A stretch of 64,000 bases of DNA from Chloroflexota bacterium (GTDB lineage Bacteria > Chloroflexota > Limnocylindria > Limnocylindrales > CSP1-4), in assembly GCA_044506615.1 (NCBI GenBank), contig JBIQKJ010000005.1, forward strand, positions 67,344 to 131,343. The letters are read 5' to 3'. Below are positions 1 to 64,000 of the stretch, one piece after another. Each line of letters opens with the position of its first letter. Positions within the stretch are counted from its first letter, which is position 1. The translations under genes and the position numbers were made by a program. The notes below the pieces were generated by a model, which was not told where the DNA came from, made no database searches, and worked only from the letters and a program-made list of their open reading frames with translations.

Positions 1-1
1 G

Positions 2-72
2 CAGGCGCAGCGGGCGGTGGCGCTCGACCTCGAGGCGTTCAAGCGCCGGATGGAGTCGGTCGCCGAGGGCTG
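2..72 (+). CDS. 3' end of an upstream gene (C-terminal fragment ...QAQRAVALDLEAFKRRMESVAEG*), product unknown
   Basis: Open frame from window edge to TGA at 70-72 with GC3-rich codons; too short to assign. Confidence 0.3.
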
Positions 73-146
73 AGCTCGGCGTGCGCGTCGGCGCCGCGCC
101 TGCGGGGGTCCCACGCACCGTGATGTGCGTGCCGCGGGGCCGCGAT

Positions 147-312
147 TTGCGTCCCACGAGAACAAGCGACGCACGCGCCGTGTTCGACGTCGCACGCTTG
201 CGCGGGACGAGAAACGGCGACGCGCGGCGTTGGGGATTTGCGTCGCACGAGAAGCTGCGACGGATTCGGGCCCGAGCACGTCGCCTGCTTGCGCCCCACG
301 AGAATCCGCGCA
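147..312 (+). repeat. Four direct copies of a 25-bp motif TTGCG-YSSS-ACGAGAA-NNN-GCGACG (copies at 147-171, 199-222, 238-262, 289-312)
   Basis: Read directly: TTGCGTCCCACGAGAACAAGCGACG / TTGCGCGGGACGAGAAACGGCGACG / TTGCGTCGCACGAGAAGCTGCGACG / TTGCGCCCCACGAGAATCCGCGCAG, spaced 39-52 bp, 250-400 bp upstream of the gene starting at 560. Confidence 0.55.
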
Positions 313-559
313 GGACCGCCCCTGACACTGACATTCGTCGATGCCGAATCGGCGGCACTCGTCGATGGGTTTGATGCGCGACGGGGGCTACGGTGTGGTC
401 ATCGGGATCGAGCCTCCCGGACACAACTGAAGAACAACTGAAGAACAACCGAATACCGGACCCTACACAGGCCGGACGCTGCTGCCCACGGTGTCCGGCC
501 TTTCCCATGCCCATTGCAGCGGGCACCGATGTCGCCCGCCACCCGAGGAGCCACCGACC

Positions 560-1102
560 ATGACCGCCGCCGCCCTTCCGACCGGTTCCGTGCCGCGTCA
601 TGCGCTTCGCCGCGGGACGCGAGGTGTTGCCGCCGTCGTCCTGTTCCTCACCTCGATGATCGCGTTCGGCGTTGTCGGCTTCGTCCTGCCCGCATCGGGG
701 ATCGACGGGCTCGCCCTGAGCTGGCTGATCCCGCTCGGGCTCGCCTTCGCCATCGCCCACCTCGTCGCCACCTACGGCATCATCCGCCGTCGCGGCTGGG
801 TCACGCCGCTCACGCTCTACCTGGCGGCGATCGGGATCGGCGTCGCGGTCTTCGTCCTGCTGCTGGTTCGCGCCGGGGTGCTGGGCGCGTCCGCGCCGGA
901 GGTTGCCGGCCTTGTGGTGTGGCTCATCGGCTCGTGGCTCGTCGCCGCGCGGTTCGTGCTGAAGGGCATGGCACCGCCGGTGCTCCGCCCGGTCGAGCCG
1001 GTCGCGCCCCGGACGGAGCCCGTCAACGTGCCGGCGTTCGGGGTGCCGGGCCGGGCCGGCACGGTGGGCATGGCGCTCCTCGGCGGGTCCGCGGGGCGCT
1101 GA
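560..1102 (+). CDS. Hypothetical integral membrane protein (4-5 predicted TM helices)
   Basis: ORF 491..1102 frame; ATG at 560 (MTAAALPTG...) precedes hydrophobic segments; no recognisable family. Confidence 0.45.
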   Translation: MTAAALPTGSVPRHALRRGTRGVAAVVLFLTSMIAFGVVGFVLPASGIDGLALSWLIPLGLAFAIAHLVATYGIIRRRGWVTPLTLYLAAIGIGVAVFVLLLVRAGVLGASAPEVAGLVVWLIGSWLVAARFVLKGMAPPVLRPVEPVAPRTEPVNVPAFGVPGRAGTVGMALLGGSAGR

Positions 1103-1192
1103 CATCGAGGCGGTGGCGGTTCCCGCCGCCACCGGCCCCCTTCCCGACGGTGACGCCGGTCCATCGGGCCGAGAGCGCGTAGACTCGCGCCC

Positions 1193-1600
1193 GTGCAGGA
1201 CACCCGAACCGAACCTATCCGAACGCCGACGACGACGCTCTACGCGATCGCCGGGGGCATGCCGTTCTTCGAGCGGCTCGTCGACCGCTTCTACGAGGGG
1301 GTCGCGACCGACCCCATCCTGCGTCCGCTCTACCCCGAGCAGGACCTCGCCGGCGCGCGTCGCCGGCTGACGCTCTTCCTCGCCCAGTACTGGGGCGGGC
1401 CGCGCACGTACGACGCCGAGCGTGGACATCCGCGCCTGCGGATGCGGCACGTCCCGTTCGGGATCGGTCCGGCCGAGCGGGACCGCTGGCTGGTCCACAT
1501 GCGCGCGGCGATCGCCGAGCTGCAACCACCGGCCGAGGTGGCCGACGCGCTCGAGCGCTACATCGCGCACGCAGCCGAAGCGATGCGCAACCGCGACTGA
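1193..1600 (+). CDS. glbO: Truncated haemoglobin, group II (trHbO/GlbO-like 2-on-2 globin)
   Basis: 135 aa; FFERLVDRFYEGV...DPILRPLY...HxxLxxFLAQYWGGPxxY...HPRLRMRHVPFxIG pattern typical of trHbO. Confidence 0.8.
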   Translation: MQDTRTEPIRTPTTTLYAIAGGMPFFERLVDRFYEGVATDPILRPLYPEQDLAGARRRLTLFLAQYWGGPRTYDAERGHPRLRMRHVPFGIGPAERDRWLVHMRAAIAELQPPAEVADALERYIAHAAEAMRNRD

Positions 1601-1604
1601 CCGA

Positions 1605-2861
1605 ATGGCGCGCCGCCTGTCTCCCGCGGCATTGGCGGCCGAGGCCGGGACCGCGACCGCGCGGATCGACGCGCTCGTCCGGATCGGCGCGCTCGTCCCG
1701 CTCGACGACGGCTCGTTCACGGCGGCCGACGTCCAGCGCGTCCGCGTCATCGATGCGTACGAGGCAGGCGGCATCGGGCTGGAGCTCCTCGCGACCGCGA
1801 TCGAACGGCGCTGGACGACGCTCGAGCACGTCCAGGACCTCTACCCGGAGCCCGCGGCGCGCTCCGAGCGGACGTACGACGAGTTCCGGGCAGAGCTGGG
1901 TGGTGACGCCGCCGGGGGCGATCGCGCCGCCCGGCTCGATGCCGTGCTCGCCGCCTTCGGGCTGCCCGTACCGGACGGTGACGCGCGTCTGACGACCCAG
2001 GACGAGCAGATGCTGGGGACGTTCATCCAGGTGTGGGACGTCGGCGCGGACGGCTCGATGCCCGTTCGGGCCGCGCGGCTCGCGGGCGAGTCCATGCGGC
2101 GTCTCGTCGAGGGCTGGCTCCAGCTCTTCCACGAGCAGGTGTCCCGACCGCTCGAGGACCGCACCCGGACGGTCGACGAGGTCGAGCCGCTGATCCTCGG
2201 TCCGGCGGCACGCATCGTGCGCGAGGTGCCCGACCTCCTCGTCTGGCTGTTCGAGCGCCACTTCGAGTCGGGCATGAACGAGCTGAACACGATGGCGATG
2301 GAGACCGGTCTCGCACGAGAGGGAATGCTGCCGCGGCCCTCGGCGCGACCGCCGGCGATCGCGTTCGCGGACCTGGCCGGCTACACCCGGCTGACGCAGG
2401 AGCGCGGCGACGAGCTCGCGGCAGCGTCCGCAGCACTGCTCGGGGACCTGGCGGCGGGGGTGGCGCGGACCCATGGCGGCCGGCTCGTGAAGCTGCTCGG
2501 GGACGGGGCGATGCTGCACTTCCCGCGGGCCGAGGGCGCGGTCGCGGCCTCGCTCGAGCTCGTGGCACGCATCGCCGACGCGGGGCTGCCCGCGGCGCAC
2601 GTCGGCGTCAATGCCGGCCCCGTCATCGGCCGCGACGGTGACTACTTCGGGCACACGGTGAACGTGGCCGCGCGGCTCGCCGCGCAGGCGCCGGCCGGTT
2701 CCGTGCTCGTGACCCGCGCGGTGGTCGAGGCCGTGGCCGGCGATGGCGGCGATGGCATGGCCGGACTCCGGTTCGAGCCGGTCGGGGAGCTGGACCTGCG
2801 CAACGTCCGCGACCCGATCGCCGCGTTCCGAGCGGTGCGGGAGCCTGCCGTCTCCGCTTGA
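1605..2861 (+). CDS. Class III adenylate/guanylate cyclase with N-terminal MerR-like HTH region
   Basis: C-terminal CYTH-independent class III cyclase motifs (IAFADLAGYT...LVKLLGDGAMLHF...YFGHTVNVAARL); N-terminus AEAGTATARIDALVRIGAL resembles a MerR HTH; ATG at 1605 is 4 nt after the globin stop. Confidence 0.8.
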   Translation: MARRLSPAALAAEAGTATARIDALVRIGALVPLDDGSFTAADVQRVRVIDAYEAGGIGLELLATAIERRWTTLEHVQDLYPEPAARSERTYDEFRAELGGDAAGGDRAARLDAVLAAFGLPVPDGDARLTTQDEQMLGTFIQVWDVGADGSMPVRAARLAGESMRRLVEGWLQLFHEQVSRPLEDRTRTVDEVEPLILGPAARIVREVPDLLVWLFERHFESGMNELNTMAMETGLAREGMLPRPSARPPAIAFADLAGYTRLTQERGDELAAASAALLGDLAAGVARTHGGRLVKLLGDGAMLHFPRAEGAVAASLELVARIADAGLPAAHVGVNAGPVIGRDGDYFGHTVNVAARLAAQAPAGSVLVTRAVVEAVAGDGGDGMAGLRFEPVGELDLRNVRDPIAAFRAVREPAVSA

Positions 2862-3125
2862 GCGCCTCGGTGCCGGTGGGAGCATCAACAAGGGGGGAGC
2901 GACAGCTGAAAGTGGGGTGTCGAGGGCCTCGTCGCCAGACAGCGGCGCGTCCTGCTGGTGTGAGCAGCACTCGGTGCCAGAAGCCCCCCGCGCGGGCCGG
3001 ATCCGAACCCGTGTGGCTCGCGTTGCCGCCGATTTGATGTTCGTGCCGGCACGGGCAGGGCTTTGCGGGCGCGGCGCGGACCGCGCTGCCCGCCTGCTCA
3101 GGTCGATGCCTGCCTGAGTGGCACA

Positions 3126-3279
3126 TCGGGGGTCGGCTGCCCTGCAAGCCGAGCCTCGACCGCTCGTCGAGCACCTTGGTCGGCCGACATGCCACTCGGA
3201 GTGGCAGCACGCCCGACAAGCGCACCCGATCCGCTCCCCTCGACCGCTTGTCGTCCATGAAGCCGCCGATGTGCCACTC
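3126..3279. promoter_or_regulatory. Candidate operator architecture upstream of guaA: central 17-bp perfect palindrome TGCCACTC-G-GAGTGGCA (3190-3206) flanked by inverted half-site copies GAGTGGCACATCG (3126-3138) and CGATGTGCCACTC (3267-3279)
   Basis: Read directly from sequence; located 230-390 bp upstream of the guaA ATG at 3512. Confidence 0.35.
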
Positions 3280-3376
3280 GTGCAGGCACGAAGAGTTCCA
3301 GGTTGCGCCGGGCTCCGCACGCGCGCGCCTGCCGGCTCCCGCCGAGCCCGCCCGACGCAGGCCCCGTGGGGCCCCG

Positions 3377-3432
3377 CCCATGCGGCTCCGCCCATGCGGC
3401 TCCGCCCATGCGGCTCCGCCCATGCGGCTCCG
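3377..3432. repeat. Perfect 4 x 14-bp tandem repeat (CCCATGCGGCTCCG)4 in the guaA upstream intergenic region
   Basis: Read directly; copies at 3377-3390, 3391-3404, 3405-3418, 3419-3432. Confidence 0.85.
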
Positions 3433-3511
3433 CCCCCGCCGGCGGTCTCGACCGGCCCACCGGCCGGTACACTGTCCGCACGGGACGCGGCGAGGAGGGC
3501 GGGCATCGAGG

Positions 3512-5320
3512 ATGGTCGAGGCGAGCGATTCGGAGGCGGCCCAGGTCGACGGCCCAACGTCCACGACGCCTCAGGGGGCGCCGGACCAGGCGGCCGAGTC
3601 GTCGCTGCGCCGGGGCAAGACCGTCCACGGCGAGGCGGCCAACGCCGGCCATCGCGTCCTCGCACCGGACGACGCCGAGGTCGAGGCCTACCTCGAGACC
3701 GCGCTCAACGCGCCGGCCCCCGACCGCACGACGACGGTCCGGGCCACCCCGACCACGACCGACGGCCCCGTCGTCGTCCTCGACTTCGGCAGCCAGTTCG
3801 CGCAGCTGATCGCACGGCGCGTCCGCGAGCTCGACGTCTACTCGGAGCTGTTGCCGTTCGACACGCCCTTCGCCGAGCTCGAGCGCCGCGGCACGCGCGC
3901 GATCATCCTCTCGGGCGGCCCGAACTCCGTCTACGACGAGGGCGCACCCAAGCCGGACGCCGCCCTCTGGTCGGGCCGGATCCCGGTCCTCGGCATCTGT
4001 TACGGCGCGCAGCTCATGGCGCGCGAGCTCGGCGGCGACGTCCTGCCGGCGGATCGGCGCGAGTACGGGCCGGCCAACGTCACGATCACCCGCGACGACG
4101 GCCTGTTCGGCGGCATCGATCGGGAGCAGCCGGTCTGGATGAGCCACGGCGACTCGATCACGCGGCTGCCCGAGGGCTTTGCCGCCACCGCCCAGACCGA
4201 CTCGACGCCCTACGCCGGCCTCGCCGACCCGTCCCGACGCCTCTTCGGCATCCAGTTCCATCCCGAGGTCGTCCACACGCCGCGCGGTCGCGACATCCTG
4301 CGCAACTTCGTCGTGGGGATCGCCGGCGTCAGCCAGTCCTGGACCGCCGCCAGCTTCATCGATACGACCGTCGCCGCAATCCGCGAGCGGGTCGACGCCC
4401 ACGCCCGCGAGACCGGCTCCGACGGCAAGGTCATCTGCGCGTTGTCGGGCGGCGTCGATTCGGCGGTCGCCGCGGCGCTCGTCCACCGGGCGGTCGGGGA
4501 CCGGCTCACCTGCATCTACGTCGACCACGGGCTCATGCGCAAGAAGGAGTCGGAGCTCCTGCGGGTCACCTTCGAGCGCGACCTCGGCATGAATCTCGTC
4601 ATGGTCGATGCCCGCGAGCGCTTCCTCGTGCGGCTGGCCGGCGTCGAGGACCCTGAGCAGAAGCGCAAGATCATCGGCGACGAGTTCATCCGGGTCTTCG
4701 AGGAGGAGGCGGCGAAGCTTGGGCGGATCGACTTCCTGACCCAGGGCACGCTCTACCCGGACGTGATCGAGTCGGCAACCGCCGAGACGAAGGCCGCCCA
4801 GAAGATCAAGACCCATCACAACGTCGGCGGGTTGCCGGCGGATCTCCGCTTCAAGCTGATCGAGCCGCTGCGCTACCTGTTCAAGGACGAGGTGCGCAAG
4901 GTCGGGCTCGAGCTCGGGCTGCCCGAGGCGATGGTGCTCCGCCAGCCGTTCCCGGGGCCGGGGCTCGCGATCCGGATCATCGGGGAGGTCACGGCGGAGC
5001 GGCTCGACACCTTGCGCGACGCCGACTGGATCGTGATCGACGAGATCAAGGGCGCCGGGCTGTACCGGAGCCTGTGGCAGAGCTTCGCGATCCTCACGCC
5101 GGTCCGCTCCGTCGGCGTGATGGGCGACGGCCGGACGTATGCGAACGTCGTCGCGATCCGGGCGGTCACGTCGGAGGACGGCATGACCGCGGACTGGGCG
5201 AAGCTCCCGTACGACGTGCTCGGGAAGATCTCGTCGCGGATCGTCAACGAGGTCCCGGGCGTCAACCGCGTCGTGTACGACATCTCGTCGAAGCCGCCCG
5301 CGACGATCGAGTGGGAGTAG
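3512..5320 (+). CDS. guaA: GMP synthase (glutamine-hydrolysing), class I GATase + PP-loop ATP pyrophosphatase + dimerisation domain
   Basis: [20 protein letters not shown]..., [14 protein letters not shown]-loop, C-terminal ...[14 protein letters not shown]; first in-frame ATG at 3512 gives ~80-aa N-extension so true start may be a downstream non-ATG codon. Confidence 0.9.
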
Positions 5321-5811
5321 CGCGGCGCCTCCGATCCGCGGTGGCGGCGGCCGCGCTCGTCGCCGGCTGCTCCCTCGTCCCCGCGCCCGAGCCGGTCGGC
5401 CGGGTCCAGCCGGACGGAAGCATGGTCGTGAGCACCGGGCAGTTCGCGGATGGAACGCAGTGGTCGGTGAGCGCACGCCGCGAGGGCGCTCAGCTGTGCA
5501 CCACGATCGTCATCGCCGACGTGCCGCAGGGCAGCGGCTGTACGGACGTGGCGAACGGCGGCTCCGGGTTGGGCACCTCCGGAGGCACCGACATGCCGAC
5601 GACGATGGAAGGCGTCTTCCTGCCGCCGGCCGTGGCGGTCCACGTCGAAGCGAGCGACGGTCTCCATCGGATCCCGCTCGTACGGCTGACCGAGCTCGGG
5701 TTCGCCGGCGGGGCGTTCGGCTACGTTGCCGCGAAGGACGTGCGGGTGACCGCGATCTTCACGGTGACGGCGGACGGCACCGTGGTCGAACGCTATCCGA
5801 TGAGCCCGTAG
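5311..5811 (+). CDS. Putative lipoprotein (signal peptide with lipobox LVAGC)
   Basis: GTG 5311 gives [24 protein letters not shown]...; overlaps guaA stop by 10 nt. Confidence 0.5.
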
Positions 5812-5886
5812 CCGGGTCACCGGCCGCGGTCGCGACGGGACCAATGGGGTATTCCCAGCGCCTTCCGGCACGCTAGAGTTCGCGCC

Positions 5887-6477
5887 ATGGTCGACGAGCA
5901 GGTTTCCGGGGGCGAGTCGGCTCCCTTCCGATGCCCGTGGTGCTCGGCTGCCCTTCCGGCGCCGAACCTCGAGGATTGCCCCTCGTGCGGGGCCACGCTG
6001 ACGTCGAGCACCGACGCGTCGCAGCTCCCCGGGGTGACCGCGATCGACCATGAGGCCATCGCCCGAAGCGCGCGCGAGGCGCTGCGCCAGCCCCGATCGC
6101 GGTTCCTCTCGTGGCTGAGCGGCGACTATGCCGAGGAAGGTCCGGCAGCGACCGAGGCGATCGCCCCGCCCGATCCCGCCGTTCGCCGGGAGATGCTGCG
6201 GCTCAAGCTGGCCGCCGAGATCGCCGACCGTCAGGCGGAGGCCGACGCGATCATGGCCGACGCCGCCGTCGAGGGCCGGCCGATCCCGAGCCTCGAGCCG
6301 GAGCCCTCGCTCGACGCCGAGCCCTCGCTGGGCGCCGAGGCCTCACTCGAGGCGGAGGAGGTGTCCGAATCCGCGCCGCCGGAGGCGGGCACCCCGGAGG
6401 ACGCCGCCGAGCCCGCGGCCCGGGTGAGCGACACGACCTCCGAGACGTTCCGCGCCGGGGACGAGGCTCCCCGGTAG
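5887..6477 (+). CDS. Hypothetical protein with N-terminal zinc-ribbon (CPWC-x14-CPSC) and acidic/Pro-rich C-terminus
   Basis: ORF with ATG 5887; Cys4 ribbon read from translation. Confidence 0.5.
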   Translation: MVDEQVSGGESAPFRCPWCSAALPAPNLEDCPSCGATLTSSTDASQLPGVTAIDHEAIARSAREALRQPRSRFLSWLSGDYAEEGPAATEAIAPPDPAVRREMLRLKLAAEIADRQAEADAIMADAAVEGRPIPSLEPEPSLDAEPSLGAEASLEAEEVSESAPPEAGTPEDAAEPAARVSDTTSETFRAGDEAPR

Positions 6478-6554
6478 TTCCCGCGGCGCCGGACGACGCT
6501 CGCGCCGGCGCCCGGCGGGCCGGCGTTGCGGCCGCCGGCGGGTATGCTCGATCC

Positions 6555-7010
6555 GTGCCTGATCGCCTGCCGCTGCCCGGCCCCTCGTACCTCAAGGAGA
6601 TCGACCTCCCGGTCGGGGAGCGGACCTATCGACTGGGGATGACGAACCCGTCGGGGACCGACGACGGCTGGTGGCTCGGGATCGTGTGGGTTGCCGACGA
6701 CGCGTCGGTGATCGCGTTCCGCGACCTTGCCCCCGAAGCCGGCCCCCCCGCCGACCCGCCGCTGGCCCGGATCGGGCCGGCCGTGTCGGGCGCGCTCTCC
6801 GGGCTGATCCTCGAAGATGCGGGTCGGCTCCAGATGCGGCTGGCGACCGTCGTCCCCGCCGACGACCCGACCCGCCCGTGGCGGGTCCCGGCCGCGATCC
6901 GGGCCGCGTTCCGCTTCGAGCCTGCACGCGTCGCGACAATGACCGCGAACGAGCTCGCCGCGACCGTCCTGCGGGCGTTCCGATCGGCGCTGGCGGGCCT
7001 GCACCGCTAG
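6555..7010 (+). CDS. Hypothetical protein
   Basis: ORF 6111..7010 frame; plausible GTG start at 6555 (VPDRLPLPGPSYLKEIDL...); no family assignable. Confidence 0.4.
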   Translation: MPDRLPLPGPSYLKEIDLPVGERTYRLGMTNPSGTDDGWWLGIVWVADDASVIAFRDLAPEAGPPADPPLARIGPAVSGALSGLILEDAGRLQMRLATVVPADDPTRPWRVPAAIRAAFRFEPARVATMTANELAATVLRAFRSALAGLHR

Positions 7011-7098
7011 CGCACGTGCCCGGCCCGTGCCGGGCGCCGGGAGCCAGCGCCTTCCGTACCTGCCCTCGGGCCGGCCCCAGCCGGTAGACTGAGCACGA

Positions 7099-10000
7099 AT
7101 GCGGGACCTCTTCGACGATTTCATGGACGAGCTCCGGCGCCGCGAGGCCGCCGCTCGCGGGGAGGATCCCGATGCAGCGGCACCCCGGCGAGCCCGCCGG
7201 GTCGGGCCCGACGACCCCACGGGCGGGCCCGACGGCCCACGCGACCCCGACGAACCCGGGCGCGGTCGCGGCGGCCCCGACGACAACCCTGATCCCGACC
7301 GTCCTCGGCGCGCGCCGGGCGCCGGCCCGGGTGGCCCCGGCGGTCCCCGCCGACCCGTGCGACGCCAGGGCGGCGGCCTTCGCAGCCGGCTCGCGGGTGC
7401 CGGCCGAAGCGTCGTCATCGCGCTGGCGGCGCTCGTGGTGCTCGCGCTCATCGTGCTGTTCGGTGTCGGGATCGACCTCTGGACGGACGCGCTCTGGTAC
7501 CGCAGCGTCGGGTACGACCCCGTCTTCTGGACGCGCATCGGCGCGCAGGCCGGGCTGTTCGCGCTCGGACTCGTGCTCGCGCTCGTCGTCCTCCTCGGCA
7601 ACCTCTGGCTGGCCGGGCGCCTCATGCCGCCGGCCGCGGCGGGCGGCGGAGCGATCCGCGGCCTGTTCGAACGGCTGAACGAGGCGGCGCGCCAGGCCGA
7701 GTACAACCGCCCCGGCGGCGCCCGTCGCTGGGATCCCGGCGCCGGCGGTCCCCGCCAGGTCGTGTGGGACCCGGACGAGCTGCCCGACTTCACGCCGATG
7801 GCCGGCTGGGTGCTCGGCGGGTTGGCGGTGTTCGTCGCCCTCGGACTGGCCGGTTCGCTTGCGGCGGCCTGGGAGACGATCCTGCTCTGGCAGCACCGTG
7901 TCCCGTACTCGGAGGCAGGCCCGGTCACCGACCCGATCTTCAATCGGGACATCTCGTTCTTCCTGTTCGATCTCCCGTTCCTCCGCCTCGTCCAGGCGGT
8001 CTTCAACGGGCTCGTCGTCGGCGGCCTGCTGATCGCGATCACGCGCTACCTCATCGGGGCGATGCGCGGCGGCGCCGTGTTCACGACCCCGGTCCGCGTC
8101 CACCTCGGCATCCTCGGGGCGCTGTTCCTCGTGTCGGTCGCGGTGGGCTACCAGCTCGACAAGTTCGAGCTCGTCTACAGCGCGCGCGGCATCGCCACCG
8201 GCGTCTCGTTCACCGACCAGAACGCGCAGTTCCTCGCGTACGACGTGCTGACCGTGCTGTCGGGCCTCGCTGCGGCGCTGCTCGCCGGCGGTGCGTTCAC
8301 ACGGATGCTGTGGCCGCTGGGCCTCGTGCTCGGCGTGTGGTTCCTGGCGTCGATCGTCGTCGGACGCATCTACCCGGAGGCCGTCCAGCGCCTCACGGTC
8401 GTCCCGAACCAGTACGCCCAGGAGCAGCGCTACATCGCGAACAACATCGCGATGACCCGCATGGCGTTCGGGCTCGACCAATGGGAGACCCGATCGTTCC
8501 GGGGCGAGGACGTCCTGACCGAGGAGGCGATCCAGGCGGAGGACGACACGTTCCGGAACGCGCGTCTGTGGGACTACCGGCCGCTCGGCGTGTCGCTCGA
8601 CCAGCTCCAGACGATCCGCCGCTACTACAACTTCACCGACATCGACACCGATCGCTACGTGATCGACGACGTCCAGCGCCAGGTGATGCTGTCCGGGCGC
8701 GAGCTCGACCTGTCGCGCCACCCGAATGCGACCGGCTGGGTCAACCAGCGCGTCATCTACACCCACGGCATCGGCGTGGCGATGGCGCCGGTCAACGAGG
8801 TCACGAACGAGGGTCAGCCACGGCTGTTCATCCGGAACCTGCCGCCGGTCTCCTCGGGCGGCGCCCCGGAGATCACCCAGCCGCGGATCTACTTCGGCGA
8901 GCGCGAGAGCCACTACATCGTCGTCGGCGCCCGACAGAACGAGTTCGACTTCCCGACCGGGCAGGGGGACGCGGAGGACGTCGAAGGCTTCGAGACCCGC
9001 TGGTCCGGGACGACCGGGATCCGGCTCGACAACACGCTCATGCGGCTGCTGTTCGCGCTGCGGTTCCGCGACTTCGACCTGTTGATCTCGGACCAGGTCA
9101 CCGGAAGCAGCCAGCTGCTCTTCCACCGCTCGCTGCCCGACCGGCTGCCACGGATCGCGCCGTTCCTGCGCTACGACAAGGACCCGTACATCGTCATCGA
9201 CGAGTCGACCGGCCGCCTCGCCTACGTGCAGGACGCGTTCACGATCTCCGACCGGTTCCCGCACGCGAACGCGTTCGATCCGCGGGCCCTCGAGGCGACG
9301 GGGCTCGGCCGTGTCCCGTTCAACTACATCCGGAACAGCGTGAAGGTCGTCGTGGACGCCTACGACGGCACCACGACGTTCTATGTCGCCGACGAGGCCG
9401 ACCCGCTGATCCGGGCCTACATGGCCATCTTCCCGACGCTCTTCCGGCCGATCGACGAGATGCCCGAATCGCTGCGCTCCCACATCCGCTATCCCGAGGA
9501 GCTCTTCAACACCCAGACGCGGATGTTCGAGCGGTACCACGTCGAAAACCCGCTCCGGTTCTTCCAGAACGACGATCTGTGGACGGTGCCGACGGGCCAG
9601 ACGAGCGACCAGTCGCTGCCGTCCGAGGCCTACTACGTGATCATGCGGATGCCCGGCGAGCCGCAGGCCGAGTTTCTCCTGCTCCAGCCGATGCTCCCGG
9701 TGAATCGGCCGAACATGATCGCCTGGGTCGCCGCCCGGAACGACCCCGAGAACTACGGCGCCATCCGCGTCTACCGGTTCCCGGCCGAGACGACGGTCTT
9801 CGGTCCCGCCCAGATCGAGGCGCGGATCGTCCAGGATCCGCTGATCAGCCAGCAGATCACGTTGTGGAGCCAGGCAGGCTCCAACGTCATCCGGGGCAAC
9901 CTCATCGTCGTGCCGGTCGGCGACTCGCTGATCTACCTGCAGCCGGTCTACCTCCAGTCGGAGGCGTCGGCGTTCCCCGAGTTCCGGCGCATCGTCGTCG

Positions 10001-10362
10001 CCTCCCCGCGCGAGGTCGTGTGGGCCGAAACGCTCGGCGAGGCGCTGCAGCTCCTGCTCGAGGCCGAGGGCGGCAACGGTCCGGCGCCCAGTCCTACCCC
10101 GGAGCCGACTCCGGAGCCTGAGCCGGGCGAATCGCCCGAGCCGGGCGCCTCGCCCGAGCCCACACCGCCGACGCCGGGCGAGACGCCGCCGGCCGACGAC
10201 CTGCAGGGACTGATCGAGTACGCCAACACGCATTTCGAGCTCGCCCAGCAGGCGCTGCGTGACGGCGACTTCGCGACGTACGGCGCGGAGATGGAGCTCG
10301 TCGAGGCGGCCTTGCGGCAGCTCGACGAGCTCGTCGGCGGCGCCGGCAGCCCCGCCCCATGA
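7099..10362 (+). CDS. UPF0182 family large conserved transmembrane protein (Rv3193c-like)
   Basis: 1087 aa; N-terminal multi-TM region followed by conserved segments (IYTHGIGVAMAPV..., YFGERESHYIVVGARQNEFDFP...) characteristic of UPF0182; Pro/Glu-rich tail. Confidence 0.85.
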   Translation: MRDLFDDFMDELRRREAAARGEDPDAAAPRRARRVGPDDPTGGPDGPRDPDEPGRGRGGPDDNPDPDRPRRAPGAGPGGPGGPRRPVRRQGGGLRSRLAGAGRSVVIALAALVVLALIVLFGVGIDLWTDALWYRSVGYDPVFWTRIGAQAGLFALGLVLALVVLLGNLWLAGRLMPPAAAGGGAIRGLFERLNEAARQAEYNRPGGARRWDPGAGGPRQVVWDPDELPDFTPMAGWVLGGLAVFVALGLAGSLAAAWETILLWQHRVPYSEAGPVTDPIFNRDISFFLFDLPFLRLVQAVFNGLVVGGLLIAITRYLIGAMRGGAVFTTPVRVHLGILGALFLVSVAVGYQLDKFELVYSARGIATGVSFTDQNAQFLAYDVLTVLSGLAAALLAGGAFTRMLWPLGLVLGVWFLASIVVGRIYPEAVQRLTVVPNQYAQEQRYIANNIAMTRMAFGLDQWETRSFRGEDVLTEEAIQAEDDTFRNARLWDYRPLGVSLDQLQTIRRYYNFTDIDTDRYVIDDVQRQVMLSGRELDLSRHPNATGWVNQRVIYTHGIGVAMAPVNEVTNEGQPRLFIRNLPPVSSGGAPEITQPRIYFGERESHYIVVGARQNEFDFPTGQGDAEDVEGFETRWSGTTGIRLDNTLMRLLFALRFRDFDLLISDQVTGSSQLLFHRSLPDRLPRIAPFLRYDKDPYIVIDESTGRLAYVQDAFTISDRFPHANAFDPRALEATGLGRVPFNYIRNSVKVVVDAYDGTTTFYVADEADPLIRAYMAIFPTLFRPIDEMPESLRSHIRYPEELFNTQTRMFERYHVENPLRFFQNDDLWTVPTGQTSDQSLPSEAYYVIMRMPGEPQAEFLLLQPMLPVNRPNMIAWVAARNDPENYGAIRVYRFPAETTVFGPAQIEARIVQDPLISQQITLWSQAGSNVIRGNLIVVPVGDSLIYLQPVYLQSEASAFPEFRRIVVASPREVVWAETLGEALQLLLEAEGGNGPAPSPTPEPTPEPEPGESPEPGASPEPTPPTPGETPPADDLQGLIEYANTHFELAQQALRDGDFATYGAEMELVEAALRQLDELVGGAGSPAP

Positions 10363-11354
10363 GCTGGGGAGCGGGGATGCTCGCCTCGCTCCTCGTCGTG
10401 CTGCCCCGACCGGGGACCTGGATGGTCGCGCTGGCGGCCTTCCTGCTCCGGGGCGGGCTGCTCGTCTTCCTCGTCCCGATCCTCGTCGTGCCGTCGCCGG
10501 TCGAGCTCGCGACGGCGTTCGGACCTTCGATCACGTCGTTCGTCTTCGGCGGGCTGTCGCCCGCGTTCGCGCTGGCCGTCGGGGCGATCTTCGCGACGTT
10601 CCTCGCCTGGCTGCTCGTCGGCGGCTGGATCGCGGCAGCCACCGAGCGGGTGCTCGTCGAGACCGTGGCCGCGGACGACGAGGTCGCGGCGCTCGGCGAG
10701 CCCTCCGCGCCGCCTGGTCCGCGGCGTGGAACGACGATCGCCCGGACGATCGTGCTGCGGCTGGCCGGCCACGTCCCGCTGGCGGTCGCGCTCGCCTGGG
10801 GCTCGCTTCGCGTCGTGCGGGCCGCGTACGCGGAGCTGACCCTGCCGAGCGACGTCACGGTGCCGATCGCGCTCCGGGTGCTCGCCGCCGTTCCGGACGC
10901 GGTGGCCGCGATCGTCGTGGCGTGGATCCTCGGCGAGGTGCTCGGGGCGCTGGCGACCCGGCGGGTGATGCTGCGCGGACAGCACGTCGACGCGGCGTAT
11001 CTCGGAGCATGGGCCGACCTGCTGCGACGACCCGCGACGACGCTCGCGACGTTCGCGGTGCCGGCCGCCGTCCTGGTCGTGGTCGTCGTGCCGATCGTGG
11101 CGGCCGCCGGCGTGGCGTGGGGCGCGCTGCGCGTCGTGCTCGCCACGTCGCGGAGCGCCAACCCGCTCGAGATCGTGCTGCTGCTCGCGGCCTTCGTGGC
11201 GGTGTGGTGCGTCGCGCTCGTCGTGGCCGGCCTCGTGTCCGCCTGGCGCAGCGCCGCGTGGACCGTGGAGGTGCTGCGCGCCCGGACGATCGGCTCAGCG
11301 CCGGCCCGCCAACCGGGGGACTGGATCGACCTCGAGCCCTCTGGCAGGCTGTAG
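10359..11354 (+). CDS. Hypothetical polytopic membrane protein, translationally coupled to UPF0182 gene (ATGA overlap)
   Basis: ATG 10359 overlaps TGA 10360-10362; 8+ hydrophobic helices. Confidence 0.6.
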   Translation: MSWGAGMLASLLVVLPRPGTWMVALAAFLLRGGLLVFLVPILVVPSPVELATAFGPSITSFVFGGLSPAFALAVGAIFATFLAWLLVGGWIAAATERVLVETVAADDEVAALGEPSAPPGPRRGTTIARTIVLRLAGHVPLAVALAWGSLRVVRAAYAELTLPSDVTVPIALRVLAAVPDAVAAIVVAWILGEVLGALATRRVMLRGQHVDAAYLGAWADLLRRPATTLATFAVPAAVLVVVVVPIVAAAGVAWGALRVVLATSRSANPLEIVLLLAAFVAVWCVALVVAGLVSAWRSAAWTVEVLRARTIGSAPARQPGDWIDLEPSGRL

Positions 11355-11413
11355 CCCCTTTCGGCCGGCTGCGTCCTTCGGGCGGAGGTTGCCGATCGCA
11401 CGAGGTACCGGGG

Positions 11414-12565
11414 ATGGCCCACGATCCGCTTGTCTGTCCGGAGTGCCACGAGACCGTTCCGCCGGGGCGGCTGTCGTGCCCGCACTGCGGCACGGTCCTC
11501 GCCGCGGTGGCGGGACGCGCCTGGGCCCGGCCGGTCGTCGCCACGGACCCCGGGGACGAGCCGGCGCTCGTGGCGCGCTCCGTCGCCGACGTGCTCGCCG
11601 ACGGCGCAGCCTCGGTCACCGCGGCCTCCGCCGCGATCCCGCCGGTGCTGCGCGATCCCGGCGAGCTGCCGCAGCCGGGGCTGTTCGACCACGGCGACGA
11701 CGACCTCGAGGCCGATGCGCCGCTCCCGGTCGCCCACGGCCCGACCGTGTGGGAGCCGGCACGGCTGCCCCCGCCGCCGTTGCTGCCCACGCAGGATCAG
11801 CTCCCTCCGGTGACGCCCTCCTACCTGCCCCGGCCGGGTCTGCGCCCCACGTCGGCGCCGGCGGGGCTTCCGGACGCGGACGTCGATGTGCCCGAGGACC
11901 CGACGCCCGCGCCGCCACCGCCGGGCGCATGGGTGCCGCCGGCGCCGGTCGCCCCCGACGCCTCGATGTCGGGGATCGCCGTCCCGGGAGCTCCGAACGG
12001 TGCCGCCGCGGCGGGCGGCGTCGGGTCGGTGGTCGCCGTGCCGCCGGCACCGTTCCTCGCCCGAGCCTGGGAGGGGACTGCCCCCGCCCCGAGTCCCGAC
12101 GGCGAGGCCGACGGCGCGCCCACGGTCGGCGATCGAGCGCGTCGGCTGCTGACCCTCGAGGGCGTCACCGACGCCGCGAACGCGGTCGTGCTCGCAGGTT
12201 CGATGGCGGTCGCGATCTCGTTCCTCGTCCCGTGGTCGCGAGTGATGATCGGCGCCCGGAGCAGCGGTTCCTACACGGACTCGTGGGGCCTCGCGGGCCC
12301 CGGGCACGCGTGGGTCTTCCTGGCCGCGATCGTGACGTGCGCGCTGGCCGCGATGCCGAACCGGGTCTCGGCCTGGTTCCGGTCGGGGGTCCTCGGGCTC
12401 ATCCTCGGGTCGCTCGTGCTCGGGCTGGCATGGCCGTACGCGCTGGGTCCGCTGGGAGCGGGCCCCGGCGTCGTGCTCGTGGTCGTGGCCGGGTTCATGC
12501 TCGTCGGGGCCGGGCTGACCGGCGTCGCGACGTCCCGTCACCGCGCGGAGCCGCCAGCCGTCTGA
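11414..12565 (+). CDS. Zinc-ribbon (CPEC-x12-CPHC) / Pro-rich linker / 4-TM membrane protein
   Basis: ATG 11414 (MAHDPLVCPECHE...); C-terminal hydrophobic helices. Confidence 0.55.
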   Translation: MAHDPLVCPECHETVPPGRLSCPHCGTVLAAVAGRAWARPVVATDPGDEPALVARSVADVLADGAASVTAASAAIPPVLRDPGELPQPGLFDHGDDDLEADAPLPVAHGPTVWEPARLPPPPLLPTQDQLPPVTPSYLPRPGLRPTSAPAGLPDADVDVPEDPTPAPPPPGAWVPPAPVAPDASMSGIAVPGAPNGAAAAGGVGSVVAVPPAPFLARAWEGTAPAPSPDGEADGAPTVGDRARRLLTLEGVTDAANAVVLAGSMAVAISFLVPWSRVMIGARSSGSYTDSWGLAGPGHAWVFLAAIVTCALAAMPNRVSAWFRSGVLGLILGSLVLGLAWPYALGPLGAGPGVVLVVVAGFMLVGAGLTGVATSRHRAEPPAV

Positions 12566-12686
12566 AAGACCCGGCCGGGCAAAGCGCCCGGATCGGCGGG
12601 ATCCCCCTGCTACACTGCCCCGGACGCCGGGCGGTCCGCCGTGGGGCGGATCGAGCCGCAGCGAACGGAGGCACCTACCCAGGCGC

Positions 12687-13316
12687 ATGGATCAGATCTT
12701 CGGCCAGATCGGCCAGGCGATCGCGGACTTCTTCGACAACGCGATCGTGCAGCTCGCGCTGCAGGCCATCTTCATCTACCTCACGGCGCTCTGGCTCGCC
12801 ACCGCCTACTGGGCCTTCCGGGACATGCAGCAGCGCTCGGCGAACCCGATCGCGCCGTACTTCGCTGCCGCCGGCATCATCCTGCTGACGCCCTTCTTCT
12901 TCGTCTTCGCGTTCTGGATCTACAAGATCGTCCGACCGCACGAGAAGATCGGCGAGGTCTGGGAGAGGAACCTGGCGGAGGAGGCGCTGCTCGCCGAGGT
13001 CGAGGCGATCCGTCACTGCCCGACGTGCGAGCGGCGGGTCAACGACGAGTGGATCATCTGCCCGACCTGTCGCACCCGGCTCAACCGCGTCTGCCCGAAC
13101 TGCAGCCGGCTCGTCGGGCTCGACTGGTCGCTGTGCGCGTGGTGCGGCAAGGACTTCGAGCGGCGTGACGTGCCGGCCGCCGCGCTCGAGCCGCTCCCCG
13201 GCGGCCTCGAGCCGACCGGTCGACTCGCCGCGGGGTCGCCGACCCGATCGTCGCTCCGGGCCGGACGCTCGGGTGCGGCGCGCGCCTCGGCGCCGGACGC
13301 CCTGCCCGAGCATTGA
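12687..13316 (+). CDS. Membrane protein with C-terminal double zinc ribbon (CPTC..CPTC..CPNC..CAWC)
   Basis: ATG 12687 preceded by GGAGG; 2 TM helices then 4 CxxC pairs. Confidence 0.6.
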   Translation: MDQIFGQIGQAIADFFDNAIVQLALQAIFIYLTALWLATAYWAFRDMQQRSANPIAPYFAAAGIILLTPFFFVFAFWIYKIVRPHEKIGEVWERNLAEEALLAEVEAIRHCPTCERRVNDEWIICPTCRTRLNRVCPNCSRLVGLDWSLCAWCGKDFERRDVPAAALEPLPGGLEPTGRLAAGSPTRSSLRAGRSGAARASAPDALPEH

Positions 13317-14386
13317 TCCCGCCCGACCGGGGCGGCGAGGCGCCGCCGCCGGCCGAGCCCACCGCGCTCGACGCGCCCGCTGCCGACCCTTCGGAGTCCG
13401 CCGACGTGCCGGGGCCGCGGCCCGGGACGTCGACGTTCACGATCGAGGGCCGCGCGGCCCCCGCGTTGTTCGTCGTCGGCTGGCTGGCCTCGCTCATGGG
13501 CCTCGGGCTGCTCGTCGTCAGCTTCCAGTCGGCGGCGGGACCGCCCCAGCTGATCCTGCTGATGGTCGGCCTTGCGCTCCTGTCGATCGGGCTCGTCGCG
13601 GGCGCGGGCTCGCAGGGCATCGAGCGTCGCTCGCGTGGCGTGCAGCCGTACCAGGGACCGTCGCCGCTGATCGTCTTCGCGGCGGTCATCCCGATCGCAT
13701 CGCTCGCGATCGTCGTCGCGGCGGCGCCCGTCTCCTTCCTCGGGTTCGACGTGGACAGCCCGGCGTTCCGCCTGCTGTCGGTCGTCGTCCAGGCGCTGCT
13801 GTACGTCGCGCTGATCCGGTTGCTCGTCGTCGACACCGGGGCGCTGTCGTGGGCGGAGATGGGGATCCGGCGTCCCTCGGGATCTCTGCTGCGAGAGCTG
13901 GCCGCCGGCGCCGTCTGGGCACTGCCGGTCATCGCACTGACCGTCCCGATCTCGGCGCTGCTCGTCGGGCTGTTCGACGCGGTGCCACCCAGCCCGCTCC
14001 CGCCCACCGGCGAGACCGCGGGGTTCCTCGTCCAGCTCGTGGCCGGGGCCGTGATCGCGCCACTCGGGGAGGAGCTGTTCTTCCGGGCGTTCGCGACCAC
14101 GGCCTGGGCGCGCTCGCTGGGCGCCGGAACGGCGATCGTGCGCGGCGGCCTGTTCTTCGCGTTCGTCCACGTCCTGACGATCGCGGGGACGTCGCTGGGT
14201 GAGGCCGCGGCGCTCGCGCTGATCGGGTTCGCGACGCGCGTGCCGATCGGGCTGGTGCTTGGATGGCTGTTCGTGCGACGCGGGACGATCTGGGCGCCGA
14301 TCGGGCTGCACGCGACGTTCAACGCGCTGCTGCTCATCGCGGCTGAGGCGGCCATCCGGTCGGGGGCGGGCGCGGGGCCGGCATAG
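13313..14386 (+). CDS. CPBP family intramembrane glutamic endopeptidase (CAAX protease/Abi family)
   Basis: EELFFRAF motif, FxxxH and HATFN motifs in TM helices; TTG start at 13313 overlapping previous stop (true start may be downstream). Confidence 0.75.
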   Translation: MIPPDRGGEAPPPAEPTALDAPAADPSESADVPGPRPGTSTFTIEGRAAPALFVVGWLASLMGLGLLVVSFQSAAGPPQLILLMVGLALLSIGLVAGAGSQGIERRSRGVQPYQGPSPLIVFAAVIPIASLAIVVAAAPVSFLGFDVDSPAFRLLSVVVQALLYVALIRLLVVDTGALSWAEMGIRRPSGSLLRELAAGAVWALPVIALTVPISALLVGLFDAVPPSPLPPTGETAGFLVQLVAGAVIAPLGEELFFRAFATTAWARSLGAGTAIVRGGLFFAFVHVLTIAGTSLGEAAALALIGFATRVPIGLVLGWLFVRRGTIWAPIGLHATFNALLLIAAEAAIRSGAGAGPA

Positions 14387-14494
14387 GACGCCCCGGCGAC
14401 GCCGACGGCGGGGTCCGTCCGCGTGCACGGTCCCGCCACGGTTCCGCCCGGACCCGTTGACGGTCCGGAGTCACGGCCGGCGCGTGCGCCCCCC

Positions 14495-14817
14495 ATTTCG
14501 CTCTCGCCGAAGTCCAGCGGACATTCGTGCGGGGCTCGGCCGTCATTCGAGCGAATCGCGTTTCGGCGCCGCACGAATGTTGCGGGGACTTCGGTCGGAG
14601 CGAAGTTGCCGGCGAGGCCGAGGCGGCCCGCGCGGCCGGGCTCGCGGCCGGGTTCCGTTCCGGCCCGGCCCGGGAGTTGGGCCACGGCCGGCGTGGGCGC
14701 CCCGCACTTCGCTCTCGCCGAACTCCGGAGGACATTCGTGCGGGGCTCGGCCGTCATTCGGGCGAATCGCGTTTCGGCGCCGCACGAATGTTGCGGGGAC
14801 TTCGGTCGGAGCGAAGT
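14495..14817 (+). repeat. Cluster 1 of the ~113-bp structured palindromic repeat family: copies at 14495-14606 and 14705-14817 (period 210 bp)
   Basis: Each copy: hairpin CTTCG-N7-CGAAG, box ACATTCGTGCGGGGC, ~35-nt centre, box GCGCCGCACGAATGT, hairpin ACTTCGGTCGGAGCGAAGT; the two copies are 98% identical. Confidence 0.85.
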
Positions 14818-15011
14818 CGCCGGCGCGGCAGGTGCGGCCTGCGCGAACCACGGCCTTGGCGCCGGCGCAGCTCCGCCTGACTGGCCGCTCCGTGCGCCAC
14901 GAGCCCCCTTCGGAGCGCGGGACACGGACGGACATCAGCCGCCCGGCCGCGATAAGCACCGCGTAAGCGCCGAAGAAGCAGTGGGTAATCGGCGGCCGCT
15001 ACCGTGTCAGG

Positions 15012-15491
15012 ATGGGCAAGCGCGCGAGAGGGTCACGGGCTCCCGGACAGGGGAAGGACGCCGCCCGGGAGACGCTCACCGTCAGGCGGGTGTTCGAGAC
15101 GTGGTGGGTGCCGGTGCCGGACGGCTTCGCCGAGCGATGGATCGCCGATGGCAACTACTGGCACGCGTGGGACGAGCGACGCTCGATCTCGGTGTCCAGC
15201 ACGGTCATCACCGACAGGGAAACGGGCCGGCCCGTCATGGCCGACGAGATCGCGCCCACGTTCGCGAGGTTGCTCACGGGCGAGCCCATCGACGATCTGC
15301 CGCCCGGACTTCGAGGGCGCGCGACAATCACGACGGTCGACGGCGATGCCCGCGCGGCACGAGCGTTGACCGGCTGCCTCGCCGCAGACGGGCGGATCCT
15401 GATTGCGACCATCACGAGCGACGACCTTGCCTGGGCGAAACGCATCTGGTGCTCGATCGCCTACCGTCCGCCGGCGGCGCGTCGGCGCTGA
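15012..15491 (+). CDS. Hypothetical protein (159 aa) bracketed by repeat-element clusters
   Basis: ATG 15012; codon usage slightly atypical (AGA, AGG, GAA, GAT present); no family recognisable. Confidence 0.4.
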   Translation: MGKRARGSRAPGQGKDAARETLTVRRVFETWWVPVPDGFAERWIADGNYWHAWDERRSISVSSTVITDRETGRPVMADEIAPTFARLLTGEPIDDLPPGLRGRATITTVDGDARAARALTGCLAADGRILIATITSDDLAWAKRIWCSIAYRPPAARRR

Positions 15492-15603
15492 ACCCGGCGG
15501 CCGCCGCGGTTCGACGGAAGGGTCGCCGGCCACGCGCCCGCCTGGAGCACGCGTCGCCTGGCCGAGTGATCCGAGGGTCCGTCTCGACTCGGCGAGCCTC
15601 GCC

Positions 15604-15716
15604 CACTTCGCTCTCGCCGATCTCCTCGGAACATTCGTGCAGGGCTCGACGCAGATTCCGCGGAATCGGGACCGACTCGTGCACGAATGTTGCGCACACA
15701 TCGGTGCGACCGAAGT
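15604..15716 (+). repeat. Cluster 1' copy of the ~113-bp palindromic repeat family (diverged copy)
   Basis: CACTTCGCTCTCGCCGA...GAACATTCGTGCAGG...GTGCACGAATGTTGCGC...CGACCGAAGT. Confidence 0.75.
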
Positions 15717-15720
15717 CGGG

Positions 15721-15840
15721 GGCCGGGCGAGGCCGGGCGAGGCCGGGCGAGGCCGAGGAGGTTGGGCGAGGCCGGCGAGGCCGGGCGCCGGGCCCCGCGT
15801 GGCGGGCGGGCGCCGCGTGGCGGGCCGGGCGCCGCGTGAT
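15721..15840. repeat. GC-rich short tandem repeats ((GGCCGGGCGA)3 and (GCGCCGCGTGGCGGG)~3)
   Basis: Read directly. Confidence 0.6.
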
Positions 15841-16091
15841 GGGAGCCGCAAGCACGGCCGGCGGCCCGCCCCGGGGTTACGGCCGCCGTCCGCACGCCCG
15901 GGTTCGGCAAGCCGACACAGCCCTCGGCCCGGTTGACGCCCCGTGCAGCCCGCGATGATCGACCGATGAGGGCCGCTCGCTAGGCTGCGCAGCGTCCTCG
16001 AGGTTCGGATGGCGGGAGGAATCGGCGGGCTTCCGTCGTTCGGGCCTCGAGGGCTCCGATCCCGCCGGTCCCCCGCAGCCAGGAGGTTCCG

Positions 16092-16859
16092 ATGGCCGAC
16101 GCGCACGCCCCCCGGACCGTCGGGCGCGCGATCCGCGAGCTGCCGGCCGCCGAGCGACCCCGCGAGCGGCTCGCCCAGCGCGGCGTCGGCGGTCTGACCG
16201 CGGCGGAGCTGATCGGGCTCGTGTGGGGCTCGGGAGGCCGCGGCCGCAGCGCGGTCGACATCGCGACCGACGCCCTCGCGGCCCACGACGGGCTCTCGGG
16301 CCTCGCCCGCGCGACCGAGCTGGAGCTCGCGTCGATCGGCGGCGTCGGGCCGGCCAAGGCGGCGCAGCTCCTCGCGGCCTTCGAGCTCGGCCGGCGGCTC
16401 CTTGCCGACTGGCCGGCCGGTCGCTGGACGGTCCGCAACCCGCGGGACGTCGCCGACCGGCTGATCCTCCAGATGGGCCGGCTCGAGCGCGAGGAGCTGC
16501 GGACCGTGATCCTCGACGCGAAGAACCACGTCCTCCGCGTCGCCACGGTCTACCAGGGCAACGTGAGCGCCTCGCTCGTGCGCGTCGGCGAGCTGTTCCG
16601 GGATGCGGTCCGGCTCAACGCGGCATCGGTCATCCTCGTCCACAACCACCCCTCGGGCGACCCGACCCCGAGCCCCGACGACCTGCATCTCACGGCGGAG
16701 GCGCTGGCCGCCGGCCGGCTGCTGGACATCGACCTGCTCGACCACCTCGTGATCGGGCACGACGCCTACGTGTCGCTGCGCGACCGGGGCGTGGCCTTCG
16801 ACCGGCCGTCGCTCGGGTCGGGGCTGCGGGCGGCATCGGCCACGCACGAGGCACGCTGA
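16092..16859 (+). CDS. radC: RadC-family JAB/MPN domain protein (UPF0758)
   Basis: HhH N-domain plus JAMM motif HNHPSGDPTPSPDD; ATG preceded by AGGAGG. Confidence 0.85.
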   Translation: MADAHAPRTVGRAIRELPAAERPRERLAQRGVGGLTAAELIGLVWGSGGRGRSAVDIATDALAAHDGLSGLARATELELASIGGVGPAKAAQLLAAFELGRRLLADWPAGRWTVRNPRDVADRLILQMGRLEREELRTVILDAKNHVLRVATVYQGNVSASLVRVGELFRDAVRLNAASVILVHNHPSGDPTPSPDDLHLTAEALAAGRLLDIDLLDHLVIGHDAYVSLRDRGVAFDRPSLGSGLRAASATHEAR

Positions 16860-17040
16860 CGGGCCGCCGCGACGTGCCGCCCGCCGGGCCGCCCGCAGCG
16901 CGAGCGGGGAGGCGGCCGCGGACCGGCGCCGGCGAGCGACCGGGTATACTGCGGCGGCTTCCCGCGTGATTTCACGTGCCCCGGCCCCGCACCGCCCCGC
17001 GCACGTCGCGATTCCTCCCAGGAAGGACCCGCCCGCCATC

Positions 17041-18093
17041 ATGTTCGACCGCCTGCTCGGCCTCTTCTCCCGGGACATCGGGATCGACCTCGGCACCGCC
17101 AACACGCTGGTCCACGTGCGGGATCGCGGCATCGTCATGAGCGAACCGTCGGTCGTCGCGATCGACGCGAAGACCAAGCGGGTGCTGGCGATCGGCGCCG
17201 AGGCGAAGCGGATGGTCGGTCGCACGCCCGCCAACATCATCGCGGTCCGCCCGCTCCGTGACGGGGTCATCAGCGACTTCGACGTCACCGAGCAGATGAT
17301 CAAGTACTTCGTGAACCGGGTGCACGACCGGGTCGGGCTCATCCCGCGGCCGCGGATGCTGCTCGGCATCCCGTCGGGCGTGACCGAGGTCGAGAAGCGG
17401 GCCGTCCGCGACGCCGCGCTCAACTCGGGCGCCCGCTGGGCCCGGCTCATCGAGGAGCCGATGGCCGCGGCGATCGGTGCCGGGCTGCCGGTCAGCGAGC
17501 CGTCGGGCAGCCTGATCGTCGACATCGGCGGCGGCACGACCGAGGTGGCGGTGATCAGCCTCGGCGGGATCGTCGTGAGCCGCAGCATCCGGATCGGCGG
17601 CGACGAGATGGACCAGGACATCGTCACATTCGCCCGGCGCGAGTACAACCTGTTCCTCGGCGAGCGGACCTCGGAGGACATCAAGATCGCGATCGGGTCC
17701 GCGTACCCCGGGGAGTGGGACCAGCAGCGGGTCACGCTCCGCGGTCGCGATCTGCTGACGGGGCTGCCGCGCAGCGTCGAGGTCGGCGCCGACCAGATCC
17801 GCGAGGCGATCGAGCCGTCCGTCGTCCAGATCGTCGACACGATCAAGGACACGATCGAGGAGACCCCGCCCGAGCTCGTCGCCGACATCATGGACCAGGG
17901 GATCGTGCTCGCCGGCGGCGGCGCGCTCCTCGTCGGGCTCGACCGGCGCGTCGCCGAGGCCACCCAGATGCCGGTCCACGTCGCCGACGACCCGCTCACG
18001 TGCGTCGCCCGAGGCACGGGCATGGTGCTCCAGGAGCTCGAGCGGATGGACCGCGTCCTCGTCTCGGACACCTACTCGCGTCCACCCCGCTAG
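17041..18093 (+). CDS. mreB: Rod shape-determining protein MreB (actin-like ATPase)
   Basis: MFDRLLGLFSRDIGIDLGTANTLV..., 350 aa, strongly MreB-like throughout. Confidence 0.9.
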   Translation: MFDRLLGLFSRDIGIDLGTANTLVHVRDRGIVMSEPSVVAIDAKTKRVLAIGAEAKRMVGRTPANIIAVRPLRDGVISDFDVTEQMIKYFVNRVHDRVGLIPRPRMLLGIPSGVTEVEKRAVRDAALNSGARWARLIEEPMAAAIGAGLPVSEPSGSLIVDIGGGTTEVAVISLGGIVVSRSIRIGGDEMDQDIVTFARREYNLFLGERTSEDIKIAIGSAYPGEWDQQRVTLRGRDLLTGLPRSVEVGADQIREAIEPSVVQIVDTIKDTIEETPPELVADIMDQGIVLAGGGALLVGLDRRVAEATQMPVHVADDPLTCVARGTGMVLQELERMDRVLVSDTYSRPPR

Positions 18094-18142
18094 CCGATCG
18101 CGCCGTTCGCGCTGCCCGCGCCGCGTAGACTGAGCCGACGCG

Positions 18143-19093
18143 ATGACCGCCATCCTTGCCACGAAAGCTGCGCGACGCAAGGCGATCACGTTCGCGATCC
18201 TGGTCGCGATCACGCTGCTGCTCATGGCGTTCTCGAGCAACCCGCTGCTCGTCGAGGTCCAGAAGGGCGTCGCGTTCGCGTTCCGACCGGCCCAGCAGGC
18301 CGTCGACGGCGTCGCCGGCGGCGTGGCCGGGGTCGTCGCGACGATCAGCGAGATCGACACGCTTCGCCGCGACAACGCCGCGCTTCGCGAGGAGAACGAC
18401 CTGCTCCGGGCCGAGAACGGTCGCCTCCAGGAGGTGCGCCGCGAGAACGATCTGCTGACCGGGCTCCTCCAGCTCCAGGCCGGCTTCGAGCACGAGACGG
18501 TGGCCGCGTCGATCGTCGGCCGCGAGCCGGCCGAGTTCCGACGGTCCGTGACGATCGACCGGGGCACCGAGGACGGGATCGAGGAGGGCGACGTCGTGAT
18601 CGCGGGCGGCGGCGCGCTCGTCGGCCGGGCGGTCGAGGTGGGGCCGAACTTCGCTACCGTGACGCTCCTCACGGACGGCTCCTCGACGGTCATCGGCCAG
18701 CTCGTCACCTCCGCCGCGACCGGCGAGGTCGTCGGGCAGCTCGGCGGCGCGCTGACGATGACGAAGATCGATGCGAGCGCGCGGCTCCAGCTCGGCGAGG
18801 AGGTCGTCACGGCCGGGATCGAGCTCGGCGGCGGGATCCGCTCGCCCTACCCGCGCGGCCTGCTGATCGGCCAGGTCATCGACGTGCGGCGGGACGCGAA
18901 CGACGTCGTCCAGACCGCCTTCCTCGAGCCCGCCGCGGCGCTCGACCGGCTCGAGTACGTGCTCGTCATCACCGACTACGACGGCGGGCTGCCACCGGCC
19001 GAGGAGCAGCCGATCGACTGCGAGAACCCGACCTCGAGCGACGGCGTCCTCCCGGAGGGCGAGCAGCCGTGCCTGCCGGAACCGACCCAGTGA
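18143..19093 (+). CDS. mreC: Rod shape-determining protein MreC
   Basis: N-terminal TM, coiled-coil (LRRDNAALREENDLLRAENGRLQE), C-terminal beta domains; directly downstream of mreB. Confidence 0.8.
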   Translation: MTAILATKAARRKAITFAILVAITLLLMAFSSNPLLVEVQKGVAFAFRPAQQAVDGVAGGVAGVVATISEIDTLRRDNAALREENDLLRAENGRLQEVRRENDLLTGLLQLQAGFEHETVAASIVGREPAEFRRSVTIDRGTEDGIEEGDVVIAGGGALVGRAVEVGPNFATVTLLTDGSSTVIGQLVTSAATGEVVGQLGGALTMTKIDASARLQLGEEVVTAGIELGGGIRSPYPRGLLIGQVIDVRRDANDVVQTAFLEPAAALDRLEYVLVITDYDGGLPPAEEQPIDCENPTSSDGVLPEGEQPCLPEPTQ

Positions 19094-19106
19094 CCGCGAG
19101 GGACGC

Positions 19107-19868
19107 ATGAAGGGGATCGTGCTCGCAGGCGGAACGGCGACCCGCCTCTTCCCGCTGACGATCGTGACCAACAAGCACCTGCTGCCGATCTACGACCGGC
19201 CGATGATCTACTACCCGATCGAGACGCTTGCCGGCATGGGCATCAGCGAGGTGCTCGTCGTCGTGGGCGGCAAGAGCGTCGGCGACGTCGTCGAGCTGCT
19301 CGCCGACGGCTCGCATTTCGGGCTCGATCTCACGTACCGCTATCAGCGGGGCGCGCTCGGGATCGCCCACGCGATCGGGCTCGCCCGGCGATGGGTCGGG
19401 GACGCGCCGTTCTGCGTCGTGCTCGGGGACAACATCCTGCGCGGGCCCGAGCTGGCCGACGTCGCGGCCGAGTTCGAGTCGGGGCCGTGGGGCGCGGGCA
19501 CGCTCCTCTACCGCGTGCCCGACCCGGAACGCTTCGGCGTGGCCGAGCTGGACGCCGAGGGCAGGGTCGTCGGCTTCGAGGAAAAGCCGGCGGTTCCGAA
19601 GTCCGACCTGATCCCGATCGGCGTGTACTTCCTCCGTCCCGATGCCTTCGACGTCATCGGCCGGCTCGCGCCGTCGGGTCGCGGCGAGTTCGAGATCACC
19701 GACGTCCTCAACCACTACGTCCGGGACGGGCGGCTCTTCAGCCGCGTCTACGACGGCCACTGGACCGACGCCGGGACGGTGCCGAGCCTCCTGCGCGCCG
19801 CTCAGCTCGCCGCGGACGACGACGCCGACGGCCGGCTGACCCGCCCACGCCAGCGACCGACCGAATGA
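19107..19868 (+). CDS. rmlA: Glucose-1-phosphate thymidylyltransferase-like sugar nucleotidyltransferase (short RmlA-type)
   Basis: MKGIVLAGGTATRLFPLT...K motif; stop overlaps rmlB start. Confidence 0.75.
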   Translation: MKGIVLAGGTATRLFPLTIVTNKHLLPIYDRPMIYYPIETLAGMGISEVLVVVGGKSVGDVVELLADGSHFGLDLTYRYQRGALGIAHAIGLARRWVGDAPFCVVLGDNILRGPELADVAAEFESGPWGAGTLLYRVPDPERFGVAELDAEGRVVGFEEKPAVPKSDLIPIGVYFLRPDAFDVIGRLAPSGRGEFEITDVLNHYVRDGRLFSRVYDGHWTDAGTVPSLLRAAQLAADDDADGRLTRPRQRPTE

Positions 19869-20968
19869 CCGGCGCCCACCACTTCGAGCACATCCTCGTC
19901 ACCGGCGGCGCCGGCTTCATCGGCTCTGCCTACGTCCGGGACGTCCTGGCGCGACGCGACGGGACCCGCATCACGGTCCTCGACAAGCTGACCTACGCCG
20001 GCAACGAGGCCAACCTGGGGCCGGCCCACGCGGACCCGGAGCAGGTCGCCCGGCTGCGGTTCGTCCGGGGCGACATCGCCGACCCTGAGATCGTCGCCCC
20101 GCTCGTCGCCGACGCCGATGCGATCGTCAACTTCGCAGCCGAATCGCACGTCGACCGCTCGATCCTCGATCCCGAGGCATTCCTCCGGACCGACGTGATC
20201 GGGGTCCACGTGCTGCTCGAGGCGTGCCGGCGCGAGGCGGAACGCGCCGCCCGGGGGGAGCGAGCGGCCGCCCCGCGCTTTCTCCAGGTCTCGACCGACG
20301 AGGTCTACGGCTCGGTCGAGCAGGGTGAGTCGACCGAGGCCGACCGGCTCGCGCCGCGCTCGCCCTACGCCGCCGCGAAGGCCGGCGGCGAGCTGCTCGC
20401 GCGGAGCTACCACGTGACGTACGGGCTCGACGTCGTCGTCACCCGGGGCTCGAACACGTACGGGCCGTACCACCACCCCGAGAAGCTCATCCCGCTGTTC
20501 GTTACGAACGCGCTCGACGACCGGCCGCTGCCGCTCTACGGCGACGGCCTGCAGCGGCGTGACTGGCTGTTCGTGTCGGACCACGCGGCCGCGGTCGACT
20601 TCGTGCTGCGAAACGGCGCGGCAGGGGAGACCTACAACGTGCCGGGTGGCACCGAGATGGCGAACCGCGACACGGTGGCGCTGCTGCTCGAGCTGCTCGG
20701 CAAGCCCTGGTCGCTCGTGCGGTACGTCGAGGACCGGCCGGGGCACGACCGGCGCTACGCGATGGACGGCGCGAAGCTGCGCGCGCTCGGCTGGGAGCCG
20801 TCGATGCCCTTCCACGAGGGCCTGGCCGCGACCGTCGCGTGGTACCGCGACAACGAGGCGTGGTGGCGGGCGGCGCGGTCGGGCGACTGGGATGCCTACT
20901 ACGAGCGCCAGTACGGCCGGCGGCTGCGCGAGGCGGAGACGGCGGCGAGCGCCACCGGAGAGAGCTGA
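19865..20968 (+). CDS. rmlB: dTDP-glucose 4,6-dehydratase
   Basis: ILVTGGAGFIGSAYVR..., YxxxK SDR extended family, ...PGHDRRYAMD... Confidence 0.9.
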   Translation: MTGAHHFEHILVTGGAGFIGSAYVRDVLARRDGTRITVLDKLTYAGNEANLGPAHADPEQVARLRFVRGDIADPEIVAPLVADADAIVNFAAESHVDRSILDPEAFLRTDVIGVHVLLEACRREAERAARGERAAAPRFLQVSTDEVYGSVEQGESTEADRLAPRSPYAAAKAGGELLARSYHVTYGLDVVVTRGSNTYGPYHHPEKLIPLFVTNALDDRPLPLYGDGLQRRDWLFVSDHAAAVDFVLRNGAAGETYNVPGGTEMANRDTVALLLELLGKPWSLVRYVEDRPGHDRRYAMDGAKLRALGWEPSMPFHEGLAATVAWYRDNEAWWRAARSGDWDAYYERQYGRRLREAETAASATGES

Positions 20969-20971
20969 GCC

Positions 20972-21895
20972 GTGCGGGTGGCTGTGACCGGCGCGAAGGG
21001 CCGGCTCGGGCGGGCCCTCGTCGGGGCGTTCGAGGAGGCTCCGTACACGGGGCCCTTCGGGCCGATCGCATGGGACCGGTCTGCCTTCGACCTCGACGCG
21101 CCAGACGCGATCGGCGCCCGTCTCGATGCGGACCGCCCCGAGGTCGTCGTCCATGCCGCGGCCTGGACCGACGTCGACGGCTGCGCCCGCGACCCCGAGC
21201 TCGCCATGACCCGCAACGCGACCGCGACCGGTGTGCTCGCGACGGCCTGCGCCGAGCGGGGGATCGACCTCGTCGTTGTCTCGACCAACGAGGTCTTCGA
21301 CGGCCGGCGGACCGATGGCTCCGGGTACACGCCCGACGACGAGCCGAACCCGATCAACCCGTACGGCGCCTCGAAGCTGGCCGGCGAGCGCGCGGCGGCC
21401 GACGCGTACGACCGCGCCGCGGCCGGCGCCCGGCTCGCGATCGTTCGGACGGCGTGGCTGTTCGGGCCGGGCAAGCCGGACTTCCCGACGAAGATCCTCG
21501 CCGCGGCGACGCGCGCTGCCGAAGCCCGCGAGCCGCTCCGCGTCGTCGGCGACGAGTGGGGGACCCCGACCTACGTCGCCGACCTGGCCGACGGGATCGC
21601 CGAGCTCCTCGCCGAGCCCGACGTCGGCGGCGTGCACCACGTCGTCAACGGGCTGTTCGCGAGGCGGTCCGACTGGGCGCGCTACGTCGTCGGTCGAGCC
21701 CAGCTCGACGTCGAGGTCGTCGACGTGCCGGCCTCGACCTGGGAGCGCGCCTCGACGCCGCCCCGATGGGGCGTGCTCGAGCCGACCCCGCTGCCGTCCG
21801 GCGAGCCGCTCCGTTCCTGGCCGGACGCCATGGCCGACTACGCGCCGATCCTGCTGCGCGAGGCCGGCGTCGGCGCCAAGGGACGGCGAAGATGA
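20972..21895 (+). CDS. rmlD: dTDP-4-dehydrorhamnose reductase
   Basis: GTG 20972; MRVAVTGAKGRLG..., RmlD-like throughout. Confidence 0.85.
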   Translation: MRVAVTGAKGRLGRALVGAFEEAPYTGPFGPIAWDRSAFDLDAPDAIGARLDADRPEVVVHAAAWTDVDGCARDPELAMTRNATATGVLATACAERGIDLVVVSTNEVFDGRRTDGSGYTPDDEPNPINPYGASKLAGERAAADAYDRAAAGARLAIVRTAWLFGPGKPDFPTKILAAATRAAEAREPLRVVGDEWGTPTYVADLADGIAELLAEPDVGGVHHVVNGLFARRSDWARYVVGRAQLDVEVVDVPASTWERASTPPRWGVLEPTPLPSGEPLRSWPDAMADYAPILLREAGVGAKGRRR

Positions 21896-22437
21896 CGACG
21901 CGGCACGAACCCTCGCGGCTGCCGGGTGTCGCGTGGGGCGCGGTCGAGCGCCACGCCGACGAGCGGGGCGCCTTCCGCGAGCTCTGGCGCCACAGCGTCC
22001 TGCCCGAGCCGTTCGTGCAGGCGAACGTGTCGACGTCGGCGCAGGGCGTGCTCCGCGGTCTCCACCTCCATCGCCGCCAGGCGGACCACTGGATCGTGCT
22101 GACGGGGCGCGCGTTCGTTGCCCTCGTCGATGCCCGGCCGCTCCTCGAGGGGACGGGCGATCGGCCGCTGGTCGAGACCCGCGAGCTCGAGGCCGATGGC
22201 ACCGTCACGATCCCGGCGGGCGTCGCCCACGGCTTCCTCGCGCTCGAGCCGCTCGAGCTCCTGTACCTCGTGACCAACGAGTACGACGGATCGGACGAGC
22301 TGGGCTTCGCCTGGGACGACCCCGCGGTCGGCGTCCCGTGGCCGCGCGTGCCGGGCACCGCGGAGGGTCTCCCCATCCTGTCGATTCGGGATCGCTCGAA
22401 CCCCTCGCTCGCGGAGCTCGTCGCGAGCCTTCGCTGA
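21892..22437 (+). CDS. rmlC: dTDP-4-dehydrorhamnose 3,5-epimerase (cupin)
   Basis: ATGA overlap with rmlD; RGLHLHRRQADHWIV..., 181 aa. Confidence 0.85.
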   Translation: MTTRHEPSRLPGVAWGAVERHADERGAFRELWRHSVLPEPFVQANVSTSAQGVLRGLHLHRRQADHWIVLTGRAFVALVDARPLLEGTGDRPLVETRELEADGTVTIPAGVAHGFLALEPLELLYLVTNEYDGSDELGFAWDDPAVGVPWPRVPGTAEGLPILSIRDRSNPSLAELVASLR

Positions 22438-22639
22438 CCCTGTGACGGGCGCCGTGCGCGGTGCCTCCCGGAAACCGCGCGAGGCCCCCGGACCCCACCG
22501 CTCCGCGCGATTCCGTACTCGGGTCGCGCTGAACGGGCTACCTGATCCCTGACCATCCCGCGATTGAGCCGCCAACGCGCTCGCGGGAGGCTCTGCGTGC
22601 ACTTATCCAGCACCCGGTCCTCATCCCGCGGAGCCCGCA

Positions 22640-24922
22640 TTGCGCAAGACCGTCGTCGTTCTCGCCTTCACGCTCGTCGCTGCCCTCGGCGCGTTCGTCC
22701 CTGCCCGCGCGGCAGCGTACGTGTCGGACGCCAAGGTCGTGATCATCGTAGGCGCCGTCCACGGCGCGACAGACGAGTACCGCCGGCGCGGCGACGCCGC
22801 CGCGGCCGTCGCGGACGATTACACCCCCAACGTCGTCAAGGTCTACAGCCCGAACGCGACATGGAAGAAGGTCAAGGCTGCGACCGCGGGCGCGAACATC
22901 GTCATCTACATGGGTCACGGCAACGGCTGGCCGAGCCCGTACGCGTACGACCCGAACTACACGACCAAGGACGGCTTCGGGCTCAACGCGACGTCCGGTG
23001 ACGGTGACTACAACAACAGGTACTACGGCGAGCCCTACGTCGAGCAACTCGACCTCGCGCCGAACGCGATCGTCCTGCTCCACCACCTCTGCTACGCCTC
23101 GGGCAACAGCGAGCCCGGCGACGCCGAGCCGACGGTCACCCGGGCGAAGAAGCGCGTCGAGAACTACGCCGCCGGGTTCCTGCGGTCGCCGGCCCGGGCC
23201 GTCATCGCCGATGGCCACATGGGCGCCGCGAACTACCTGCGCGCGCTGTTCACCACGAACCAGACGATCCTCTCGATGTGGCGGGGCATGCCGAACGCCA
23301 ACGGCAACGAGTTCAGCTTCGCCTCGGGCCGGAACAGCGGGTTCACCGCCTACATGGACCCGGACTCGGCGACGAAGGGCTTCTACCGCTCGCTCGTGAC
23401 GAAGCCGACGATCACGACGTCGCAGGTGACCGGCACAGTGGCTGCGACCGACGGCGTGCCCTCGACCTTCACGGTGCCCGGTCGCGCCGAGGTGATCGGC
23501 GACGGGGCCGAGCTGCTCGACTCGACGGGCCAGCCGCTCGGAACGACGCTGTCGACCGGGACTCGCCTCGCCGTCGTCGACAACCCCCTCGCGAGCGCCG
23601 GCGATGGCACCGGTCTGCTGCAGGTTGCGGGGCTCGACGACACCGGCATCACCGGCTACGTCCGCGTCGACGAGCTGGCCCCGCGCGACAGCACCGCGCC
23701 GATCGTGCTCGCCGCGGCAGCCTCGGCCGGCGCGATCTCACCGAACGGCGACGGCAAGGCCGACGAAACGACGGTGAGCGCCTCGTTCACCGAGTCGGTC
23801 GAGTGGCGGGTCACCTTCCGCAACGGGTCCGGTGCGGTCGTGGGGACGCGAAGCGGCTCGGGTCGCGACGCGGCGGCCGCGTGGGACGGGCTCGACGGCG
23901 GGACCGCGCTCCCCGACGGCGCCTACACGTACGAGATCCAGGGCACCGACGCCTGGGAGAACACCGGCTCGAAGAAGACCGGCACGATTCGGATCGACAC
24001 GACCGGCCCGACGCTGTCCGGGATGCCGGCCGACGGCGACCCCGTCCCGTGGTTCGCCCCGAACGGCGACGGGTACCGGGACACGGTGTCGGTGGGCGGC
24101 TCGGTCTCCGAGGCCGGCGACCTCGTCCTTCGCGTTCGCGACGCGTCCAACGCGGTGATCCGGAGCCAGACGGTCAAGGTGTCCAAGGCCGGCCCCTTCA
24201 CGCTCACCTGGGACGGGCGGACGGACGAAGGCACCGCCGCCACGGACGGCCGGTACGCCCTCCAGGTCACGCCGCGCGACGCGGTCTGGAACTCGGGCGC
24301 GTCGGCGACCGCGCCGGCCACGCTCGTCAACCTCGTCGGGCACGTGGCGGCCAGCAAGTCGCTCATCTACCCGCAGGACCGCGACGGTCTGGTCGACGGC
24401 ACCACGCTGTCGTTCCGCCTCGACCGCGAGGCGACGGTCACCTGGACGATCCGCAACGCCAAGGGCACGGTCGTCGACACGCTGCTGGACGGCGAGGTCC
24501 TGCCGGCCGGCACGCACAAGCGCGGGTTCTACGGCAAGCGCCTCGACGGCACGATGCTGCCGGTCGGCGTCTATCGCTCGGTCCTCCAGGTGAGCGACGG
24601 CACGCTGTCGGCGAGCCAGAGCGCGACGTTCGAGATGAACGCGTTCCGCGTCTCGGTCTCCGACACGACGCCGCGACGCGGCCAGAAGATCACGGTGACG
24701 GTCGTCTCGGCCGAACCGCTCGCCGACCGGCCGCGGCTCTACGTGACGCAGCCCGGCAAGGCGACGTACTCGTTCCGCATGAAGACCGTCGCGACCCGGA
24801 CCTACCGGACGACGTTCATGGTCAAGACCGGCGGCAAGGCCGGCACGCTGACGCTCCTCGTCAAGCAGAAGGACACGGGCGGGGGCCGGAACAGCAGCCA
24901 GCTCAAGCTCAAGCTGTCCTGA
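22640..24922 (+). CDS. Secreted multidomain protein: signal peptide, N-terminal ~250-aa domain with caspase-like His/Cys dyad pattern (inferred), three FlgD-Ig-like repeats, C-terminal beta-rich region
   Basis: TTG 22640 then RKTVVVLAFTLVAALGAFVPARAAA signal; IVIYMGHGNGW and LLHHLCYASGNSE strands; repeated SPNGDGxxD...WDG...DGxYxY modules. Confidence 0.7.
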   Translation: MRKTVVVLAFTLVAALGAFVPARAAAYVSDAKVVIIVGAVHGATDEYRRRGDAAAAVADDYTPNVVKVYSPNATWKKVKAATAGANIVIYMGHGNGWPSPYAYDPNYTTKDGFGLNATSGDGDYNNRYYGEPYVEQLDLAPNAIVLLHHLCYASGNSEPGDAEPTVTRAKKRVENYAAGFLRSPARAVIADGHMGAANYLRALFTTNQTILSMWRGMPNANGNEFSFASGRNSGFTAYMDPDSATKGFYRSLVTKPTITTSQVTGTVAATDGVPSTFTVPGRAEVIGDGAELLDSTGQPLGTTLSTGTRLAVVDNPLASAGDGTGLLQVAGLDDTGITGYVRVDELAPRDSTAPIVLAAAASAGAISPNGDGKADETTVSASFTESVEWRVTFRNGSGAVVGTRSGSGRDAAAAWDGLDGGTALPDGAYTYEIQGTDAWENTGSKKTGTIRIDTTGPTLSGMPADGDPVPWFAPNGDGYRDTVSVGGSVSEAGDLVLRVRDASNAVIRSQTVKVSKAGPFTLTWDGRTDEGTAATDGRYALQVTPRDAVWNSGASATAPATLVNLVGHVAASKSLIYPQDRDGLVDGTTLSFRLDREATVTWTIRNAKGTVVDTLLDGEVLPAGTHKRGFYGKRLDGTMLPVGVYRSVLQVSDGTLSASQSATFEMNAFRVSVSDTTPRRGQKITVTVVSAEPLADRPRLYVTQPGKATYSFRMKTVATRTYRTTFMVKTGGKAGTLTLLVKQKDTGGGRNSSQLKLKLS

Positions 24923-24962
24923 CCGGCTGGCCGGTGCACCGGCGCCGCTACACTTGCCGGCG

Positions 24963-25775
24963 ATGACGACCACCCCTGACGCCCGTCCCGACGCGTCCGC
25001 GACGACCGCCGGCGCGGGCGCCGGGACGTGGGTCGTGCTGCCGACCTACAACGAGGCCGAGAACCTCCGCCCGATCTCGGAGGCGATCCTCGCGCAGCTG
25101 CCGGGCGCGACGCTCCTCGTCGTCGACGACAACTCGCCCGACGGCACCGGCACGATCGCCGACGGCCTGGGTGCCGCCGACCCGCGCATCCGGGTCAGGC
25201 ACCGGGCACAGAAGCAGGGCCTCGGCCGGGCGTATCTCGACGGCTTCGAGACCGCGCTCGACGCGGGCGCATCGGTCGTCGTCCAGATGGACGCCGACTT
25301 CAGCCACGACCCGGCCGTGCTGCCGGCGCTCATCGGGCCGGTCGAACGCGACGAGTGCGACATCGTCATCGGCTCGCGCTACGTCACGGGCGGCGGCGTC
25401 GTCGACTGGTCGATCTTCCGCCAGGCGATCTCGCGCGGCGGCAGCCTGTTCGCGAGGACCGTGCTCCGGCTCGCGCCGCACGACCTGACCGGCGGCTTCA
25501 AGGCGTGGCGCGCGAGCACGCTCCGGGACGTGCCGTTCGACGGCGTGCACGCGGGCGGCTACGTCTTCCAGATCGAGATGACCTACCGCGCAAGCCGCGC
25601 CGGCGCACGCGTCCGCGAGATCCCGATCGTCTTCCACGATCGGCGCGTCGGGCAGAGCAAGATGTCGCGGCGGATCGTCGCCGAGGCGCTGGTCGTCGTT
25701 GTCCAGCTCTGGCTCGAGGAGCAGCGGGCGCGGTTCCGCCGCGGTCCGCGCACCGGGGACGCCGGTCGCGGGTGA
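24963..25775 (+). CDS. GT2 family polyprenol/dolichol-phosphate mannose synthase-like glycosyltransferase
   Basis: VVLPTYNEAENL..., DDNSPDGT, QMDADFSHDP motifs. Confidence 0.8.
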   Translation: MTTTPDARPDASATTAGAGAGTWVVLPTYNEAENLRPISEAILAQLPGATLLVVDDNSPDGTGTIADGLGAADPRIRVRHRAQKQGLGRAYLDGFETALDAGASVVVQMDADFSHDPAVLPALIGPVERDECDIVIGSRYVTGGGVVDWSIFRQAISRGGSLFARTVLRLAPHDLTGGFKAWRASTLRDVPFDGVHAGGYVFQIEMTYRASRAGARVREIPIVFHDRRVGQSKMSRRIVAEALVVVVQLWLEEQRARFRRGPRTGDAGRG

Positions 25776-27091
25776 CCGACGCGTCCCTCCCGCTCGGCCG
25801 GTCCCCGACACCCGCGGCACGGCCGCCGGGCGTCCGGATCGTGCTCGACGCTCGCCCGCTCCAGGACCCGGAGCGCGCGCCGGTCACCTCGGCCTACCTC
25901 GAGGGGCTGCTCTCGGGCTTCGACGCGACGCCACTCCCCGGGGAGTCGTTCGCGCTGTTCCTGCAGTCCGACCTCGACGACCCGACCGAGCGGTTCGGGA
26001 GTCTCGAGGTCGTCGGGCGGCGGCTCCTGCCGCCGACCCGGCTGCTCCGCTCCGCCGCGATGACCGTCGATCCGTTCGTGCTCCGTGGTGCGTCGCTCGG
26101 AGCGGCGTGGCGGGCGGAGCGCGGGGGCGCGGCCGGCGCGGTCTACCACGCGGCCGGCGGCGCGCTCCCGATCGGGTCGGGGCTGCCGATCGTCGTGACG
26201 CTGCTCGACCTCGCGCCCTGGGAGCTGCCGGGAGCCTTCCAGCGAACGGTCGTCACCCGCTTCGGGCAGCGGCTGCGCGGCCAGCTGATGCGCGAGGCGA
26301 GCGCGGTCATCGTGGGGAGCGATGCGGCGGCGACGCTTGCCCGTCGGGTCCTCCGTGTCCGGCGTGATCGCATCCGGGTCGTGCCGTTCGCGCCCAGCGA
26401 GGCGTTCCGGGCTTCCGGCCCGGCCGCGCGAGATGAGGCCGCCGTCGAGCGCGCCGCCCGGGAGGACCGGCATCGGCTCGGCCTCCCTGACCGCTATTTC
26501 ATCTATGCCGGCCGGTACGACGCCCGCCACGACCTCGCGACGCTGCTCCAGGCGCTGGCCGATCTCGCCGCCGCCGGCCGGCCCGCGGCACTCCCCGAGG
26601 ACGTGCCATGGCCGCCGCGCGTGCTGCTCGTCGACGCCACGCCCGACGACCGGGCGGCGCTGGCCCGGGCCGCGGCACGGGTCGACGTCGGCGACGCGCT
26701 GGCCTACGCGCCACGGCTCTCCCCGGACCGACTCGCGGCGCTCGTCGCGGGGGCGCGCGCTGCGCTGCTCCCGGTGCTGTCCGAGGTGGCGGGCTTCGCC
26801 GCGATCGACGCGCTCGCGGCTGGGACGCCGGTCATCGCGTCGACGGTCGGGGCACTCCCCGAGCTGATCGCGGGGACCGGGATCCTCGTCGAGCCGCGCG
26901 ACCCGAGCCGGCTGGCCGTCGCGCTGCGGACGGCCTGGTCGGACGACGACGTGCATGCCCGGATCGCCGAAGCCGCGCGCGAGCGGGCCGCGGCGGATCG
27001 GCGGACATGGCGCGACGTCGCCGAGGAGACGCGCCGCGTCTACGCCGAGGTCGCGGGCGCGAGCGCTCCCGGGGTCAGCGGCACGCCCTGA
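25772..27091 (+). CDS. GT4 family (GT-B) glycosyltransferase
   Basis: GTG overlapping previous stop (GTGA); C-terminal SEVAGFAAIDALAAGTPVIAS...ELI motif. Confidence 0.75.
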   Translation: MTDASLPLGRSPTPAARPPGVRIVLDARPLQDPERAPVTSAYLEGLLSGFDATPLPGESFALFLQSDLDDPTERFGSLEVVGRRLLPPTRLLRSAAMTVDPFVLRGASLGAAWRAERGGAAGAVYHAAGGALPIGSGLPIVVTLLDLAPWELPGAFQRTVVTRFGQRLRGQLMREASAVIVGSDAAATLARRVLRVRRDRIRVVPFAPSEAFRASGPAARDEAAVERAAREDRHRLGLPDRYFIYAGRYDARHDLATLLQALADLAAAGRPAALPEDVPWPPRVLLVDATPDDRAALARAAARVDVGDALAYAPRLSPDRLAALVAGARAALLPVLSEVAGFAAIDALAAGTPVIASTVGALPELIAGTGILVEPRDPSRLAVALRTAWSDDDVHARIAEAARERAAADRRTWRDVAEETRRVYAEVAGASAPGVSGTP

Positions 27092-27100
27092 GCCGACCGA

Positions 27101-28297
27101 TCAGCCGCCCGGCGACGCGGTGGGTGCAGGCGAGGCGTCGGGCTCGGGGTCGGTGCCCGGGTCCCAGCCGATGGCCGTCCCGGTCGGCACCACCTGGACG
27201 AACGTCTGGCCCGCGGTCAGCGTGATCGGGTTGCCGTCGTTGTCGAAGAAGCGCGTCGGCCGGTTGAGGCCCTCCTTCTCCCACGTGCCGCGGATGCGGC
27301 GGCCGTTGGTGAAGATCCAGGCCTTGCCGTTCCCGACGTAGTCCGCCTCGAGCCGGTGCTTCGGCGAGCCGTCGTTGAGCGGCCCGAACCGCATGAACAC
27401 CACGACGACGTTCTTCGGAGCGACCCGTTCCCTGGTTCCGGCATCGACCTGCTTGCCCTCGACGCTGACCGACCGACGCCAGGTGTTCGATGCGCGGTGG
27501 TACTGGTACGAGACCCGGTTGTACGGATACCGGACGACGATCGAGCCGCCGCTCGGGCGTTCCGCCTCCGGCGCGTCGGGTGCGAACCGCCAGGCCGACC
27601 TGTAGTCGCCATCCTCCGCGCCCAGCCGATTCCCGAGCCGGCGCAGCTCCCGCCCACTGGTGTAGACGTTGTGCGGCGGGGCGCGGAACGTCACCCGGTG
27701 GAAGAAGCGGCCCTCCCAGCGGAAGACCTCGGCGTTGAATACGGACTTGCCGTTGCCGCGCCGGGCCAGAATCTCCTTCGCCTGCGGCGAGCCCCCCGCG
27801 TGTGCGTAGACGGCCTTCCACTCGGCGGCCCACGCGATGTAGTAGAGCCGGGCGCTGCGGACGGGACCGATCTGCTCGGGCAGCGTGTCCTGGAAGATCG
27901 CCATGTAGCGCGGGATGCCGCCCTCCGCCGGCGCGTGCCACACGACGCTCGCTTCGCTCAGCCCCGACTGCGGCCGTGCCGGGCTGAGGTCGTCGATCAT
28001 CACGGCGATCGGGTGACGGCGGGCCACAGCGGGTGACACGGGCAGCCCGGTCAGGGGAGCGGCGACGGTCGTCGGGGTCGGCGTGGGCGAGGGGGTCGGC
28101 GTCGGGGAGGGTGTCGGCGTTGCCGACGGCGTGGGGGATGGCAGCGAGACGATCGGCGTCGGGGTGGGCGTGGGCGATGCGACGGCCACCGGGGACTGGC
28201 TCGCGCCCGGGCCGGGTGAGCTTGCGGCGATGACGCCGATGACGACGCCGATGGCGACGGCCGCGACGACCGCGGCGAGGACAACGGGCCGCTTCAT
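27101..28297 (-). CDS. DUF3048-like secreted/anchored protein with signal anchor and Pro/Thr/Ser-rich linker
   Basis: MKRPVVLAAVVAAVAIGVVIGVIA then (PTPSPT)n linker then conserved domain; start chosen at the Met preceding the TM segment. Confidence 0.6.
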   Translation of the reverse strand: MKRPVVLAAVVAAVAIGVVIGVIAASSPGPGASQSPVAVASPTPTPTPIVSLPSPTPSATPTPSPTPTPSPTPTPTTVAAPLTGLPVSPAVARRHPIAVMIDDLSPARPQSGLSEASVVWHAPAEGGIPRYMAIFQDTLPEQIGPVRSARLYYIAWAAEWKAVYAHAGGSPQAKEILARRGNGKSVFNAEVFRWEGRFFHRVTFRAPPHNVYTSGRELRRLGNRLGAEDGDYRSAWRFAPDAPEAERPSGGSIVVRYPYNRVSYQYHRASNTWRRSVSVEGKQVDAGTRERVAPKNVVVVFMRFGPLNDGSPKHRLEADYVGNGKAWIFTNGRRIRGTWEKEGLNRPTRFFDNDGNPITLTAGQTFVQVVPTGTAIGWDPGTDPEPDASPAPTASPGG

Positions 28298-28530
28298 GCT
28301 GCGGTATCCATGTGCGTGCGTTCCCCTCGGTGCGGCGTCGATCCCGGTTCCCCGCGGCCGGAATGCGCCGCCTGGAATGCCGCGCGCAGGATACAGCGCA
28401 CGGCGTCGGCTCGTGTGGGGCGGCGTCGATCGGCCGGTCGTCGAGACGAGCCCGTACGGTGGTTCGACGCGCGCGGTACGCTGCGTGTTGCGACGAGCCC
28501 GTGATTGCCCGCACCATCGAGGACCCAGCC

Positions 28531-29184
28531 ATGGCCGACACGCACGCAGGGGACGAGAAGCCCACGGAGTCGCCGAGCGACACGAGCGCTGCGACCGAGG
28601 ACGCGGCGACCGGTAACCCGCCTGAGGGGATCGCGCCGGCCAAGCCCCGCCGCGCGCGTGCCTCGGGCAAGCCGAAGGCCCAGTCCACGGGCGGCGCGAC
28701 GGCGGCCGAAGCACGGCAGCGACCGTCGGCGACTCCTGCCGAGGAGGTTCGCGACGTTCGGGGCGAGGTCCTCGTCGTGCACCAGGGCGGCGTCAACGCC
28801 GCCGACGCCCGTCAGATCGACCTCCGCCAGGGCGGCATCGGGCGGGCAACGGCCGACGACATCGCGGTCAGCCAGGGCGGCATCGGGATGGCCCGCGGGG
28901 ATCGGGTCTCGCTGGAGCTCGGCGGGATGGGGCTCGGGCTGGCCGGGGACCTGCGGGTCACGCAGGGCTTCGCCCGCACTGTCTTCGCGGGCAACGCCCG
29001 CATCGAGCAGGGTCTCGCCCGGACCGTCGTCGCCGGCCAGGCGACCCTCGACCGCAACGTCGGCGTGTTCATGCTGATCGCCGGGCGCGTCGAGGGGAAC
29101 GTGCGCACGGTGCTCGACTGGCGGGGTGCGCTGGCATTCGGCGCCGCGCTCGGCCTCGTCATCGGCCTCCTGCGGCGGCGCTGA
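28531..29184 (+). CDS. Hypothetical protein with Gly-rich beta-repeat region (QGGIG repeats) and C-terminal TM helix
   Basis: ATG 28531; no family assignable. Confidence 0.5.
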   Translation: MADTHAGDEKPTESPSDTSAATEDAATGNPPEGIAPAKPRRARASGKPKAQSTGGATAAEARQRPSATPAEEVRDVRGEVLVVHQGGVNAADARQIDLRQGGIGRATADDIAVSQGGIGMARGDRVSLELGGMGLGLAGDLRVTQGFARTVFAGNARIEQGLARTVVAGQATLDRNVGVFMLIAGRVEGNVRTVLDWRGALAFGAALGLVIGLLRRR

Positions 29185-29188
29185 ATCG

Positions 29189-29803
29189 GTGATCGACGAG
29201 GCGGCGCGCATCGACCCGACGGCGTCGGTCGACCCCGCCGTCGAGATCGGGCCCGAGACGACGATCGGGCGGGGCGTGCTGATCGAGGCGGAGGTCCGCG
29301 TCGGTGCGCGCTCGACGATCCACGACGGCGCGCGCCTCTACCGCGGGACGACGGTCGAGGACGGCGTGTTCGTCGGCCCGAACGCGATCGTCACCAACGA
29401 CCGCTATCCACGCGCGATCACCTGGGACGGCCGGCGCGCCGAAGCGGCGGACTGGGAGCCGACTTCCGTGACGCTCGGGGAGGGATGCTCGATCGGGGCC
29501 GGCGCGATCGTCGTCGCGGGCAATGACGTCGGCCGGTTCGCGCTCGTCGGCGCGGGTGCGGTCGTGACCCGGCCGGTGCCCGCCCATGCCCTCGTCGTCG
29601 GCACACCGGCCCACCGGATCGGCTGGGTGTGCGCCTGCGGTCGGCGGCTCGTCGACTCGAGCGGCGATCCGGCTCCGGCCGAGGTCGAGCGCTACCGGAT
29701 CGACCCGACGCTCGCCTGTCCGCGCTGCGGGCGCCACTACGCGTACGTGCCGGAGGACGACGACCTCAAGGAGCGCCGAGGCCCGACCGGCCCGCGAGGG
29801 TGA
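29189..29803 (+). CDS. Hexapeptide-repeat (left-handed beta-helix) acyl/acetyltransferase with C-terminal zinc ribbon
   Basis: GTG 29189; multiple [LIV]-G-x-x-x-x hexapeptides; CACGRR...CPRCGRHY. Confidence 0.7.
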   Translation: MIDEAARIDPTASVDPAVEIGPETTIGRGVLIEAEVRVGARSTIHDGARLYRGTTVEDGVFVGPNAIVTNDRYPRAITWDGRRAEAADWEPTSVTLGEGCSIGAGAIVVAGNDVGRFALVGAGAVVTRPVPAHALVVGTPAHRIGWVCACGRRLVDSSGDPAPAEVERYRIDPTLACPRCGRHYAYVPEDDDLKERRGPTGPRG

Positions 29804-29805
29804 GC

Positions 29806-30500
29806 GGGGGGTCCGGCCCTGCCAGGGCCCTCGGACCGAAGTTGGCCCGGGCCGGCCCAGCCCGGGCCCTCGGCCGGGCCCGGCCTGCCCGCGGCCCACG
29901 GCCCTTCGACCCGGCCGATTTCGGTCCGGCCGAAGCCCCGGGAACATTCACGCGGGGCTGACCACGGAATCCGCACAACTGGCCGCGATCCCTGCACGAA
30001 TGTTCGTGGGACTTCGCGCGGAGCGAAGTTGGCCCTGCCAGGGCCCTCGGCCCTGCCAGGGCCCTCCGCCCCAGGTTGGCCCGGCCCGCCCGCGATCCCT
30101 CGGCCCGGCCGGCCCGCGGCCCACGGCCCGTCGACCCGGCCGATTTCGGTCCGGCCGAAGTGCCGGGAACATTCACGCGGGGCTAATCACGAAATCCGCA
30201 CAACTGGCCGCGATCCCTGCACGAATGTTCGTGGGACTTCGCGCCGAGCGAAGTTGGCCCTGCCAGGACCCTCGGCCTGCCCGCGGCCCTCGGCCCCAGG
30301 TTGGCCCGGCCCGCCCGCGATCCCTCGGCCCGGCCTGCCCGCGGCCCACGGTCCTTCGACCCGGCCGATTTCGGTCCGGCCGAAATACCGGGAACATTCA
30401 CGCGGGGCCGACCACCAAGTCCGCACAACTGGCCGCGATCCCTGCACGAATGTTCGTGGGACTTCGCTCGGGGCGAAGTCGGCCTCGGTGGGCCCCCAGG
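29806..30500 (+). repeat. Cluster 2: higher-order tandem array (~225-bp unit x 3) each carrying one ~113-bp structured palindromic element (29917-30029, 30142-30254, 30366-30479) plus a ~110-bp GC-rich segment
   Basis: Units ~95% identical; element = TTCGGTCCGGCCGAAG hairpin, GAACATTCACGCGGGG, centre, CCTGCACGAATGTTCGTGGG, ACTTCGCGCGGAGCGAAGT hairpin. Confidence 0.85.
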
Positions 30501-30528
30501 CCACGGCCTGGACCGCCGCGGAACGCTC

Positions 30529-31341
30529 CTAGATCCGCCCCGCGGCCAGGCGCGCGGCCTTCGCCGCCTTGGCCTCCTGCATGTGCTGCTGGTGCAGCTC
30601 CACGACCGCCTGCGGCGCGCCCTCCAGCACGACCTGCCCCCGCTCGACGAGGATCGCCCGGTTGCAGTACTCGGTCACCCAGCCCATGTCGTGCGTCACC
30701 AGCACGACCGCCTTGGCCTTGCGCACGAGCTCGATGACCCGTGCCTTCGACTTCGCCCGGAACGCGGCATCGCCAGTGGCGAGCACCTCGTCGAGGAGCA
30801 GGATGTCGGGGTCGACCGACGTCGCGATCGAGAAGCCGAGCCGCGCCCGCATGCCGGACGAGTACGTCTTGAGCGGCGCGTCGATGAACTCGCCGAGGTC
30901 GGCGAACTCGATGATCGACGGGAGAAGCTCGCGAGTCACCGCGTCGTCGAGACCGAGGAACGCCCCGCCGAGCAGGATGTTGTCCCGTCCCGAGAGCTCG
31001 CTGTCGAACCCGGCGCCGAGCGTCAGCAACCCAGACACGTGCCCGTGGACGTCGACGGTCCCTTCGGACGGCTTGAGGATTCCGGCGAGCACCTGGAGGA
31101 GCGTGCTCTTGCCCGCACCGTTCGGGCCGATGATCGCCAGCGACTCCCCGTGGGTCAGGTCGAACGAGACGTGGCGGAGCGCCCAGAACTGCTTGCCGCT
31201 CTGCCGGTTGATCAGGTTCGACAGCTGCTGCCGGATCGTCACCTTCCGGTTGAAGCGCAGGTTGTAGTAGACCCCGAGGTCCCGGACCTGGATCGCGTAC
31301 GGCGCGCCGGCACGCAGCCGGGGCGGAGCCTCGACGGTCAT
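30529..31341 (-). CDS. ABC transporter ATP-binding protein, polysaccharide/teichoic-acid export type (Wzt/TagH-like)
   Basis: Walker A GPNGAGKST, signature YSSGMRARL, Walker B ILLLDE. Confidence 0.85.
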   Translation of the reverse strand: MTVEAPPRLRAGAPYAIQVRDLGVYYNLRFNRKVTIRQQLSNLINRQSGKQFWALRHVSFDLTHGESLAIIGPNGAGKSTLLQVLAGILKPSEGTVDVHGHVSGLLTLGAGFDSELSGRDNILLGGAFLGLDDAVTRELLPSIIEFADLGEFIDAPLKTYSSGMRARLGFSIATSVDPDILLLDEVLATGDAAFRAKSKARVIELVRKAKAVVLVTHDMGWVTEYCNRAILVERGQVVLEGAPQAVVELHQQHMQEAKAAKAARLAAGRI

Positions 31342-32231
31342 CACAGCACCTTGGCGAAGGTCGGCTCGAGGCGCTTGAAGAGGATCGTCGCGAGAGCCAG
31401 GAACACGACGCTCACGACGAGGAGGATGGCGAGCCCGACCCAGTCGGGTCCGAGCCCTGCCCCCGGCGCGTCGGGCGCCCCGTAGATCACGGCGCGGTAC
31501 GAGCTGAACAGCACCGAGAACGGGTTGAGCTGGAAGATCGTGAGGATGATCGGGTGCTCCTTGACGAAGTCGACGTCCGACAGCCGGTCGAGCCCGTACA
31601 GCCCGGGGCTCAGGTACCACCACAGCCGCAGCAGGTGGCGCATGACGTTGCCGAGGTCGCGGAAGAACACGTTGGCCGCCGACACGAGGATCGCCATTGC
31701 CAGCGAGAACACGTACTGCACGACCGCGATCACCGGGATCAGCAGCACGAACGGGGTGATCCGGTCGCTGTAGAACAGGAGGAGCGCGCCGAGCGGGATG
31801 AGCCCGAAGGCGAAACCGACGATCCCCGCGGTCGCCGACGAGATCGGCAGCACGATCTTCGGGAACGCGATCTGGCGGATCAGCTGGCTCGAGCTCACCA
31901 CCGACGACGACGCGTCGTTGACCACGCTCGAGAACCACTTCCACGGCAGGATCGCGCAGAAGATGAACAGCGGGAAATCGGGGTAGAGACCGCGCGCCAG
32001 GATCGTGATGAACACGAAGTACACGGCCATCTGGAGGAGCGGGTCGAGCACCCACCAGAAGTTGCCGATGAGCGTGTCGGCGCCGCGCTTCTTCATGTCC
32101 GCGCGAACGAGGTACCCGACCAGCCGCTGCCGCGATCGGACCTCCCCGATCGCCTCGGTCAGCAAGGCAATCGGGCTTCTCGCACCGGCCGTGTTGCTGT
32201 AGGCAGCCGGCGCTTCGGTCGTGGCGGACAT
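31341..32231 (-). CDS. ABC-2 type transporter permease (Wzm/TagG-like)
   Basis: 6 TM helices; 1-nt overlap (ATGA) with downstream ATPase gene; start at internal Met 32231. Confidence 0.8.
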   Translation of the reverse strand: MSATTEAPAAYSNTAGARSPIALLTEAIGEVRSRQRLVGYLVRADMKKRGADTLIGNFWWVLDPLLQMAVYFVFITILARGLYPDFPLFIFCAILPWKWFSSVVNDASSSVVSSSQLIRQIAFPKIVLPISSATAGIVGFAFGLIPLGALLLFYSDRITPFVLLIPVIAVVQYVFSLAMAILVSAANVFFRDLGNVMRHLLRLWWYLSPGLYGLDRLSDVDFVKEHPIILTIFQLNPFSVLFSSYRAVIYGAPDAPGAGLGPDWVGLAILLVVSVVFLALATILFKRLEPTFAKVL

Positions 32232-32490
32232 CGGGCCGAAGGGTATCACCTGACGGGGCCCCGGCAGGCGCGGTCGACCCCGTCCAGGGGCCGCGCCGGC
32301 CCTTGTGGCGAGCCGACCCGAGGGCCTATAGTCGCGGCGGCGGCATCCGGCGCCCAAGCTCCGATCGGGTCCCTGCGCGATCCGCTCGAGGAGCCAAAGG
32401 GGATCGCTGTCCTCCGGATGACTGACGGTCGTGTGCCTGATGGTCGTCGCTTCGGTGCGCAGGGCTGACGCGGTGGCCGGAGGGACATCG

Positions 32491-33468
32491 ATGACCGAGC
32501 AGAAGCACCGCAAGGCGCTCATCCGCGCGCGGATGGCGCGGACCGGCGAGTCGTACACGGTCGCGCGCAGCCACATCGTCGCGCGCGAGATTCCGCCGAG
32601 CCTGACCCCCACGGCCGCCTTCCAGGCCCACGACCGTCACTGCATGACGGTCGTGTTCACGCCCGACGACCAGGAGCTGATCAGCGGCGGCTTCGGTGGC
32701 CAGGCACGGATCTGGACCCTCGACGGCCGGCCCGCCGGCGAGCTGGCCGGACACGAGCAATCGGTGAACGTCGTGCGCATCTCGGCGGACGGCGAGACCG
32801 CGATCACGGCGAGCTCCGACAAGACGGTGCGCGTGTGGGACCTCCCGACACGCAGCGAGCGCGGGATCCTCGGGCGGCACCGTCGCCAGATCCTCTCGCT
32901 CGACCTCGATGCGGCGCGCGGTCGGGCGTGGAGCGGCGGTCACGACGGCAGGCTCATCGCCTGGGACCTCGAGCGCGGGGACGCGATCGTCGAGCTGGAC
33001 CTCGGCACATCGGTGACCGCGCTCGCGGTCCGTGCCTCGGACGGCGCGGTCCTCGCCGGCACGGCTGGCGGGGGGATCGCGATCGTCGACCCGGACGGAG
33101 CGCTCCTGACCCGGCTCGGGGATCCGGCAGCCGTGATCGGCTCGGCGTCCTGGGCCGCCGACGGCTCGTTCCTGATCGCCTCGACCCGGGACGGCTCCAC
33201 GATCTGGGCCGCGGACGGCTGGGAAGCGGTCCGCACCCTCGTCGGCGGGTCGGGCAGCATGCTCCCGGTCGCGCTGAGCCCGGACGGGAGCCGCATCGCG
33301 CTCGGGTGGGACAACCACCTCGGCCTGTGGAGCGCCGACGAGTCGGCGCCTGCGGTGACCGTCGACGGTCTGCCGAAGGGCGTCTACGGCTTGTCGTTCT
33401 CGCACGACGGTCGGCATCTTGCGATGTCGGCCGCCGACGGGCGCGTGCGGCTCTGGTCGGTCACGTAG
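32491..33468 (+). CDS. WD40-repeat beta-propeller protein
   Basis: Repeated ...GH...V..V.FSPDG...SDKTVRVWD... blades; ATG 32491. Confidence 0.75.
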   Translation: MTEQKHRKALIRARMARTGESYTVARSHIVAREIPPSLTPTAAFQAHDRHCMTVVFTPDDQELISGGFGGQARIWTLDGRPAGELAGHEQSVNVVRISADGETAITASSDKTVRVWDLPTRSERGILGRHRRQILSLDLDAARGRAWSGGHDGRLIAWDLERGDAIVELDLGTSVTALAVRASDGAVLAGTAGGGIAIVDPDGALLTRLGDPAAVIGSASWAADGSFLIASTRDGSTIWAADGWEAVRTLVGGSGSMLPVALSPDGSRIALGWDNHLGLWSADESAPAVTVDGLPKGVYGLSFSHDGRHLAMSAADGRVRLWSVT

Positions 33469-33516
33469 CGGACGAATCCCGGTGACGCGGCCGGGGCCCC
33501 GCCGATCGGTGCGGAC

Positions 33517-34641
33517 TCAGGAGCCGAGGAACCGCTCCACGAAGCGGTCGCTCGCGCGCCCGTCCGCGTCGCCGAGGTGCCGGGCGATGAACGCGTCCCA
33601 CGCCGCGTCGTCGACGCGGGACGATCGGACCGCCTCGATCACCTCGTCGGTCGTCGTCGCGATCGCGCCGACGAGGTCGCGGCGCATGTCGAGGTACAGG
33701 CCGGGATCGGCCTCGTAGGCCGCGAGATCGGGCACGATCAGCACGATCGGCCGACGCAGCAGCGCGAACTCGAAGACCGAGGACGAGTAGTCGGTCAGCA
33801 GGACGTCGGTCGCCGTGAAGACCTCGTTGATCTCCAGCCGGGGATCGATGACCACGTCGAAGCCGGCGGTCCACGCCGGGTCCACCGCGAGGTTCGGGTG
33901 GGTCTTGACCGCGAGCACGTGATCCGCGGGCAGCGCGGCTCGGAGCCGCGCGGTGTCGATCGGTGGGCCGGGGTGCTTGCCGCGACCGCGGCCGCGGAAC
34001 GTCGGGGCGTAGAGGACGACCCGGCCCCCCGCGAGCGCCGGATAGCGCCGGAGGACGGCCGCCCGGGCCGCGTCCATCGACTCACGGTCGAAGAAGAAGT
34101 CGGTGCGGGCCGAGCCGAGCGGGAGCACCCGCTCGAAGGGCGTGCGGAACGCGCGCGCCCACGGCTCGCGCGACGCCTCCGACGTCGTGACGACGTAGTC
34201 GTAGCCGCGGTGGAGGAACGACCGCTCGGGCTCCTCGAGCGGCTGGCTGGTGTCGGCCCCGAAGCGCTTGAGCGCCCCGACCGCGTGCCACACCTGGACC
34301 ACGGTGGTCGACGGGCGACGGGACCCCACGTGGACGGGGAGGTACGCGTTGTCGATGACGACCAGCCGCGCGGTCTGGAGGTGGTACATGCCGCGGATCG
34401 TCCGGAGCAGGTAGCCGAGCTTGGCGCGGAGGCCGTAGCCGTACGGCTCGAGCAGCAGCACGTACCGCAGGTCCGGCCGCCGCCGACGCATCGCGGCGAA
34501 GATCCAGGCCAGGTTGCCCTCCAGGGCGGTGTGGCGGGGGCTGGCGAGCACGACGCGGTTGGGTCGGACCGGGAGCAGGCGGCACAGGGCGGCAACGATG
34601 CGCAGGAGGGCCTGCGCGAGGCGGAACTCGAGCCGGCTCAT
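33517..34641 (-). CDS. CDP-glycerol/CDP-ribitol:poly(alditol phosphate) phosphotransferase, TagF/TagB family
   Basis: VVLYAPTFRGRGRG and LAVKTHPN motifs of TagF family. Confidence 0.75.
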   Translation of the reverse strand: MSRLEFRLAQALLRIVAALCRLLPVRPNRVVLASPRHTALEGNLAWIFAAMRRRRPDLRYVLLLEPYGYGLRAKLGYLLRTIRGMYHLQTARLVVIDNAYLPVHVGSRRPSTTVVQVWHAVGALKRFGADTSQPLEEPERSFLHRGYDYVVTTSEASREPWARAFRTPFERVLPLGSARTDFFFDRESMDAARAAVLRRYPALAGGRVVLYAPTFRGRGRGKHPGPPIDTARLRAALPADHVLAVKTHPNLAVDPAWTAGFDVVIDPRLEINEVFTATDVLLTDYSSSVFEFALLRRPIVLIVPDLAAYEADPGLYLDMRRDLVGAIATTTDEVIEAVRSSRVDDAAWDAFIARHLGDADGRASDRFVERFLGS

Positions 34642-36161
34642 CCGGGGCGACGCTGACCCCCCGGCAGTGCCTCCGCGGCGACGGAACCCGGCACGCCCTC
34701 GCCGGCGGCGGCCTCGCCGCCGGGGACGTCGACCGGGCCGGTCCTCGTCGGATCTCCCGCCGGCGCCGCGGCGCCGTCGTGACGCTTGATGTCGACCACC
34801 TGGCCCGTCAGGTCGGAGCGGAGCAGCCGGAGGGTGGCGACGGCCACCTCGGCCGCGGTGAGCATCCCGACCGGGGATTCGTCGGGGAACGCGCGCCGGC
34901 GCATCGGCGTGTCGGTGCGCTCCGGGCTCACCGCGTTGACGCGGATGCGGTCGTCGGCCCACTCGTCCGCGAGCCCCTGGACGACGTTGACGACCGCGGC
35001 CTTGCTCGCGGAGTAGGCGACGTATTCCGGGCGTCCGCGGGTGAACGAGCTCGACGCGAAGAGCGTCAACGAGCCGGCCGCGTCCCGGAGATGCGGGTAG
35101 GCCGCGCGGGCGACGTTGAGCGACCCGGTCAGGTTGACGTCGATGATCTCGGCAAGCTCCTCGGGCTGCGTCTCGCTGACCCGGCCGATCCGCAGCAGCC
35201 CCGCGGTGCACACGACGTGGTCGAGCCCGCCGAGCGCCTCCGCGGCGGCGTCGACCCGAGCCTGTACCGCCGCGGCGTCCCGGATGTCGAGCCCGAGCGA
35301 CCGGCCCTCGACCGCGGTCCGCGCACCGAGCCGCCCGGCCTCATCGGCAATCGCCTTGCCGATGCCGTTCGTGCCGCCGATCACGAGGATCCGATCGCCC
35401 TCGAGCGTCTCCTCCGCCACCCCGGGCGCGGGCGGGGCGAGGATGCGCATCTGGAGCATGCGGTCGGCGAGCACGAGGTCGATGCGCGTCGTGATCTTCA
35501 GGTTGACCTCGTCGCCGGCCACGGCCAGGACCCGCGCCGACGGCACGTAGCGCAGGACGAGGCTGCAGTCGTCGGTCGCCTGGAGGTCGCCCGCGTCGGC
35601 GGCCCGCTCGTACGCCGCGCGGAGCACGCCCGCCAGGAAGACCTGCGGGGTCTGGCCCCGGCGGTAGCGCGCCCGGTCGGGGATCTCGACGACGTCGTCC
35701 CCCTCCACCACGACGAGCGTGTCGGCGCTCGGAATGACGGTGTCGGTCGCCTCCGCGACGCCGGTCGCGACGGGCTCGATCGAGCGGCGAACGACGTCGA
35801 CCGGGACCAGCGGGCGGACGGCGTCGTGGACGACGACGACGTCCGAGTCGGCCGCGCCCAGCGCCCGAAGCCCGGCGAGCGTGCTCTCGTTGCGTGTCGC
35901 CCCGCCCGGCACGACCGACACGGGCACGCCCCCGACCGCCTCACCGACGGCCGCCGTGGTCTGGGGCACCCAGTCCGGATGCGACACGATCACGATCCGG
36001 TCGACGCCCGCCTCCGCGACCGCCCGGACGCTCCGGACGAGGATCTCCTCGCCGGCCAGCCGGATGAACTGCTTGGGCTTCTCGGCCCCGAAGCGCGTGC
36101 CGCCGCCGCCGGCGAGCAGGATCGCGAGGATGCGCCGCTCGGGCGTCGGGCGCTCGGTCAC
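34638..36161 (-). CDS. Bifunctional IspD/TarI-type cytidylyltransferase + SDR reductase (Bcs1-like CDP-ribitol synthase)
   Basis: N-terminal ILLAGGGGTRFG...K cytidylyltransferase; C-terminal GGTNGIGKA...YSASKAA SDR; GTG start overlaps upstream stop. Confidence 0.75.
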   Translation of the reverse strand: MTERPTPERRILAILLAGGGGTRFGAEKPKQFIRLAGEEILVRSVRAVAEAGVDRIVIVSHPDWVPQTTAAVGEAVGGVPVSVVPGGATRNESTLAGLRALGAADSDVVVVHDAVRPLVPVDVVRRSIEPVATGVAEATDTVIPSADTLVVVEGDDVVEIPDRARYRRGQTPQVFLAGVLRAAYERAADAGDLQATDDCSLVLRYVPSARVLAVAGDEVNLKITTRIDLVLADRMLQMRILAPPAPGVAEETLEGDRILVIGGTNGIGKAIADEAGRLGARTAVEGRSLGLDIRDAAAVQARVDAAAEALGGLDHVVCTAGLLRIGRVSETQPEELAEIIDVNLTGSLNVARAAYPHLRDAAGSLTLFASSSFTRGRPEYVAYSASKAAVVNVVQGLADEWADDRIRVNAVSPERTDTPMRRRAFPDESPVGMLTAAEVAVATLRLLRSDLTGQVVDIKRHDGAAAPAGDPTRTGPVDVPGGEAAAGEGVPGSVAAEALPGGQRRPG

Positions 36162-37573
36162 GTGAGCCGCCGCGACGACATGCCACGGGACGCGATGCGG
36201 CGAACACGTCGGATGAAGGGGCGCCAGGGCCGTCCGGCACGCCGCCGCCGGTGCATCTCGTGGGTCATGGGGGGCCGGATCCGGGGACGGGGCTCGGTCG
36301 CGACTCGGATGAGCTCGTCGGCATGCGCCTGCGTCCTCGGGTCTGCCATGCGCGCGCGCATGTCCCAGGCGCGCATTCGCTGCTCCTCACGCTCGGACAT
36401 GCGGCCGAGCCGTGCGTCCAGCTCAGCCACGACCCACGCGCGATGGCCGTCGGCGACTCCGTCGGCCGATGGGGCGTACCAGCGCTTGAGCCACGACAGG
36501 TTGGACGAGTCGGCGCGGACTCTCTCCCGAAGCAGTCGCATCAGCCGGCTCGAGCCCGGGTAGCGGGCGAGCGTGAACGCGACCACGTCCTCGTGGGGGA
36601 TCGGGACCTGGCTCAGGCGTTTCACGGAGTCGCGCCCCCTGATCATGTGCTCGAGATCTGCGTCGCTTGGCCAGACCCCGGTCAGCGCGGCATCGAGGGT
36701 CGACTTTCGGAAGCACTTCCAGCACGACCGGCACGGTTCGCCGGGCTGGCCGCGAATGCAGGACTGGACCAGATCACTCCATGGAGAGCCGGTGCAGATG
36801 CGTGCCGTCCCGACCTCGCTCACGCCGGCGACCGGGCTACCGAACTGGAGTCCGACGGCGGCGAATGCCGTCGCCCACGGCACGCGTCGCCGACTCCAGT
36901 CGAGGAACACGGGATGGCCAATCCCGTAGGCGCTCTCGGCGATCACGCCCCAGCTGACCGAGTCGAAGCACCGCTTGTCGGCGAGCAGGACGGCAGCGGC
37001 CGCGTTCGCCCAGTCGGTCGGGAAGCCAACGGCGTTGCGGAGGTGCTCGAAGTCGGACTCGACGACCGACACGAAGCGCCCGTGCCGGGTTTGTAGCTGC
37101 TCGATCGCGTACATCGCGGCGTCGTCACGATAGATGGACCGAATCTCGCCAGCCGGGGGATCGATCCGGCGATGGAAGACAGCCTGGGTGTGGGTCGGCA
37201 TCACGGTCAGCGCGGCGAACGAGTCGGCGCCTCCGCTGAAGGCCAGCGCCGGGAGACCGTCCGCGGGTGTCGACCGTGGTTCGAGCGTGGTGTCGATCGG
37301 TGCCAGATCAACCTTCAGGTGCTCGTGCACGGCGCGCGCGAACGGCTCCGAGACCCCGCGATCGAACGCCAGCGCGTTCGCCCACGGTCGAAGCAGGAGC
37401 ACGACGGCGAGCGCCTCCAGATCTGGGTGAACGTCGTCGGCCACGAGGTCGGCGATCCGGAAACGTGCTTCGAAACGGACCATGTTCCCGCGGGTCCGCT
37501 CGATCGGTTCGCCGTTCTCGGCGACGAAGCGGAAGGTGGGTCCGTCAGCGCCCCAGTCCGTGTGCACCCTCAC
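36158..37573 (-). CDS. PP-loop superfamily ATPase (SGGADS motif) with C-terminal Cys cluster; candidate sugar amidotransferase/amidoligase
   Basis: LAFSGGADSFAAL PP-loop; CIRGQPGEPCRSCWKC; Arg-rich tail. Confidence 0.6.
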   Translation of the reverse strand: MRVHTDWGADGPTFRFVAENGEPIERTRGNMVRFEARFRIADLVADDVHPDLEALAVVLLLRPWANALAFDRGVSEPFARAVHEHLKVDLAPIDTTLEPRSTPADGLPALAFSGGADSFAALTVMPTHTQAVFHRRIDPPAGEIRSIYRDDAAMYAIEQLQTRHGRFVSVVESDFEHLRNAVGFPTDWANAAAAVLLADKRCFDSVSWGVIAESAYGIGHPVFLDWSRRRVPWATAFAAVGLQFGSPVAGVSEVGTARICTGSPWSDLVQSCIRGQPGEPCRSCWKCFRKSTLDAALTGVWPSDADLEHMIRGRDSVKRLSQVPIPHEDVVAFTLARYPGSSRLMRLLRERVRADSSNLSWLKRWYAPSADGVADGHRAWVVAELDARLGRMSEREEQRMRAWDMRARMADPRTQAHADELIRVATEPRPRIRPPMTHEMHRRRRAGRPWRPFIRRVRRIASRGMSSRRLT

Positions 37574-37686
37574 GGCCGGTACTCTACAGGCTCACCTGTG
37601 CGAGCGGCCGCAGCCCCCGCTGCCGTCGACCGGGGCCCACGGCCGTCGTCGAATGCCGACCGCCCGCTCGGCCTATCCTCTCCGGG

Positions 37687-38871
37687 ATGCGCCGTGTCCT
37701 CACCCTGCTTCGCCTCGCCTTGGTCCGGGCGGGCTTCGCCGCCGGTCGCCGGCTCCCGCTCAGGCGTCGGGTCGTGCTCGCAACCGCGCACGCCGAGCGC
37801 ATCTCGGGCAACCTCGAGTTCATCCGCCGCGAGCTCGCAGCCCGGTACCCCGGGCTGCCAGTGACGGTCTTCGCGTTCCGCCAGTCGACCTCGCGAGGTG
37901 GCCGGATCGGGGCGGCGATCAAGGCGCTGCGGTCCGGCTTCCTGCTCGCGACCTCGCGGGTCGTCGTGGTCGACGACTACTTCTTCCCGATCTACGCGGT
38001 CACGCCGCGACCGGGCACGGTGCGCGCGCAGGTGTGGCACGCGTGCGGGGCCTTCAAGAAGTTCGGCTACTCCGTCGTCGAGAAGGAGTTCGGGGCGGAC
38101 GAGGACCTCCTGAAGCACGTCCGCATTCACAGCAACTACGACATCGTCCTGGTCTCGTCCCGGTCGGTCGCCCCGCACTATGCCGAGGCGTTCGACCAGC
38201 CGCTCGAGCTGTTCCGGTCCGATCTGGGCATCCCGCGCACCGACGTCTTCTTCGGGGAGGAGCGGATCGCCGCCACGGCCGCGTCGGTTCGTGCCCGCTA
38301 TGCGATCCCCGCCGACCGGCGGGTCGTCCTGTACGCCCCGACGTTCCGTGGTGCGACGATCGGCCAGGCCGCGCATCCCGCACACCTCGACCTTCCCCGG
38401 ATGCACGAGGCGCTCGGTGACGACCACGTCGTGCTCGTGCGGCTGCACCCGTTCGTCCGTGCCGCCGCGCCGATCCCGCCTGAGCTCGCCGGGTTCGCGA
38501 TCGACGTCTCCGATCACCCCGAGTTCAACGAGCTCCTGCTCGTGACCGACGTGCTCGTGACCGACTACTCGAGCGCGATCTTCGAGTTCGCGTTGCTCGG
38601 CCGGCCGATGGCCTTCCTCGCTCCCGACCATGCCGCCTACGAACGCGAGCGGGGGTTCTACTTCGACTACGCGAGCGGAGTTCCGGGTCCGGTCTTCGAG
38701 ACGACCGACGCACTCGCCGGGTGGCTTCGCTCGGGCGTGGTGGACCTCGATCGAGTCGCGCGCTTCCGGCAGGCGTCGTTCGACGTCGCCGACGGCGGGG
38801 CGACGGCCCGCTTCGTCGACCGCGTCGTCGTGCCCGGACTCCGCGATGGGAGCATCGCGCGTCCCTCCTGA
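37687..38871 (+). CDS. Second TagF/TagB-family alditol-phosphate transferase
   Basis: VVLYAPTFRGATIG and LVRLHPFV motifs. Confidence 0.75.
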   Translation: MRRVLTLLRLALVRAGFAAGRRLPLRRRVVLATAHAERISGNLEFIRRELAARYPGLPVTVFAFRQSTSRGGRIGAAIKALRSGFLLATSRVVVVDDYFFPIYAVTPRPGTVRAQVWHACGAFKKFGYSVVEKEFGADEDLLKHVRIHSNYDIVLVSSRSVAPHYAEAFDQPLELFRSDLGIPRTDVFFGEERIAATAASVRARYAIPADRRVVLYAPTFRGATIGQAAHPAHLDLPRMHEALGDDHVVLVRLHPFVRAAAPIPPELAGFAIDVSDHPEFNELLLVTDVLVTDYSSAIFEFALLGRPMAFLAPDHAAYERERGFYFDYASGVPGPVFETTDALAGWLRSGVVDLDRVARFRQASFDVADGGATARFVDRVVVPGLRDGSIARPS

Positions 38872-38929
38872 CCACGCGCGGAGCCACCGCCGACGGCGTG
38901 CGCAGGGGTCGTGATGTACCCTTCCGCCG

Positions 38930-40741
38930 ATGCTCGCGACCCGCGACGAACCGACCGAGTCCGGCGGCGCCCCGGCGACACCGGAGACTCCGGCGGCACC
39001 CGATTCCCCTCGACCGCAAAAGCGCCGCCCGCGGATCGCGTACCTGTCCTACTCGACGGCCGAGTTCGATTCGCGCACCCAGCGCATGGCCCGCTCGGCA
39101 CTCGACGCGGGCTACGACGTCGTCGTCTACGCACGCTGGCAGCCCGGGGTGCCGCCGACCGAGGAGGCCGACGGGTACCGGATCATCCGCGTTCCGTTCG
39201 ACTGGCGGCTCGCGTTCCCGATCTGGCGACGACGGGCGATGCGCCGTCAGAAGCGCCGGATGGCGGATCCCGCGAACCACGTGCCGAAGCCCGCTCTCCC
39301 GCCGCTCGACGGCGGCACGGACGGAACCGAGCAGGCCGAGGCCGCAGAGGCGGCGGCTGCCGAGGCGGAGGGTGTCGACGAGGCGGAGGGTGTCGACGAG
39401 GCGTCGATGGACCAGGCGGCGGCCATCGGAGCGGGCACGGTTGCGCCCGAGACCGTCGCAGACCCCGCCCTCGGGGCCGCCGAGCACGCCGCTCCGTCCG
39501 ACGAGGACGCCGATCGCGAGTCAGCGGTCGCGGTGCGCCGCCGCAAGCGCGCAACGTTCCTGTGGCGCACCACGAGGCGCCTGCCCCGACCACTGCGTCG
39601 ACCCGCGCTGCGCACCCTCCGGCCGCTGCGCGCGGTGGTTCGCCCGATCTGGCGCGTCGTCCGGTCGCCGAATCGCTCGACCCGCCGCTACCGACCGTCA
39701 CGGCCCGTGAAGCGGACCTCGCCCGAGCTGACCCGAACGATGCGCGGCAAGATCGACCAGTTCCGCCGCCAGGCCATCCTCTTCCCGTTCCGCCCCATGG
39801 GCTGGGCATGGGCGCTCGAGGAGGTCGTCGAGCCGGCCGACGTCTGGCACGGCATGTGGGCGGGCTCGCTCCCGGCGCAGATGCGGCTGCGCAAGCGCTT
39901 CGGTGGCCGCACGATCTACGACAGCCGCGACGTCTACATGCACGCGCGCACCTTCGGCTCGATGGGGCCGACGATGCGCCGCGTGTTCGAGATCGTCGAG
40001 CGCCGCTGGGCCCAGGCCGCCGACACCGTGCTGACCGTCAACGAGGCGTACGCCTCGATCCTCGAGCGCAGCCTGCGCGTGCCGCGACCACCGATCGTGA
40101 TGAACTGCCCGGCACGCTGGACACCGCCCGAGCCGCGCCCGGACCTCCTGCGCGAGGCGATCGGGCTCGATGCGGCGACGCGCGTCGTGCTCTACCAGGG
40201 CAACCTGATGACCGAGCGCGGGATCGAGGAGTCGATGGACGCGATCCTCGACGTGCCGAACGCGGTGCTCGCGCTGCTCGGCTACGGTCCACAGCGGTCG
40301 AACTACGCGGAGCGTGCCGCCGCCCCGCCGTACGCCGGCAAGGTGTTCGTCCTGCCGGCCGTGCCGCCGTCGGAGCTCCTGACCTGGACCGCGAGCGCGG
40401 ACGTCCTCGTGATGGCGATCCAGCCGACGACGCTCAACCATCGATACACGACGCCGCAGAAGCTGTTCGAGGCATGCGCGGCGGGCGTGCCGGTCGTCGC
40501 CTCGGACCTGCCCGGCATGGCGGAGGTCGTCAATGCGACCGGGGCCGGCGTGTTGTGCGACCCGACGTCGCCGGCCGATGTCGCGGCGGCGCTCCGGCGC
40601 GTGCTCGATGCTCCCCCGGAGGAGCGAGCGCGCTGGTCGGGGGCGGCGCTCCAGGCGGCCCACACGACGTACAACTGGGAGACCCAGGTGGAGACGCTGC
40701 TCGACGTCTACCGCCGGCTCGTCGCCGCGGGTCGCGGCTGA
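38930..40741 (+). CDS. GT4-like glycosyltransferase with ~190-aa low-complexity (Ala/Glu/Arg-rich) insertion between the two Rossmann halves
   Basis: N-half RIAYLSYSTAEFDSR...; C-half ...VLYQGNLMTERGIEE...PQKLFEACAAGVPVVASD; insert contains a 2 x 21-bp tandem repeat (~39358-39400). Confidence 0.7.
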   Translation: MLATRDEPTESGGAPATPETPAAPDSPRPQKRRPRIAYLSYSTAEFDSRTQRMARSALDAGYDVVVYARWQPGVPPTEEADGYRIIRVPFDWRLAFPIWRRRAMRRQKRRMADPANHVPKPALPPLDGGTDGTEQAEAAEAAAAEAEGVDEAEGVDEASMDQAAAIGAGTVAPETVADPALGAAEHAAPSDEDADRESAVAVRRRKRATFLWRTTRRLPRPLRRPALRTLRPLRAVVRPIWRVVRSPNRSTRRYRPSRPVKRTSPELTRTMRGKIDQFRRQAILFPFRPMGWAWALEEVVEPADVWHGMWAGSLPAQMRLRKRFGGRTIYDSRDVYMHARTFGSMGPTMRRVFEIVERRWAQAADTVLTVNEAYASILERSLRVPRPPIVMNCPARWTPPEPRPDLLREAIGLDAATRVVLYQGNLMTERGIEESMDAILDVPNAVLALLGYGPQRSNYAERAAAPPYAGKVFVLPAVPPSELLTWTASADVLVMAIQPTTLNHRYTTPQKLFEACAAGVPVVASDLPGMAEVVNATGAGVLCDPTSPADVAAALRRVLDAPPEERARWSGAALQAAHTTYNWETQVETLLDVYRRLVAAGRG

Positions 40742-40852
40742 GCGGTCAGGGTGCCCCGGGAGCGTGATCGATCGGTGCCTGTATTCTCGGCCCATTCCGT
40801 CCGACGCTGATTCGCGCGGCGCGCACGGTGCGCCGCGCGCCTTGGAGGTTCC

Positions 40853-42157
40853 GTGACCCAGGATCGCCGCGTGGCCGTCATCGGCCTTGGCTATGTCGGC
40901 CTGCCGCTCGCCATCGCGTTCGTCGAGGCGGGACTCGACGTCGAGGGCATCGACGCGTCGCCGGCCCGCGTCGCCGAGCTGTGCTCCCGGCGCTCGCCGA
41001 TCGACGACGTCTCCGACGAGCGGCTGTCGGCCGCGTTGGACCGGGGGCTGACGGTGGTTCCCACGATCGACGCCCACCTCCGCGACGCCGACGCCGTGTT
41101 CGTGTGCGTCCCGACCCCGATCACGACGACCAAGGACCCGGACCTCGGACCGGTGCTGTCGGCCGGCGCGTTCATCCGCGAGCACGTCCGGGCGGGTCAG
41201 CTCATCGTCCTGCAGTCGACGACGTACCCCGGGACCACGACCGGGCCGTTCCGGGCCGAGATCGAGCGCAGCGGGCTGAAGGCCGGAACCGACTTCGATC
41301 TCGCGTTCGCCCCGGAGCGCGTCAACCCGGGCGACCCCGCCAGCGCCTCGAAGGGCGTCCCCCGGCTGGTCGGCGCGACGACGCGCGAGGGGACCGCCCG
41401 CGCGGCGGCGCTGCTGCGCAACGTCAACGACCAGGTGGTCGAGCTGTCCTCGCCGGACGCGGCCGAGCTCGCCAAGCTCCTCGAGAACGTCTTCCGCAAC
41501 ATCAACATCGCCTTCGTCAACCAGCTTGCGCTGCTGTGCGAGCGGATGGGCCTCGACGTCTGGGAGGTGATCGACGCCGCCGCGACGAAGCCGTTCGGGT
41601 TCATGCGGTTCACGCCGGGACCGGGCGTCGGTGGGCACTGCATCCCGGTGGACCCCTACTACCTCGCGTGGCGAGCCCGCGAGTTCGACTTCACCGATCG
41701 GTTCATTGAGGCGGCCGGCGACATCAACTTCGCGATGCCCCGGCACGTCGTCGACCTCACCGGTGAGGCGCTCAACGAGCGCGGTCGCGCGATCAAGGGC
41801 TCGAAGGTCGGCGTGCTCGGAGTCGCCTTCAAGCCGAACGTCCAGGACGCCCGCAACTCGCCGGCCGCCGACGTGCTCGCGGGCATCGCCGAGCGCGGCG
41901 CGGAGGTCCGCTTCCACGACCCGCACGTCCCGGAGTTCCGTGACGCGGCGGGTGCGGTTCGGACGAACACGGACCTCGACGAGCTTCTCGGCTGGGCCGA
42001 CGTCGTCGTGGTCGTCACTCCCCACCGGGCGATCGACTGGGACGTCGTCTACGACCGGGCCGATCTCGTCGTCGACACCGTCAACAGCTCGGCGGGACGG
42101 GCCGTTCGGCCGCGCCAGGTCCTGCGTCTCGGAGCCGGCTGGTCGAGCGAGGGCTGA
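40853..42157 (+). CDS. Nucleotide-sugar 6-dehydrogenase (UDP-N-acetyl-D-mannosamine/glucosamine dehydrogenase-like, WecC/WbpA family)
   Basis: VAVIGLGYVGLPLA Rossmann, GGHCIP catalytic Cys, C-terminal UDP-binding domain. Confidence 0.85.
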   Translation: MTQDRRVAVIGLGYVGLPLAIAFVEAGLDVEGIDASPARVAELCSRRSPIDDVSDERLSAALDRGLTVVPTIDAHLRDADAVFVCVPTPITTTKDPDLGPVLSAGAFIREHVRAGQLIVLQSTTYPGTTTGPFRAEIERSGLKAGTDFDLAFAPERVNPGDPASASKGVPRLVGATTREGTARAAALLRNVNDQVVELSSPDAAELAKLLENVFRNINIAFVNQLALLCERMGLDVWEVIDAAATKPFGFMRFTPGPGVGGHCIPVDPYYLAWRAREFDFTDRFIEAAGDINFAMPRHVVDLTGEALNERGRAIKGSKVGVLGVAFKPNVQDARNSPAADVLAGIAERGAEVRFHDPHVPEFRDAAGAVRTNTDLDELLGWADVVVVVTPHRAIDWDVVYDRADLVVDTVNSSAGRAVRPRQVLRLGAGWSSEG

Positions 42158-42201
42158 GGAGCCGTGGCGCGCCGCGATTCCGTTCTGGCTATGCTCGGCG
42201 G

Positions 42202-44424
42202 ATGGGCGGCGCCACGCCGGCGAGGGACCGGGCCACGGGTGCCGCCGAACGGGGAGCGTCCGTGACGACCGCGACCACCGCGACGCACGTCCTGCGGATC
42301 AGCCACGCTGCGCGGGCGCCTGGACCCGACGAGGTCGTGCTCGTCACCGACACGACCTGGACACCGCGTGCCGGAGAGGCGCAATCGGGCCGCGTCATCT
42401 CGTTGCGCGATGTCGCCGAGCGCGTGATGCGCGAGCGCGACGTGATCGCCGAGACGGCCGGCCTCCTCGACGACTGGGCCGAGTCGACCGGCATCGCCGA
42501 GCTCCTCGCGGTGGACGGGACCTCGTTCTGGTACGGGATGCGCCTCCGCCACTGGACGTGGCTGCTCGACCAGCTGCTGTGGATCACGATCCTCGACGAC
42601 GTGCTGGCGGGTGCGGGCCCGCGTGCGATCGCGATCGAGCACGGCGTCGACGAGGGCCTCGTCGAGGCGGGACGGCTGGTGGCGGCGCGGGACGGCCTGC
42701 GCTTCGAGCCGCCACCGCCGGTCGCGGTCGCGGCGAGCGCGCCGGCCGGCCCGCCGGCGGCGGATGCGGCCGCTGCGGACGATCTCGACGCCGATCCGCC
42801 GGACCACCAACCGGCCGATCCCCCGGCCGCCGCCAGGGTGTCCGCCCACGCCGACGCACCACGAGCCCCGGTTGCACGCGTGGGCGCGCCTCGTCGGAAG
42901 GGCCAGGGCAAGGGCAGGCGCAGGGGCGGTGCCAGGGGGATCGTGAGGCGGATCCGACGACGGATCAGCGGTGCACGCCAGGAGTCCCAGCGGCTGCCGC
43001 GCGCCCCGGAGCCGCCGCGCGAGCCGATCCTGCAGCGGCTGAACCAGTCCCTGCGCGACCGATTCTTCCCACCGGAGCCGGAGCGCCGCCGACGGCTCGC
43101 GCTCAAGCGCCTCGACAGGATCGCGAACAGCAGGGTCCGGCCGCTGCTCGTCGTCCAGGCGCACGTCCGGCAGCGTGTCGACACGCCCGCCGGCTCACGC
43201 CTCGTCAACACGTACCTCGGCCCGGTCCTGGACCGCCTCCGGGGTTCCGACCTCGATCCGGTCGAGCTCGACATCCGCGGCTTCCTGGAGGACGACGAGA
43301 CATGGGAGCGGCTCCGGGAGCAGGGCGGTGAGCGGATGCTGCCGGCCGACGTCCTCACGATCGCCCAGGAGGATCCGGTCGTCCCGGGGCTGAAGGAGCG
43401 CGCAGCCGCCCTCTCGAACCGCCTCGCGACGCTCGACGCCCCGCTCGTCGTGTCCGGCATCGACCTGGGACCCGCGCTGGCGCGCCGCGTCGCCCAGCGC
43501 TCGCGTGCCGCGCTCGTCCGGGCGATCGTCGATGTCGAGCGCATCAGGCGGCTGATCCGGCGCATCCGGCCGGCCGGGATCCTGCTGGCGGACGAGTACC
43601 ACCGCCAGGACTGGCTCGCGGCCGCCGCGCGGGAGCGGATCCCGACCGCAGCCATCCAGCACGGCGTCATCTACCGTTGGCACACCGGGTACATCCACCG
43701 GACGCGACCCGCCTCGTTGCGGCTGCCGAACCGCACCTACGTCTTCGGTGAGTGGGAGCGCGACCTGCTGGTCACGCACAGCGTGTACCGGCCCGACGAG
43801 GTCGTCGTCGGTGGCTCGCCACGGCTCGACCTCCACGATCCCGGGCCCGTCGACCGGGAGGCCGTCCGCGCGGAGATCGGCGTCGACCCTGAGGACCGGA
43901 TGGTCGTGCTCTCGGGCACCTGGGGGCCCATGTACCGCCGATTCCACTACCCGATCGCGCTCGCGCGCCTGTTCGACCGGAGCGTCGAACGCGTCCACCT
44001 GGTCGTCAAGCTCCATCCGTCCGAGCGGGACGAAGGACCGTACCGGGAGGCGATCGAGCGCCTGGCCGCCGCTCGCGGGTTCGCGCCGCCCCGGATCTCG
44101 GTGGTGCAGCGGGTGGATCTCTACCGGCTGCTCGCGGCGGCCGATGCCCACCTCGGGATCCACTCCACGGTCCTCACCGAGGCCGTCGTGACCGGCACGC
44201 GGAACCTCCTGGCGGACGTGCTCGCGGCGAGCGACCTGCTGGGCTACGTCGACGCGGGAGCCGCACACCCGGTCCGCTGCGCCGACGACCTCGAGGCCGC
44301 CCTCGCGCGCCCGCGCGAGGCGCTCACGTCGGGTTCGGCGCGTGAGGCGTTCCTGCGCGCGCACTTCGAGCCGGGGGAGGCCAGCCGCCGGATCGCGGAC
44401 GACCTCCTGGCATGGCTGCGCTGA
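42202..44424 (+). CDS. Large GT-B-like polymer-synthesis protein with TagF/KpsC-S-like C-terminal domain; candidate nonulosonate or alditol-phosphate transferase
   Basis: C-terminal VVLSGTWGPMYRRF...LVVKLHPSERDE echoes the YAPTxR / KxHP motifs of the two TagF homologues; translationally coupled to the downstream NeuA-NeuB fusion. Confidence 0.55.
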   Translation: MGGATPARDRATGAAERGASVTTATTATHVLRISHAARAPGPDEVVLVTDTTWTPRAGEAQSGRVISLRDVAERVMRERDVIAETAGLLDDWAESTGIAELLAVDGTSFWYGMRLRHWTWLLDQLLWITILDDVLAGAGPRAIAIEHGVDEGLVEAGRLVAARDGLRFEPPPPVAVAASAPAGPPAADAAAADDLDADPPDHQPADPPAAARVSAHADAPRAPVARVGAPRRKGQGKGRRRGGARGIVRRIRRRISGARQESQRLPRAPEPPREPILQRLNQSLRDRFFPPEPERRRRLALKRLDRIANSRVRPLLVVQAHVRQRVDTPAGSRLVNTYLGPVLDRLRGSDLDPVELDIRGFLEDDETWERLREQGGERMLPADVLTIAQEDPVVPGLKERAAALSNRLATLDAPLVVSGIDLGPALARRVAQRSRAALVRAIVDVERIRRLIRRIRPAGILLADEYHRQDWLAAAARERIPTAAIQHGVIYRWHTGYIHRTRPASLRLPNRTYVFGEWERDLLVTHSVYRPDEVVVGGSPRLDLHDPGPVDREAVRAEIGVDPEDRMVVLSGTWGPMYRRFHYPIALARLFDRSVERVHLVVKLHPSERDEGPYREAIERLAAARGFAPPRISVVQRVDLYRLLAAADAHLGIHSTVLTEAVVTGTRNLLADVLAASDLLGYVDAGAAHPVRCADDLEAALARPREALTSGSAREAFLRAHFEPGEASRRIADDLLAWLR

Positions 44425-46139
44425 GCAGTCCGCTCCTGTTCCTCGTGCCGGCGCGCGCCGGCAGCGTTCGGGTCCCGGGCAAGAACCTGCGGCTCGTGGC
44501 GGGCATCCCGCTCGTCGGGTGGGGGATCCGGATCGCACGGCTCGCGGCGGCACGGCTGCCCGGCGGACCGCACGTCGTCGCCTGCAGCACCGACGACGCG
44601 GAGATCGGAGCGGTTGCCACGGCCTGGGGCGCGGACGCGATCATCGCCCGGCCGCCCGCGCTTGCAACGGCGACCGCGACCTCGGTCGATGTCGCGATCC
44701 ACGCGCTCGACGAGCTGGCAACCCCCGGCTCCATGTTCCGTGCGGTCGTGCTCGTCCAGGCCACCTCCCCGCTGACCCATCCCGGGGACATGGTCGCGGC
44801 CGTCGAGCGCTTCGATGGCGGCGCCGACTCGGTGGTGAGCGTCACGCCCAGTCACCCGGCCGCGTGGCACCTGGGGCTCGAGGCCGGCGAGGGCGCCGAC
44901 GCGCACGACGATGTCCTCACCGGCGCCTTCTACGTCGTCGCGCCCGAGGTCCTGCGGACCCGGCGCCGGTTCGTCGAACCCGGGCGCACGGAGCCGTTCC
45001 GGGTCCCGCCCGATCGCTCGATCGACGTCGACGAGCCGCTCGACCTCGTGCTCGCCGAGGGCATCCTGGCGGCGCGCCCGGTCCGGCCGCTGTCGATCGG
45101 GGACCGTGCCGTCGGCGGGGGCCGAGCGTTCGTCATCGCGGAGGCCGGGGTCAACCACGACGGCCGCCCCGAGCTCGCCCATCGCCTGGTCGACGCGGCG
45201 GCGGACGCCGGCGCCGACGCCGTCAAGTTCCAGACGTTCGACCCCGCGGCGCTGGCCGCCGCCGACGCCCCGACCGCCGACTACCAGCGATCGCGCGGCG
45301 AGACCGGGAGCCAGCGGGCGATGCTCGAGCGGCTCGCGCTGCCCGCGGACGCCTGGCTCGCACTCCAGGCGCACGCCCGCGAGCGCGGTCTCGCCTTCCT
45401 CTCGACACCGTTCGACCTGGTGTCGGCGGACCTGCTCGATCGGCTCGACGTTCCCGCATTCAAGGTCGGCTCGGGCGAGCTCACGAACATCCCGTTCCTC
45501 GCGGCGCTCGCCCGTCGGGGCCGCCCGATGCTGGTCTCGACCGGGATGGCGACGATGGTCGAGGTCGCCGACGCCGTGGACGCGATCGCCTCGGCGGGCG
45601 ACCCGCCGCTCGCGCTGTTCCACTGCGTGTCGAGCTACCCGGCACGGCCGGAGGACGCCAACCTGCGGGCGATCGAGACCATGCGGCGCGCGTTCGGCGT
45701 GCCGGTCGGCTGGTCCGACCACACGCTCGGCGTCGAGCTCCCGCTGGCGGCGGTCGCCGCGGGCGCCGTGCTCGTCGAGAAGCACGTGACGCTCGACCGC
45801 ACGATGCCGGGTCCCGACCACGCGGCCTCGCTCGAGCCGGGGGAGCTGCGCGCGATGGTCGTCGGGATCCGGGCCGTCGAGGCCGCGCTCGGCACGGGGC
45901 GCAAGGAGCCCGTCCCGGCCGAGCAGCCGATCGCGCGCGTCGCCCGCCGCAGCCTCCATTGGCGGCGCGCCCTTCCCGCCGGCGCCGTGATCGCGGAGGC
46001 GGACCTCGTTGCGCTGCGCCCGGGGACCGGGCTGTCGCCGGCCCGCGCGGCGGGCCTGGTGGGTCGCCGCACACGACGCGCGGTGGAGGCGGGAGCGCTG
46101 GCCCTCGAGGACGACGCCGAGCCCGGGACGCCGCGGTGA
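44412..46139 (+). CDS. Fused acylneuraminate cytidylyltransferase (NeuA/LegF-like) + N-acylneuraminate-type nonulosonate synthase (NeuB/LegI-like)
   Basis: N-terminal LVPARAGSVRVPGKN (CMP-sugar synthetase motif); C-terminal AFVIAEAGVNHDG, KFQTF and SAF domain. Confidence 0.85.
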   Translation: MAALSSPLLFLVPARAGSVRVPGKNLRLVAGIPLVGWGIRIARLAAARLPGGPHVVACSTDDAEIGAVATAWGADAIIARPPALATATATSVDVAIHALDELATPGSMFRAVVLVQATSPLTHPGDMVAAVERFDGGADSVVSVTPSHPAAWHLGLEAGEGADAHDDVLTGAFYVVAPEVLRTRRRFVEPGRTEPFRVPPDRSIDVDEPLDLVLAEGILAARPVRPLSIGDRAVGGGRAFVIAEAGVNHDGRPELAHRLVDAAADAGADAVKFQTFDPAALAAADAPTADYQRSRGETGSQRAMLERLALPADAWLALQAHARERGLAFLSTPFDLVSADLLDRLDVPAFKVGSGELTNIPFLAALARRGRPMLVSTGMATMVEVADAVDAIASAGDPPLALFHCVSSYPARPEDANLRAIETMRRAFGVPVGWSDHTLGVELPLAAVAAGAVLVEKHVTLDRTMPGPDHAASLEPGELRAMVVGIRAVEAALGTGRKEPVPAEQPIARVARRSLHWRRALPAGAVIAEADLVALRPGTGLSPARAAGLVGRRTRRAVEAGALALEDDAEPGTPR

Positions 46140-47326
46140 GCGCGGCAGGAAGCGAGGGCAGCCGGCCGGTGTGTCGGGTGGCGGTCCTGACGACGGGCCG
46201 CCAGGATTGGGGGATCCTCCGCTCGACCTGCGAGGCGCTTCGGGACACCCCCGGCATCGAGCTCCGTGTGCTTGCCGGCGGGATGCACCTCTCGAATCGG
46301 CACGGTCGAACCGTCGAGCGTGTCCGGGAGGCAGGTTTCGAGCCCGTCGAGCTGGCGTGGCTGTCCGAGGCCGGCGACGACGCCCCGGATCGCCAGGCCG
46401 CCGAGGCCCTGGCGCGGATCGGGGAGGCGCTCCGGGACGATCCGCCCGACGCGCTGGTCCTCGTCGGGGATCGCTTCGAGACCGCCGCAGCGGCGTTGGC
46501 CGCGACCCTGGCCCGGGTCCCGATCGTCCATCTCCACGGCGGCGAGCAGTCGCTCGGCGCGTTCGACGACGCCCTCCGGCACGCGATCACGAAGCTCGCC
46601 CACCTCCACCTCGTGAGCGCCGACGAGCACGCTCACCGCGTCGTCGCGCTCGGCGAGGACCCGGGGAGCGTCCGCGTCGTCGGGGCCCCGGGTCTCGACA
46701 ACGCCTTCCGAGCCGACCTGCCGGACCGTGCGGCGCTCGAACGCGAGCTCGGGATCGCGCTCGTGCCGCCAGTCGTCCTCGTGACGGTCCACCCCGCCAC
46801 GCTCGACCCGGATCCGGCCGCGGTCGCCGACGCGGTCGCGGCTGCGATGGCTGCCGTCCCGGCGACGTACGTCGTGACGCTGCCGAACGTCGATCCGGGC
46901 GGGGAGCGGGTCCGCTCCACGCTCGTCGCGTCCGTGTCCGCGATCAGGGCAGCGGGGACCCCGGCTGTGGCGGTCGAGGCGCTCGGCGAGGTCCGCTACT
47001 GGGGGCTGCTGCGCCTCGCGGACGCGCTGCTCGGGAACAGCTCGAGCGGACTCGTCGAGGCGCCCGCCCTCCGCGTGCCGGCCGTGAACGTCGGCGATCG
47101 GCAGGCGGGTCGACTGCGCTGGCCGAGCGTCGTCGATGCGCCGGCCGACGCGCGTGCCGTGACCGAAGCGCTCCGCACGGCGCTCGACCCCGCCTTCCGA
47201 GACGGGCTCGACGGCGCGTCGACGCCGCTGGCGGACGGTCGGGCCGGGCGGCGCGTTGCCGATATCATCGCGGCATGGCGACCGACCAGGCCACCGCGCA
47301 AGCCGCCGGTCCGGATCGAGGGGTGA
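46136..47326 (+). CDS. UDP/GDP-N-acetylglucosamine 2-epimerase (hydrolysing), NeuC/LegG-like
   Basis: GTGA start/stop overlap; VHLHGGE, DRFET motifs of non-hydrolysing/hydrolysing 2-epimerase family. Confidence 0.8.
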   Translation: MSAAGSEGSRPVCRVAVLTTGRQDWGILRSTCEALRDTPGIELRVLAGGMHLSNRHGRTVERVREAGFEPVELAWLSEAGDDAPDRQAAEALARIGEALRDDPPDALVLVGDRFETAAAALAATLARVPIVHLHGGEQSLGAFDDALRHAITKLAHLHLVSADEHAHRVVALGEDPGSVRVVGAPGLDNAFRADLPDRAALERELGIALVPPVVLVTVHPATLDPDPAAVADAVAAAMAAVPATYVVTLPNVDPGGERVRSTLVASVSAIRAAGTPAVAVEALGEVRYWGLLRLADALLGNSSSGLVEAPALRVPAVNVGDRQAGRLRWPSVVDAPADARAVTEALRTALDPAFRDGLDGASTPLADGRAGRRVADIIAAWRPTRPPRKPPVRIEG

Positions 47327-47943
47327 CGCGCCGATCGCTCGTGATCCTCGGGGCGGGCGGTCACGCTCGCGTCGTTGCGGACGCCGCCCGCTCGGACCCG
47401 ACGGCGTGGGACTCGGTGGAGCTCGTCGACGCCGACGGGGACGCAGCGCTGCTGACACGGCTCCGGGAGCTGCCCGGCGACGAGCGGCCTGCGCTGGTGC
47501 TCGGCTTCGGTGCAACCCCGGCCGGCCGAAGGGCGGCGGTCGAGTGGTTCGGTGACACGGCGCGCTGGGCGTCGATCGTTCACGCGACCGCCTCCGTTTC
47601 GCCGAGCGCGGTGATCGAGCCCGGCGCGGTGGTGCTCGCTCGGGCGGTCGTGAACGCAGGCGCGACCGTCGGCCGCCACGCGATCGTCAACAGCGGCGCG
47701 ATCGTCGAGCACGACAGCGTGGTCGGCGCGTTCGCCCACCTCGCGCCCGGCGCTGTGCTCGGCGGCGGCGCGGCGGTCGGGGATCGCGCGACGATCGGCA
47801 TGGGCGCGCTGATCCGCGACCATCGGACCGTCGGGGAGGACGCGGTTGTCGGGATGGGCGCGGTGGTCGTGCGCGACGTGCCGCTCGGTCGGACGGTCGT
47901 CGGCAACCCCGCCGGTCCGCTGCGCGGCCGGCGGCCGGGCTGA
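47323..47943 (+). CDS. NeuD/LegH-like hexapeptide-repeat sugar N-/O-acetyltransferase
   Basis: LVILGAGGHARVV N-terminal Rossmann-like then LbH repeats; start GTG 47323 (alternatively ATG 47275). Confidence 0.7.
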   Translation: MTRRSLVILGAGGHARVVADAARSDPTAWDSVELVDADGDAALLTRLRELPGDERPALVLGFGATPAGRRAAVEWFGDTARWASIVHATASVSPSAVIEPGAVVLARAVVNAGATVGRHAIVNSGAIVEHDSVVGAFAHLAPGAVLGGGAAVGDRATIGMGALIRDHRTVGEDAVVGMGAVVVRDVPLGRTVVGNPAGPLRGRRPG

Positions 47944-47946
47944 CGG

Positions 47947-48984
47947 ATGGAGGGCTCGTTCCGAGACTGTCTCGTCTCCGAGGCGGGATCCATCCGCGAC
48001 GCGATGCGTGCGGTCGATCGCGGCGCGAGCGGGATCGCCCTCGCGGTGGACGACCGCGGCCGGCTCGTCGGCGTGGCCACGGACGGCGACCTCCGCCGCG
48101 CGCTGCTCGCCGGCACCGACCTCGGCGAGCCGCTCGCTCCGTCGCTCAACCGCTCGTTCGTCGCGCTGCGCCCCGGCCAGACCCGCTCGGACATCCTCGA
48201 GCTCATGCAGGCCCGCCGGATCCAGGCGATCCCGATCGTCGACGATCACGGGAGGCCGATCGGGCTCCACCTGCTGCGCACGTTCCTCACCGCGACGCCA
48301 CGCACGAACTGGGCGGTCATCATGGCCGGCGGACGTGGGGAGCGCCTGCGACCGCTCACCGATTCGATCCCGAAACCGATGCTTCGCGTCGCCGGCCGAC
48401 CCATCCTCGAACGGATCATCCTCCACCTCGTCGGCTTCGGGATCTCGCGGGTGTTCATCTCGATCGGGTACCAGGGGCACGTGATCGAGGGCCACTTCGG
48501 CGACGGCCACGCGTTCGGCTGCTCCATCGAGTACGTCCGCGAGGAGGAGCCGCTCGGGACCGCGGGCGCGCTCGCGCTCCTGCCCGAGCCGCCGAGCGAG
48601 CCGCTGCTGCTGCTCAACGGCGACCTCGTCACGAACGTCGACGTCGATGCGCTGTTCACGTTCCACGAGACCGGCGGCTACGCGGCGACGATCGGCACGC
48701 GACGGTACGTCCACACGATCCCGTTCGGGTGCGTCGAGCGGGACGAGGGACGCGTCGTCGGGCTCGTCGAGAAGCCGGCGATCGCGCGCGAGGTGAACGC
48801 CGGGATCTACGTCGTGGAGCCGTCGGTGGTGGCGCGGGTGCCCGTGGGCGAACCGAGCACGATGCCGGGGCTCCTCGAGGGCCTCATCGCCGACGGGCGC
48901 CCGGTCGGGGCGTTCGAGATCGACGGCGACTGGATCGACGTCGGGCAGCGCGACGAGCTGAACCGGGCGCGGGAGGGAACGTGA
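47947..48984 (+). CDS. CBS-domain-containing sugar-1-phosphate nucleotidyltransferase (PtmE-like GlcN-1-P guanylyltransferase candidate)
   Basis: Tandem CBS motifs then VIMAGGRGERLRPLTDSIPKP nucleotidyltransferase motif. Confidence 0.8.
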   Translation: MEGSFRDCLVSEAGSIRDAMRAVDRGASGIALAVDDRGRLVGVATDGDLRRALLAGTDLGEPLAPSLNRSFVALRPGQTRSDILELMQARRIQAIPIVDDHGRPIGLHLLRTFLTATPRTNWAVIMAGGRGERLRPLTDSIPKPMLRVAGRPILERIILHLVGFGISRVFISIGYQGHVIEGHFGDGHAFGCSIEYVREEEPLGTAGALALLPEPPSEPLLLLNGDLVTNVDVDALFTFHETGGYAATIGTRRYVHTIPFGCVERDEGRVVGLVEKPAIAREVNAGIYVVEPSVVARVPVGEPSTMPGLLEGLIADGRPVGAFEIDGDWIDVGQRDELNRAREGT

Positions 48985-49982
48985 GCGGAGCGTTGCGCGG
49001 CGTCCCGGTCCTCGTGACCGGCGCCGACGGGTTCATCGGCAGCCACCTCGTCGAGCGCCTCGTCACCGAGGGCGCGTCGGTCCGCGCGTTCTGCGTCTAC
49101 AACTCGCGCGGGTCGGCCGGCTGGCTCGACACGGTCCCGGCCGAGGTTCGGCGGGCCTGCGACATCCGGCTCGGCGACGTGCGCGACGCCCGGTTCGTCG
49201 AGCGCGCCGCCGAGGGGATCGAGGTCGTCTTCCACCTCGCTGCGCTGATCGCGATCCCGTACTCCTACATCGCGGCCGAGTCGTTCGTCGAGACCAACGT
49301 GCGGGGCACGCTCAACGTCCTCGAGGCGGCCCGGCGGGCGGGGGTGCGCCGGCTCATCGAGACGTCCACGAGCGAGGTCTACGGAACCCCCGAGCACCTG
49401 CCGATCCGCGAGACGCACCCGCTCAATGCCCAGTCGCCGTACGCGGCGTCGAAGGTCGCCGCCGACCAGCTGTCGCTCGCCTTCCACCGCTCGTTCGACC
49501 TGCCGGTCGTCGTGCTGCGGCCGTTCAATACGTTCGGGCCGCGCCAGTCCGAGCGGGCCGTGCTCGCGACGATGCTCCGTCAGCTCCTCGACGGCCGGCC
49601 GGAGATCCGTCTCGGGCGGCTGGACACGCGGCGCGACATGACCTACGTCGCGGACACCGTCGACGGGTTCATCCGGGCGGCGACCGCCGATGGGATCGAC
49701 GGGCGCACGATTCAGCTCGGCACCGGGCGGACCGAATCGATCGGCGAGCTGCTGGCGATTGCGCGGCGGTTGACCGGCTCGAACGCCGAGGTCGTCGAGG
49801 ATGCCGACCGGCTGCGGCCCGACGCGAGCGAGGTCCTCGTCCTCCAATCCGACCCGACGCTCGCCCGCGAGCTGTTGGGCTGGGAGGCGCGGACGTCGCT
49901 CGAGGACGGGATCGCGGCGATGATCGACTGGCTGCGGTCGCAGCCGGCGTCGCCCGACGAGGTCGTGCGTGTCCAGCTCTGA
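48981..49982 (+). CDS. NAD-dependent extended SDR epimerase/dehydratase (candidate NDP-GlcNAc 4,6-dehydratase, LegB-like)
   Basis: VLVTGADGFIGSHL, YAASK catalytic motif; GTGA overlap with upstream gene. Confidence 0.8.
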   Translation: MSGALRGVPVLVTGADGFIGSHLVERLVTEGASVRAFCVYNSRGSAGWLDTVPAEVRRACDIRLGDVRDARFVERAAEGIEVVFHLAALIAIPYSYIAAESFVETNVRGTLNVLEAARRAGVRRLIETSTSEVYGTPEHLPIRETHPLNAQSPYAASKVAADQLSLAFHRSFDLPVVVLRPFNTFGPRQSERAVLATMLRQLLDGRPEIRLGRLDTRRDMTYVADTVDGFIRAATADGIDGRTIQLGTGRTESIGELLAIARRLTGSNAEVVEDADRLRPDASEVLVLQSDPTLARELLGWEARTSLEDGIAAMIDWLRSQPASPDEVVRVQL

Positions 49983-51138
49983 GGCCCGCACCCCCCAGGG
50001 ACGGATTCCGCTCGCGGAGCCGTCGATCGGCGGCAATGCGGCGCGGTACCTGGCCGAGTGCCTCGCGACCAACTTCGTGTCGTCGGTGGGGCCGTTCGTC
50101 GGGCGGTTCGAGGAGGAGTTCGCGCGCGCGGTCGGGGCCGGGCATGCGGTCGCCTGCGCGTCGGGGACGGCCGCGATCCACCTCGCGCTGCGCGTCCTCG
50201 ACGTCGGGCCCGGCGACGAGGTCCTCGTCCCCACGCTCACGTTCGTGGCGTCGGCCAACCCGGTCCGCTACGTCGGCGCCGAGCCCGTGCTCGTCGACGT
50301 CGAGCCCGAGACGTACAACCTCGATCCGGACGCGGTCGTTGCGGAGCTCGACCGGCGCTCCCGGACCGGCGAGCGGCAGCCCGCCGCCATCGAGGTCGTC
50401 CACCTGCTCGGGCATCCGGCCGCGATCGAGCCGGTCGTCGAGGCAGCCGAACGCCACGGTGTCCCGGTGGTCGAGGACGCGTCGGAGGCGCTCGGCGCGA
50501 CGTACCGCGGCGGTCGCTGGGACGGGCGCGCGGTCGGCACGATCGGGCGGGTGGGCTGCTTCAGCTTCAACGGCAACAAGCTCATCACGACCGGCGGGGG
50601 CGGGATGCTCGTCACCGACGACGAGGCGCTTGCCCGGCGCGCCCGCCACCTCTCCACGCAGGCCCGCCTGCCCGGGCCGGCCTACGACCACGACGAGGTC
50701 GGCTACAACTACCGGCTCTCGAACGTGGCGGCCGCCCTCGGGGTCGCCCAGCTCGAGCAGCTCGCGGATCTGCTCGCGGCGCGTCGACGCATCGCCGGCA
50801 GGTACGACGCCTGGATCGCCGGCCGTCCCGGGCTCGTCCCGGCGCCGCGCGCTCCGTGGGCCGACCCGTCGTTCTGGCTGTACACGACCGCCGCGGACCC
50901 CGACGCGACCGACTGCTCGCGCGACGACCTGCTCGCGGCGCTGGCCGCCGACGGGATCGAAGGCCGGCCGATCTGGACGCCGCTCCACCGGACCCGGCTG
51001 TACGCCGACGCCCGGCACATCGGCGGCGACACCGCGGACCGCATCTTCGCGCGCGCCTTCAGCCTGCCCTCGTCGTCGAGCCTGACGGACCTCCAGCAGG
51101 ACCGGGTCATGGCCGCGCTGGAGGCCGCGCTCCGGTGA
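49969..51138 (+). CDS. DegT/DnrJ/EryC1/StrS family PLP-dependent sugar aminotransferase (LegC/PseC-like)
   Basis: IPLAEPSIGG..., FSFNGNK PLP lysine motif. Confidence 0.85.
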   Translation: MSSSEARTPQGRIPLAEPSIGGNAARYLAECLATNFVSSVGPFVGRFEEEFARAVGAGHAVACASGTAAIHLALRVLDVGPGDEVLVPTLTFVASANPVRYVGAEPVLVDVEPETYNLDPDAVVAELDRRSRTGERQPAAIEVVHLLGHPAAIEPVVEAAERHGVPVVEDASEALGATYRGGRWDGRAVGTIGRVGCFSFNGNKLITTGGGGMLVTDDEALARRARHLSTQARLPGPAYDHDEVGYNYRLSNVAAALGVAQLEQLADLLAARRRIAGRYDAWIAGRPGLVPAPRAPWADPSFWLYTTAADPDATDCSRDDLLAALAADGIEGRPIWTPLHRTRLYADARHIGGDTADRIFARAFSLPSSSSLTDLQQDRVMAALEAALR

Positions 51139-51229
51139 CGGGGCGCCCCGCCTCGGCTGCGCCCGGCCGTTGCGGGACCGAGGTTGGGGTACGATACCGG
51201 CCCGTCCGTTGCCGGCTCCCTGCCGGCCC

Positions 51230-52978
51230 ATGCCAAAGGATCCTTCCTCGCCGATGACGTTTCGTGCCAAACCCGTCGTGAAGCGGTCGCGCCCGCAGTG
51301 GGAGTCGCAGGACCGCCGGACCTTCCTGACGAACCTCGCCTTCGGGCTCGTGATCGTGGCCGCGATCGTGATCCTCCTGATCGCCGTCGCCTTCACCTGG
51401 TACAACGATCACCTCGCCCCCGTCGGCAGCGTCGACGGGCAGACGATCACCCGGGACGAGCTCAACACCCGGATGCGGATCGAGGAGTGGCGCCTCGACG
51501 AGACGCTGCGGCGCATCTCGACCCAGGCGGCCGCCGGCCGGCTGACCGAGGAGGAGGCCAGCAGCCAGCGCAGCCTCGTCGACGCGCAGCGCCAGTCGCT
51601 CGACGCGATTGCGCTCGAGCGGATCATCGACAATCGGCTCCAGGCGAGGCTGGCCGGGGAGGAAGGGATCGCGGTCGCCGACGCCGACGTCGACGCCAAG
51701 CTCCTCGAGGAGGCGACGACGCCCGAGGCACGGCACGCGTGGGTCATCGAGGTCGAGCCAGCGGTCAGCGACGGCGCGACCGAGCCGACCGCCGCCCAGG
51801 TGGCCGACGCCCGTCGCACGGCCGAGGCCGCGCTCGCCGATCTGCGCGCCGGCAAGGCCTGGGAGGACGTGGCGAAGACCGTCTCGACCGACGCGTCGAC
51901 GCGCGAGCAGGGCGGCGACCTCGGCTGGATCCAGGCCGAGGACGCGAGCCTCGACCCGGCGTTCGTCGCCGCGCTGTTCGAGCTCGAGCCGAACGCCCCG
52001 AGCGAGGTCCTCGAGGGCGACGACGGCACGTTCCGCATCGGCCGGGTGAGCGAGGTGGCCGCCGAGTCCGTCGACGACCTGTACACGACGAAGCTGCAGA
52101 ACGACGGGGTCGACCTTGCCGCGTACCGCGAGGTCGTCCGGGGCGACGTGCTCCGCGACAAGCTCGAGGAGAAGATCGTCGCCGACGTCATCAAGCCGGG
52201 GCCCCAGCGGCGCGTCCAGGAGATCTTCATCCAGGACCCGCAGTCGGAGGTGCCCGAGGGCTCGCTCAAGGTCCGCCACATCCTCTACTCGCCGAACGAC
52301 GAGCCCAGCCCGACGACCCCGCTGCCCAGCGACGATCCCTCCTGGGAGGAGGCCGAGTCCGAGGCGCGCGACGCCTACGAGCGGCTCCAGGCCGACCCCG
52401 ACCTGTTCGACGAGATCGCTCGAACCGAGAGCGACGAGGACGTCGCGCTCGGGCCGACCGGCACGGGCGGCAAGCTCGGCGGCTACGTTGCCCCCGAGGA
52501 CAACCTGGTCCAGGAGTTCCTCGACGCGATCTTCGCCGACGGCGTCGAGGAGGGCGAGATCCTCGAGCCGGTCCGGACGCAGTTCGGGTGGCACGTCATC
52601 CAGGTGATGTACGGCCCGCCGGACATCGACCAGATGGAGAAGATCAAGCGCGAGGCGGATGCCGGCGCGAGCTTCGCCCAGCTCGCCCGCGACTTCTCGG
52701 AGTCCGACACGGCCGGCAACGGCGGCGAGGTCGGCTGGATCGCCCGGGGTCAGCTCGACGACCAGCTCACGGTCGCGATCTTCGGCGCGAAGGTCGGCGA
52801 GACGACCCAGATCGTGGAGGTGGAGGGCGACGGCCTGTACCTGTACAAGGTGCTCGAGGAGGAGACGCGCACGCCGCAGGGCCGCCAGCTCGAGCAGCTC
52901 CGCTCGACCGCGTTCAACGACTGGTACACCGAGAAGAAGGACGCGGCCGAGATCGTGCGCTTCGGCGACGCCGGGTAG
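51230..52978 (+). CDS. Membrane-anchored parvulin-type peptidyl-prolyl cis-trans isomerase (PrsA/SurA-like, two PpiC domains)
   Basis: N-terminal TM anchor; LKVRHILY... and GWHVIQV parvulin motifs. Confidence 0.75.
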
Positions 52979-52981
52979 GCC

Positions 52982-54154
52982 GTGCTGGACGCCCTCGTCG
53001 CCGAGGCACGGCTGCGCTGGGGGCTCGATCTCGCCGCCGGCCTCCAGGTGGTCGCCACCGAGCGACTCGTGGCGACCCCGGTCGAGCCGTCGCGGCCGCT
53101 CCTGCTCATCCCGCTCGCGGTGCTGCGGGTGAACGGCGAGGCCGCCGCGTCCGAGGTCGAGCCGCTGCCCGGCCGACACGGACCGGCGGGTCGCGACGCG
53201 CTTCGCCTGCTCGCGCGGCTCTACCCGTCCGAGCACGCGGTCGGGCGGTTCGGCGTCGAGGAGGGCACCACGGTGGGGGCGCTGGACGCGACGGCGCTCG
53301 GCGGGCCGCTCTACCTGAGCCCGGTCGCCCCGGAGCTCGCGGTCGCCGGTCCGTGGGCGATGCCCTGGATCTCGGACCGGCTGCGCCGCCCGGACGGCTG
53401 CCCCTGGGACCGCGAGCAGACCCATGCGTCGCTCCGCAAGCACCTGCTCGAGGAGACGTACGAGGTCTACGATGCGCTCGAGGCGGGCGCCACGCCCGAC
53501 CTCGCCGAGGAGCTCGGCGACCTGCTGCTCCAGGTCGTGCTCCATGCGCAGCTCGCGGCCGAGGCCGGCGTGTTCGACCTCGCCGACGTGCAGGCATCGA
53601 TCGCCTCGAAGATCGTCCGGCGGCACCCGCACGTCTTCGGCGAGGCCGAGGCCCGCACTGCCTCCGACGTGAACCGGCAGTGGGAGCGGATCAAGGCCGA
53701 CGAGCGGGCAGCGGCCAGCGCGGCCGGCGCCGCCGACGCAGGTGGCGAAGCGCAGCCGGCGAAGAGCGCGCTCGACGGGATCAGCCCGTCGATGCCGGCG
53801 CTCGCCGCGAGCCAGGAGATGCAGGAGCGGGCCGCGAACCTCGGCTACGACTGGCCGTCGATCGACGGCGTGCTCGACAAGGTCGTCGAGGAGGTCGGCG
53901 AGCTGCGCGAGGCGCCCGACGACTCCGCGTGGGCCGAGGAGTTCGGGGACCTGCTGTTCGTCCTCGTGAACGTCGCCCGCAAGCACGGCATCGAGGCCGA
54001 GGCCGCGGTCCGGGCGGCCAACGACAAGTTCCGCCGCCGCTTCCGGAGCGTCGAGCGCCAGGCCGCCGAGCGCGGTGTGGCGCTGCGCGAGCTGGACTTC
54101 GCGGCGCTCGACGAGCTGTGGGATGCCGCCAAGGCGGAGGAGACGACACGATGA
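52982..54154 (+). CDS. mazG: MazG-family nucleoside triphosphate pyrophosphohydrolase
   Basis: Two MazG EExxE/EExGD helices ([20 protein letters not shown]). Confidence 0.8.
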
Positions 54155-54888
54155 CGATCGGGAACCGCCCGCCGACGGTCCGCAGCGACGGCCGCGGCCC
54201 GAACGACCTGCGGCCGGTGAGCTTCCAGCTCGGCGTCCAGAAGTGGGCCGAAGGCTCGTGCCTGATCAAGGTCGGCGACACGCAGGTGCTGTGCGCCGCG
54301 ACGATCGCGGACCGCGTCCCGCCCCACCTCCGCGGCAAGGGCACGGGCTGGGTGACCGCCGAGTACTCGATGCTGCCCCGGGCGACCGCCGAGCGCACGG
54401 ACCGCGAGTCGTCGAAGGGCCGCGTCGGTGGGCGCACCCACGAGATCCAGCGGCTGATCGGGCGCTCGCTGCGCGGCGTCGTCGACCTGTCGCGGCTCGG
54501 GGAGCGCACGGTCACCGTCGACTGCGACGTGCTCCAGGCCGACGGCGGCACGCGCACCGCCTCGATCACCGGCGGCTACGTTGCGCTCGCCGCGGCGCTG
54601 ATCACGTACGGCATGGAGCGGCTGCTCGTCGCGAAGATCGCTGCGGTCTCGGTCGGGATCGTCGGCGGCACGCCCTACCTCGACCTCGACTACTCGGAGG
54701 ATTCGCGGGCGGAGGTCGACTTCAACGTCGTCGGCACCGACGCGGGCACGTACGTCGAGCTGCAGGGCACGGCCGAGGGCCGGCCGTTCGACCGAGCCGC
54801 CGCGAACAACCTGTTCGACCTCGCCGACGCCGGGCTCGCCCGGCTGTTCGAGGCACAGGCCGCCGTTCTCGCCACCGTCCGGCGGTGA
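54151..54888 (+). CDS. rph: Ribonuclease PH
   Basis: ATGA overlap with mazG; [28 protein letters not shown]..., 245 aa. Confidence 0.9.
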
Positions 54889-55565
54889 GCGACGCGGCCG
54901 GCGGGCCGGCCCCCGTGGCGCCCGTCGGGGAGCGTCGACGGCTCGTGATCGCCACACGATCTGCGCACAAGCTGCGTGAGCTGCGCGAGCTGCTCGCGCT
55001 CGAGCGGACCGAGCTCGTCTCGCTCGACGAGCTGGGCGTCCCCGGCGACCCGATCGAGGACGGCCGGACGTTCGAGACGAATGCTCGGATCAAGGCGCGC
55101 TTCGCGTACGCCGCGACCGGGCTGCCGTCGCTCGCCGACGATTCGGGGATCGAGGTCGATGCGCTCGGGGGCGGTCCGGGCGTTCGCACTCGGCGCTACG
55201 CCGGTGAGGACGCGACCGACGAGGACAACAACACGAAGCTGCTCGACGCGCTCGGCGAGCTGCCGCCCGAGGCGCGTGGCGCCCGGTACGTGTGCGTGCT
55301 CGCGCTGGCGCTGCCACCCCCGGATGGAGCCGGGCCGACCGCGCGCCCACGGATCCTGACCGCGCGCGGCACGTGCCGCGGCCGGATCGCCCGCGCGCCG
55401 AAGGGCACCGGCGGGTTCGGCTACGACCCGATCTTCGAGCCCGCGTCGGAGCCGCCCGGCGGCCGGACGCTCGGCCTGTGGTCGCCGGCCGAGAAGCACG
55501 CGATCTCGCACCGTGCCCGTGCGGCGCGGCGGATGGCCGGGCGGCTCGCGGCGCTCGGGTTCTGA
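54885..55565 (+). CDS. rdgB: Non-canonical purine NTP pyrophosphatase (RdgB/HAM1 family)
   Basis: GTGA overlap with rph; ...FGYDPIF... motif. Confidence 0.85.
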
Positions 55566-55567
55566 CC

Positions 55568-56152
55568 GTGCACGAGTTGCGCCGGATCTGCGTGTTCTGC
55601 GGCGCGAGTGCCGGCGGCGATCCCTCGCATGCGGCCCTGGCCAGGTCGGTCGGCACAGACCTCGCGCGGCGCGGCATCGGCGTCGTGTACGGCGGCGGTC
55701 GGGTCGGGCTGATGGGCGAGCTGGCCGGCGCGGCGCTGGCGGCCGGCGGCGAGGTGATCGGGGTCATCCCACAGGCGCTCGTCGACCGCGAGCTCGCGCA
55801 CCCGGGCGCCACCGAGATGCGGGTCGTCGGCTCGCTCCACGAGCGCAAGGCCGAGATGGCCCGGCTCGCCGACGCGTTCATCGCGCTGCCGGGCGGGCTC
55901 GGGACGCTCGAGGAGCTGGCCGAGGTCGCTTCGTGGGCCCAGCTCGACCTCCACGACAAGCCGATCGGCGTCCTGGGCGGGCGCTACTGGGCGCCGCTCC
56001 TCGGCTGGCTGGATCAGGCGGTGGCCGAGGGGTTCATCCCGCCGACGCATCGCCGGCTCGTGCTCGAGGCCGAGGACCTCGGGGCGCTGCTCGAGGCGTT
56101 CGCGGGGTGGGTCGCGCCGCGCGGCCGCTGGGAGGAGCCGGCGCCGAGTTAG
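55568..56152 (+). CDS. LOG family protein (cytokinin riboside 5'-monophosphate phosphoribohydrolase-like, TIGR00730)
   Basis: VFCGAS...GGGxxGLMG...PGGxGTLEE motifs. Confidence 0.8.
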   Translation: MHELRRICVFCGASAGGDPSHAALARSVGTDLARRGIGVVYGGGRVGLMGELAGAALAAGGEVIGVIPQALVDRELAHPGATEMRVVGSLHERKAEMARLADAFIALPGGLGTLEELAEVASWAQLDLHDKPIGVLGGRYWAPLLGWLDQAVAEGFIPPTHRRLVLEAEDLGALLEAFAGWVAPRGRWEEPAPS

Positions 56153-56280
56153 CGGGCGCGGGGCGCGGAGGCCCGGGTCGGGCCGGCCGGGTCGGGCCGG
56201 CCGGGTGGGCCAGGCCCCGACCCAGTTCGGCCCTCGGCCCCGCCAGTTCGGCCCTCGGCCCCAGCCCCCACTTCGGCCCC

Positions 56281-56950
56281 CACTTCGGTCCGAGCGAAGC
56301 CGTCAGCACATTCGTGCGTGGCTACCCGTCGTTCCGGCCAGGATCGCGGCCGCGTCCTGCACGAATGTTGCGAGCGCTTCGGTGCGAGCGAAGTGCCGGG
56401 TCCGCGAAGAAGGCGTGCCCTCGGCCCCCGCTCCCACTTCGGGCCCCACTTCGGTCCGAGCGAAGCCGTCAGCACATTCGTGCGCGACCACCCGTCGTCT
56501 TGGTCAGAATCGCGGTCGCGGCCTGCATGAATGTTGCGAGCGCTTCGGTGCGAGCGAAGTGCCGGGTCCGCGAAGAAGGGCGTGCCGCCCGGCCCCAGCC
56601 CCCACTTCGGCCCCCACTTCGGTCCGAGCGAAGCCGTCAGCACATTCGTGCGTGGCTACCCGTCGTTTCGGCCAGGATCGCGGTCGCAGCCTGCACGAAT
56701 GTTGCGAGCGCTTCGGTGCGAGCGAAGTGCCGGGTCTGCGAAGGAGGCGTGCCCCCGGTCCCGGCCGCCACTTCGGGCCCCGCCCCCACTTCGGCCCCCG
56801 GCCCCAGCCCTCACTTCGGCCCCCGGCCCCAGCCCTCACTTCGGTCCGAGCGAAGCCGTCAGCACATTCGTGCGTGGCTACCCGTCGTTTCGGCCAGGAT
56901 CGCGGTCGCAGCGTGCACGAATGTTGCGAGCGCTTCGGTGCGAGCGAAGT
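56281..56950 (+). repeat. Cluster 4: four tandem copies of the ~113-bp structured palindromic element (56281-56394, 56447-56560, 56616-56728, 56836-56950; periods 166/169/220 bp) separated by CCCCACTTCGGCCCC-type GC-rich linkers
   Basis: Each: CACTTCGGTCCGAGCGAAG hairpin, ACATTCGTGCGTGG, centre, CCTGCACGAATGTTGCG, CGCTTCGGTGCGAGCGAAGTG hairpin. Confidence 0.85.
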
Positions 56951-57002
56951 GCCGGGTCCGCGAAGGAGGCGCGCCGCCCCGCTCACGCGACCGGGCGCGC
57001 CG

Positions 57003-58496
57003 TCAGGGTGACGCCGACGGCCGGGGCCACGGCACCGGCGTCTCGCCGGGGGCCGGGAAGAGCCTGGCGGCGATCCGCCGGATCCGCTCGAGATCCGGCA
57101 CGAGCGACGAGCCGTACTGGGTGTCCTCCGACCGGACGAGCGGGTGCCGGATCACGGCCCGAACGATGTCCCGTCGCTTCACGCCGTCCATCGTGACCGC
57201 CATCTCGGGGAGCGCATCGATCGGGATGTCGGTGCTCGCCGCGTCGCCGACCGCGTCGAGGAGGTCGGGCAGATCGAACAGGAGACTCGAGCCGCTGGTC
57301 GCCTTCTCCGCGAGCGCGACGATGATCTCCTGCTGGCGCGCCGCGCGCGTGAAGTCGCTCTCGCCGTCGGCCTTGCGGGCCCGCGCGTAGGCGAGCGCGT
57401 TTGCGCCGTCGAGGTGGTGGCGGCCCTCGGTGATCGACCATGTCCGGGGCCTCCCGGGGATGCCGAACCCGTCATAGCGTGCGCTGAACCCACGGTCGAC
57501 CTCGACCTCGACGCCACCGACCGCGTCGACCATGTCGATGAAGCCGACGAAGTCCATCCGGGCGTAGTAGTGGATCGGGATGCCGAGCAGCGCGCCGAGC
57601 GCGTCCTCGAGCGTGCGCATCGGGCCCTTCGGGAAGAGGTCCGGGTTGCGCTCGGCGTAGCCGTAGAGCGAGTTGATCTTCGGGCCGTACGCGTCGCCGT
57701 TGCCGAGCGGGACGCCGACCAGGTCGCGCGGGATCGAGACCATCGAGACGGTCTTCCCGACCGGATCGAGCGAGGCGACGATCATCGTGTCGGTCAGGGT
57801 GGCCGGCCGCTTCGGTGTCTTGTCGATGCCGACGATCAGGATGTTGATCCGCTCGCCGGGCCCGGGCTGCGGGCCGCCGGCCGCCTCGCCGCCGCCGAGC
57901 GTCCCGCCGGCGAAGATCCGCGCGAACGCGCTCTGCGCCGCGCCGCCGACCTGCCAGGCATAGGCGTGCGGGGCGAGCACCGCGACCATGAGCACGACGA
58001 GCCCGACGAACCCGAGCCGTCCCGGGATCGCCGGGTAGCGACGGTCGAAGAACGCGTGCCCGACCGCGAACAGCCGCCAGGCCAGCACGACGACGTTGAG
58101 GACGAGCAGCGCCTGCAGGACCGACGGGGAGATGGCCCACGCGGCGAGCCGCATCGGCCCCTGCCACTGGAGGAGGAGCCATAGGAGTCCGGCCAGGAGC
58201 AGCGAGGGAACGAGCAGCCAGGCCGCCAGCCGGAGCCGGCGGTTGGCCGCCTGGCCGAGCCCGGGCACGAACGCCGACAGCAGCCCGGCGCCGAGCCGGC
58301 GCAGGTCGCGGATCCGCTCGTCCCGCCGGGCCGGTTCGGCCGGCTGGTCCGTCGTCTCGGCGTCGGTCCGCCGCACGCGCGCCGACGGGTTCGACGCGGC
58401 CGTGGCCGACGCGGACGCCGGGAGCGGACGCGCAGCGGGCGACCGCCGCGGCTCGCGACGCGGGTTCGGCGGCATGGGTCGAGCGTGGTTGGTCAT
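57003..58496 (-). CDS. LytR-CpsA-Psr (LCP) family glycopolymer-peptidoglycan ligase
   Basis: N-terminal TM, LCP core (INILIVGID...D...SIPRD...), C-terminal LytR_C-like region; start could be a downstream Met. Confidence 0.8.
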   Translation of the reverse strand: MTNHARPMPPNPRREPRRSPAARPLPASASATAASNPSARVRRTDAETTDQPAEPARRDERIRDLRRLGAGLLSAFVPGLGQAANRRLRLAAWLLVPSLLLAGLLWLLLQWQGPMRLAAWAISPSVLQALLVLNVVVLAWRLFAVGHAFFDRRYPAIPGRLGFVGLVVLMVAVLAPHAYAWQVGGAAQSAFARIFAGGTLGGGEAAGGPQPGPGERINILIVGIDKTPKRPATLTDTMIVASLDPVGKTVSMVSIPRDLVGVPLGNGDAYGPKINSLYGYAERNPDLFPKGPMRTLEDALGALLGIPIHYYARMDFVGFIDMVDAVGGVEVEVDRGFSARYDGFGIPGRPRTWSITEGRHHLDGANALAYARARKADGESDFTRAARQQEIIVALAEKATSGSSLLFDLPDLLDAVGDAASTDIPIDALPEMAVTMDGVKRRDIVRAVIRHPLVRSEDTQYGSSLVPDLERIRRIAARLFPAPGETPVPWPRPSASP

Positions 58497-58683
58497 TCGG
58501 TCAGGTCAGGGGAGATGCCGGCGCGATCGTACGCCGCCGGACATGGGGACGCCGGACGATCGATCAGCCTGCCAGAGATCGCCCGGCGTCTGGTCCTGTG
58601 ACGCGCGGGCCCCGGACGGCGTGACGCGCGGCGGACGGTGGCGATTGCGACCTCGGGTATCCTGCTCGCGCGGTCCTGCACTT

Positions 58684-58759
58684 CGGGGAGTGGCGTAGTT
58701 GGCAACGCACGTGCTTTGGGAGCACGAGATCGCGGGTTCGAGTCCCGCCTCCCCGACCA
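58684..58759 (+). tRNA. tRNA-Pro (anticodon TGG)
   Basis: Manual cloverleaf fold: acceptor CGGGGAG/CTCCCCG, D-arm GCGT-AGTTGGCA-ACGC, anticodon stem CGTGC/GCACG with loop TTTGGGA, T-arm GCGGG-TTCGAGT-CCCGC, discriminator A, encoded CCA. Confidence 0.85.
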
Positions 58760-58798
58760 TCGACCGCCGCCGCCGCCGCGGCTCCGCCCCATGAACCG

Positions 58799-60505
58799 TC
58801 AGTCGAGGTGGAGCTCCTCGTCGCTCGCGGCGGGCAGCCAGAAGCCGAACTCCGCCCCGCCGGTCTCGGCCGGCCGCGCCCAGACGCGGCCGTTCATCGC
58901 CTCGACCAGCTTGCGGCACACGAACAGGCCGATGCCCGCGCCGCTCGTGCTCGCGCTCGCCTCCGGTGCCCGGTAGAAGAGCTCGAACAGGCGGTCCGCG
59001 GGCCCGTCGGGCAGTCCCGGCCCGGCGTCGATGACCCGCACCGCCGCTCCGCCGTCCTCGGCGTCCGCCGTCACCCGGATCGTCGTGCCCGGCGGGCTGT
59101 ACTTGGCCGCGTTGCCCAGGTAGTTGCGAAGCACCTGCTCGACGTAGACGTCCTCCCCGAGCACGATCGGGAGCGAGTACGAGGTCTCGACATCGATCTC
59201 GTGGCTGGTCGCACGCGCCCCCTCGGCCTTGGCGGCGGCGCGCACGAGCGGTCCGACCGAGATCGGGTTCGGCGCAACCTCGAGCCGGCCGCCCTCGGCG
59301 CGGCTGAGCACCAGCAGGTCCTCGGTGAGGCGGCGGAGCCGTTCGGCCTCGGCGCCGATGTCGTCGAGCTGCTCGCCGACCTTCTCCGGATCCATGGTGT
59401 GGCGGCGCGTCCGGAGCAGCTCGGTCATCCCGTACAGCGTCGTGATCGGCGAGCGGATCTCGTGGCTGAGAACGCCGAGGAACGCGTCCCGGAACTCACG
59501 GGTCCGCTCGATCTCCGCGGTGTGGGCTGCCTGGCGACGAGCCATCTCACGCGAGTCCGTGAGGTCGCTCGCGAGCGAGGCGAGGACCAGCCCCGACGCC
59601 TGCTCGACGCCGAGGAAGACCTGCAGCAGCGTCGTGCCGTGGTCCGCCGCATCGAGGACCGTGAACGGGCCGATCCCGAACGCCGTGGCGACGTTCCCGA
59701 TGCCGGCGATCAGCAGCCCGATGAGCGAGGCGCCCCGGATCCCGAAGCGAAGGCCGGCCCACATGACGAACGGGACGATGAAGTAGGGCAAGGTGAGCGC
59801 CCACGTGCCGCCCCACTCGCTGAACACGAGGACCGTCACCGCGGTGGCGCTGACGGCGAGCAGCACCGCCTCCAGGCGCGACCGATTGGCCGACGGGTGC
59901 GACCAGCTCAGGAGCACGGGCGCGACCACCAGGACGCCGAGCCCGTCGCCGACGAAGTACTGGGGCCAGACCACCGTCGGGATGCCGTTCGCGAAGAGGA
60001 TCGTCCCGATGGACCCGATGGTCGCGCCGACGAGCGGACCCGCGATCGCGCCGAACGCGATGAACCCGATCAGCGCGGTCACCGGGGTCAGCGAGCCGCT
60101 CGGCGAGACGAGGCGACGGATGAGGACCGCGCCGACCAGCGGCTCCACGACGTTGCCGACGGTCCACAGCATGGACCCGCCGAGCGGGTAGCCTCGCACA
60201 AGATCGCCGCCGAACTCGGCGATCGCGACGCCCCCGAGGACCCACGGCCAGAGCCGGGTCGGGATCAGCAGGAGGAGCCCGAGCGACAGCCCTGCTGCCG
60301 GCCAGAAGACCGCCGTGCCGCTCGGAACGGGATCGCGCAGCCAAATGACCAGCTGCGCCAGCACGAGGTAGGCGGCCGCCACACCGATGAGCAGCGCGTA
60401 CCCGGGCGCCTCCGCCAGCCAGTCCTCGAGCGAACGGGCGGATCGGCGCGTCTGTGGACCGCCGAGAGCTGGGGCGGGGATGGCGGAGTCAGCCGTCGCG
60501 GCCAC
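58799..60505 (-). CDS. Sensor histidine kinase with N-terminal MASE1-type membrane sensor domain
   Basis: 8 TM helices then HisKA (LSHEIRSPIT) and HATPase_c (GAGIGLFVCRKLVE) motifs. Confidence 0.8.
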   Translation of the reverse strand: MAATADSAIPAPALGGPQTRRSARSLEDWLAEAPGYALLIGVAAAYLVLAQLVIWLRDPVPSGTAVFWPAAGLSLGLLLLIPTRLWPWVLGGVAIAEFGGDLVRGYPLGGSMLWTVGNVVEPLVGAVLIRRLVSPSGSLTPVTALIGFIAFGAIAGPLVGATIGSIGTILFANGIPTVVWPQYFVGDGLGVLVVAPVLLSWSHPSANRSRLEAVLLAVSATAVTVLVFSEWGGTWALTLPYFIVPFVMWAGLRFGIRGASLIGLLIAGIGNVATAFGIGPFTVLDAADHGTTLLQVFLGVEQASGLVLASLASDLTDSREMARRQAAHTAEIERTREFRDAFLGVLSHEIRSPITTLYGMTELLRTRRHTMDPEKVGEQLDDIGAEAERLRRLTEDLLVLSRAEGGRLEVAPNPISVGPLVRAAAKAEGARATSHEIDVETSYSLPIVLGEDVYVEQVLRNYLGNAAKYSPPGTTIRVTADAEDGGAAVRVIDAGPGLPDGPADRLFELFYRAPEASASTSGAGIGLFVCRKLVEAMNGRVWARPAETGGAEFGFWLPAASDEELHLD

Positions 60506-60637
60506 TGTTCCTCCGGTCGATGTCGCCGCGCGGGACGCCGCGGCGGCGAGACCGTCAAGGATACCCCGTCGGTTTCGGGCCGGCGGACGGCCCCGACGCG
60601 AGGAGCCGCCTCCGGTGGCGCCGAGGGCGGCTCGTGG

Positions 60638-61618
60638 TCAGGCCGGCGCCGGTCCGCGCAGTGCCGGGTTCGCAGCCCGGCGCGCCTTGCGGAAGGCGTC
60701 GATCGCATCCCAGGTCACGACGGCCACGACGCTGACGCCGATGATCACCGCGGTGACATCGATCCAGGCACCGCCGTCGGTCGCCTCACGGAGCTTGTTG
60801 ATGAGCTGCGGGTTGAACAGGAGGTCGTTCTGGAGGAGGTAGACGGCCGGCACGGCGAACGCCGCGCCGAGGACCGCGTTGGTCGCGGCGAGCGGGTACG
60901 TCCAGCGACCGCGGACGAAGACGACGATCGCGAGGAGGACCTCGGCGACGATCACGCCGAGGAACCACGGCAGCCAGAACGACCACAGTGCCGGGTCGAA
61001 GAGCGGGAACGACACGCCGTCGATGACGGTCGGCGGCTGCAGCTGGACCCAGAGCAGGCCGACCGCGACGATCCCGTTCGCGACCAGGACGCCGATGAGC
61101 TCCGAGACGGGCAGGCGTCCGGGATCCGGCAGCTCCGGGAGATCGTCGGGCGTCCACCGGTGCGCGGCGACCTCGTCGACCGCGACACGTTCGATGACCA
61201 CGAAGACGAGCGTGATCCAGAAGACGGTCTGGATCGCCACGCTGATCGCCGCTGAGCCGGCGGCGACGATCGACTCGCCGACCGGTCGCTCGCCGATCAG
61301 GTTGGCGCCCAGCACCACCGCGAAGAGGATCGGAACGATGATCGGCAGCAGGAGCGTGAGGAGCCGCTGCCAGTGCGGGTAGATGGTCGGCCCGATCAGG
61401 TGCTGCGGCCGCTCCGAGTAGCGCGCGGCGAGCACCGTCGGGTCGCCCAGCTCCGTGAGCGCGGAGCGCTCCGCCGTGTCGGCCGGCTCGCCGGCGCTGC
61501 GCCGCGCCTCGACGGCGTCGTCGACGAGCGCGCGGATCTCCTGCTCGAGCTCGGCGCGCTGGGAGCTCGGGACCGCCCGAAGGACGGCCCACACGTATCG
61601 GTCGGTCAGGTTGCTCAT
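60638..61618 (-). CDS. DUF1700/HAAS-like membrane protein partnered with PadR regulator
   Basis: ATGA overlap with PadR gene; N-terminal soluble helical domain then 5-6 TM helices. Confidence 0.65.
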   Translation of the reverse strand: MSNLTDRYVWAVLRAVPSSQRAELEQEIRALVDDAVEARRSAGEPADTAERSALTELGDPTVLAARYSERPQHLIGPTIYPHWQRLLTLLLPIIVPILFAVVLGANLIGERPVGESIVAAGSAAISVAIQTVFWITLVFVVIERVAVDEVAAHRWTPDDLPELPDPGRLPVSELIGVLVANGIVAVGLLWVQLQPPTVIDGVSFPLFDPALWSFWLPWFLGVIVAEVLLAIVVFVRGRWTYPLAATNAVLGAAFAVPAVYLLQNDLLFNPQLINKLREATDGGAWIDVTAVIIGVSVVAVVTWDAIDAFRKARRAANPALRGPAPA

Positions 61619-61959
61619 GGTCGATGCCCTCCCTGGGCGAGATCGCGGATCGACGCGTCGAGCCGCTTCCAGTCGGCGAGGAGCTCCTCGGCGAGACGGT
61701 CGCCGTCGGGGCCCGTTCGGTAGAACTTGCGTGGACGCGACTCGGCGGTGTTCCACTCGCTCGTGAGGACGCCCTGCGATTCGAGGCGACGGAGGAGCGG
61801 GTAGAGCGTGTTCGCGTCGACCCCGAACCCGAGCTCGCGCAGCTGGTCGAGCAGCGCGTAGCCGTAGCCGGGCGTGCGAAGCAGGAGTAGGCACGCAAGC
61901 ACGATCGTCCCGCGTCGCAGCTCCTGGCGGCCGCCGGTGAGGAGTTCCTCGATGTCCAT
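61615..61959 (-). CDS. PadR family transcriptional regulator
   Basis: Winged HTH ...GYGYALLDQLRELGF...TLYPLLRRLESQGVL... Confidence 0.85.
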   Translation of the reverse strand: MDIEELLTGGRQELRRGTIVLACLLLLRTPGYGYALLDQLRELGFGVDANTLYPLLRRLESQGVLTSEWNTAESRPRKFYRTGPDGDRLAEELLADWKRLDASIRDLAQGGHRP

Positions 61960-61969
61960 GGCCGAAACA

Positions 61970-61990
61970 ATAGTGTGTGTCACACACTAT
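61970..61990. promoter_or_regulatory. Perfect 21-bp palindrome ATAGTGTGTG-T-CACACACTAT, 11 bp upstream of the PadR start codon; candidate PadR operator
   Basis: Read directly. Confidence 0.6.
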
Positions 61991-62370
61991 GTCAAGACCC
62001 ACATCATCGTTCGTCGCACGACTGGGTGAGCGGCCGCCCGGCCCGGCCCGCGCCGGGCACAGCGTGACGATGGCGCTCCTCGCGTGCTGCTTATGCCGGA
62101 GGCGACTGTTCCGTCGGCGCCTTCGCTGGTTTGGTGCTGCCCATCCACCGGGAGACTGGTAGCAGGCCCGAGCAGGCGGGATCGGTCGCCGGCGGCCCCT
62201 GCCCTGTCGATAGCATGCTCGGGGGGATCCCCGCGAAGCGGATCCGGGCTGTGGGGTGGATACCAGTCTCCCGCGGACTGCGGCGAGAAGCTCCCGCGAA
62301 GGTGGCGGGCCGGGCGGGCCGGGCGCGCAGGGTGACGCGAGAGCCGGGGCCACGCGCCCACGACCCGCGC

Positions 62371-63021
62371 TCAGGACGCCGGAGCGGACTCCGCCTCGCG
62401 CGCCATCTCCAGCACGCGCACGAACACCTCGGTTGGCTGCGCCCCGGACACCCCGTAGCGCCGATCGACCACGAAGAACGGGACGCCCGTGATCCCGAGC
62501 GCGTGCGCCTCCTCGATGTCGCGACGGACGTCGGCCGCATACGCATCGGACGCCAGGACCGAGCGAGCCTCGCCGGCCGGGATCCCGACCTCCGACGCGA
62601 GCCGTACCAGCGTCTCGTGGTCGTCGAGGACCTCGCCCTCCTCGAGCTGCGCCGACAGCAGCCGCTCCTGGATCTCGCGCCCGAGCCCCTTCGCCTGCCC
62701 GAGGTGGGCGACGCGATGCGCGTCGAACGTGTTGATCACCTGGTACAGGTCGAACCGGTAGCGGAGCCCCTCGTCGGCGGCCAGCGCCACGACCCGCTCG
62801 TTCATCGTCGCGACCTGCTCCGGCGTCGCGCGCATCCTGGCCGCCAGGTAGTCGTCGTGCGACTGCCGATACCCCACCGGCAGCTCGGGGTTGAGCTGGA
62901 AGCTCCGCCAGACGACGTCGATCTCGTTGTCGCGCTCGAGAGTCGCGAGCGCGCGCTCGAACCGCCGCTTCCCGATGTAGCACCACGGACAGACGACGTC
63001 CGACCAGATCTCGACCCGCAC
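62371..63021 (-). CDS. DsbA/FrnE-family thiol-disulfide oxidoreductase
   Basis: GTG start; VRVEIWSDVVCPWCYIGKRRFE... Confidence 0.8.
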   Translation of the reverse strand: MRVEIWSDVVCPWCYIGKRRFERALATLERDNEIDVVWRSFQLNPELPVGYRQSHDDYLAARMRATPEQVATMNERVVALAADEGLRYRFDLYQVINTFDAHRVAHLGQAKGLGREIQERLLSAQLEEGEVLDDHETLVRLASEVGIPAGEARSVLASDAYAADVRRDIEEAHALGITGVPFFVVDRRYGVSGAQPTEVFVRVLEMAREAESAPAS

Positions 63022-63085
63022 GATGCTCCCTTTCCGTTTCGTTGCAGGAGCAACGATAGCCGAGGAACGGCTCAGGCGGCGGCCG

Positions 63086-63913
63086 CTACCACTCGAGGGT
63101 GCCGCCTCGATCGAGGAGCCTGAGCCGCTCGCCGAGACCCGCCGCCTCGATTGCGGCAACGAAATCCTCGAGCGGGGATTCGAAGGCGTCGTAGTCGTCG
63201 AAGTGGATCGGCACGACGACGCCCGGCGCGAGCAGCCGCACCAGCCCGAGCCCCTGCTCCGCGTCCATCGTGACGGTCACGCCCATGACCCGCGTCCCGC
63301 CGAGGTGGAGGACCCCGACATCGGGCGCGGGATGGCGTCGCGGGATCTCCTCGAGCCCGTCGTAGAGCAGGGTGTCGCCGCTGATGTAGAGGCGCGTCTC
63401 CGCGGGAGCGTCCCCAGCGGCCCCGGCCGCCCACGCCTCGACGAGCGAGCCCATCACGTCGGGGAGTGCCACCGACAGCACGCTCGGCGCGTGGCGCCCG
63501 GGCATCGAGGTGATGCGCACCCGGTGCTCCGGCGAGCCGACCTCGACCGACTCCCACGTCTCGAGCCCGCGAGCTGCGCGGAACCCGAGATCCTGGAGCG
63601 TGCCCGCGGCCTCGGGAGTCGTGACGACCTGCAGGTTCCGGTCGAGCTGCTCCTCGGCGACCCGGTCGAAGTGATCGCCGTGGAAGTGCGAGAGCAGCAC
63701 GAGGTCGATCGGCGGCAGCGCCTCGATCTCGATCGCGGGATCGAGCAGCCGCCTGGTGCTCAGCCCGTACCCCAGCGGCACCTCCTCGCCCGCGTGCACG
63801 AAGTTCGGGTCGGTCAGGATCGTCACGCCACCCACGCGAAGCAGCGTGGTCGCGTTGCCGATGAACGTGAGCGAGCCCCGCGCGGCGACCGGTGGGGGAG
63901 GATGGTCGGTCAT
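63086..63913 (-). CDS. MBL-fold metallo-hydrolase
   Basis: HFHGDHFD metal-binding motif; start at internal Met (MTDHPPP...). Confidence 0.75.
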   Translation of the reverse strand: MTDHPPPPVAARGSLTFIGNATTLLRVGGVTILTDPNFVHAGEEVPLGYGLSTRRLLDPAIEIEALPPIDLVLLSHFHGDHFDRVAEEQLDRNLQVVTTPEAAGTLQDLGFRAARGLETWESVEVGSPEHRVRITSMPGRHAPSVLSVALPDVMGSLVEAWAAGAAGDAPAETRLYISGDTLLYDGLEEIPRRHPAPDVGVLHLGGTRVMGVTVTMDAEQGLGLVRLLAPGVVVPIHFDDYDAFESPLEDFVAAIEAAGLGERLRLLDRGGTLEW

Positions 63914-64000
63914 CGGGGCGACCGTAGCCGCCCGGCCGTCCGCGCCGACCCCGGAAACCGGGGTCGAGGCTTGCGACGGCATCGCGGCCGCCGACCCGCC

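Follow-up and report, generated by a model that had tools for sequence, protein, structure and literature searches.

Palindromic repeats in an uncultured Limnocylindria-like soil Chloroflexota, a probable lineage-specific family of REPIN/MITE-like elements

What fills the repeat-rich intergenic regions in a 64,000-nucleotide stretch of DNA (the window) from an uncultured, Limnocylindria-like soil Chloroflexota with a genomic GC content of 73%? A first-pass annotation had described one repeat family with at least 10 copies in four intergenic clusters. We searched the window with nhmmer --max and recovered exactly 10 copies of ~117 nt at 4 intergenic loci, with no degenerate extra copies beyond these. 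The pattern ACATTCRYGC-N30-55-GCAYGAATGT gave 10 + strand sites in the window against 0 expected from shuffles, and the half-element pattern gave 20 half-sites, again against 0 expected. By GC3-based calling of coding regions, all 10 copies are intergenic. Core identity is 90–99% within a locus and 63–71% between loci, and the flanks of the four loci are unrelated. The count of 10 is real, yet it does not represent 10 independent events: there are only 4 independent insertions, and the remaining copies are local tandem duplications of the unit with its flank. As set out below, the repeats probably form a family of REPIN/MITE-like palindromic DNA elements that are non-autonomous and specific to this lineage.

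A lineage-specific block of ~1.57 kb (14350..15920, + strand), located between a Rce1-like gene and the radC leader, contains copies c1, c2 and c3, ORF159 (15012-15491) and GC-rich microsatellites. Copies c1 (14492..14608) and c2 (14703..14819), both variant A on the + strand, are 96% identical; c1 scores 95 bits in nhmmer and folds at −72.4 kcal/mol (z −7.9). They form a two-unit tandem duplication with flanks (14472..14845, + strand, period 211, family D3), evident from the similarity of preA to spA and from alignment with the relative L040. The duplication includes flanking DNA, ~20 nt on the 5' side and ~30 nt on the 3' side. A single variant B copy, c3 (15602..15718, + strand), lies 3' of ORF159, the only ORF bracketed by copies, which has a PsbP/Tsi3-like fold and not an HUH fold. 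Variant C forms an array of 2.7 periods of 225 nt (29877..30484, strand unassigned, family D2; 92% matches in TRF), each unit comprising the element and a C-rich spacer of ~108 nt. The array lies between a hexapeptide transferase gene (+ strand, stop 29803) and an ABC ATPase gene (− strand, stop 30529). Its copies, none assigned to a strand, are c4 (29915..30031), indeterminate in orientation, and the nhmmer matches c5 (30140..30256; 95% identical to c4) and c6 (30365..30481; 91–92% identical to c4 and c5). Variant D forms a + strand array of four units (56251..57003; periods 166, 168 and 222 nt) between a LOG-family gene (+ strand, stop 56152) and a LytR-CpsA-Psr gene (− strand, stop 57003). 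The nhmmer matches here, all on the + strand, are c7 (56279..56396; fold −60.2 kcal/mol), c8 (56445..56562), which is the most diverged of the array with the box GCATGAATGT and 90% identity to c7, c9 (56613..56730) and c10 (56835..56952), 99% identical to c9; a 25-mer from the 5' tip of the element is additionally reiterated at 56776-56844. At all three tandem loci whole units are duplicated together with flanking DNA. All four loci begin 105–126 nt 3' of the stop of a + strand gene, and two arrays occupy convergent-gene junctions, with 47 and 50 nt between the array end and the stop codon of the facing gene.

The repeats are not an assembly artefact, because Logan contigs from two sequencing runs, which are short-read assemblies of the same organism, are 100% identical to window positions 10313-14548 and 14788-17475, c3 included. 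These contigs end inside c1 and read straight through c3. The passage through c3 means that no other genomic copy contains a long exact stretch of c3, and there is therefore no sign of a recent burst.

Alignment of the copies bore out the block architecture described in the first-pass annotation, with conserved arms around a variable centre. The order is CTTCG-N7-CGAAG, the box ACATTC(G/A)(T/C)GC, the centre, the box GCA(C/T)GAATGTT and CTTCG-N7-CGAAGT. The nested xTTCG...CGAAx blocks and the box pair ACATTCGTGC / GCACGAATGTT (10–11 nt, relatively AT-rich and at a fixed spacing of 40–41 bp) are identical among subfamilies that are otherwise 30–37% diverged. Invariant positions are clustered in blocks (longest run 11; permutation p = 0.004), and invariant columns are less GC-rich than variable columns (57% versus 69%). 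Each element is a tip-to-tip inverted repeat that folds as a single long imperfect hairpin, with energies of −54 to −72 kcal/mol and z from −4.4 to −7.9; flanks that are rich in C on the 5' side and in G on the 3' side prolong the stem. The long-hairpin model pairs 84% of cells and is supported by covariation among the copies: double changes occur in 9 pairs, and the score is 0.19, whereas shuffles give 0.137 (none of 500 attains 0.19) and slid controls 0.05–0.08. The two separate terminal hairpins proposed earlier find no support, as the ends pair better with each other. In c3 and its L040 orthologue the local-hairpin pairs 15/29 and 109/124 are broken, and in c3 the long-hairpin pair 29/109 switches from A-U to U-A, a compensatory change that keeps the pairing. 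The proposed CUUCG or UUCG-like tetraloops are discarded, since folding and covariation place CTTCG and CGAAG in the strands of the stem and not in loops.

The element is nearly self-complementary, its orientation is only weakly defined, and the claim of a single orientation for the family is weak. Leave-one-cluster-out scoring favoured the + strand in three clusters (63 versus 55, 73 versus 59 and 53 versus 45 bits) but ended in a tie for the cluster at 29.9–30.5 kb (46.6 bits on + and 46.3 on −). A common orientation and UUCG tetraloops were the grounds for the earlier suggestion of a transcribed structured RNA, and neither holds. The + strand fold is more stable than the − strand fold in 8 of the 10 copies. 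In variant A, 6 G-U pairs form on the + strand whereas the − strand lacks them, an asymmetry that hints at an RNA-level constraint of some kind; variants B and C show no such preference for one strand.

Insertion of the repeats is specific to this lineage. Syntenic DNA of relatives whose GuaA is 92–94% identical, ~90 kb in all, contained no copy. The LOG-to-LytR gap is 11 bp in the relative L033 and 850 bp in the window, the gap between the called Rce1 and radC genes is 190–400 bp in relatives and 1705 bp in the window, and homology with L034, L035 and L037 breaks off near 14345 and restarts near 15920. The four insertions have no consistent direct repeat at their edges and the relatives are too diverged for nucleotide-level empty sites; neither a target-site duplication nor a clean empty site is definable at them. 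One closer relative, L040, has orthologous copies and conserves ORF159 with its flanking copies as a unit. The L040 orthologues of c2 (194-314) and c3 (1091-1207) are 84.6% and 89.7% identical, while the third codon positions of the ORF next to them are 87.5% identical, and 8 of 92 box positions and 23 of 142 variable positions are changed, in a sample of 2.6 orthologous copies on one short metagenomic contig. One orthologue has lost hairpin stability (−38 versus −54 kcal/mol). Orthologous copies thus diverge at about the synonymous rate, even within the boxes. This near-neutral decay speaks for a selfish element and against an RNA or a protein-binding site kept by host selection.

The absence of a match was borne out for Rfam, where a scan at gathering thresholds returned a tRNA only and E-value scans of three repeat regions gave only chance-level matches. 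The element had no match in GTDB species genomes, JGI metagenomes, viral contigs, plasmids or phages, and no relevant occurrence of the box sequences was found in the searched literature. No transposase or IS lies within the 64-kb window, as previously stated, nor does a RAYT, and the resemblance to MITE/REP/BIME elements pointed to the right neighbourhood.

The REPINs of Pseudomonas fluorescens SBW25 are REP doublets that form hairpins and are associated with RAYT transposases; their tandem arrays include flanking sequences, and the largest has four units over 700 bp (Bertels & Rainey 2011, PMC3116915). The present repeats resemble them in length (~100–120 bp), in having two conserved arms in inverted orientation around a spacer of lower conservation, in the folding of the whole unit as a long ssDNA/RNA hairpin, in their extragenic location and in their ordered tandem clusters of near-identical units with flanks, where cluster D matches the four-unit maximum. 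They differ in host phylum (Chloroflexota), in showing no sequence similarity and no GTAG tag, in conserving the inner 10–11-nt box pair besides the terminal palindromes, and in the absence of a RAYT within the 64 kb inspected. The GTAG and CGTC REP superfamilies are defined by a tetranucleotide, GTAG or CGTC, that is conserved at one palindrome end, and REP dimers are reiterated in tandem with flanking DNA; GTAG-23 of Thermomicrobium roseum, also a member of the Chloroflexota, forms large REP blocks in a GC-rich genome, with associated small GC-rich palindromes (Di Nocera et al. 2013, PMC3733652). Shared between these repeats and ours are a location mostly 3' of coding regions, clusters of tandem dimers with flanks, and folding of the dimers either separately or as one large stem-loop. 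In contrast, neither end of our elements has a conserved GTAG or CGTC tag (alignments A1 and A2), and the terminal palindrome is ACTTCG-N7-CGAAGT.

ERIC/IRU sequences of Enterobacteriaceae and Vibrio, which are ~127-bp imperfect palindromes in transcribed intergenic regions and typically not arrayed in tandem with flanks, share the size class, the single long imperfect palindrome and the near-symmetry that blurs orientation, but are unrelated in sequence and host phylum. MITEs such as the Neisseria Correia elements have terminal inverted repeats matching those of a parent IS with a DDE transposase, and a fixed target-site duplication. The present elements are similarly short, non-autonomous, intergenic, hairpin-forming on transcription and bounded by terminal inverted repeats, whereas no target-site duplication or parent IS was identified in the 64-kb window. 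Miniatures of the IS200/IS605 type differ between their left and right end hairpins and have a conserved target of four or five nucleotides beside the left end, neither of which is demonstrable here. Recognition of subterminal hairpins, as in this type, would explain terminal palindromes without a target-site duplication, and any strand or orientation bias. IS200/IS605-derived miniature elements (PATEs) and ssDNA transposition by TnpA(Y1) are treated by Quentin et al. 2018 (PMC6006769).

The repeat is best read as a further example of the selfish REP/REPIN/MITE type, not as a new kind of RNA gene. The sequence data demonstrate the family, its structure, its lineage-specific insertion, its tandem amplification and its near-neutral decay; mobility, the type of enzyme and effects on RNA are inferred. 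An enzyme whose gene lies elsewhere in the genome would mobilise the element and would require the conserved blocks to do so, and the likeliest candidate is an HUH/Y1-type transposase that recognises ssDNA hairpins, as in REP/REPIN-RAYT systems and IS200/IS605-derived elements. Copying would be limited to intact elements, and an inserted copy would then drift neutrally. Elements landed ~105–126 nt 3' of stop codons at four sites, three of which were subsequently enlarged to tandem arrays, probably by unequal recombination or slippage, carrying flanking DNA along. During read-through from the upstream gene, the stable hairpins could incidentally serve as 3'-end barriers or terminators, like E. 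coli REPs. To our knowledge, nearly all REPIN-like families described so far are from Proteobacteria, and the present one extends them to an uncultured soil lineage that has been little studied. Its two-step dynamics of dispersal followed by tandem amplification with flanks are like those of Pseudomonas REPINs; tandem arrays with flanks are already known from those elements, and the family opens no new class of biology. In practice, such arrays break short-read assemblies and inflate the intergenic regions of MAGs, and they could be usable as strain markers. Should a cognate enzyme be found, the unusual recognition blocks would broaden the known range of hairpin-recognising transposases.

Placement past stop codons at all four loci and the filling of two convergent junctions are also compatible with a host-selected cis-acting 3' UTR RNA, in which the hairpin would serve as a terminator or as a barrier to 3' exonucleases, bidirectionally between convergent genes, and the arrays would be kept as transcription-unit insulators. 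We regard this as unlikely, although the hairpins are very stable with compensatory changes, the + strand bias in folding and in the G-U pairs of variant A is in its favour, and the C-rich, G-poor spacers in two arrays resemble a rut site. Relatives with the same genes have junctions of only 11–400 bp without the element, orthologues drift at about the synonymous rate, with one losing 16 kcal/mol of stability, and variants B and C have no strand preference. Moreover, no terminator-like site (hairpin plus U tract) was found in any cluster, the 3' flanks being GC-rich, no promoter was found at the clusters, and a plain hairpin needs no strict conservation of particular box sequences.

We give a rather small chance to the reading that Limnocylindria-like Chloroflexota harbour a type of palindromic element, mobile or recruited by the host, that has so far gone unrecognised. 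Its recognition code would be unlike that of GTAG/CGTC REPs (nested xTTCG/CGAAx pentamers plus the ACATTCGTGC box pair), and it would be serviced by a non-RAYT enzyme or have been domesticated as a 3'-end insulator fixed ~110 nt past stops. Quite improbable is an array of dsDNA sites for a host protein, either nucleoid-associated, partition-like or a regulator, recognising CTTCG-N7-CGAAG and ACATTCGTGC-N40-GCACGAATGT palindromes. Such sites would fit palindromic boxes that are invariant across diverged subfamilies, relatively AT-rich for the genome and fixed in spacing, but they lie at gene 3' ends and convergent junctions instead of promoters, are mutated in orthologous copies and are absent from relatives; the linker segments show compensatory changes, which indicates pairing within one strand and not duplex recognition. 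Integron attC sites are imperfect palindromes of 57–141 bp, recombined as folded ssDNA, in which the outer boxes are conserved and the centre varies. Analogues of these bracketing cassettes, with ORF159 between c2 and c3 as one cassette, are hardly credible: length, imperfect palindromy, variable centre and outer boxes with AAC...GTT are attC-like, and ORF159 and the copies on either side of it form a lineage-specific insertion that L040 retains as a whole, but the boxes (R)ACATTC and GAATGTT(G/C)(C/G) misfit the consensus R'' RYYYAAC and R' GTTRRRY, most copies, including all those of arrays C and D, have no ORF between them, the window contains no tyrosine recombinase or integrase, and ORF159 homologues in L041 and L043 occur without a flanking repeat.

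Separately from the 10 copies, a possible truncated 3' tip of the element, CTCGGACCGAAGTTGGC (29829..29845, strand unassigned), was read from the sequence and tentatively assigned with a weak nhmmer match (E = 8.9). This putative tip directly follows the stop codon of the upstream gene.

The repeats are a real, conventional REPIN/MITE-like family of palindromic intergenic elements. The first-pass annotation described at least ten copies with a fixed order of sequence blocks, and pattern, half-site and HMM searches together with an alignment of the copies bear this out. The pattern ACATTCRYGC-N30-55-GCAYGAATGT matched the + strand of the window ten times, where shuffled sequences predicted 0 matches; seven of the ten sites also matched on the − strand, because the two conserved boxes are complementary to each other. 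A 35-nt pattern for the half-element located 20 half-sites in the window versus 0 expected, and an HMM built from the copies and run with all filters off recovered exactly 10 copies in the window (c1 to c10) and none weaker. When aligned, the element reads CTTCG-N7-CGAAG, N8, ACATTC(G/A)(T/C)GC, a variable centre of ~40 nt, GCA(C/T)GAATGTT, N7 and CTTCG-N7-CGAAGT. Over 10313-14548 and 14788-17475 the window matches two independent short-read assemblies of the same organism (Logan SRR28167099 and SRR28167100) at 100% identity, and the repeat sequence is therefore no assembly artefact. The Logan contigs run through the single copy c3 and break only inside the c1/c2 tandem pair, with contigs L001 and L002 ending at 14548 and 14521 (inside c1) and L044 and L045 beginning at 14788 (inside c2). 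The break is caused by this tandem pair, not by the repeat family as such.

Within clusters, repeat finding and TRF showed head-to-tail duplicates of whole units, each made up of the element and its flanks, with a period of 211 at 14.5 kb, of 225 at 29.9 kb (2.7 units, 92% matches by TRF), and of 166, 168 and 222 at 56.3 kb. Core identity is 90–99% among copies of one cluster and only 63–71% across clusters, which indicates four independent insertions: A (c1/c2), B (c3), C (c4-c6) and D (c7-c10). Local amplification gave rise to the other copies, bringing the total to ten. Positions invariant across the four variants are clumped (longest run 11, permutation p = 0.004) and have a GC content of 57%, versus 69% at variable positions. 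The element's 5′ tip (CCCACTTCGGCCCCC) also occurs as a 25-nt tandem repeat, 2.8 times before c10 (56776-56844) and twice before c7-c9 (listed at 56240-56281), a reiteration that suggests slippage at the element boundary. GC-rich microsatellites lie directly 3′ of c3, namely GGCCGGGCGA × 6.9 (15721-15787) and an 18-mer × 2.8 (15787-15838).

Every copy folds as one long imperfect hairpin (−54 to −72 kcal/mol, z-scores −4.4 to −7.9), and the RNAalifold consensus is the same structure. In an alignment of 12 sequences, 84% of cells pair under the long-hairpin model, which includes 9 pairs changed on both sides and gives a covariation score of 0.19, compared with a shuffle mean of 0.137 (0 of 500 shuffles reach 0.19) and 0.05–0.08 for slid controls. 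Separate 5′ and 3′ hairpins with CUUCG-type, UUCG-like tetraloops had been proposed from the sequence. No covariation was detected for that model in the 12-sequence alignment. Each local hairpin carries one broken pair in c3 and in its orthologue, and the matching pair of the long hairpin has changed from A-U to U-A, a compensatory change that fits the long structure; CTTCG and CGAAG form strands of its stem. A single long hairpin was accordingly preferred, and local terminal hairpins with UUCG tetraloops were rejected.

The element is nearly its own reverse complement. With a model derived from the remaining three clusters in each case, clusters A, B and D leaned towards the + strand (63 vs 55, 73 vs 59 and 53 vs 45 bits, respectively) and cluster C gave a tie (46.6 vs 46.3 bits). 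The + strand RNA is stabler in eight of ten copies; in variant A, 6 G-U pairs form on the + strand and none on the −, and variants B and C prefer neither strand. The single orientation attributed to all copies is thus a weak statement at best and, for four events, lacks significance.

The closest named homologues of the GuaA encoded in the window, at 92% identity, come from Ca. Limnocylindrales / Chloroflexota MAGs, identifying the host as a Limnocylindria-like Chloroflexota. On these grounds an actinobacterial origin, which the GC content of 73% had initially suggested, was rejected. No element copies were found in syntenic loci of relatives (L033-L037, ~90 kb). The LOG-LytR gap is 11 bp in relatives vs 850 bp in the window, and the Rce1-radC gap is 190–400 bp vs 1705 bp. 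Homology to relatives is lost near 14345 and regained near 15920, and the intervening block, a ~1.57-kb lineage-specific insertion, holds c1, c2, a 159-aa ORF (ORF159, 15012-15491) and c3. The closest ORF159 homologue (91% aa identity) lies on L040, a 1.2-kb JGI soil contig with the same layout as the window (partial copy, full copy, ORF, another copy), so that at least one other genome, from a close relative, carries the repeat family at the orthologous site. The family is limited to a narrow Limnocylindria-like lineage, and the window holds four insertions amplified to ten copies.

A LOG-family and a Ham1/RdgB-like domain are fused in one 394-aa protein downstream of RNase PH in relative L033 (10001-11185); in the compared stretch of the window, 54157-56152, the LOG-domain ORF measures 286 aa by our own call or 186 aa by the database call (P0001), and Pfam finds LOG-type domains only. 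A ~61-nt near-perfect hairpin, GTCCTCGAGGTTCGGATGGCGGGAGGAATCGGCGGGCTTCCGTCGTTCGGGCCTCGAGGGC, occupies 15996-16056, ~35 nt upstream of the radC start (16092), and is conserved in all four related genomes (L034, L035, L037 and the window). It has a 25-bp stem with many + strand G-U pairs, its changes are one-sided with pairing kept, and a gathering-threshold scan gave no Rfam match; a possible role is that of a leader or regulatory RNA for radC-mreBC.

Comparison of the window with L040 bears on whether the host maintains the element as an RNA or binding site. At third codon positions the ORF shows 87.5% identity; for the two orthologous elements the values are 84.6% and 89.7%. Changes affect 8 of 92 positions in columns invariant among the window variants and 23 of 142 in variable columns, and the hairpin of one L040 orthologue is weaker by about 16 kcal/mol. 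Inserted copies, boxes included, thus appear to drift at a roughly neutral rate. The box sequences are nevertheless identical across subfamilies diverged by 30–37%. The simplest reconciliation would be selection at the level of replication, whereby only box-intact elements are copied. With few copies to go on, such a pattern would characterise an element that is mobile and non-autonomous, not an RNA or binding site maintained by the host.

The closest architecture is that of REPINs, which, like the element, have conserved arms in inverted orientation around a spacer that is less conserved, and form a long hairpin; REPIN tandem clusters with flanks (PMC3116915) are essentially cluster D. For REP dimers, Di Nocera et al. 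(PMC3733652) describe reiteration together with the flanks, and they report REPs in clusters in T. roseum, a Chloroflexota species. REP superfamilies are defined by GTAG/CGTC tags (PMC3733652), which are absent in the element, and no MITE-type TSD was demonstrated at the element edges. The MITE/REP/BIME likeness noted in the first-pass annotation holds, and its suggestion of a transcribed RNA or protein-recognised site from orientation and tetraloops is not supported. No Rfam family was found in a gathering-threshold scan of the window or in permissive scans of all clusters, and searching the literature text for the box sequences brought up nothing but unrelated primers, in agreement with the earlier failure to name a matching family. 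The exact pattern gave one chance match among GTDB species genomes, in a 47% GC Bacteroidota MAG, a search that decayed copies could escape. The 29 matches in JGI metagenomes were all lone half-sites that lacked a partner box and lay in coding or unrelated DNA, and viral contigs, plasmids and phages gave chance matches only, exact patterns again being liable to miss decayed copies like those of L040. The family is apparently undescribed.

ORF159, bracketed by c2 and c3, falls in an orphan family of 14 members, in which YWHAWD and ATITSDD motifs are conserved, and has no sequence match in Pfam, NCBIfam or PDB. Its AF2 model (pLDDT 86.6) adopts a PsbP/Mog1/Tsi3/EagT6/DcrB-like sandwich fold, suggesting an immunity- or chaperone-like role. 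On contigs L041 and L043, homologues are located immediately upstream of a PhdYeFM-PIN toxin-antitoxin pair and have no repeats beside them. The lack of a family match, the PsbP/Tsi3/EagT6-like fold and these repeat-free homologues exclude ORF159 as the element's mobilising enzyme or transposase. attC sites, type III toxin-antitoxin repeats and protein-coding repeats were ruled out by consensus, context and periods that are not multiples of 3 (166, 211), the element conforming to neither the attC consensus, the intrinsic-terminator definition nor the type III TA layout.

The gene content of the window is that of an ordinary chromosome, with guaA, UPF0182, an Rce1-like protease, radC-mreBC, rhamnose and other cell-envelope sugar genes, TagF-like transferases, neuB, a PpiC/SurA-like protein, mazG, RNase PH, LOG-family and LytR-CpsA-Psr genes and a tRNA. 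No transposase, integrase or RAYT was found within its 64 kb, confirming the reported absence of a transposase or IS. All four loci start 105–126 nt past the stop codon of a + strand gene, and arrays C and D occupy convergent-gene junctions, where 47 and 50 nt, respectively, separate the array end from the stop codon of the opposing gene. The clusters contain neither a sigma-70-like promoter nor a U-tract terminator. Spacers are 82–88% GC; those of C and D (30032-30139, 30257-30364, 56153-56278 and 56731-56834) are strongly C-rich (C 0.52–0.53, G 0.29–0.33). GGCCCTCGGCCCC-like motifs recur at both of these unrelated loci, as do small palindromes, GGCCCTGCCAGGGCC among them. These motifs may represent a second, simpler repeat or a preferred target. 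Elsewhere, a near-perfect 14-nt tandem repeat, GGCTCCGCCCATGC × 4.7 (98% matches), lies at 3370-3435, either upstream of the guaA ORF or in its long N-terminal extension; this ORF is 714 aa in the window vs ~590 aa in its homologues.

Follow-up and report, generated by a model that had tools for sequence, protein, structure and literature searches.

In Streptomyces, a fused tarIJ gene adjoining a TagF gene underlies a wall teichoic acid (WTA) that has been chemically proven to be 1,5-poly(ribitol phosphate) with teichuronic oligomers (bioRxiv 10.1101/2025.04.24.650519). The ribitol WTA locus of S. griseus and S. antibioticus places the fused TarIJ (SGR_4956) beside TagF (SGR_4957) and has linked uronic-acid (UDP-HexNAc dehydrogenase) and glycosyltransferase genes. 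Staphylococcus aureus and Bacillus subtilis W23 use CDP-ribitol as the donor for their ribitol WTA (TarIJ, TarB/F, TarK/L, TarGH, LCP), with TarJ as a separate MDR reductase. In Haemophilus influenzae type b (bcs1-bcs3), Bcs1 consists of an N-terminal IspD-like cytidylyltransferase followed by a C-terminal FabG-like SDR (PMC4017328), and its activity has been described (PMC10299916); Bcs3 is a three-module polymerase with ribofuranosyltransferase and phosphatase modules.

The window, which is the whole 64,000-nucleotide stretch of DNA that we analysed, does contain a set of genes for a predicted ribitol-phosphate wall polymer that resembles teichoic acid, and the region is probably the core of a WTA-like pathway; the bacterium belongs to the Chloroflexota (Ca. 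Limnocylindrales). The alditol-phosphate polymer module put forward in the original prediction, most likely for ribitol phosphate, is supported by a fusion enzyme of Bcs1 architecture, by TagF-family transferases and by an LCP ligase. The features, with the evidence for each in brackets, are:

24954-25775, + strand: GT2 (Pfam, synteny)
25772-27091, + strand: GT4 (Pfam, synteny)
27101-28297, - strand: DUF3048 protein (Pfam, synteny)
30529-31344, - strand: ABC exporter ATPase, Wzt/TarH/TagH-like, without carbohydrate-binding domain (PF00005, PDB matches, synteny)
31341-32165, - strand: ABC-2-type permease, Wzm/TarG-like (PDB matches, NCBIfam, GC3 frame plot)
33517-34641, - strand: TagF1, GT-B-only TagF-family CDP-alditol phosphotransferase, 374 aa (PF04464, TarL match, motif, ATGA overlap)
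34638-36161, - strand: predicted Bcs1-type CDP-ribitol synthase, 507 aa (Pfam, PDB matches, invariant residues, JGI/KEGG name)
36158-37573, - strand: DUF6395 protein, divergent QueC-like PP-loop ATPase, 471 aa (PF19932, invariants, AF2 model, Foldseek, GTGA overlap)
37687-38871, + strand: TagF2, GT-B-only TagF-family transferase, 394 aa (PF04464, TarL match, GAF motif)
38930-51138, + strand: window-specific accessory block (Pfam/NCBIfam)
57003-58475, - strand: LCP (LytR-CpsA-Psr) glycopolymer-peptidoglycan ligase (PF03816, TIGR00350, TagU match, synteny)

As in Streptomyces, the fused gene has a TagF gene beside it, uronic-acid and glycosyltransferase genes are linked, and the genome is high-GC and presumably that of a monoderm. 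The phylum differs, the ABC exporter lies ~1.4 kb from TagF1 in the window, the accessory block additionally has genes for a legionaminic-acid-like sugar, and a DUF6395 enzyme is present. The Streptomyces polymer also speaks against the earlier view that ribitol-phosphate polymers of this kind are uncommon outside Firmicutes. The predicted CDP-ribitol donor of the window has a counterpart in S. aureus and B. subtilis W23, and so do its LCP ligase, its ABC-2 exporter, its TarB-like paralogue with a GAL loop, and its GT-B enzymes of the TagF family, with their pair of catalytic histidines and GAF donor loop. Unlike theirs, the window's reductase is an SDR that forms one protein with the cytidylyltransferase, its transferases have neither the Ig-like N-terminal domain nor the long amphipathic helix of TarL, all of its scores fall far under the Tar equivalog cut-offs, and TarD, TarO and TarA are not nearby (no TagO, TagA or TagD homologue was found within the window). 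H. influenzae type b, too, has a ribitol-phosphate transferase that is TagF-like, and its export depends on an ABC transporter; however, the two additional Bcs3 modules have no counterpart in the window, and this diderm, with its group-2 capsule export and lipid-anchor machinery, lacks the LCP enzyme that the window has.

Host lineage and organization of the locus

The host belongs to an uncultured soil lineage of Chloroflexota and not, contrary to the original prediction, to the actinobacteria. All 80 of the best related loci come from Chloroflexota/Ca. Limnocylindrales MAGs and share housekeeping synteny with the window, and the window's MreB and RNase PH fall into 90%-identity clusters named Limnocylindrales/Chloroflexota.

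GC3 frame plots and start codons set the bounds of TagF1 and TagF2 given above. Both genes called earlier are real PF04464 members, but the open reading frames assigned to them (33517-35211 and 37267-38871) were too long; similarly, two such genes do flank the fusion, but the DUF6395 gene separates it from TagF2. DUF6395, the fusion and TagF1 form, in that order, one operon coupled by stop/start overlaps (GTGA at 36158-36161 between DUF6395 and the fusion; ATGA at 34638-34641 between the fusion stop and the TagF1 start), and TagF2 is transcribed divergently from it.

The core layout is shared across the lineage: TagF2 divergent from fusion-TagF1-ABC exporter, with an LCP ligase close by. Of the 61 related loci that extend 3 kb or more to each side, a TagF1 orthologue lies directly downstream of the fusion on the same strand in 60, and a divergent TagF2 orthologue lies upstream in 53. 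An ABC exporter is found within 10 kb in only 30 of the 58 related loci whose flanks are long enough. The fused enzyme is common, as is the gene layout, and each is of a kind already known.

The cytidylyltransferase/SDR fusion

Pfam confirms the 507-aa fusion of an IspD-type cytidylyltransferase to an SDR that had been proposed: an IspD domain covers residues 11-237 (E 3.5e-43) and an adh_short SDR domain residues 290-428 (E 1.3e-33), within a reductase part spanning residues ~250-460 that is followed by a Gly/Ala/Pro-rich, non-conserved tail (~462-507). The order, IspD-like N-terminus and then FabG-like SDR, is the one found in Bcs1 (PMC4017328), as predicted. The cytidylyltransferase motif GxGxR...K is invariant in an alignment of 22 orthologues, as are SDR residues Ser370-372, Tyr383 and Lys387 and the Gly-rich motif. 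A PDB sequence search returned ribitol-5-P cytidylyltransferases (4jis, 3f1c, 2vsh) as top matches of the N-terminal domain and no TarJ match to the fusion. Homologues 70-75% identical to the fusion carry the JGI/KEGG name that we used as support for a CDP-ribitol synthase.

Judged from its sequence, the fusion most likely carries out Bcs1-type CDP-ribitol synthesis that supplies a WTA-like polymer. Its SDR domain would convert ribulose-5-phosphate and NADPH to ribitol-5-phosphate, and its IspD/TarI-type domain would then form CDP-ribitol with CTP, the order of cofactor use presumed by analogy with Haemophilus Bcs1. It is very improbable that the N-terminal domain is instead a housekeeping MEP-pathway IspD joined to an unrelated SDR, with TagF proximity a coincidence. 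The ispD domain model does give the highest NCBIfam score (167.5 bits), and about half of the JGI-annotated homologues are automatically named MEP cytidylyltransferase, in assignments that conflict with one another. That score, however, does not reach the curated IspD cut-off (181.3), TarI enzymes lead the PDB matches, the same-strand TagF gene that follows in 60 of 61 related loci is translationally coupled here, and the NCBI family name is 'bifunctional cytidylyltransferase/SDR' rather than IspD.

The same MEP names, together with an N-terminal domain score under the cut-off of the ribitol-5-P cytidylyltransferase model (142 against 166) and an SDR substrate specificity that sequence does not reveal, would also fit a fusion that makes another CDP-alditol (e.g. 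CDP-arabinitol, CDP-xylitol or CDP-erythritol) for a polymer containing that alditol phosphate. We consider this quite unlikely: the closest solved structures are TarI enzymes, ribitol is what both the Bcs1 architecture and the tarIJ precedent in Streptomyces lead to, and TagF2, like its orthologues, has the GAF loop found in all characterised ribitol-phosphate transferases. Ribitol is the alditol that we infer.

Relatives of the fusion are numerous. Scored candidates include 749 clusters at E<=1e-20, with both domains in all 120 of the top ones; at E<=1e-30, clusters at 50% identity supply 360 representatives, and most of the best 150 are full-length two-domain proteins. Given these counts and the standard names at NCBI and KEGG/JGI, the fused synthase is not rare, contrary to the earlier claim.

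The two TagF-family transferases

Both transferases match PF04464 (Glyphos_transf; E 4e-67 for TagF1, 1.3e-73 for TagF2). TarL (8va1) is the top PDB match of TagF1 (E 4.6e-35) and aligns with TagF2 across TarL residues 212-558 (E 1.3e-47). Each protein retains both catalytic histidines, one in W-H and one in H-P, which correspond to H300 and H433 of TarL. The YAPTFR motif reported earlier occurs in both; the motif given as KxHP reads KTHP in TagF1 and RLHP in TagF2. The donor loop of TagF1 is WHAVGALK ('GAL'; kept in ~68 of 72 orthologues) and that of TagF2 is WHACGAFK ('GAF'; 66 of 69). GAF is the ribitol-donor motif in all characterised ribitol-phosphate transferases, and GAL is the motif of TarB/TagB primases (PMC10901376).

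These putatively membrane-associated GT-B enzymes would transfer alditol phosphate from the CDP donor to a lipid-linked acceptor. TagF1, which has the GAL loop and is co-translated with the synthase, probably acts as primer or first transferase, and TagF2, with a GAF loop like that of the TarL/TarK polymerases, probably as the chain-extending ribitol-phosphate transferase.

Characterised polymerases carry an extra N-terminal domain whose fold is not conserved among them (PMC10901376). TagF1 and TagF2 lack this domain, and processive polymerisation is therefore not assured. Ribitol-phosphate might accordingly occur only as single or few units (linker, cap or glycosyl-ribitol-phosphate repeat) in a heteroglycan, with no poly(ribitol phosphate) homopolymer; the two proteins would then act as TarB/TarF-type primases or oligomerases, or as a capsule-polymerase TagF-like module. 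The TagB/TarF size of these GT-B-only proteins, the conserved GT2 and GT4 genes adjoining the exporter, and a third TagF paralogue in many relatives are all consistent with this possibility, which we nonetheless hold to be somewhat unlikely: both sequences are nearest to the GT-B domain of the TarL polymerase, TagF2 has the polymerase-type GAF loop, and polymerase N-terminal domains, lacking a common fold, may be dispensable.

Export and proposed wall attachment

The ABC exporter (30529-32165, - strand) is separated from TagF1 by a WD40 gene. Its ATPase matches Wzt (6amx, E 1.5e-56) and TarH (6jbh, E 8e-54), and its permease matches Wzm (6m96_B, E 1.7e-10) and TarG (6jbh_C, E 4e-9), with a weak NCBIfam Wzm/RfbD match; the permease start is uncertain, and the ORF may reach 32612. 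This Wzm/Wzt-TarGH-type transporter would export the product. The GT2, GT4 and DUF3048 genes beside it are syntenic in 17-22 related loci and are possible linkage-unit or decoration enzymes.

The LCP protein (PF03816, E 5e-34) scores over the TIGR00350 cut-off, and its best equivalog match is TagU. Synteny supports its predicted association with the module: the gene occupies the same relative position in several related genomes, ~6-9 kb away. The enzyme would ligate the polymer to peptidoglycan. A polymer that is instead a released or lipid-anchored capsule or exopolysaccharide, sent out through the ABC transporter and not ligated to peptidoglycan, is unlikely, even though the exporter resembles O-antigen Wzm/Wzt at least as much as TarGH, housekeeping genes lie between LCP and the module, and LCP is found in only 13 of the 49 related loci that have 9 kb or more of sequence upstream. 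The recurrence of the LCP position in many genomes, the TagU match and the description of Chloroflexota as monoderm (PMC8793728) all favor wall attachment.

Accessory block and DUF6395 protein

The accessory block encodes a GT4 (603 aa), a UDP-HexNAc 6-dehydrogenase, a 740-aa protein of unknown function and a CMP-NulO synthetase+NeuB fusion, followed by a NeuC/LegG-like epimerase, an NTP-transferase+CBS protein, a LegB-like dehydratase and a LegC-like aminotransferase. Among the best 80 related loci, its nonulosonic-acid genes occur in only one (L066). Together with DUF6395, the block, which would provide a HexNAc-uronic acid and a legionaminic-acid-like sugar, appears to have expanded the locus in this genome, so the polymer may bear extra sugars. 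By analogy with the Streptomyces teichuronic-WTA hybrid, the ribitol-phosphate chain may bear an acidic glycan as decoration or cap.

Neither the DUF6395 protein nor the Wzm/Wzt-TarGH-like ABC exporter figured in the original prediction. The DUF6395 gene, which heads the operon, is a window-specific insertion missing from all of the best 80 related loci. Its product (PF19932, E 3e-52) is a QueC-like PP-loop enzyme and the least understood part of the module. The SGGxDS motif and four cysteines are invariant in the family alignment, and Pfam QueC gives weak matches in 10 of 31 family members. Foldseek searches with the AF2 model (pLDDT 91) returned TilS, LarE and MnmA as top matches, all weak. 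QueC (7-cyano-7-deazaguanine synthase) likewise has an SGGxDS PP-loop and then a C-terminal four-Cys metal site, but there is no significant sequence or fold match between the two (best Foldseek E 5e-3, TM about 0.2-0.36). Unlike QueC, the DUF6395 protein carries an additional beta domain at its N-terminus and a helical one at its C-terminus, and it occurs in polysaccharide loci rather than queuosine loci.

Organization of the locus

Because the window has a G+C content of ~73%, long spurious ORFs are common in it; gene limits within 33517-38871 were set by GC3 frame plots and inspection of start codons. This interval holds four genes. The original prediction had picked out real TagF-family and fusion genes here, but its outer ORF limits, 35211 and 37267, ran too far, into overlapping frames. 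The features of the region are given below by coordinates, strand and product.

Features of the locus
22721-24922, plus strand, 733-aa protein with FlgD-Ig and CHU_C domains, between the rml genes and the GT2 gene
27101-28297, minus strand, DUF3048 protein, next to the exporter/GT block; syntenic in about 22 related loci
30529-31344, minus strand, ABC exporter ATPase; best solved relatives Wzt and TarH
31341-32165, minus strand, ABC-2 permease of the exporter; best solved relatives Wzm and TarG
32491-33468, plus strand, WD40 beta-propeller protein (325-345 aa), between TagF1 and the ABC permease, convergent with TagF1
33517-34641, minus strand, TagF1, TagF-family protein (374 aa)
34638-36161, minus strand, cytidylyltransferase+SDR fusion (507 aa)
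36158-37573, minus strand, DUF6395 protein (471 aa; GC3 0.85)
37687-38871, plus strand, TagF2, TagF-family protein (394 aa)
42202-51138, plus strand, legionaminic-acid-like nonulosonic-acid cluster, between TagF2 and the PPIase gene
57003-58475, minus strand, LCP ligase

The DUF6395, fusion and TagF1 genes overlap, with GTGA at 36158-36161 and ATGA at 34638-34641, and therefore constitute, in that order, one translationally coupled operon. TagF2 is divergent from this operon across a gap of 113 bp. A scan of 32000-39500 revealed no promoter-like site and a single terminator-like site, which falls within TagF2 and does not exceed shuffle level. The exporter lies ~1.4 kb from TagF1, with the WD40 gene in between, and the upstream side of the window carries the DUF3048, GT4, GT2, rml, MreC and MreB genes. 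The DUF3048 protein may belong to the pathway as a component, so far uncharacterised, that works outside the cytoplasm.

On the 3' side of TagF2 are, in order, genes for a GT4 glycosyltransferase, a UDP-HexNAc dehydrogenase, a 740-aa protein of no assigned function, a CMP-sugar synthetase/NeuB fusion, a NeuC-type epimerase, an NTP-transferase with CBS domains, a LegB-like dehydratase and a LegC-like aminotransferase. This accessory block is followed by PPIase, MazG, RNase PH, Ham1, a LOG protein and the LCP ligase.

The locus is conserved across Limnocylindrales

When an alignment of the fusion was scanned against one genome per species, 117 relatives were found. The best 80 of these share 64-72% identity with the fusion, and almost all of them come from MAGs of Chloroflexota, under the labels Candidatus Limnocylindrales/Limnocylindria or 'uncultured Chloroflexia'. 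The related loci have a G+C content of 66-73%; the mean for Limnocylindria genomes is 68.9% (PMC10608941). Housekeeping neighbours common to the window and the related loci reach identities of up to 90% (RNase PH) and 91% (MreB), with 80% for MazG and Ham1, and the ABC ATPase is 82% identical. In the 90%-identity clusters to which the MreB and RNase PH of the window were assigned, MAGs of Ca. Limnocylindrales, Chloroflexota or Thermomicrobiales make up most of the named members (one MreB cluster member is labelled Verrucomicrobiae).

Gene order in the relatives runs LCP-LOG-Ham1-RNasePH-MazG-PPIase-TagF2(-), in some cases with a third TagF(-), and continues as fusion(+)-TagF1(+)-ABC permease-ABC ATPase-(acetyltransferase)-DUF3048-GT4-GT2-MreC-MreB; apart from insertions, the window has the same order. 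The module had been placed in an actinobacterial context, but the taxonomy of its relatives, the shared housekeeping genes, the gene order and the MreB and RNase PH clusters all point to Chloroflexota. On these grounds we reject an actinobacterial origin.

Seven near-identical syntenic loci (L024, L033, L043, L058, L068, L072 and L078) appear under other MAG labels, namely Binatia, Patescibacteria, Angelobacter, Thermoleophilaceae, Saccharimonadales, Dormibacterota and Steroidobacteraceae. Most are on short contigs, and the odd labels probably stem from mistakes in binning or labelling and not from transfer.

Synteny was counted in the 61 related loci that extend for 3 kb or more on both sides of the fusion. 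A TagF1 orthologue lies directly downstream on the same strand in 60 of the 61, a divergent TagF2 orthologue lies upstream in 53, and at least two TagF-family genes occur within 6 kb in 59, of which 30 have three or four. The third paralogue, 35-43% identical to TagF2, is found between TagF2 and the fusion in about half of the related genomes (e.g. L007 8150-9300, L017 8188); the window lacks it and has DUF6395 in that position. Exporter and LCP genes are also syntenic with the module in relatives, the exporter within 10 kb in 30 of the 58 loci with enough flank. That about half of the related loci have no nearby exporter suggests two locus types per lineage.

The fusion is a predicted CDP-ribitol synthase

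Pfam places IspD at residues 11-237 of the fusion and adh_short at residues 290-428. Bcs1 of H. influenzae type b (OOD27571.1), a characterised bifunctional enzyme that uses NADPH to reduce ribulose-5-P and next CTP to activate the product (PMC10299916), combines an N-terminal IspD/GlmU-like cytidylyltransferase with a C-terminal FabG-like SDR (PMC4017328). The fusion has the identical domain order in one polypeptide, with catalytic motifs intact: GxGxR...K of the cytidylyltransferase, the SDR cofactor motif GGTNGIG, Asn343, Ser370-372, Tyr383 and Lys387 are invariant in 22 orthologues. The Bcs1 architecture originally proposed for this protein is thus borne out by its domains and motifs.

Automated database names are divided: homologues 70-75% identical are called 'ribitol-5-phosphate 2-dehydrogenase / D-ribitol-5-phosphate cytidylyltransferase' in some JGI/KEGG entries and 'IspD' in others, the NCBI name being 'bifunctional cytidylyltransferase/SDR family oxidoreductase'. 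Against the curated IspD model TIGR00453 the fusion scores 167.5 bits, under the cut-off of 181.3 that admits a protein to IspD; against the NCBIfam ribitol-5-P cytidylyltransferase it scores 142, likewise under the cut-off, here 166. The solved structures closest to the N-terminal domain are those of ribitol-5-P cytidylyltransferases (B. subtilis TarI 4jis, 3.4e-31; Listeria 3f1c; pneumococcal TarI 2vsh), which rank ahead of mycobacterial IspD (8.6e-26). No match of the fusion to a TarJ-type MDR reductase was found. We take the CDP-ribitol reading as right, and predict a Bcs1-type synthase, chiefly because of its context: TagF-family genes are linked to it almost universally, on the same strand and with translational coupling.

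The fused synthase had been thought rare, a view that database searches overturn. A word-indexed search returned at least 749 clusters at E≤1e-20 among scored candidates, with both domains in all of the top 120. When the 50%-identity representatives were searched exhaustively, 360 proteins reached E≤1e-30; among the 150 best of these, most are 440-490 aa long and match query residues ~10-460 in a single alignment at 31-50% identity. Ten distant representatives are metagenome proteins or carry automatic 'IspD' names.

Two TagF paralogues with different donor loops

TagF1 and TagF2, the sole two TagF paralogues in the window, are 38% identical, and both match nearly the whole of PF04464 (Glyphos_transf; E 4e-67 and 227.3 bits for TagF1, E 1e-73 and 248.5 bits for TagF2, gathering cut-off 22.1). 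The best PDB match of both is 8va1 (E 4.6e-35 for TagF1, 1.3e-47 for TagF2), the H300N mutant of the S. aureus TarL ribitol-phosphate polymerase; TagF 3l7i is a weaker match (E 1e-19 and 2e-31). Among NCBIfam models, TarL outscores TarF and TarB for both proteins, all far under equivalog cut-offs (138 bits for TagF1 and 199 for TagF2 against NF041713, the TarL equivalog, cut-off 1000).

Cryo-EM of TarL identified two catalytic histidines, H300, stacked on W299, and H433, and led to a donor-loop code in which GAF marks ribitol-phosphate transferases, PL glycerol-phosphate transferases and GAL/GSL the TarB/TagB primases; polymerase members of the family also have an extra N-terminal domain (PMC10901376). 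Aligned to 8va1, TagF1 has the motifs QVWHAVGALK and VKTHPN, and TagF2 has QVWHACGAFK and VRLHPF. Both catalytic histidines are therefore kept in each protein, the second as KTHP in TagF1 and RLHP in TagF2. The ribitol-donor motif GAF is present in TagF2 (66/69 orthologues) and not in TagF1, which has GAL (about 68/72 orthologues). The third paralogue has GAF in 38/47 cases, and GSF or GPF in several others. The GAL/GAF split between paralogues is lineage-wide.

Each protein has a GT-B domain and no other, aligning to TarL residues ~209-562, and the polymerase-type N-terminal domain is absent from both. The GAL loop of TagF1 and the GAF loop of TagF2 lead us to propose that TagF1 would be the priming transferase and that TagF2, along with the third paralogue in relatives, would extend the ribitol-phosphate chain; this division of labour, and processivity, we infer from sequence. 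Paralogues so divided, and lacking the N-terminal domain, offer simple recombinant targets for learning what makes a TagF-family enzyme a primase or a polymerase.

A predicted wall-polymer pathway and its precedent

As in wall-teichoic-acid pathways, an exporter (30529-32165) and an LCP ligase (57003-58475) are associated with the TagF genes, and among solved structures the exporter is closest to the O-antigen exporter Wzm/Wzt and the teichoic-acid exporter TarGH. The functional core of the original prediction, an alditol-phosphate polymer module of CDP-ribitol synthase and TagF transferases with an LCP ligase, was right, the LCP link being made by synteny; its taxonomy, its claim of rarity and its gene map had to be corrected. 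None of the genes called in the window matched the linkage-unit enzymes TagO (PF00953) and TagA (PF03808) or the CDP-glycerol synthase TagD, all of which may lie elsewhere in the genome. A tblastn search with an approximate B. subtilis TagD query gave no match in the window or in loci L001-L088, a weak negative.

Streptomyces provides a precedent: a fused tarIJ gene beside a TagF gene is tied there to proven ribitol WTA, and teichuronic-acid genes are always linked to the fused tarIJ gene (10.1101/2025.04.24.650519). The pairing of fused synthase and TagF is the same in the window. All parts of the locus belong to known families, in a gene pairing already known from Streptomyces; what is new is the host lineage with its Limnocylindrales-wide locus, the GAL/GAF split in enzymes without the N-terminal domain and, specific to the window, an insertion of acidic-sugar genes along with an uncharacterised PP-loop enzyme.

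Window-specific insertions and the DUF6395 protein

Compared with the canonical layout, the window has three insertions: DUF6395, the block from GT4 to the aminotransferase, and the WD40 gene. DUF6395 is absent from all 80 related loci, and no homologue of the WD40 gene occurs in any of the 80. The nonulosonic-acid part of the block is found in only one of them (L066, 2954-10000). In the window it comprises the 740-aa protein, a putative transferase, the CMP-sugar synthetase+NeuB fusion, a NeuC/LegG-like epimerase, the NTP-transferase+CBS protein, which is presumably PtmE-like, and the LegB-like and LegC-like genes, which score just under NCBIfam cut-offs. Across 36158-40741, GC3 is 0.85 in DUF6395, 0.91 in TagF2 and 0.90 in the GT4 gene (38930-40741), with a minimum at the GT4 5' end, compared with 0.95-0.96 in the fusion and TagF1 downstream of DUF6395 and 0.95-0.97 in core genes. 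This reduced GC3 would fit an inserted block that was acquired later.

The DUF6395 protein (Pfam PF19932) contains a PP-loop SGGxDS whose residues (S113, G114, G115, D117, S118) are invariant or nearly so, and four invariant cysteines (C272, C281, C284, C287) in the pattern SC-x8-C-x2-C-x2-C. Its AlphaFold model is confident (pLDDT 91); the best fold matches, to TilS, [4Fe-4S] LarE and MnmA, are weak (E≥5e-3, TM 0.2-0.36). Pfam QueC is weakly matched by 10/31 family members, with a weak ATP_bind_3 match as well, and a profile search of PDB sequences gave marginal PP-loop matches only (argininosuccinate synthase, E 0.8-1.7). With SGGxDS on a Rossmann-like alpha/beta core in the model, we predict an enzyme of the PP-loop ATP pyrophosphatase type. 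We found no paper on DUF6395.

Its place at the head of the operon might suggest a teichoic-acid enzyme, a role we reject on its distribution in relatives and its neighbours elsewhere. Among 52 metagenome loci, mostly marine and 8 kb or longer, none was found with a TagF gene or the fusion, and neither of these stood beside DUF6395 in 6 of 7 other loci, the Demequina locus having a Glyphos_transf-containing gene ~9 kb off. Its neighbours elsewhere are UDP-sugar dehydrogenase, epimerase and ABC-exporter genes. An NAD-dependent epimerase/dehydratase gene, often directly upstream, is present in 35 of the 52 metagenome loci, a UDP-sugar dehydrogenase in 21 and a Wzt-type ATPase in 22; polysaccharide loci of Demequina, Microbulbifer and Arthrobacter and two of four metagenomic contexts have DUF6395 with UDP-sugar dehydrogenase and/or UDP-GlcNAc 2-epimerase. 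Because of the dehydrogenase and epimerase contexts, we conclude that DUF6395 belongs functionally with the inserted uronic-acid genes. Speculatively, it could catalyse an ATP-dependent modification of the uronate carboxyl, most simply amidation.

Teichoic acids are markers of Firmicutes and Actinobacteria. For Chloroflexota, the literature we found holds annotation-level mentions of teichoic-acid genes only (PMC8793728). A far-reaching reading, which we regard as rather unlikely in its entirety, is that the whole class Limnocylindria makes a ribitol-phosphate WTA with a minimal set of enzymes, a Bcs1-type synthase, a GAL primer and one or two GAF extenders, all transferases without the N-terminal domain. 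Teichoic acids would then occur in a third monoderm phylum, and the chain here would carry a uronic/legionaminic-acid glycan whose uronate carboxyl is modified (e.g. amidated) by DUF6395. The CDP-ribitol/TagF/ABC-exporter/LCP locus, with synteny kept over at least 80 species-level genomes, makes a testable envelope prediction for Limnocylindrales, an abundant uncultured lineage of soil and freshwater. It is also relevant to dating the origin of alditol-phosphate wall polymers within the monoderm phyla.

Several further observations concern individual genes. The fusion-TagF module is present in two separate copies on different contigs in some MAGs (L065/L069, L051/L062), and the DUF3048 gene is sometimes duplicated in Limnocylindrales (L005, L034). 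The CHU_C domain of the 733-aa protein resembles a type IX secretion sorting signal, and its pairing with FlgD-Ig is odd in a presumed monoderm. DUF6395, an unstudied QueC-like PP-loop enzyme of polysaccharide loci, is widespread in Actinobacteria, Gammaproteobacteria and many marine metagenome contigs (L002-L004, L085-L167), often with two to three paralogous copies per locus.

Follow-up and report, generated by a model that had tools for sequence, protein, structure and literature searches.

In this study we describe a window of 64,000 nucleotides from a Chloroflexota bacterium (GCA_044506615.1, JBIQKJ010000005.1:67344-131343) in which a CMP-nonulosonate synthetase and a nonulosonate synthase are joined in a single polypeptide of 575 aa. 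The fusion is real, and its architecture and folds are conserved. The genes at 44412-51138, of which it is the first, probably form a cassette for CMP-legionaminic acid (CMP-Leg) of the GDP-linked type known from Campylobacter and Tannerella; we put the probability of this reading at roughly 0.8. That the sugar would be legionaminic acid (Leg) we infer from the families of the enzymes; stereochemistry and N-acyl groups are not readable from sequence. The pathway itself is a known one; the fusion is common in environmental bacteria but unstudied, and a full-text literature search turned up no account of a natural fusion of synthetase and synthase, whether LegF-LegI or NeuA-NeuB. The host is apparently a bacterium of high GC related to Candidatus Limnocylindrales (Chloroflexota).

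Gene layout of the cassette

All the enzyme types that a first-pass annotation of this DNA had listed were recovered at 44412-51138 by domain and family profile matches, on six ORFs with seven enzyme functions instead of the seven genes it had counted (Table 1). The cassette frames share a single reading direction and have a third-position GC of 0.85-0.96. The annotation had also described an unbroken chain of GTGA and ATGA overlaps. This holds for three GTGA junctions of -4 nt (fusion ORF 44412-46139 to the epimerase at 46136, epimerase to acetyltransferase, PtmE-type to LegB-type ORF) and for an overlap of 14 nt between the LegB-type and LegC-type ORFs, but there are no ATGA junctions, and a gap of 3 nt between the end of the acetyltransferase gene (47943) and the PtmE-type start (47947) breaks the chain. 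Upstream, the gene for a 740-aa protein joins it by an overlap of 13 nt; this gene (42202-44424) lies outside the region first annotated. The strict co-translation stoichiometry that had been proposed for the whole set exceeds the evidence: genes of this clade are usually tightly packed and overlapping, and production of two activities at 1:1 is forced for the fused pair only. The start of the LegG-type ORF is identical in the public gene call, and an ATG at 47275 is a possible alternative start for the LegH-type ORF.

Table 1. Features of the cassette and of the adjoining genes, in window coordinates
Feature	Position	Strand	Domains, profiles and remarks
TagF-like CDP-glycerol/ribitol phosphotransferase	37687..38871	+	PF04464, 247 bits
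GT4 glycosyltransferase, 603 aa	38930..40741	+	PF00534, PF13692
NDP-sugar 6-dehydrogenase (UDP-ManNAc/GlcNAc dehydrogenase-like)	40853..42157	+	TIGR03026, 392.9 bits (cut-off 189.8)
Uncharacterised GT-B-fold protein, 740 aa (720 aa if GTG 42262 is the start)	42202..44424	+	AF2 fold; candidate CMP-Leg transferase
LegF-like domain, residues 1-225 of the 575-aa ORF	44412..45086	+	CMP-nonulosonate synthetase (cytidylyltransferase); PF02348
LegI-like domain, residues 226-575 of the same ORF	45087..46139	+	Nonulosonate synthase TIM barrel and SAF; PF03102, SAF
LegG/NeuC-type hydrolysing NDP-sugar 2-epimerase, 396 aa, GTG start	46136..47326	+	TIGR03568
LegH-type N-acetyltransferase (NeuD/PglB/VioB left-handed beta-helix), 206 aa	47323..47943	+	TIGR03570, PglD_N, Hexapep
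PtmE-type CBS-pair and sugar-1-phosphate nucleotidyltransferase, 345 aa	47947..48984	+	CBS x2, NTP_transferase
LegB-type NAD-dependent NDP-GlcNAc 4,6-dehydratase, 333 aa	48981..49982	+	TIGR04180
LegC-type PLP aminotransferase, 389 aa	49969..51138	+	TIGR04181

The order legF-legI-legG-legH-ptmE-legB-legC recurs in Chloroflexota, Planctomycetota, Clostridium, Armatimonadota, Verrucomicrobiota and others. All seven functions are kept as a set, and in one order, in many phyla, which points to a single pathway. In most genomes with the cassette legF and legI are neighbours without being joined: 73 of 80 species-level loci are unfused and seven carry the fusion, which probably has more than one origin. 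Its likely source is read-through from one ancestrally neighbouring gene into the next.

The LegF-LegI fusion protein

The 575-aa ORF carries CTP_transf_3, NeuB and SAF domains, and is as first annotated a LegF/NeuA-like CMP-synthetase fused to a LegI/NeuB-like synthase. An identical protein is encoded in two independently assembled contigs, one from NCBI (207,970 bp) and one from Logan, which argues that the fusion is not an artefact of assembly. Among the matches listed, all 120 homologues (clusters at 90% identity) are fused and have both Pfam domains, with lengths of 569-646 aa and identities of 61-71%, and the architecture is common to at least 38 full-length representatives of clusters at 50% identity. 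The window protein groups with fused proteins of Limnocylindrales with bootstrap values of 100 and 83. Annotation pipelines such as that of JGI already label the fused architecture automatically.

The LegF-like domain matches PF02348 with 47.5 bits (cut-off 22.6), half of the Pfam model being aligned, and its AF2 model resembles CMP-NulO synthetases with TM values of 0.75-0.81. Across the 120 fused homologues three motifs are conserved: the P-loop PAR.GS.R.P.KN, QPTSPL (QATSPL in the window) and D.D. The domain is divergent: an insert is shortened, the RRQD motif is missing in the clade and the GSKG motif has another residue in place of its Lys. The LegI-like domain scores 300.8 bits on PF03102 and 26.8 bits on SAF; its invariant residues are E244, E356, E456, H437, H458 and R536, and it retains the catalytic residues of NmNeuB. 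At most about five residues link the two domains. The AF2 model of the whole fusion recovers both folds (pLDDT 93.4, pTM 0.88), and the PDB holds no single chain that spans both domains.

Probable assignment to the legionaminic acid pathway

For dehydratase, aminotransferase and synthase the family models favour the Leg side. The dehydratase scores 410.2 bits on the model of the non-inverting dehydratase LegB, TIGR04180, versus 52.3 on that of the inverting PseB, 143.7 on dTDP-glucose dehydratase as the next family and 90.7 on GDP-mannose dehydratase; the aminotransferase scores 400.9 bits on the LegC model TIGR04181 versus 255.5 on PseC; and the synthase domain scores 396.3 bits on the NeuB/LegI model TIGR03569 versus 272.8 on PseI, all three Leg-side scores lying just below the curated NCBI equivalog cut-offs of 475, 420 and 399.65, respectively. 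The PseB and PseI scores are below their own cut-offs of 407.75 and 340.25. The epimerase (329.6 bits on TIGR03568, cut-off 235.9) has as its best PDB matches 5XVS/5ZLR, a GDP/UDP-N,N'-diacetylbacillosamine 2-epimerase (hydrolyzing), at 219 bits; the sequence of the epimerase by itself does not separate LegG from NeuC. The acetyltransferase reaches 175.3 bits on TIGR03570 (cut-off 160.8) and has a PglD_N domain.

Placement of the synthase in a phylogeny had been set beforehand as a test of the assignment. In a neighbour-joining tree with few experimentally anchored references and PseI as the chosen outgroup, the window synthase stands apart from C. jejuni PseI, N. meningitidis NeuB and E. coli K1 NeuB and groups with synthases from cassettes with legB, legC and ptmE. 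The placement named as refuting, in a NeuB or PseI clade, did not occur in this tree. Its best sequence match in the PDB is B. subtilis SpsE (1VLI, 206 bits).

As to the nucleotide, the nearest families and structures of the PtmE-type catalytic domain are mannose-1-phosphate guanylyltransferases, and the best PDB matches of the LegC-type enzyme are GDP-perosamine synthases (292 bits). These two relationships make a GDP-linked route plausible; by analogy the PtmE-type enzyme may be specific for GTP.

Alternative explanations

It might be possible that two pathways lie side by side, one of the NeuD/B/A/C type that makes Neu5Ac by means of the fusion, epimerase and acetyltransferase, and one in which the PtmE-type enzyme, dehydratase and aminotransferase serve an unrelated product, a GDP-linked 4-amino-4,6-dideoxy sugar similar to perosamine or bacillosamine. 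The bacterial Neu5Ac pathway requires no more than an epimerase, a synthase that uses ManNAc and a cytidylyltransferase, and E. coli K1 NeuB, NeuC, NeuA and NeuD indeed all align to window proteins (38%, 29%, 30% and 21% identity). Moreover, K1 NeuB nests inside a large, broad clade of synthases, so that the tree does not cleanly split Neu5Ac from Leg synthases, and GDP-perosamine synthases are the best solved relatives of LegC. The conserved order of all seven functions in many phyla speaks against such a composite, as do the large margin of the dehydratase for LegB over GDP-mannose dehydratase, the specificity of the best solved relative of the epimerase for diNAcBac and SpsE as the Leg enzyme nearest to the synthase; we consider it quite unlikely. 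Somewhat less so, but unlikely as well, is a Leg-type pathway with UDP-linked intermediates, like those of Legionella pneumophila and Bacillus subtilis, or one that ends in an isomer or N-acyl variant (8-epi- or 4-epi-legionaminic acid, an acetamidino derivative) in place of plain Leg5Ac7Ac made through GDP. Both UDP and GDP routes to Leg are known (PMC6137143; PMC7439481), nucleotide specificity and stereochemistry are not readable from the sequences, and LegB and LegC stay under their equivalog cut-offs. On the other hand, a PtmE-type gene with a catalytic domain resembling guanylyltransferases is kept between legH and legB in many genomes, and no extra epimerase or amidotransferase gene was found between 44412 and 51138.

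The first-pass annotation had preferred the legionaminic to the pseudaminic route, and this preference is borne out by the Leg-side margins of the profile models and by the presence of a hydrolysing 2-epimerase, an enzyme with no place in the Pse route, and of a PtmE-type gene. A domain and family profile search found neither a PseG-type UDP-sugar hydrolase nor a PseH-type GNAT acetyltransferase at 44412-51138. With the exception of PseF the Pse models score well below their Leg/Neu counterparts, and PseI falls well outside the clade of the window protein, as the chosen outgroup of that tree. We thus see next to no chance for a pseudaminic acid pathway, in spite of the secondary matches to PseI, PseC and PseF (70.5 bits for the last) and of a synthase fold that also matches C. 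jejuni PseI with TM 0.88-0.90. It is also very improbable that the 575-aa ORF arose from a frameshift or assembly error, or that one of its two domains has decayed to a remnant. Such a reading could draw on the prevalence of separate legF and legI genes in related genomes and on the divergence of the LegF half; it is opposed by the identity of the ORF in two independent assemblies, by dozens of diverged homologues of the same architecture with catalytic motifs conserved in both halves, and by a confident two-domain model.

Proposed pathway

On the preferred reading, a GDP-linked legionaminic acid cassette, PtmE would convert GlcN-1-P to GDP-GlcN, which a housekeeping enzyme would then N-acetylate. 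LegB would dehydrate GDP-GlcNAc at C4,6, LegC would aminate C4 and LegH would N-acetylate the product to GDP-diNAc-bacillosamine, from which LegG would remove GDP with epimerisation at C2. The LegI domain would condense the resulting 2,4-diacetamido-2,4,6-trideoxy-mannose with PEP, and its partner in the polypeptide, the LegF domain, would activate Leg (5,7-diacetamido-3,5,7,9-tetradeoxy-nonulosonate) with CTP to CMP-Leg. The fusion would in this way join the last two consecutive steps. It may also keep free Leg near the activating site, by proximity or channelling. CMP-Leg would then probably be consumed by the translationally coupled GT-B protein encoded upstream, inside the wall-glycopolymer cluster, and the wall glycopolymer is a candidate acceptor of Leg.

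Relation to known systems

By sequence the window has candidates for all seven functions of the GDP-linked CMP-Leg pathway of C. jejuni and T. forsythia (PtmE, LegB, LegC, LegH/PglD, LegG, LegI and LegF). In T. forsythia, whose enzyme set is homologous to that of the window, LegG and PtmE served as diagnostic features for Leg and biochemical confirmation followed (PMC5378307). LegF and LegI are separate genes in both species (PMC5378307), whereas in the window they form one polypeptide; and both species are host-associated Gram-negatives, in contrast to the high-GC environmental bacterium considered here. In B. subtilis, SpsE is genetically required for Leg, and the sps system (SpsM, C, D, G, E, F) places Leg on a surface layer, the spore crust, not on lipopolysaccharide or flagellin (PMC7439481). 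That system is UDP-linked, without PtmE, and its SpsE and SpsF are separate (PMC7439481), unlike the window with its PtmE-type gene and its fusion. The NeuD, NeuB, NeuA and NeuC proteins of E. coli K1 and N. meningitidis are homologous (21-38% identity) to the acetyltransferase, synthase, cytidylyltransferase and epimerase of the window, but their sialic acid loci lack the dehydratase, aminotransferase and PtmE, all three of which the window has. The fusion partner of E. coli NeuA is an esterase domain and not NeuB. Other fusions in nonulosonate pathways are the epimerase-kinase GNE of mammals and a Leptospira NeuB with a phosphatase-like domain (PMC3438082); they follow the same principle, an accessory or consecutive activity joined to a core enzyme, with partners that differ from those of the window.

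Our findings do not overturn the current understanding, and the pathway itself is textbook knowledge. The fusion serves as a 'Rosetta stone' which confirms that the two activities work together. Legionaminic acid, with which bacteria mimic sialic acid, is of interest for glyco-engineering and for the understanding of cell surfaces. Since CMP-Leg is difficult to come by, a naturally occurring polypeptide that joins synthase and synthetase could make its enzymatic production easier.

The upstream GT-B protein and the wider cluster

The 740-aa protein has no Pfam match. Of the 52 members of its family, 51 match TIGR04396 weakly and ten match the model for BFO_1060 family glycosyltransferases, with scores far under the family cut-offs (35 versus 125 bits and 20 versus 200 bits, respectively). 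Its AF2 model (pLDDT 87) has a GT-B fold, with 2-epimerases and GT1 enzymes as the nearest structures; the same fold is found in TIGR04396 ('surface carbohydrate biosynthesis protein'), in the BFO_1060 family and in TagF-like enzymes. Two features set the protein apart from these families, an added N-terminal region and a linker of some 85 residues that is rich in Pro/Ala/Arg and disordered. Its GSPRxD and KLHP motifs align to the TagF-like enzyme of the window, the hhalign comparison of the two proteins gives E=0.048 at a probability of 1.1%, and PF04464 is carried by a few of its homologues. BFO_1060 sits at the edge of the NulO locus of T. forsythia. Homologues of the 740-aa protein adjoin the cassette at three further loci (L002, L083 and L084) in three different arrangements.

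To our knowledge very few Leg transferases have been described, and the conserved linkage of the GT-B protein offers a concrete candidate; it is probably the best one for the enzyme that uses CMP-Leg. A more far-reaching hypothesis, which we regard as rather doubtful, is that the fusion and the coupled GT-B protein make up a dedicated make-and-transfer module. Leg would be handed directly to the activating site, and the GT-B protein would belong to a new family of Leg transferases or polymerases that builds a Leg-containing, teichoic-acid-like wall polymer in Limnocylindria-type Chloroflexota.

As a whole the cluster, with its TagF-like, GT4 and NDP-sugar dehydrogenase genes, resembles a locus for a teichoic-acid-type wall polymer. 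The TagF-like gene is likely the first of the co-directional genes: its ATG at 37687 lies just past a divergent minus-strand gene that ends at 37573, and a divergent gene for a CDP-alditol synthase also belongs to the cluster. No paper on nonulosonic acids in Limnocylindria-type Chloroflexota was found in the searchable literature, and the locus suggests that abundant, poorly studied Chloroflexota of soil and freshwater decorate their walls with them. The gene for the NDP-sugar 6-dehydrogenase adjoins the cassette in L083 too. At L084 the homologue of the 740-aa protein is fused to a GT4 domain, and such fusions occur in other genomes.

A fused cytidylyltransferase-synthase protein

The first-pass annotation had placed the synthase and the CMP-transferase of the pathway in one 575-aa protein, and the same protein in two independent assemblies, together with conserved homologues, bears this out. 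An NCBI contig (207,970 bp) and a contig from an independent Logan assembly both encode the identical 575-aa sequence, with the same neighbours. Both Pfam domains were found in 120 of the 120 homologous 90%-identity clusters listed (569-646 aa, 61-71% identity), and at least 38 fused proteins of full length (identities as low as 37%) were among the best 150 matches in a database of 1.84 billion 50%-identity representatives. JGI pipelines already name the fused homologues 'N,N'-diacetyllegionaminate synthase' or 'sialic acid synthase SpsE/CMP-N-acetylneuraminic acid synthetase'. In the 120 fused homologues the motifs of the cytidylyltransferase (P-loop PAR.GS.R.P.KN, QPTSPL and the D.D metal motif) and of the synthase (IAE.GVNH.G, KFQTF, SGELTN, GWSDH and EKH.TLDR..GPDH) are conserved. 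Residues E244, E356, E456, H437, H458 and R536 are invariant and correspond to E25, E134, E234, H215, H236 and R314 of N. meningitidis NeuB. The AlphaFold2 model of the fusion (pLDDT 93.4, pTM 0.88) is weak only at residues ~150-170, and Foldseek matched it to NeuB and PseI (TM 0.82-0.90) and to CMP-nonulosonate synthetases (TM 0.75-0.81); no PDB chain in the Foldseek search spanned both halves, which are separated by a linker of at most ~5 residues. Judged from these comparisons, LegF-LegI is a real fusion whose architecture is conserved.

The LegF half is divergent. Its Pfam match covers the first half of the model only. The domain is clearly conserved, and its fold is predicted with confidence by AlphaFold2. 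At residues ~17-21 the Lys of the GSKG P-loop is replaced by Val or Gln in the clade of the window protein and locus L002 (Val in the window), followed by a clade-conserved Arg. The same clade has a dimerisation/sugar-binding insert (residues ~150-170, a lobe in other enzymes) that is shorter by ~15-20 residues, and it has lost the RRQD motif present in most LegF proteins; in the fused proteins of loci L004, L008 and L009 both RRQD and the insert are kept. The missing RRQD does not imply inactivity, since E. coli NeuA is likewise without it. One might speculate that dimerisation through the synthase half relaxed the constraint on the LegF lobe.

Other architectures of the NeuB domain were noted in six larger proteins of 594-963 aa (P0294, P0324, P0343, P0348, P0375 and P0390), in which the synthase domain is N-terminal or C-terminal.

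Frequency and origin of the fusion

A tblastn scan of species-representative genomes gave 80 loci. Matches over query residues ~8-565 had suggested a widespread fusion, a reading that was rejected by frame-aware ORF and HMM checks: legF and legI are truly fused in 7 of the 80 loci, namely in two Ca. Limnocylindrales MAGs, an unclassified MAG, Archangium (partial sequence), a Myxococcaceae MAG, a Gemmatimonadales MAG and a Thermoplasmata archaeon. Most non-fused loci carry a separate legI directly 3' of legF, and the order legF-legI-legG-legH-ptmE-legB-legC is also found in Chloroflexota, Planctomycetota, Clostridium, Armatimonadota, Verrucomicrobiota and others. Apparent LegH-LegI fusions in loci L028, L058 and L046 were discarded, the upstream parts of these long ORFs being Arg-rich alternate-frame read-through of high-GC DNA.

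We built a neighbour-joining tree on the synthase TIM barrel, with PDB-derived SpsE, PseI, N. meningitidis NeuB and 6NCS as references and E. coli K1 NeuB taken from UTI89. The window synthase clusters with the fusions from Limnocylindrales (bootstrap values of 100 and 83), and the remaining fused sequences are interspersed with unfused ones. Because the fused sequences are scattered in this way and monophyly of all of them was recovered in 0 of 100 replicates, the fusion is best explained by read-through, on more than one occasion, between genes that were already neighbours in the ancestor; the number of such events is uncertain, as the deep nodes are weakly supported.

We found no description of a natural NeuA-NeuB or LegF-LegI fusion in the non-subscription full-text literature searched, and a large nonulosonate-synthase phylogeny paper mentions none. 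The pathway itself is textbook and the cassette in the window is another instance of it. Databases contain the fusion in large numbers, and it simply unites two neighbouring genes whose products act one after the other; to a specialist it would be useful rather than surprising.

Gene organization of the cassette

Raw ORF lists were full of spurious frames because the G+C content of the window is ~73%; one coding frame per gene was chosen by third-position GC. The resulting cassette ends at 51138 and consists of six genes, all in the same direction (see the table). The enzyme content proposed in the first-pass annotation was right in substance, but its count of seven genes was not. Its chain of GTGA/ATGA overlaps stands in part: from 5' to 3' the junctions are -4 (GTGA), -4 (GTGA), a gap of +3, -4 (GTGA) and -14 nt, so that there are three GTGA overlaps but no ATGA, one 3-nt gap and one 14-nt overlap. 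The strict co-translation stoichiometry proposed there can be inferred for the fused pair only. The fusion gene also overlaps the upstream gene for a 740-aa protein by 13 nt. A promoter and terminator scan, uninformative in such high-GC DNA, gave no promoter and one chance-level terminator.

Features of the cassette and its surroundings in the window
Feature	Coordinates	Strand	Length or position
mreB, mreC and rhamnose genes (RmlA-like nucleotidyltransferase, RmlD-like reductase)	16966-21895		further upstream
FlgD Ig-like domain, weak CHU_C match	22640-24922		760 aa
GT2 gene	24954-25775		after the mreB/mreC/RmlA/RmlD-like stretch
ORF	31341-32612	minus	423 aa
WD40 beta-propeller protein	32431-33468		345 aa
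IspD + SDR fusion (TarI/TarJ or Bcs1 CDP-alditol synthase type) + DUF6395	34638-37573	minus	507 aa + 471 aa
TagF-like phosphotransferase	~37687-38871	as cassette	upstream
GT4 glycosyltransferase	38930-40741	as cassette	upstream
NDP-sugar dehydrogenase	40853-42157	as cassette	upstream
740-aa protein	42202-44424	as cassette	upstream
CTP_transf_3 + NeuB + SAF	44412-46139	cassette	575 aa
NeuC-type hydrolysing 2-epimerase	46136-47326	cassette	396 aa
NeuD/PglB/VioB acetyltransferase	47323-47943	cassette	206 aa
Two CBS domains + NTP_transferase	47947-48984	cassette	345 aa
LegB-family dehydratase	48981-49982	cassette	333 aa
LegC-family aminotransferase	49969-51138	cassette	389 aa
PpiC/SurA-like gene, next after cassette	from 51230 (probable start)

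Identity of the sugar

The preference for legionaminic over pseudaminic acid, already expressed in the first-pass annotation, is upheld. The Pse models scored well below their Leg/Neu counterparts (PseB 52 vs LegB 410, PseC 255 vs LegC 401, PseI 273 vs NeuB/LegI 396), the LegB, LegC and NeuB scores being slightly below the NCBI equivalog cut-offs; no protein of the PseG or PseH type is present in the cassette, and a hydrolysing 2-epimerase, which the pseudaminic route does not use, is. The closest solved relative of this epimerase is the GDP/UDP-N,N'-diacetylbacillosamine 2-epimerase 5XVS/5ZLR, and by sequence alone LegG is indistinguishable from NeuC. The closest solved relative of the synthase domain by sequence is B. 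subtilis SpsE, a protein that genetic evidence shows to be needed for making legionaminic acid (PMC7439481).

In our tree the Neu5Ac synthase of E. coli K1 falls inside the large clade of synthases from legB/legC cassettes, beside locus L035 (bootstrap 53), but this clade does not include NeuB of N. meningitidis. It may be that Neu5Ac synthases are not monophyletic with respect to legionaminic acid synthases, or that the tree lacks the strength to decide. Since E. coli K1 NeuB nests in this broad clade, the assignment to legionaminic acid rests mainly on gene context. The product could also be a stereoisomer or N-acyl variant of legionaminic acid. A GDP-linked route to CMP-legionaminic acid is the best reading, because the catalytic domain of the PtmE-type protein encoded inside the cassette is nearest to mannose-1-phosphate guanylyltransferases and the nearest relatives of LegC are GDP-perosamine synthases. 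A study of T. forsythia followed the same reasoning (Leg-like scores, a LegG and a PtmE) and showed biochemically that LegB and LegC use GDP-linked substrates only (PMC5378307).

Genomic surroundings and a candidate transferase

The cassette sits within a long run of cell-envelope genes, and the region looks like a wall-glycopolymer locus. The IspD + SDR and DUF6395 genes overlap by 4 nt and are divergent from the TagF-like gene; taken together, the three genes suggest that this Chloroflexota-like genome encodes the synthesis of a teichoic-acid-like polymer.

The 740-aa protein matched no Pfam family and had no relative in a PDB sequence search; a fold search returned generic GT-B matches only, with no specific match to TagF or a sialyltransferase. 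AlphaFold predicts a GT-B fold for it (pLDDT 87), in which ~85 residues form a disordered linker. TIGR04396 is weakly matched by 51 of the 52 family members, and 10 of them match the model of the BFO_1060 glycosyltransferase; in T. forsythia, BFO_1060 is found on the margin of the nonulosonate locus. Homologues are found directly 5' of the fused gene in loci L002 and L084, and downstream of the cassette in L083. Ca. Limnocylindrales/Chloroflexota MAGs supply the closest relatives of the fusion as well as of the 740-aa protein, and these relatives point to the lineage of the host. On guilt by association only, the 740-aa protein is our leading candidate for an enzyme consuming CMP-legionaminic acid. 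The L084 homologue has the same 13-nt overlap with the fused gene and is itself fused to a GT4 domain, Rosetta-stone evidence which argues that GT4 and the 740-aa GT-B family act together.

Members of this family with a GT4 domain (1060-1204 aa) are L084 6585-10013 and the proteins P0137, P0150, P0151, P0186 and P0215; in the window the GT4 and 740-aa genes are separate and flank the dehydrogenase gene. The combination of a FlgD Ig-like domain with a weak match to CHU_C, a type IX secretion signal, in the 760-aa protein is unexpected for a Chloroflexota-like genome. The WD40 gene overlaps the end of the 423-aa minus-strand ORF, which has no family match, and both gene calls are uncertain. In L083, the locus of a relative, a minus-strand stretch (6153-9860) divergent from the fused cassette encodes a stand-alone second CTP_transf_3 protein, a Gfo/Idh/MocA oxidoreductase, an SDR and a GSCFA protein; this gene set, absent from the window, may represent a second nonulosonate-modifying or activating branch.
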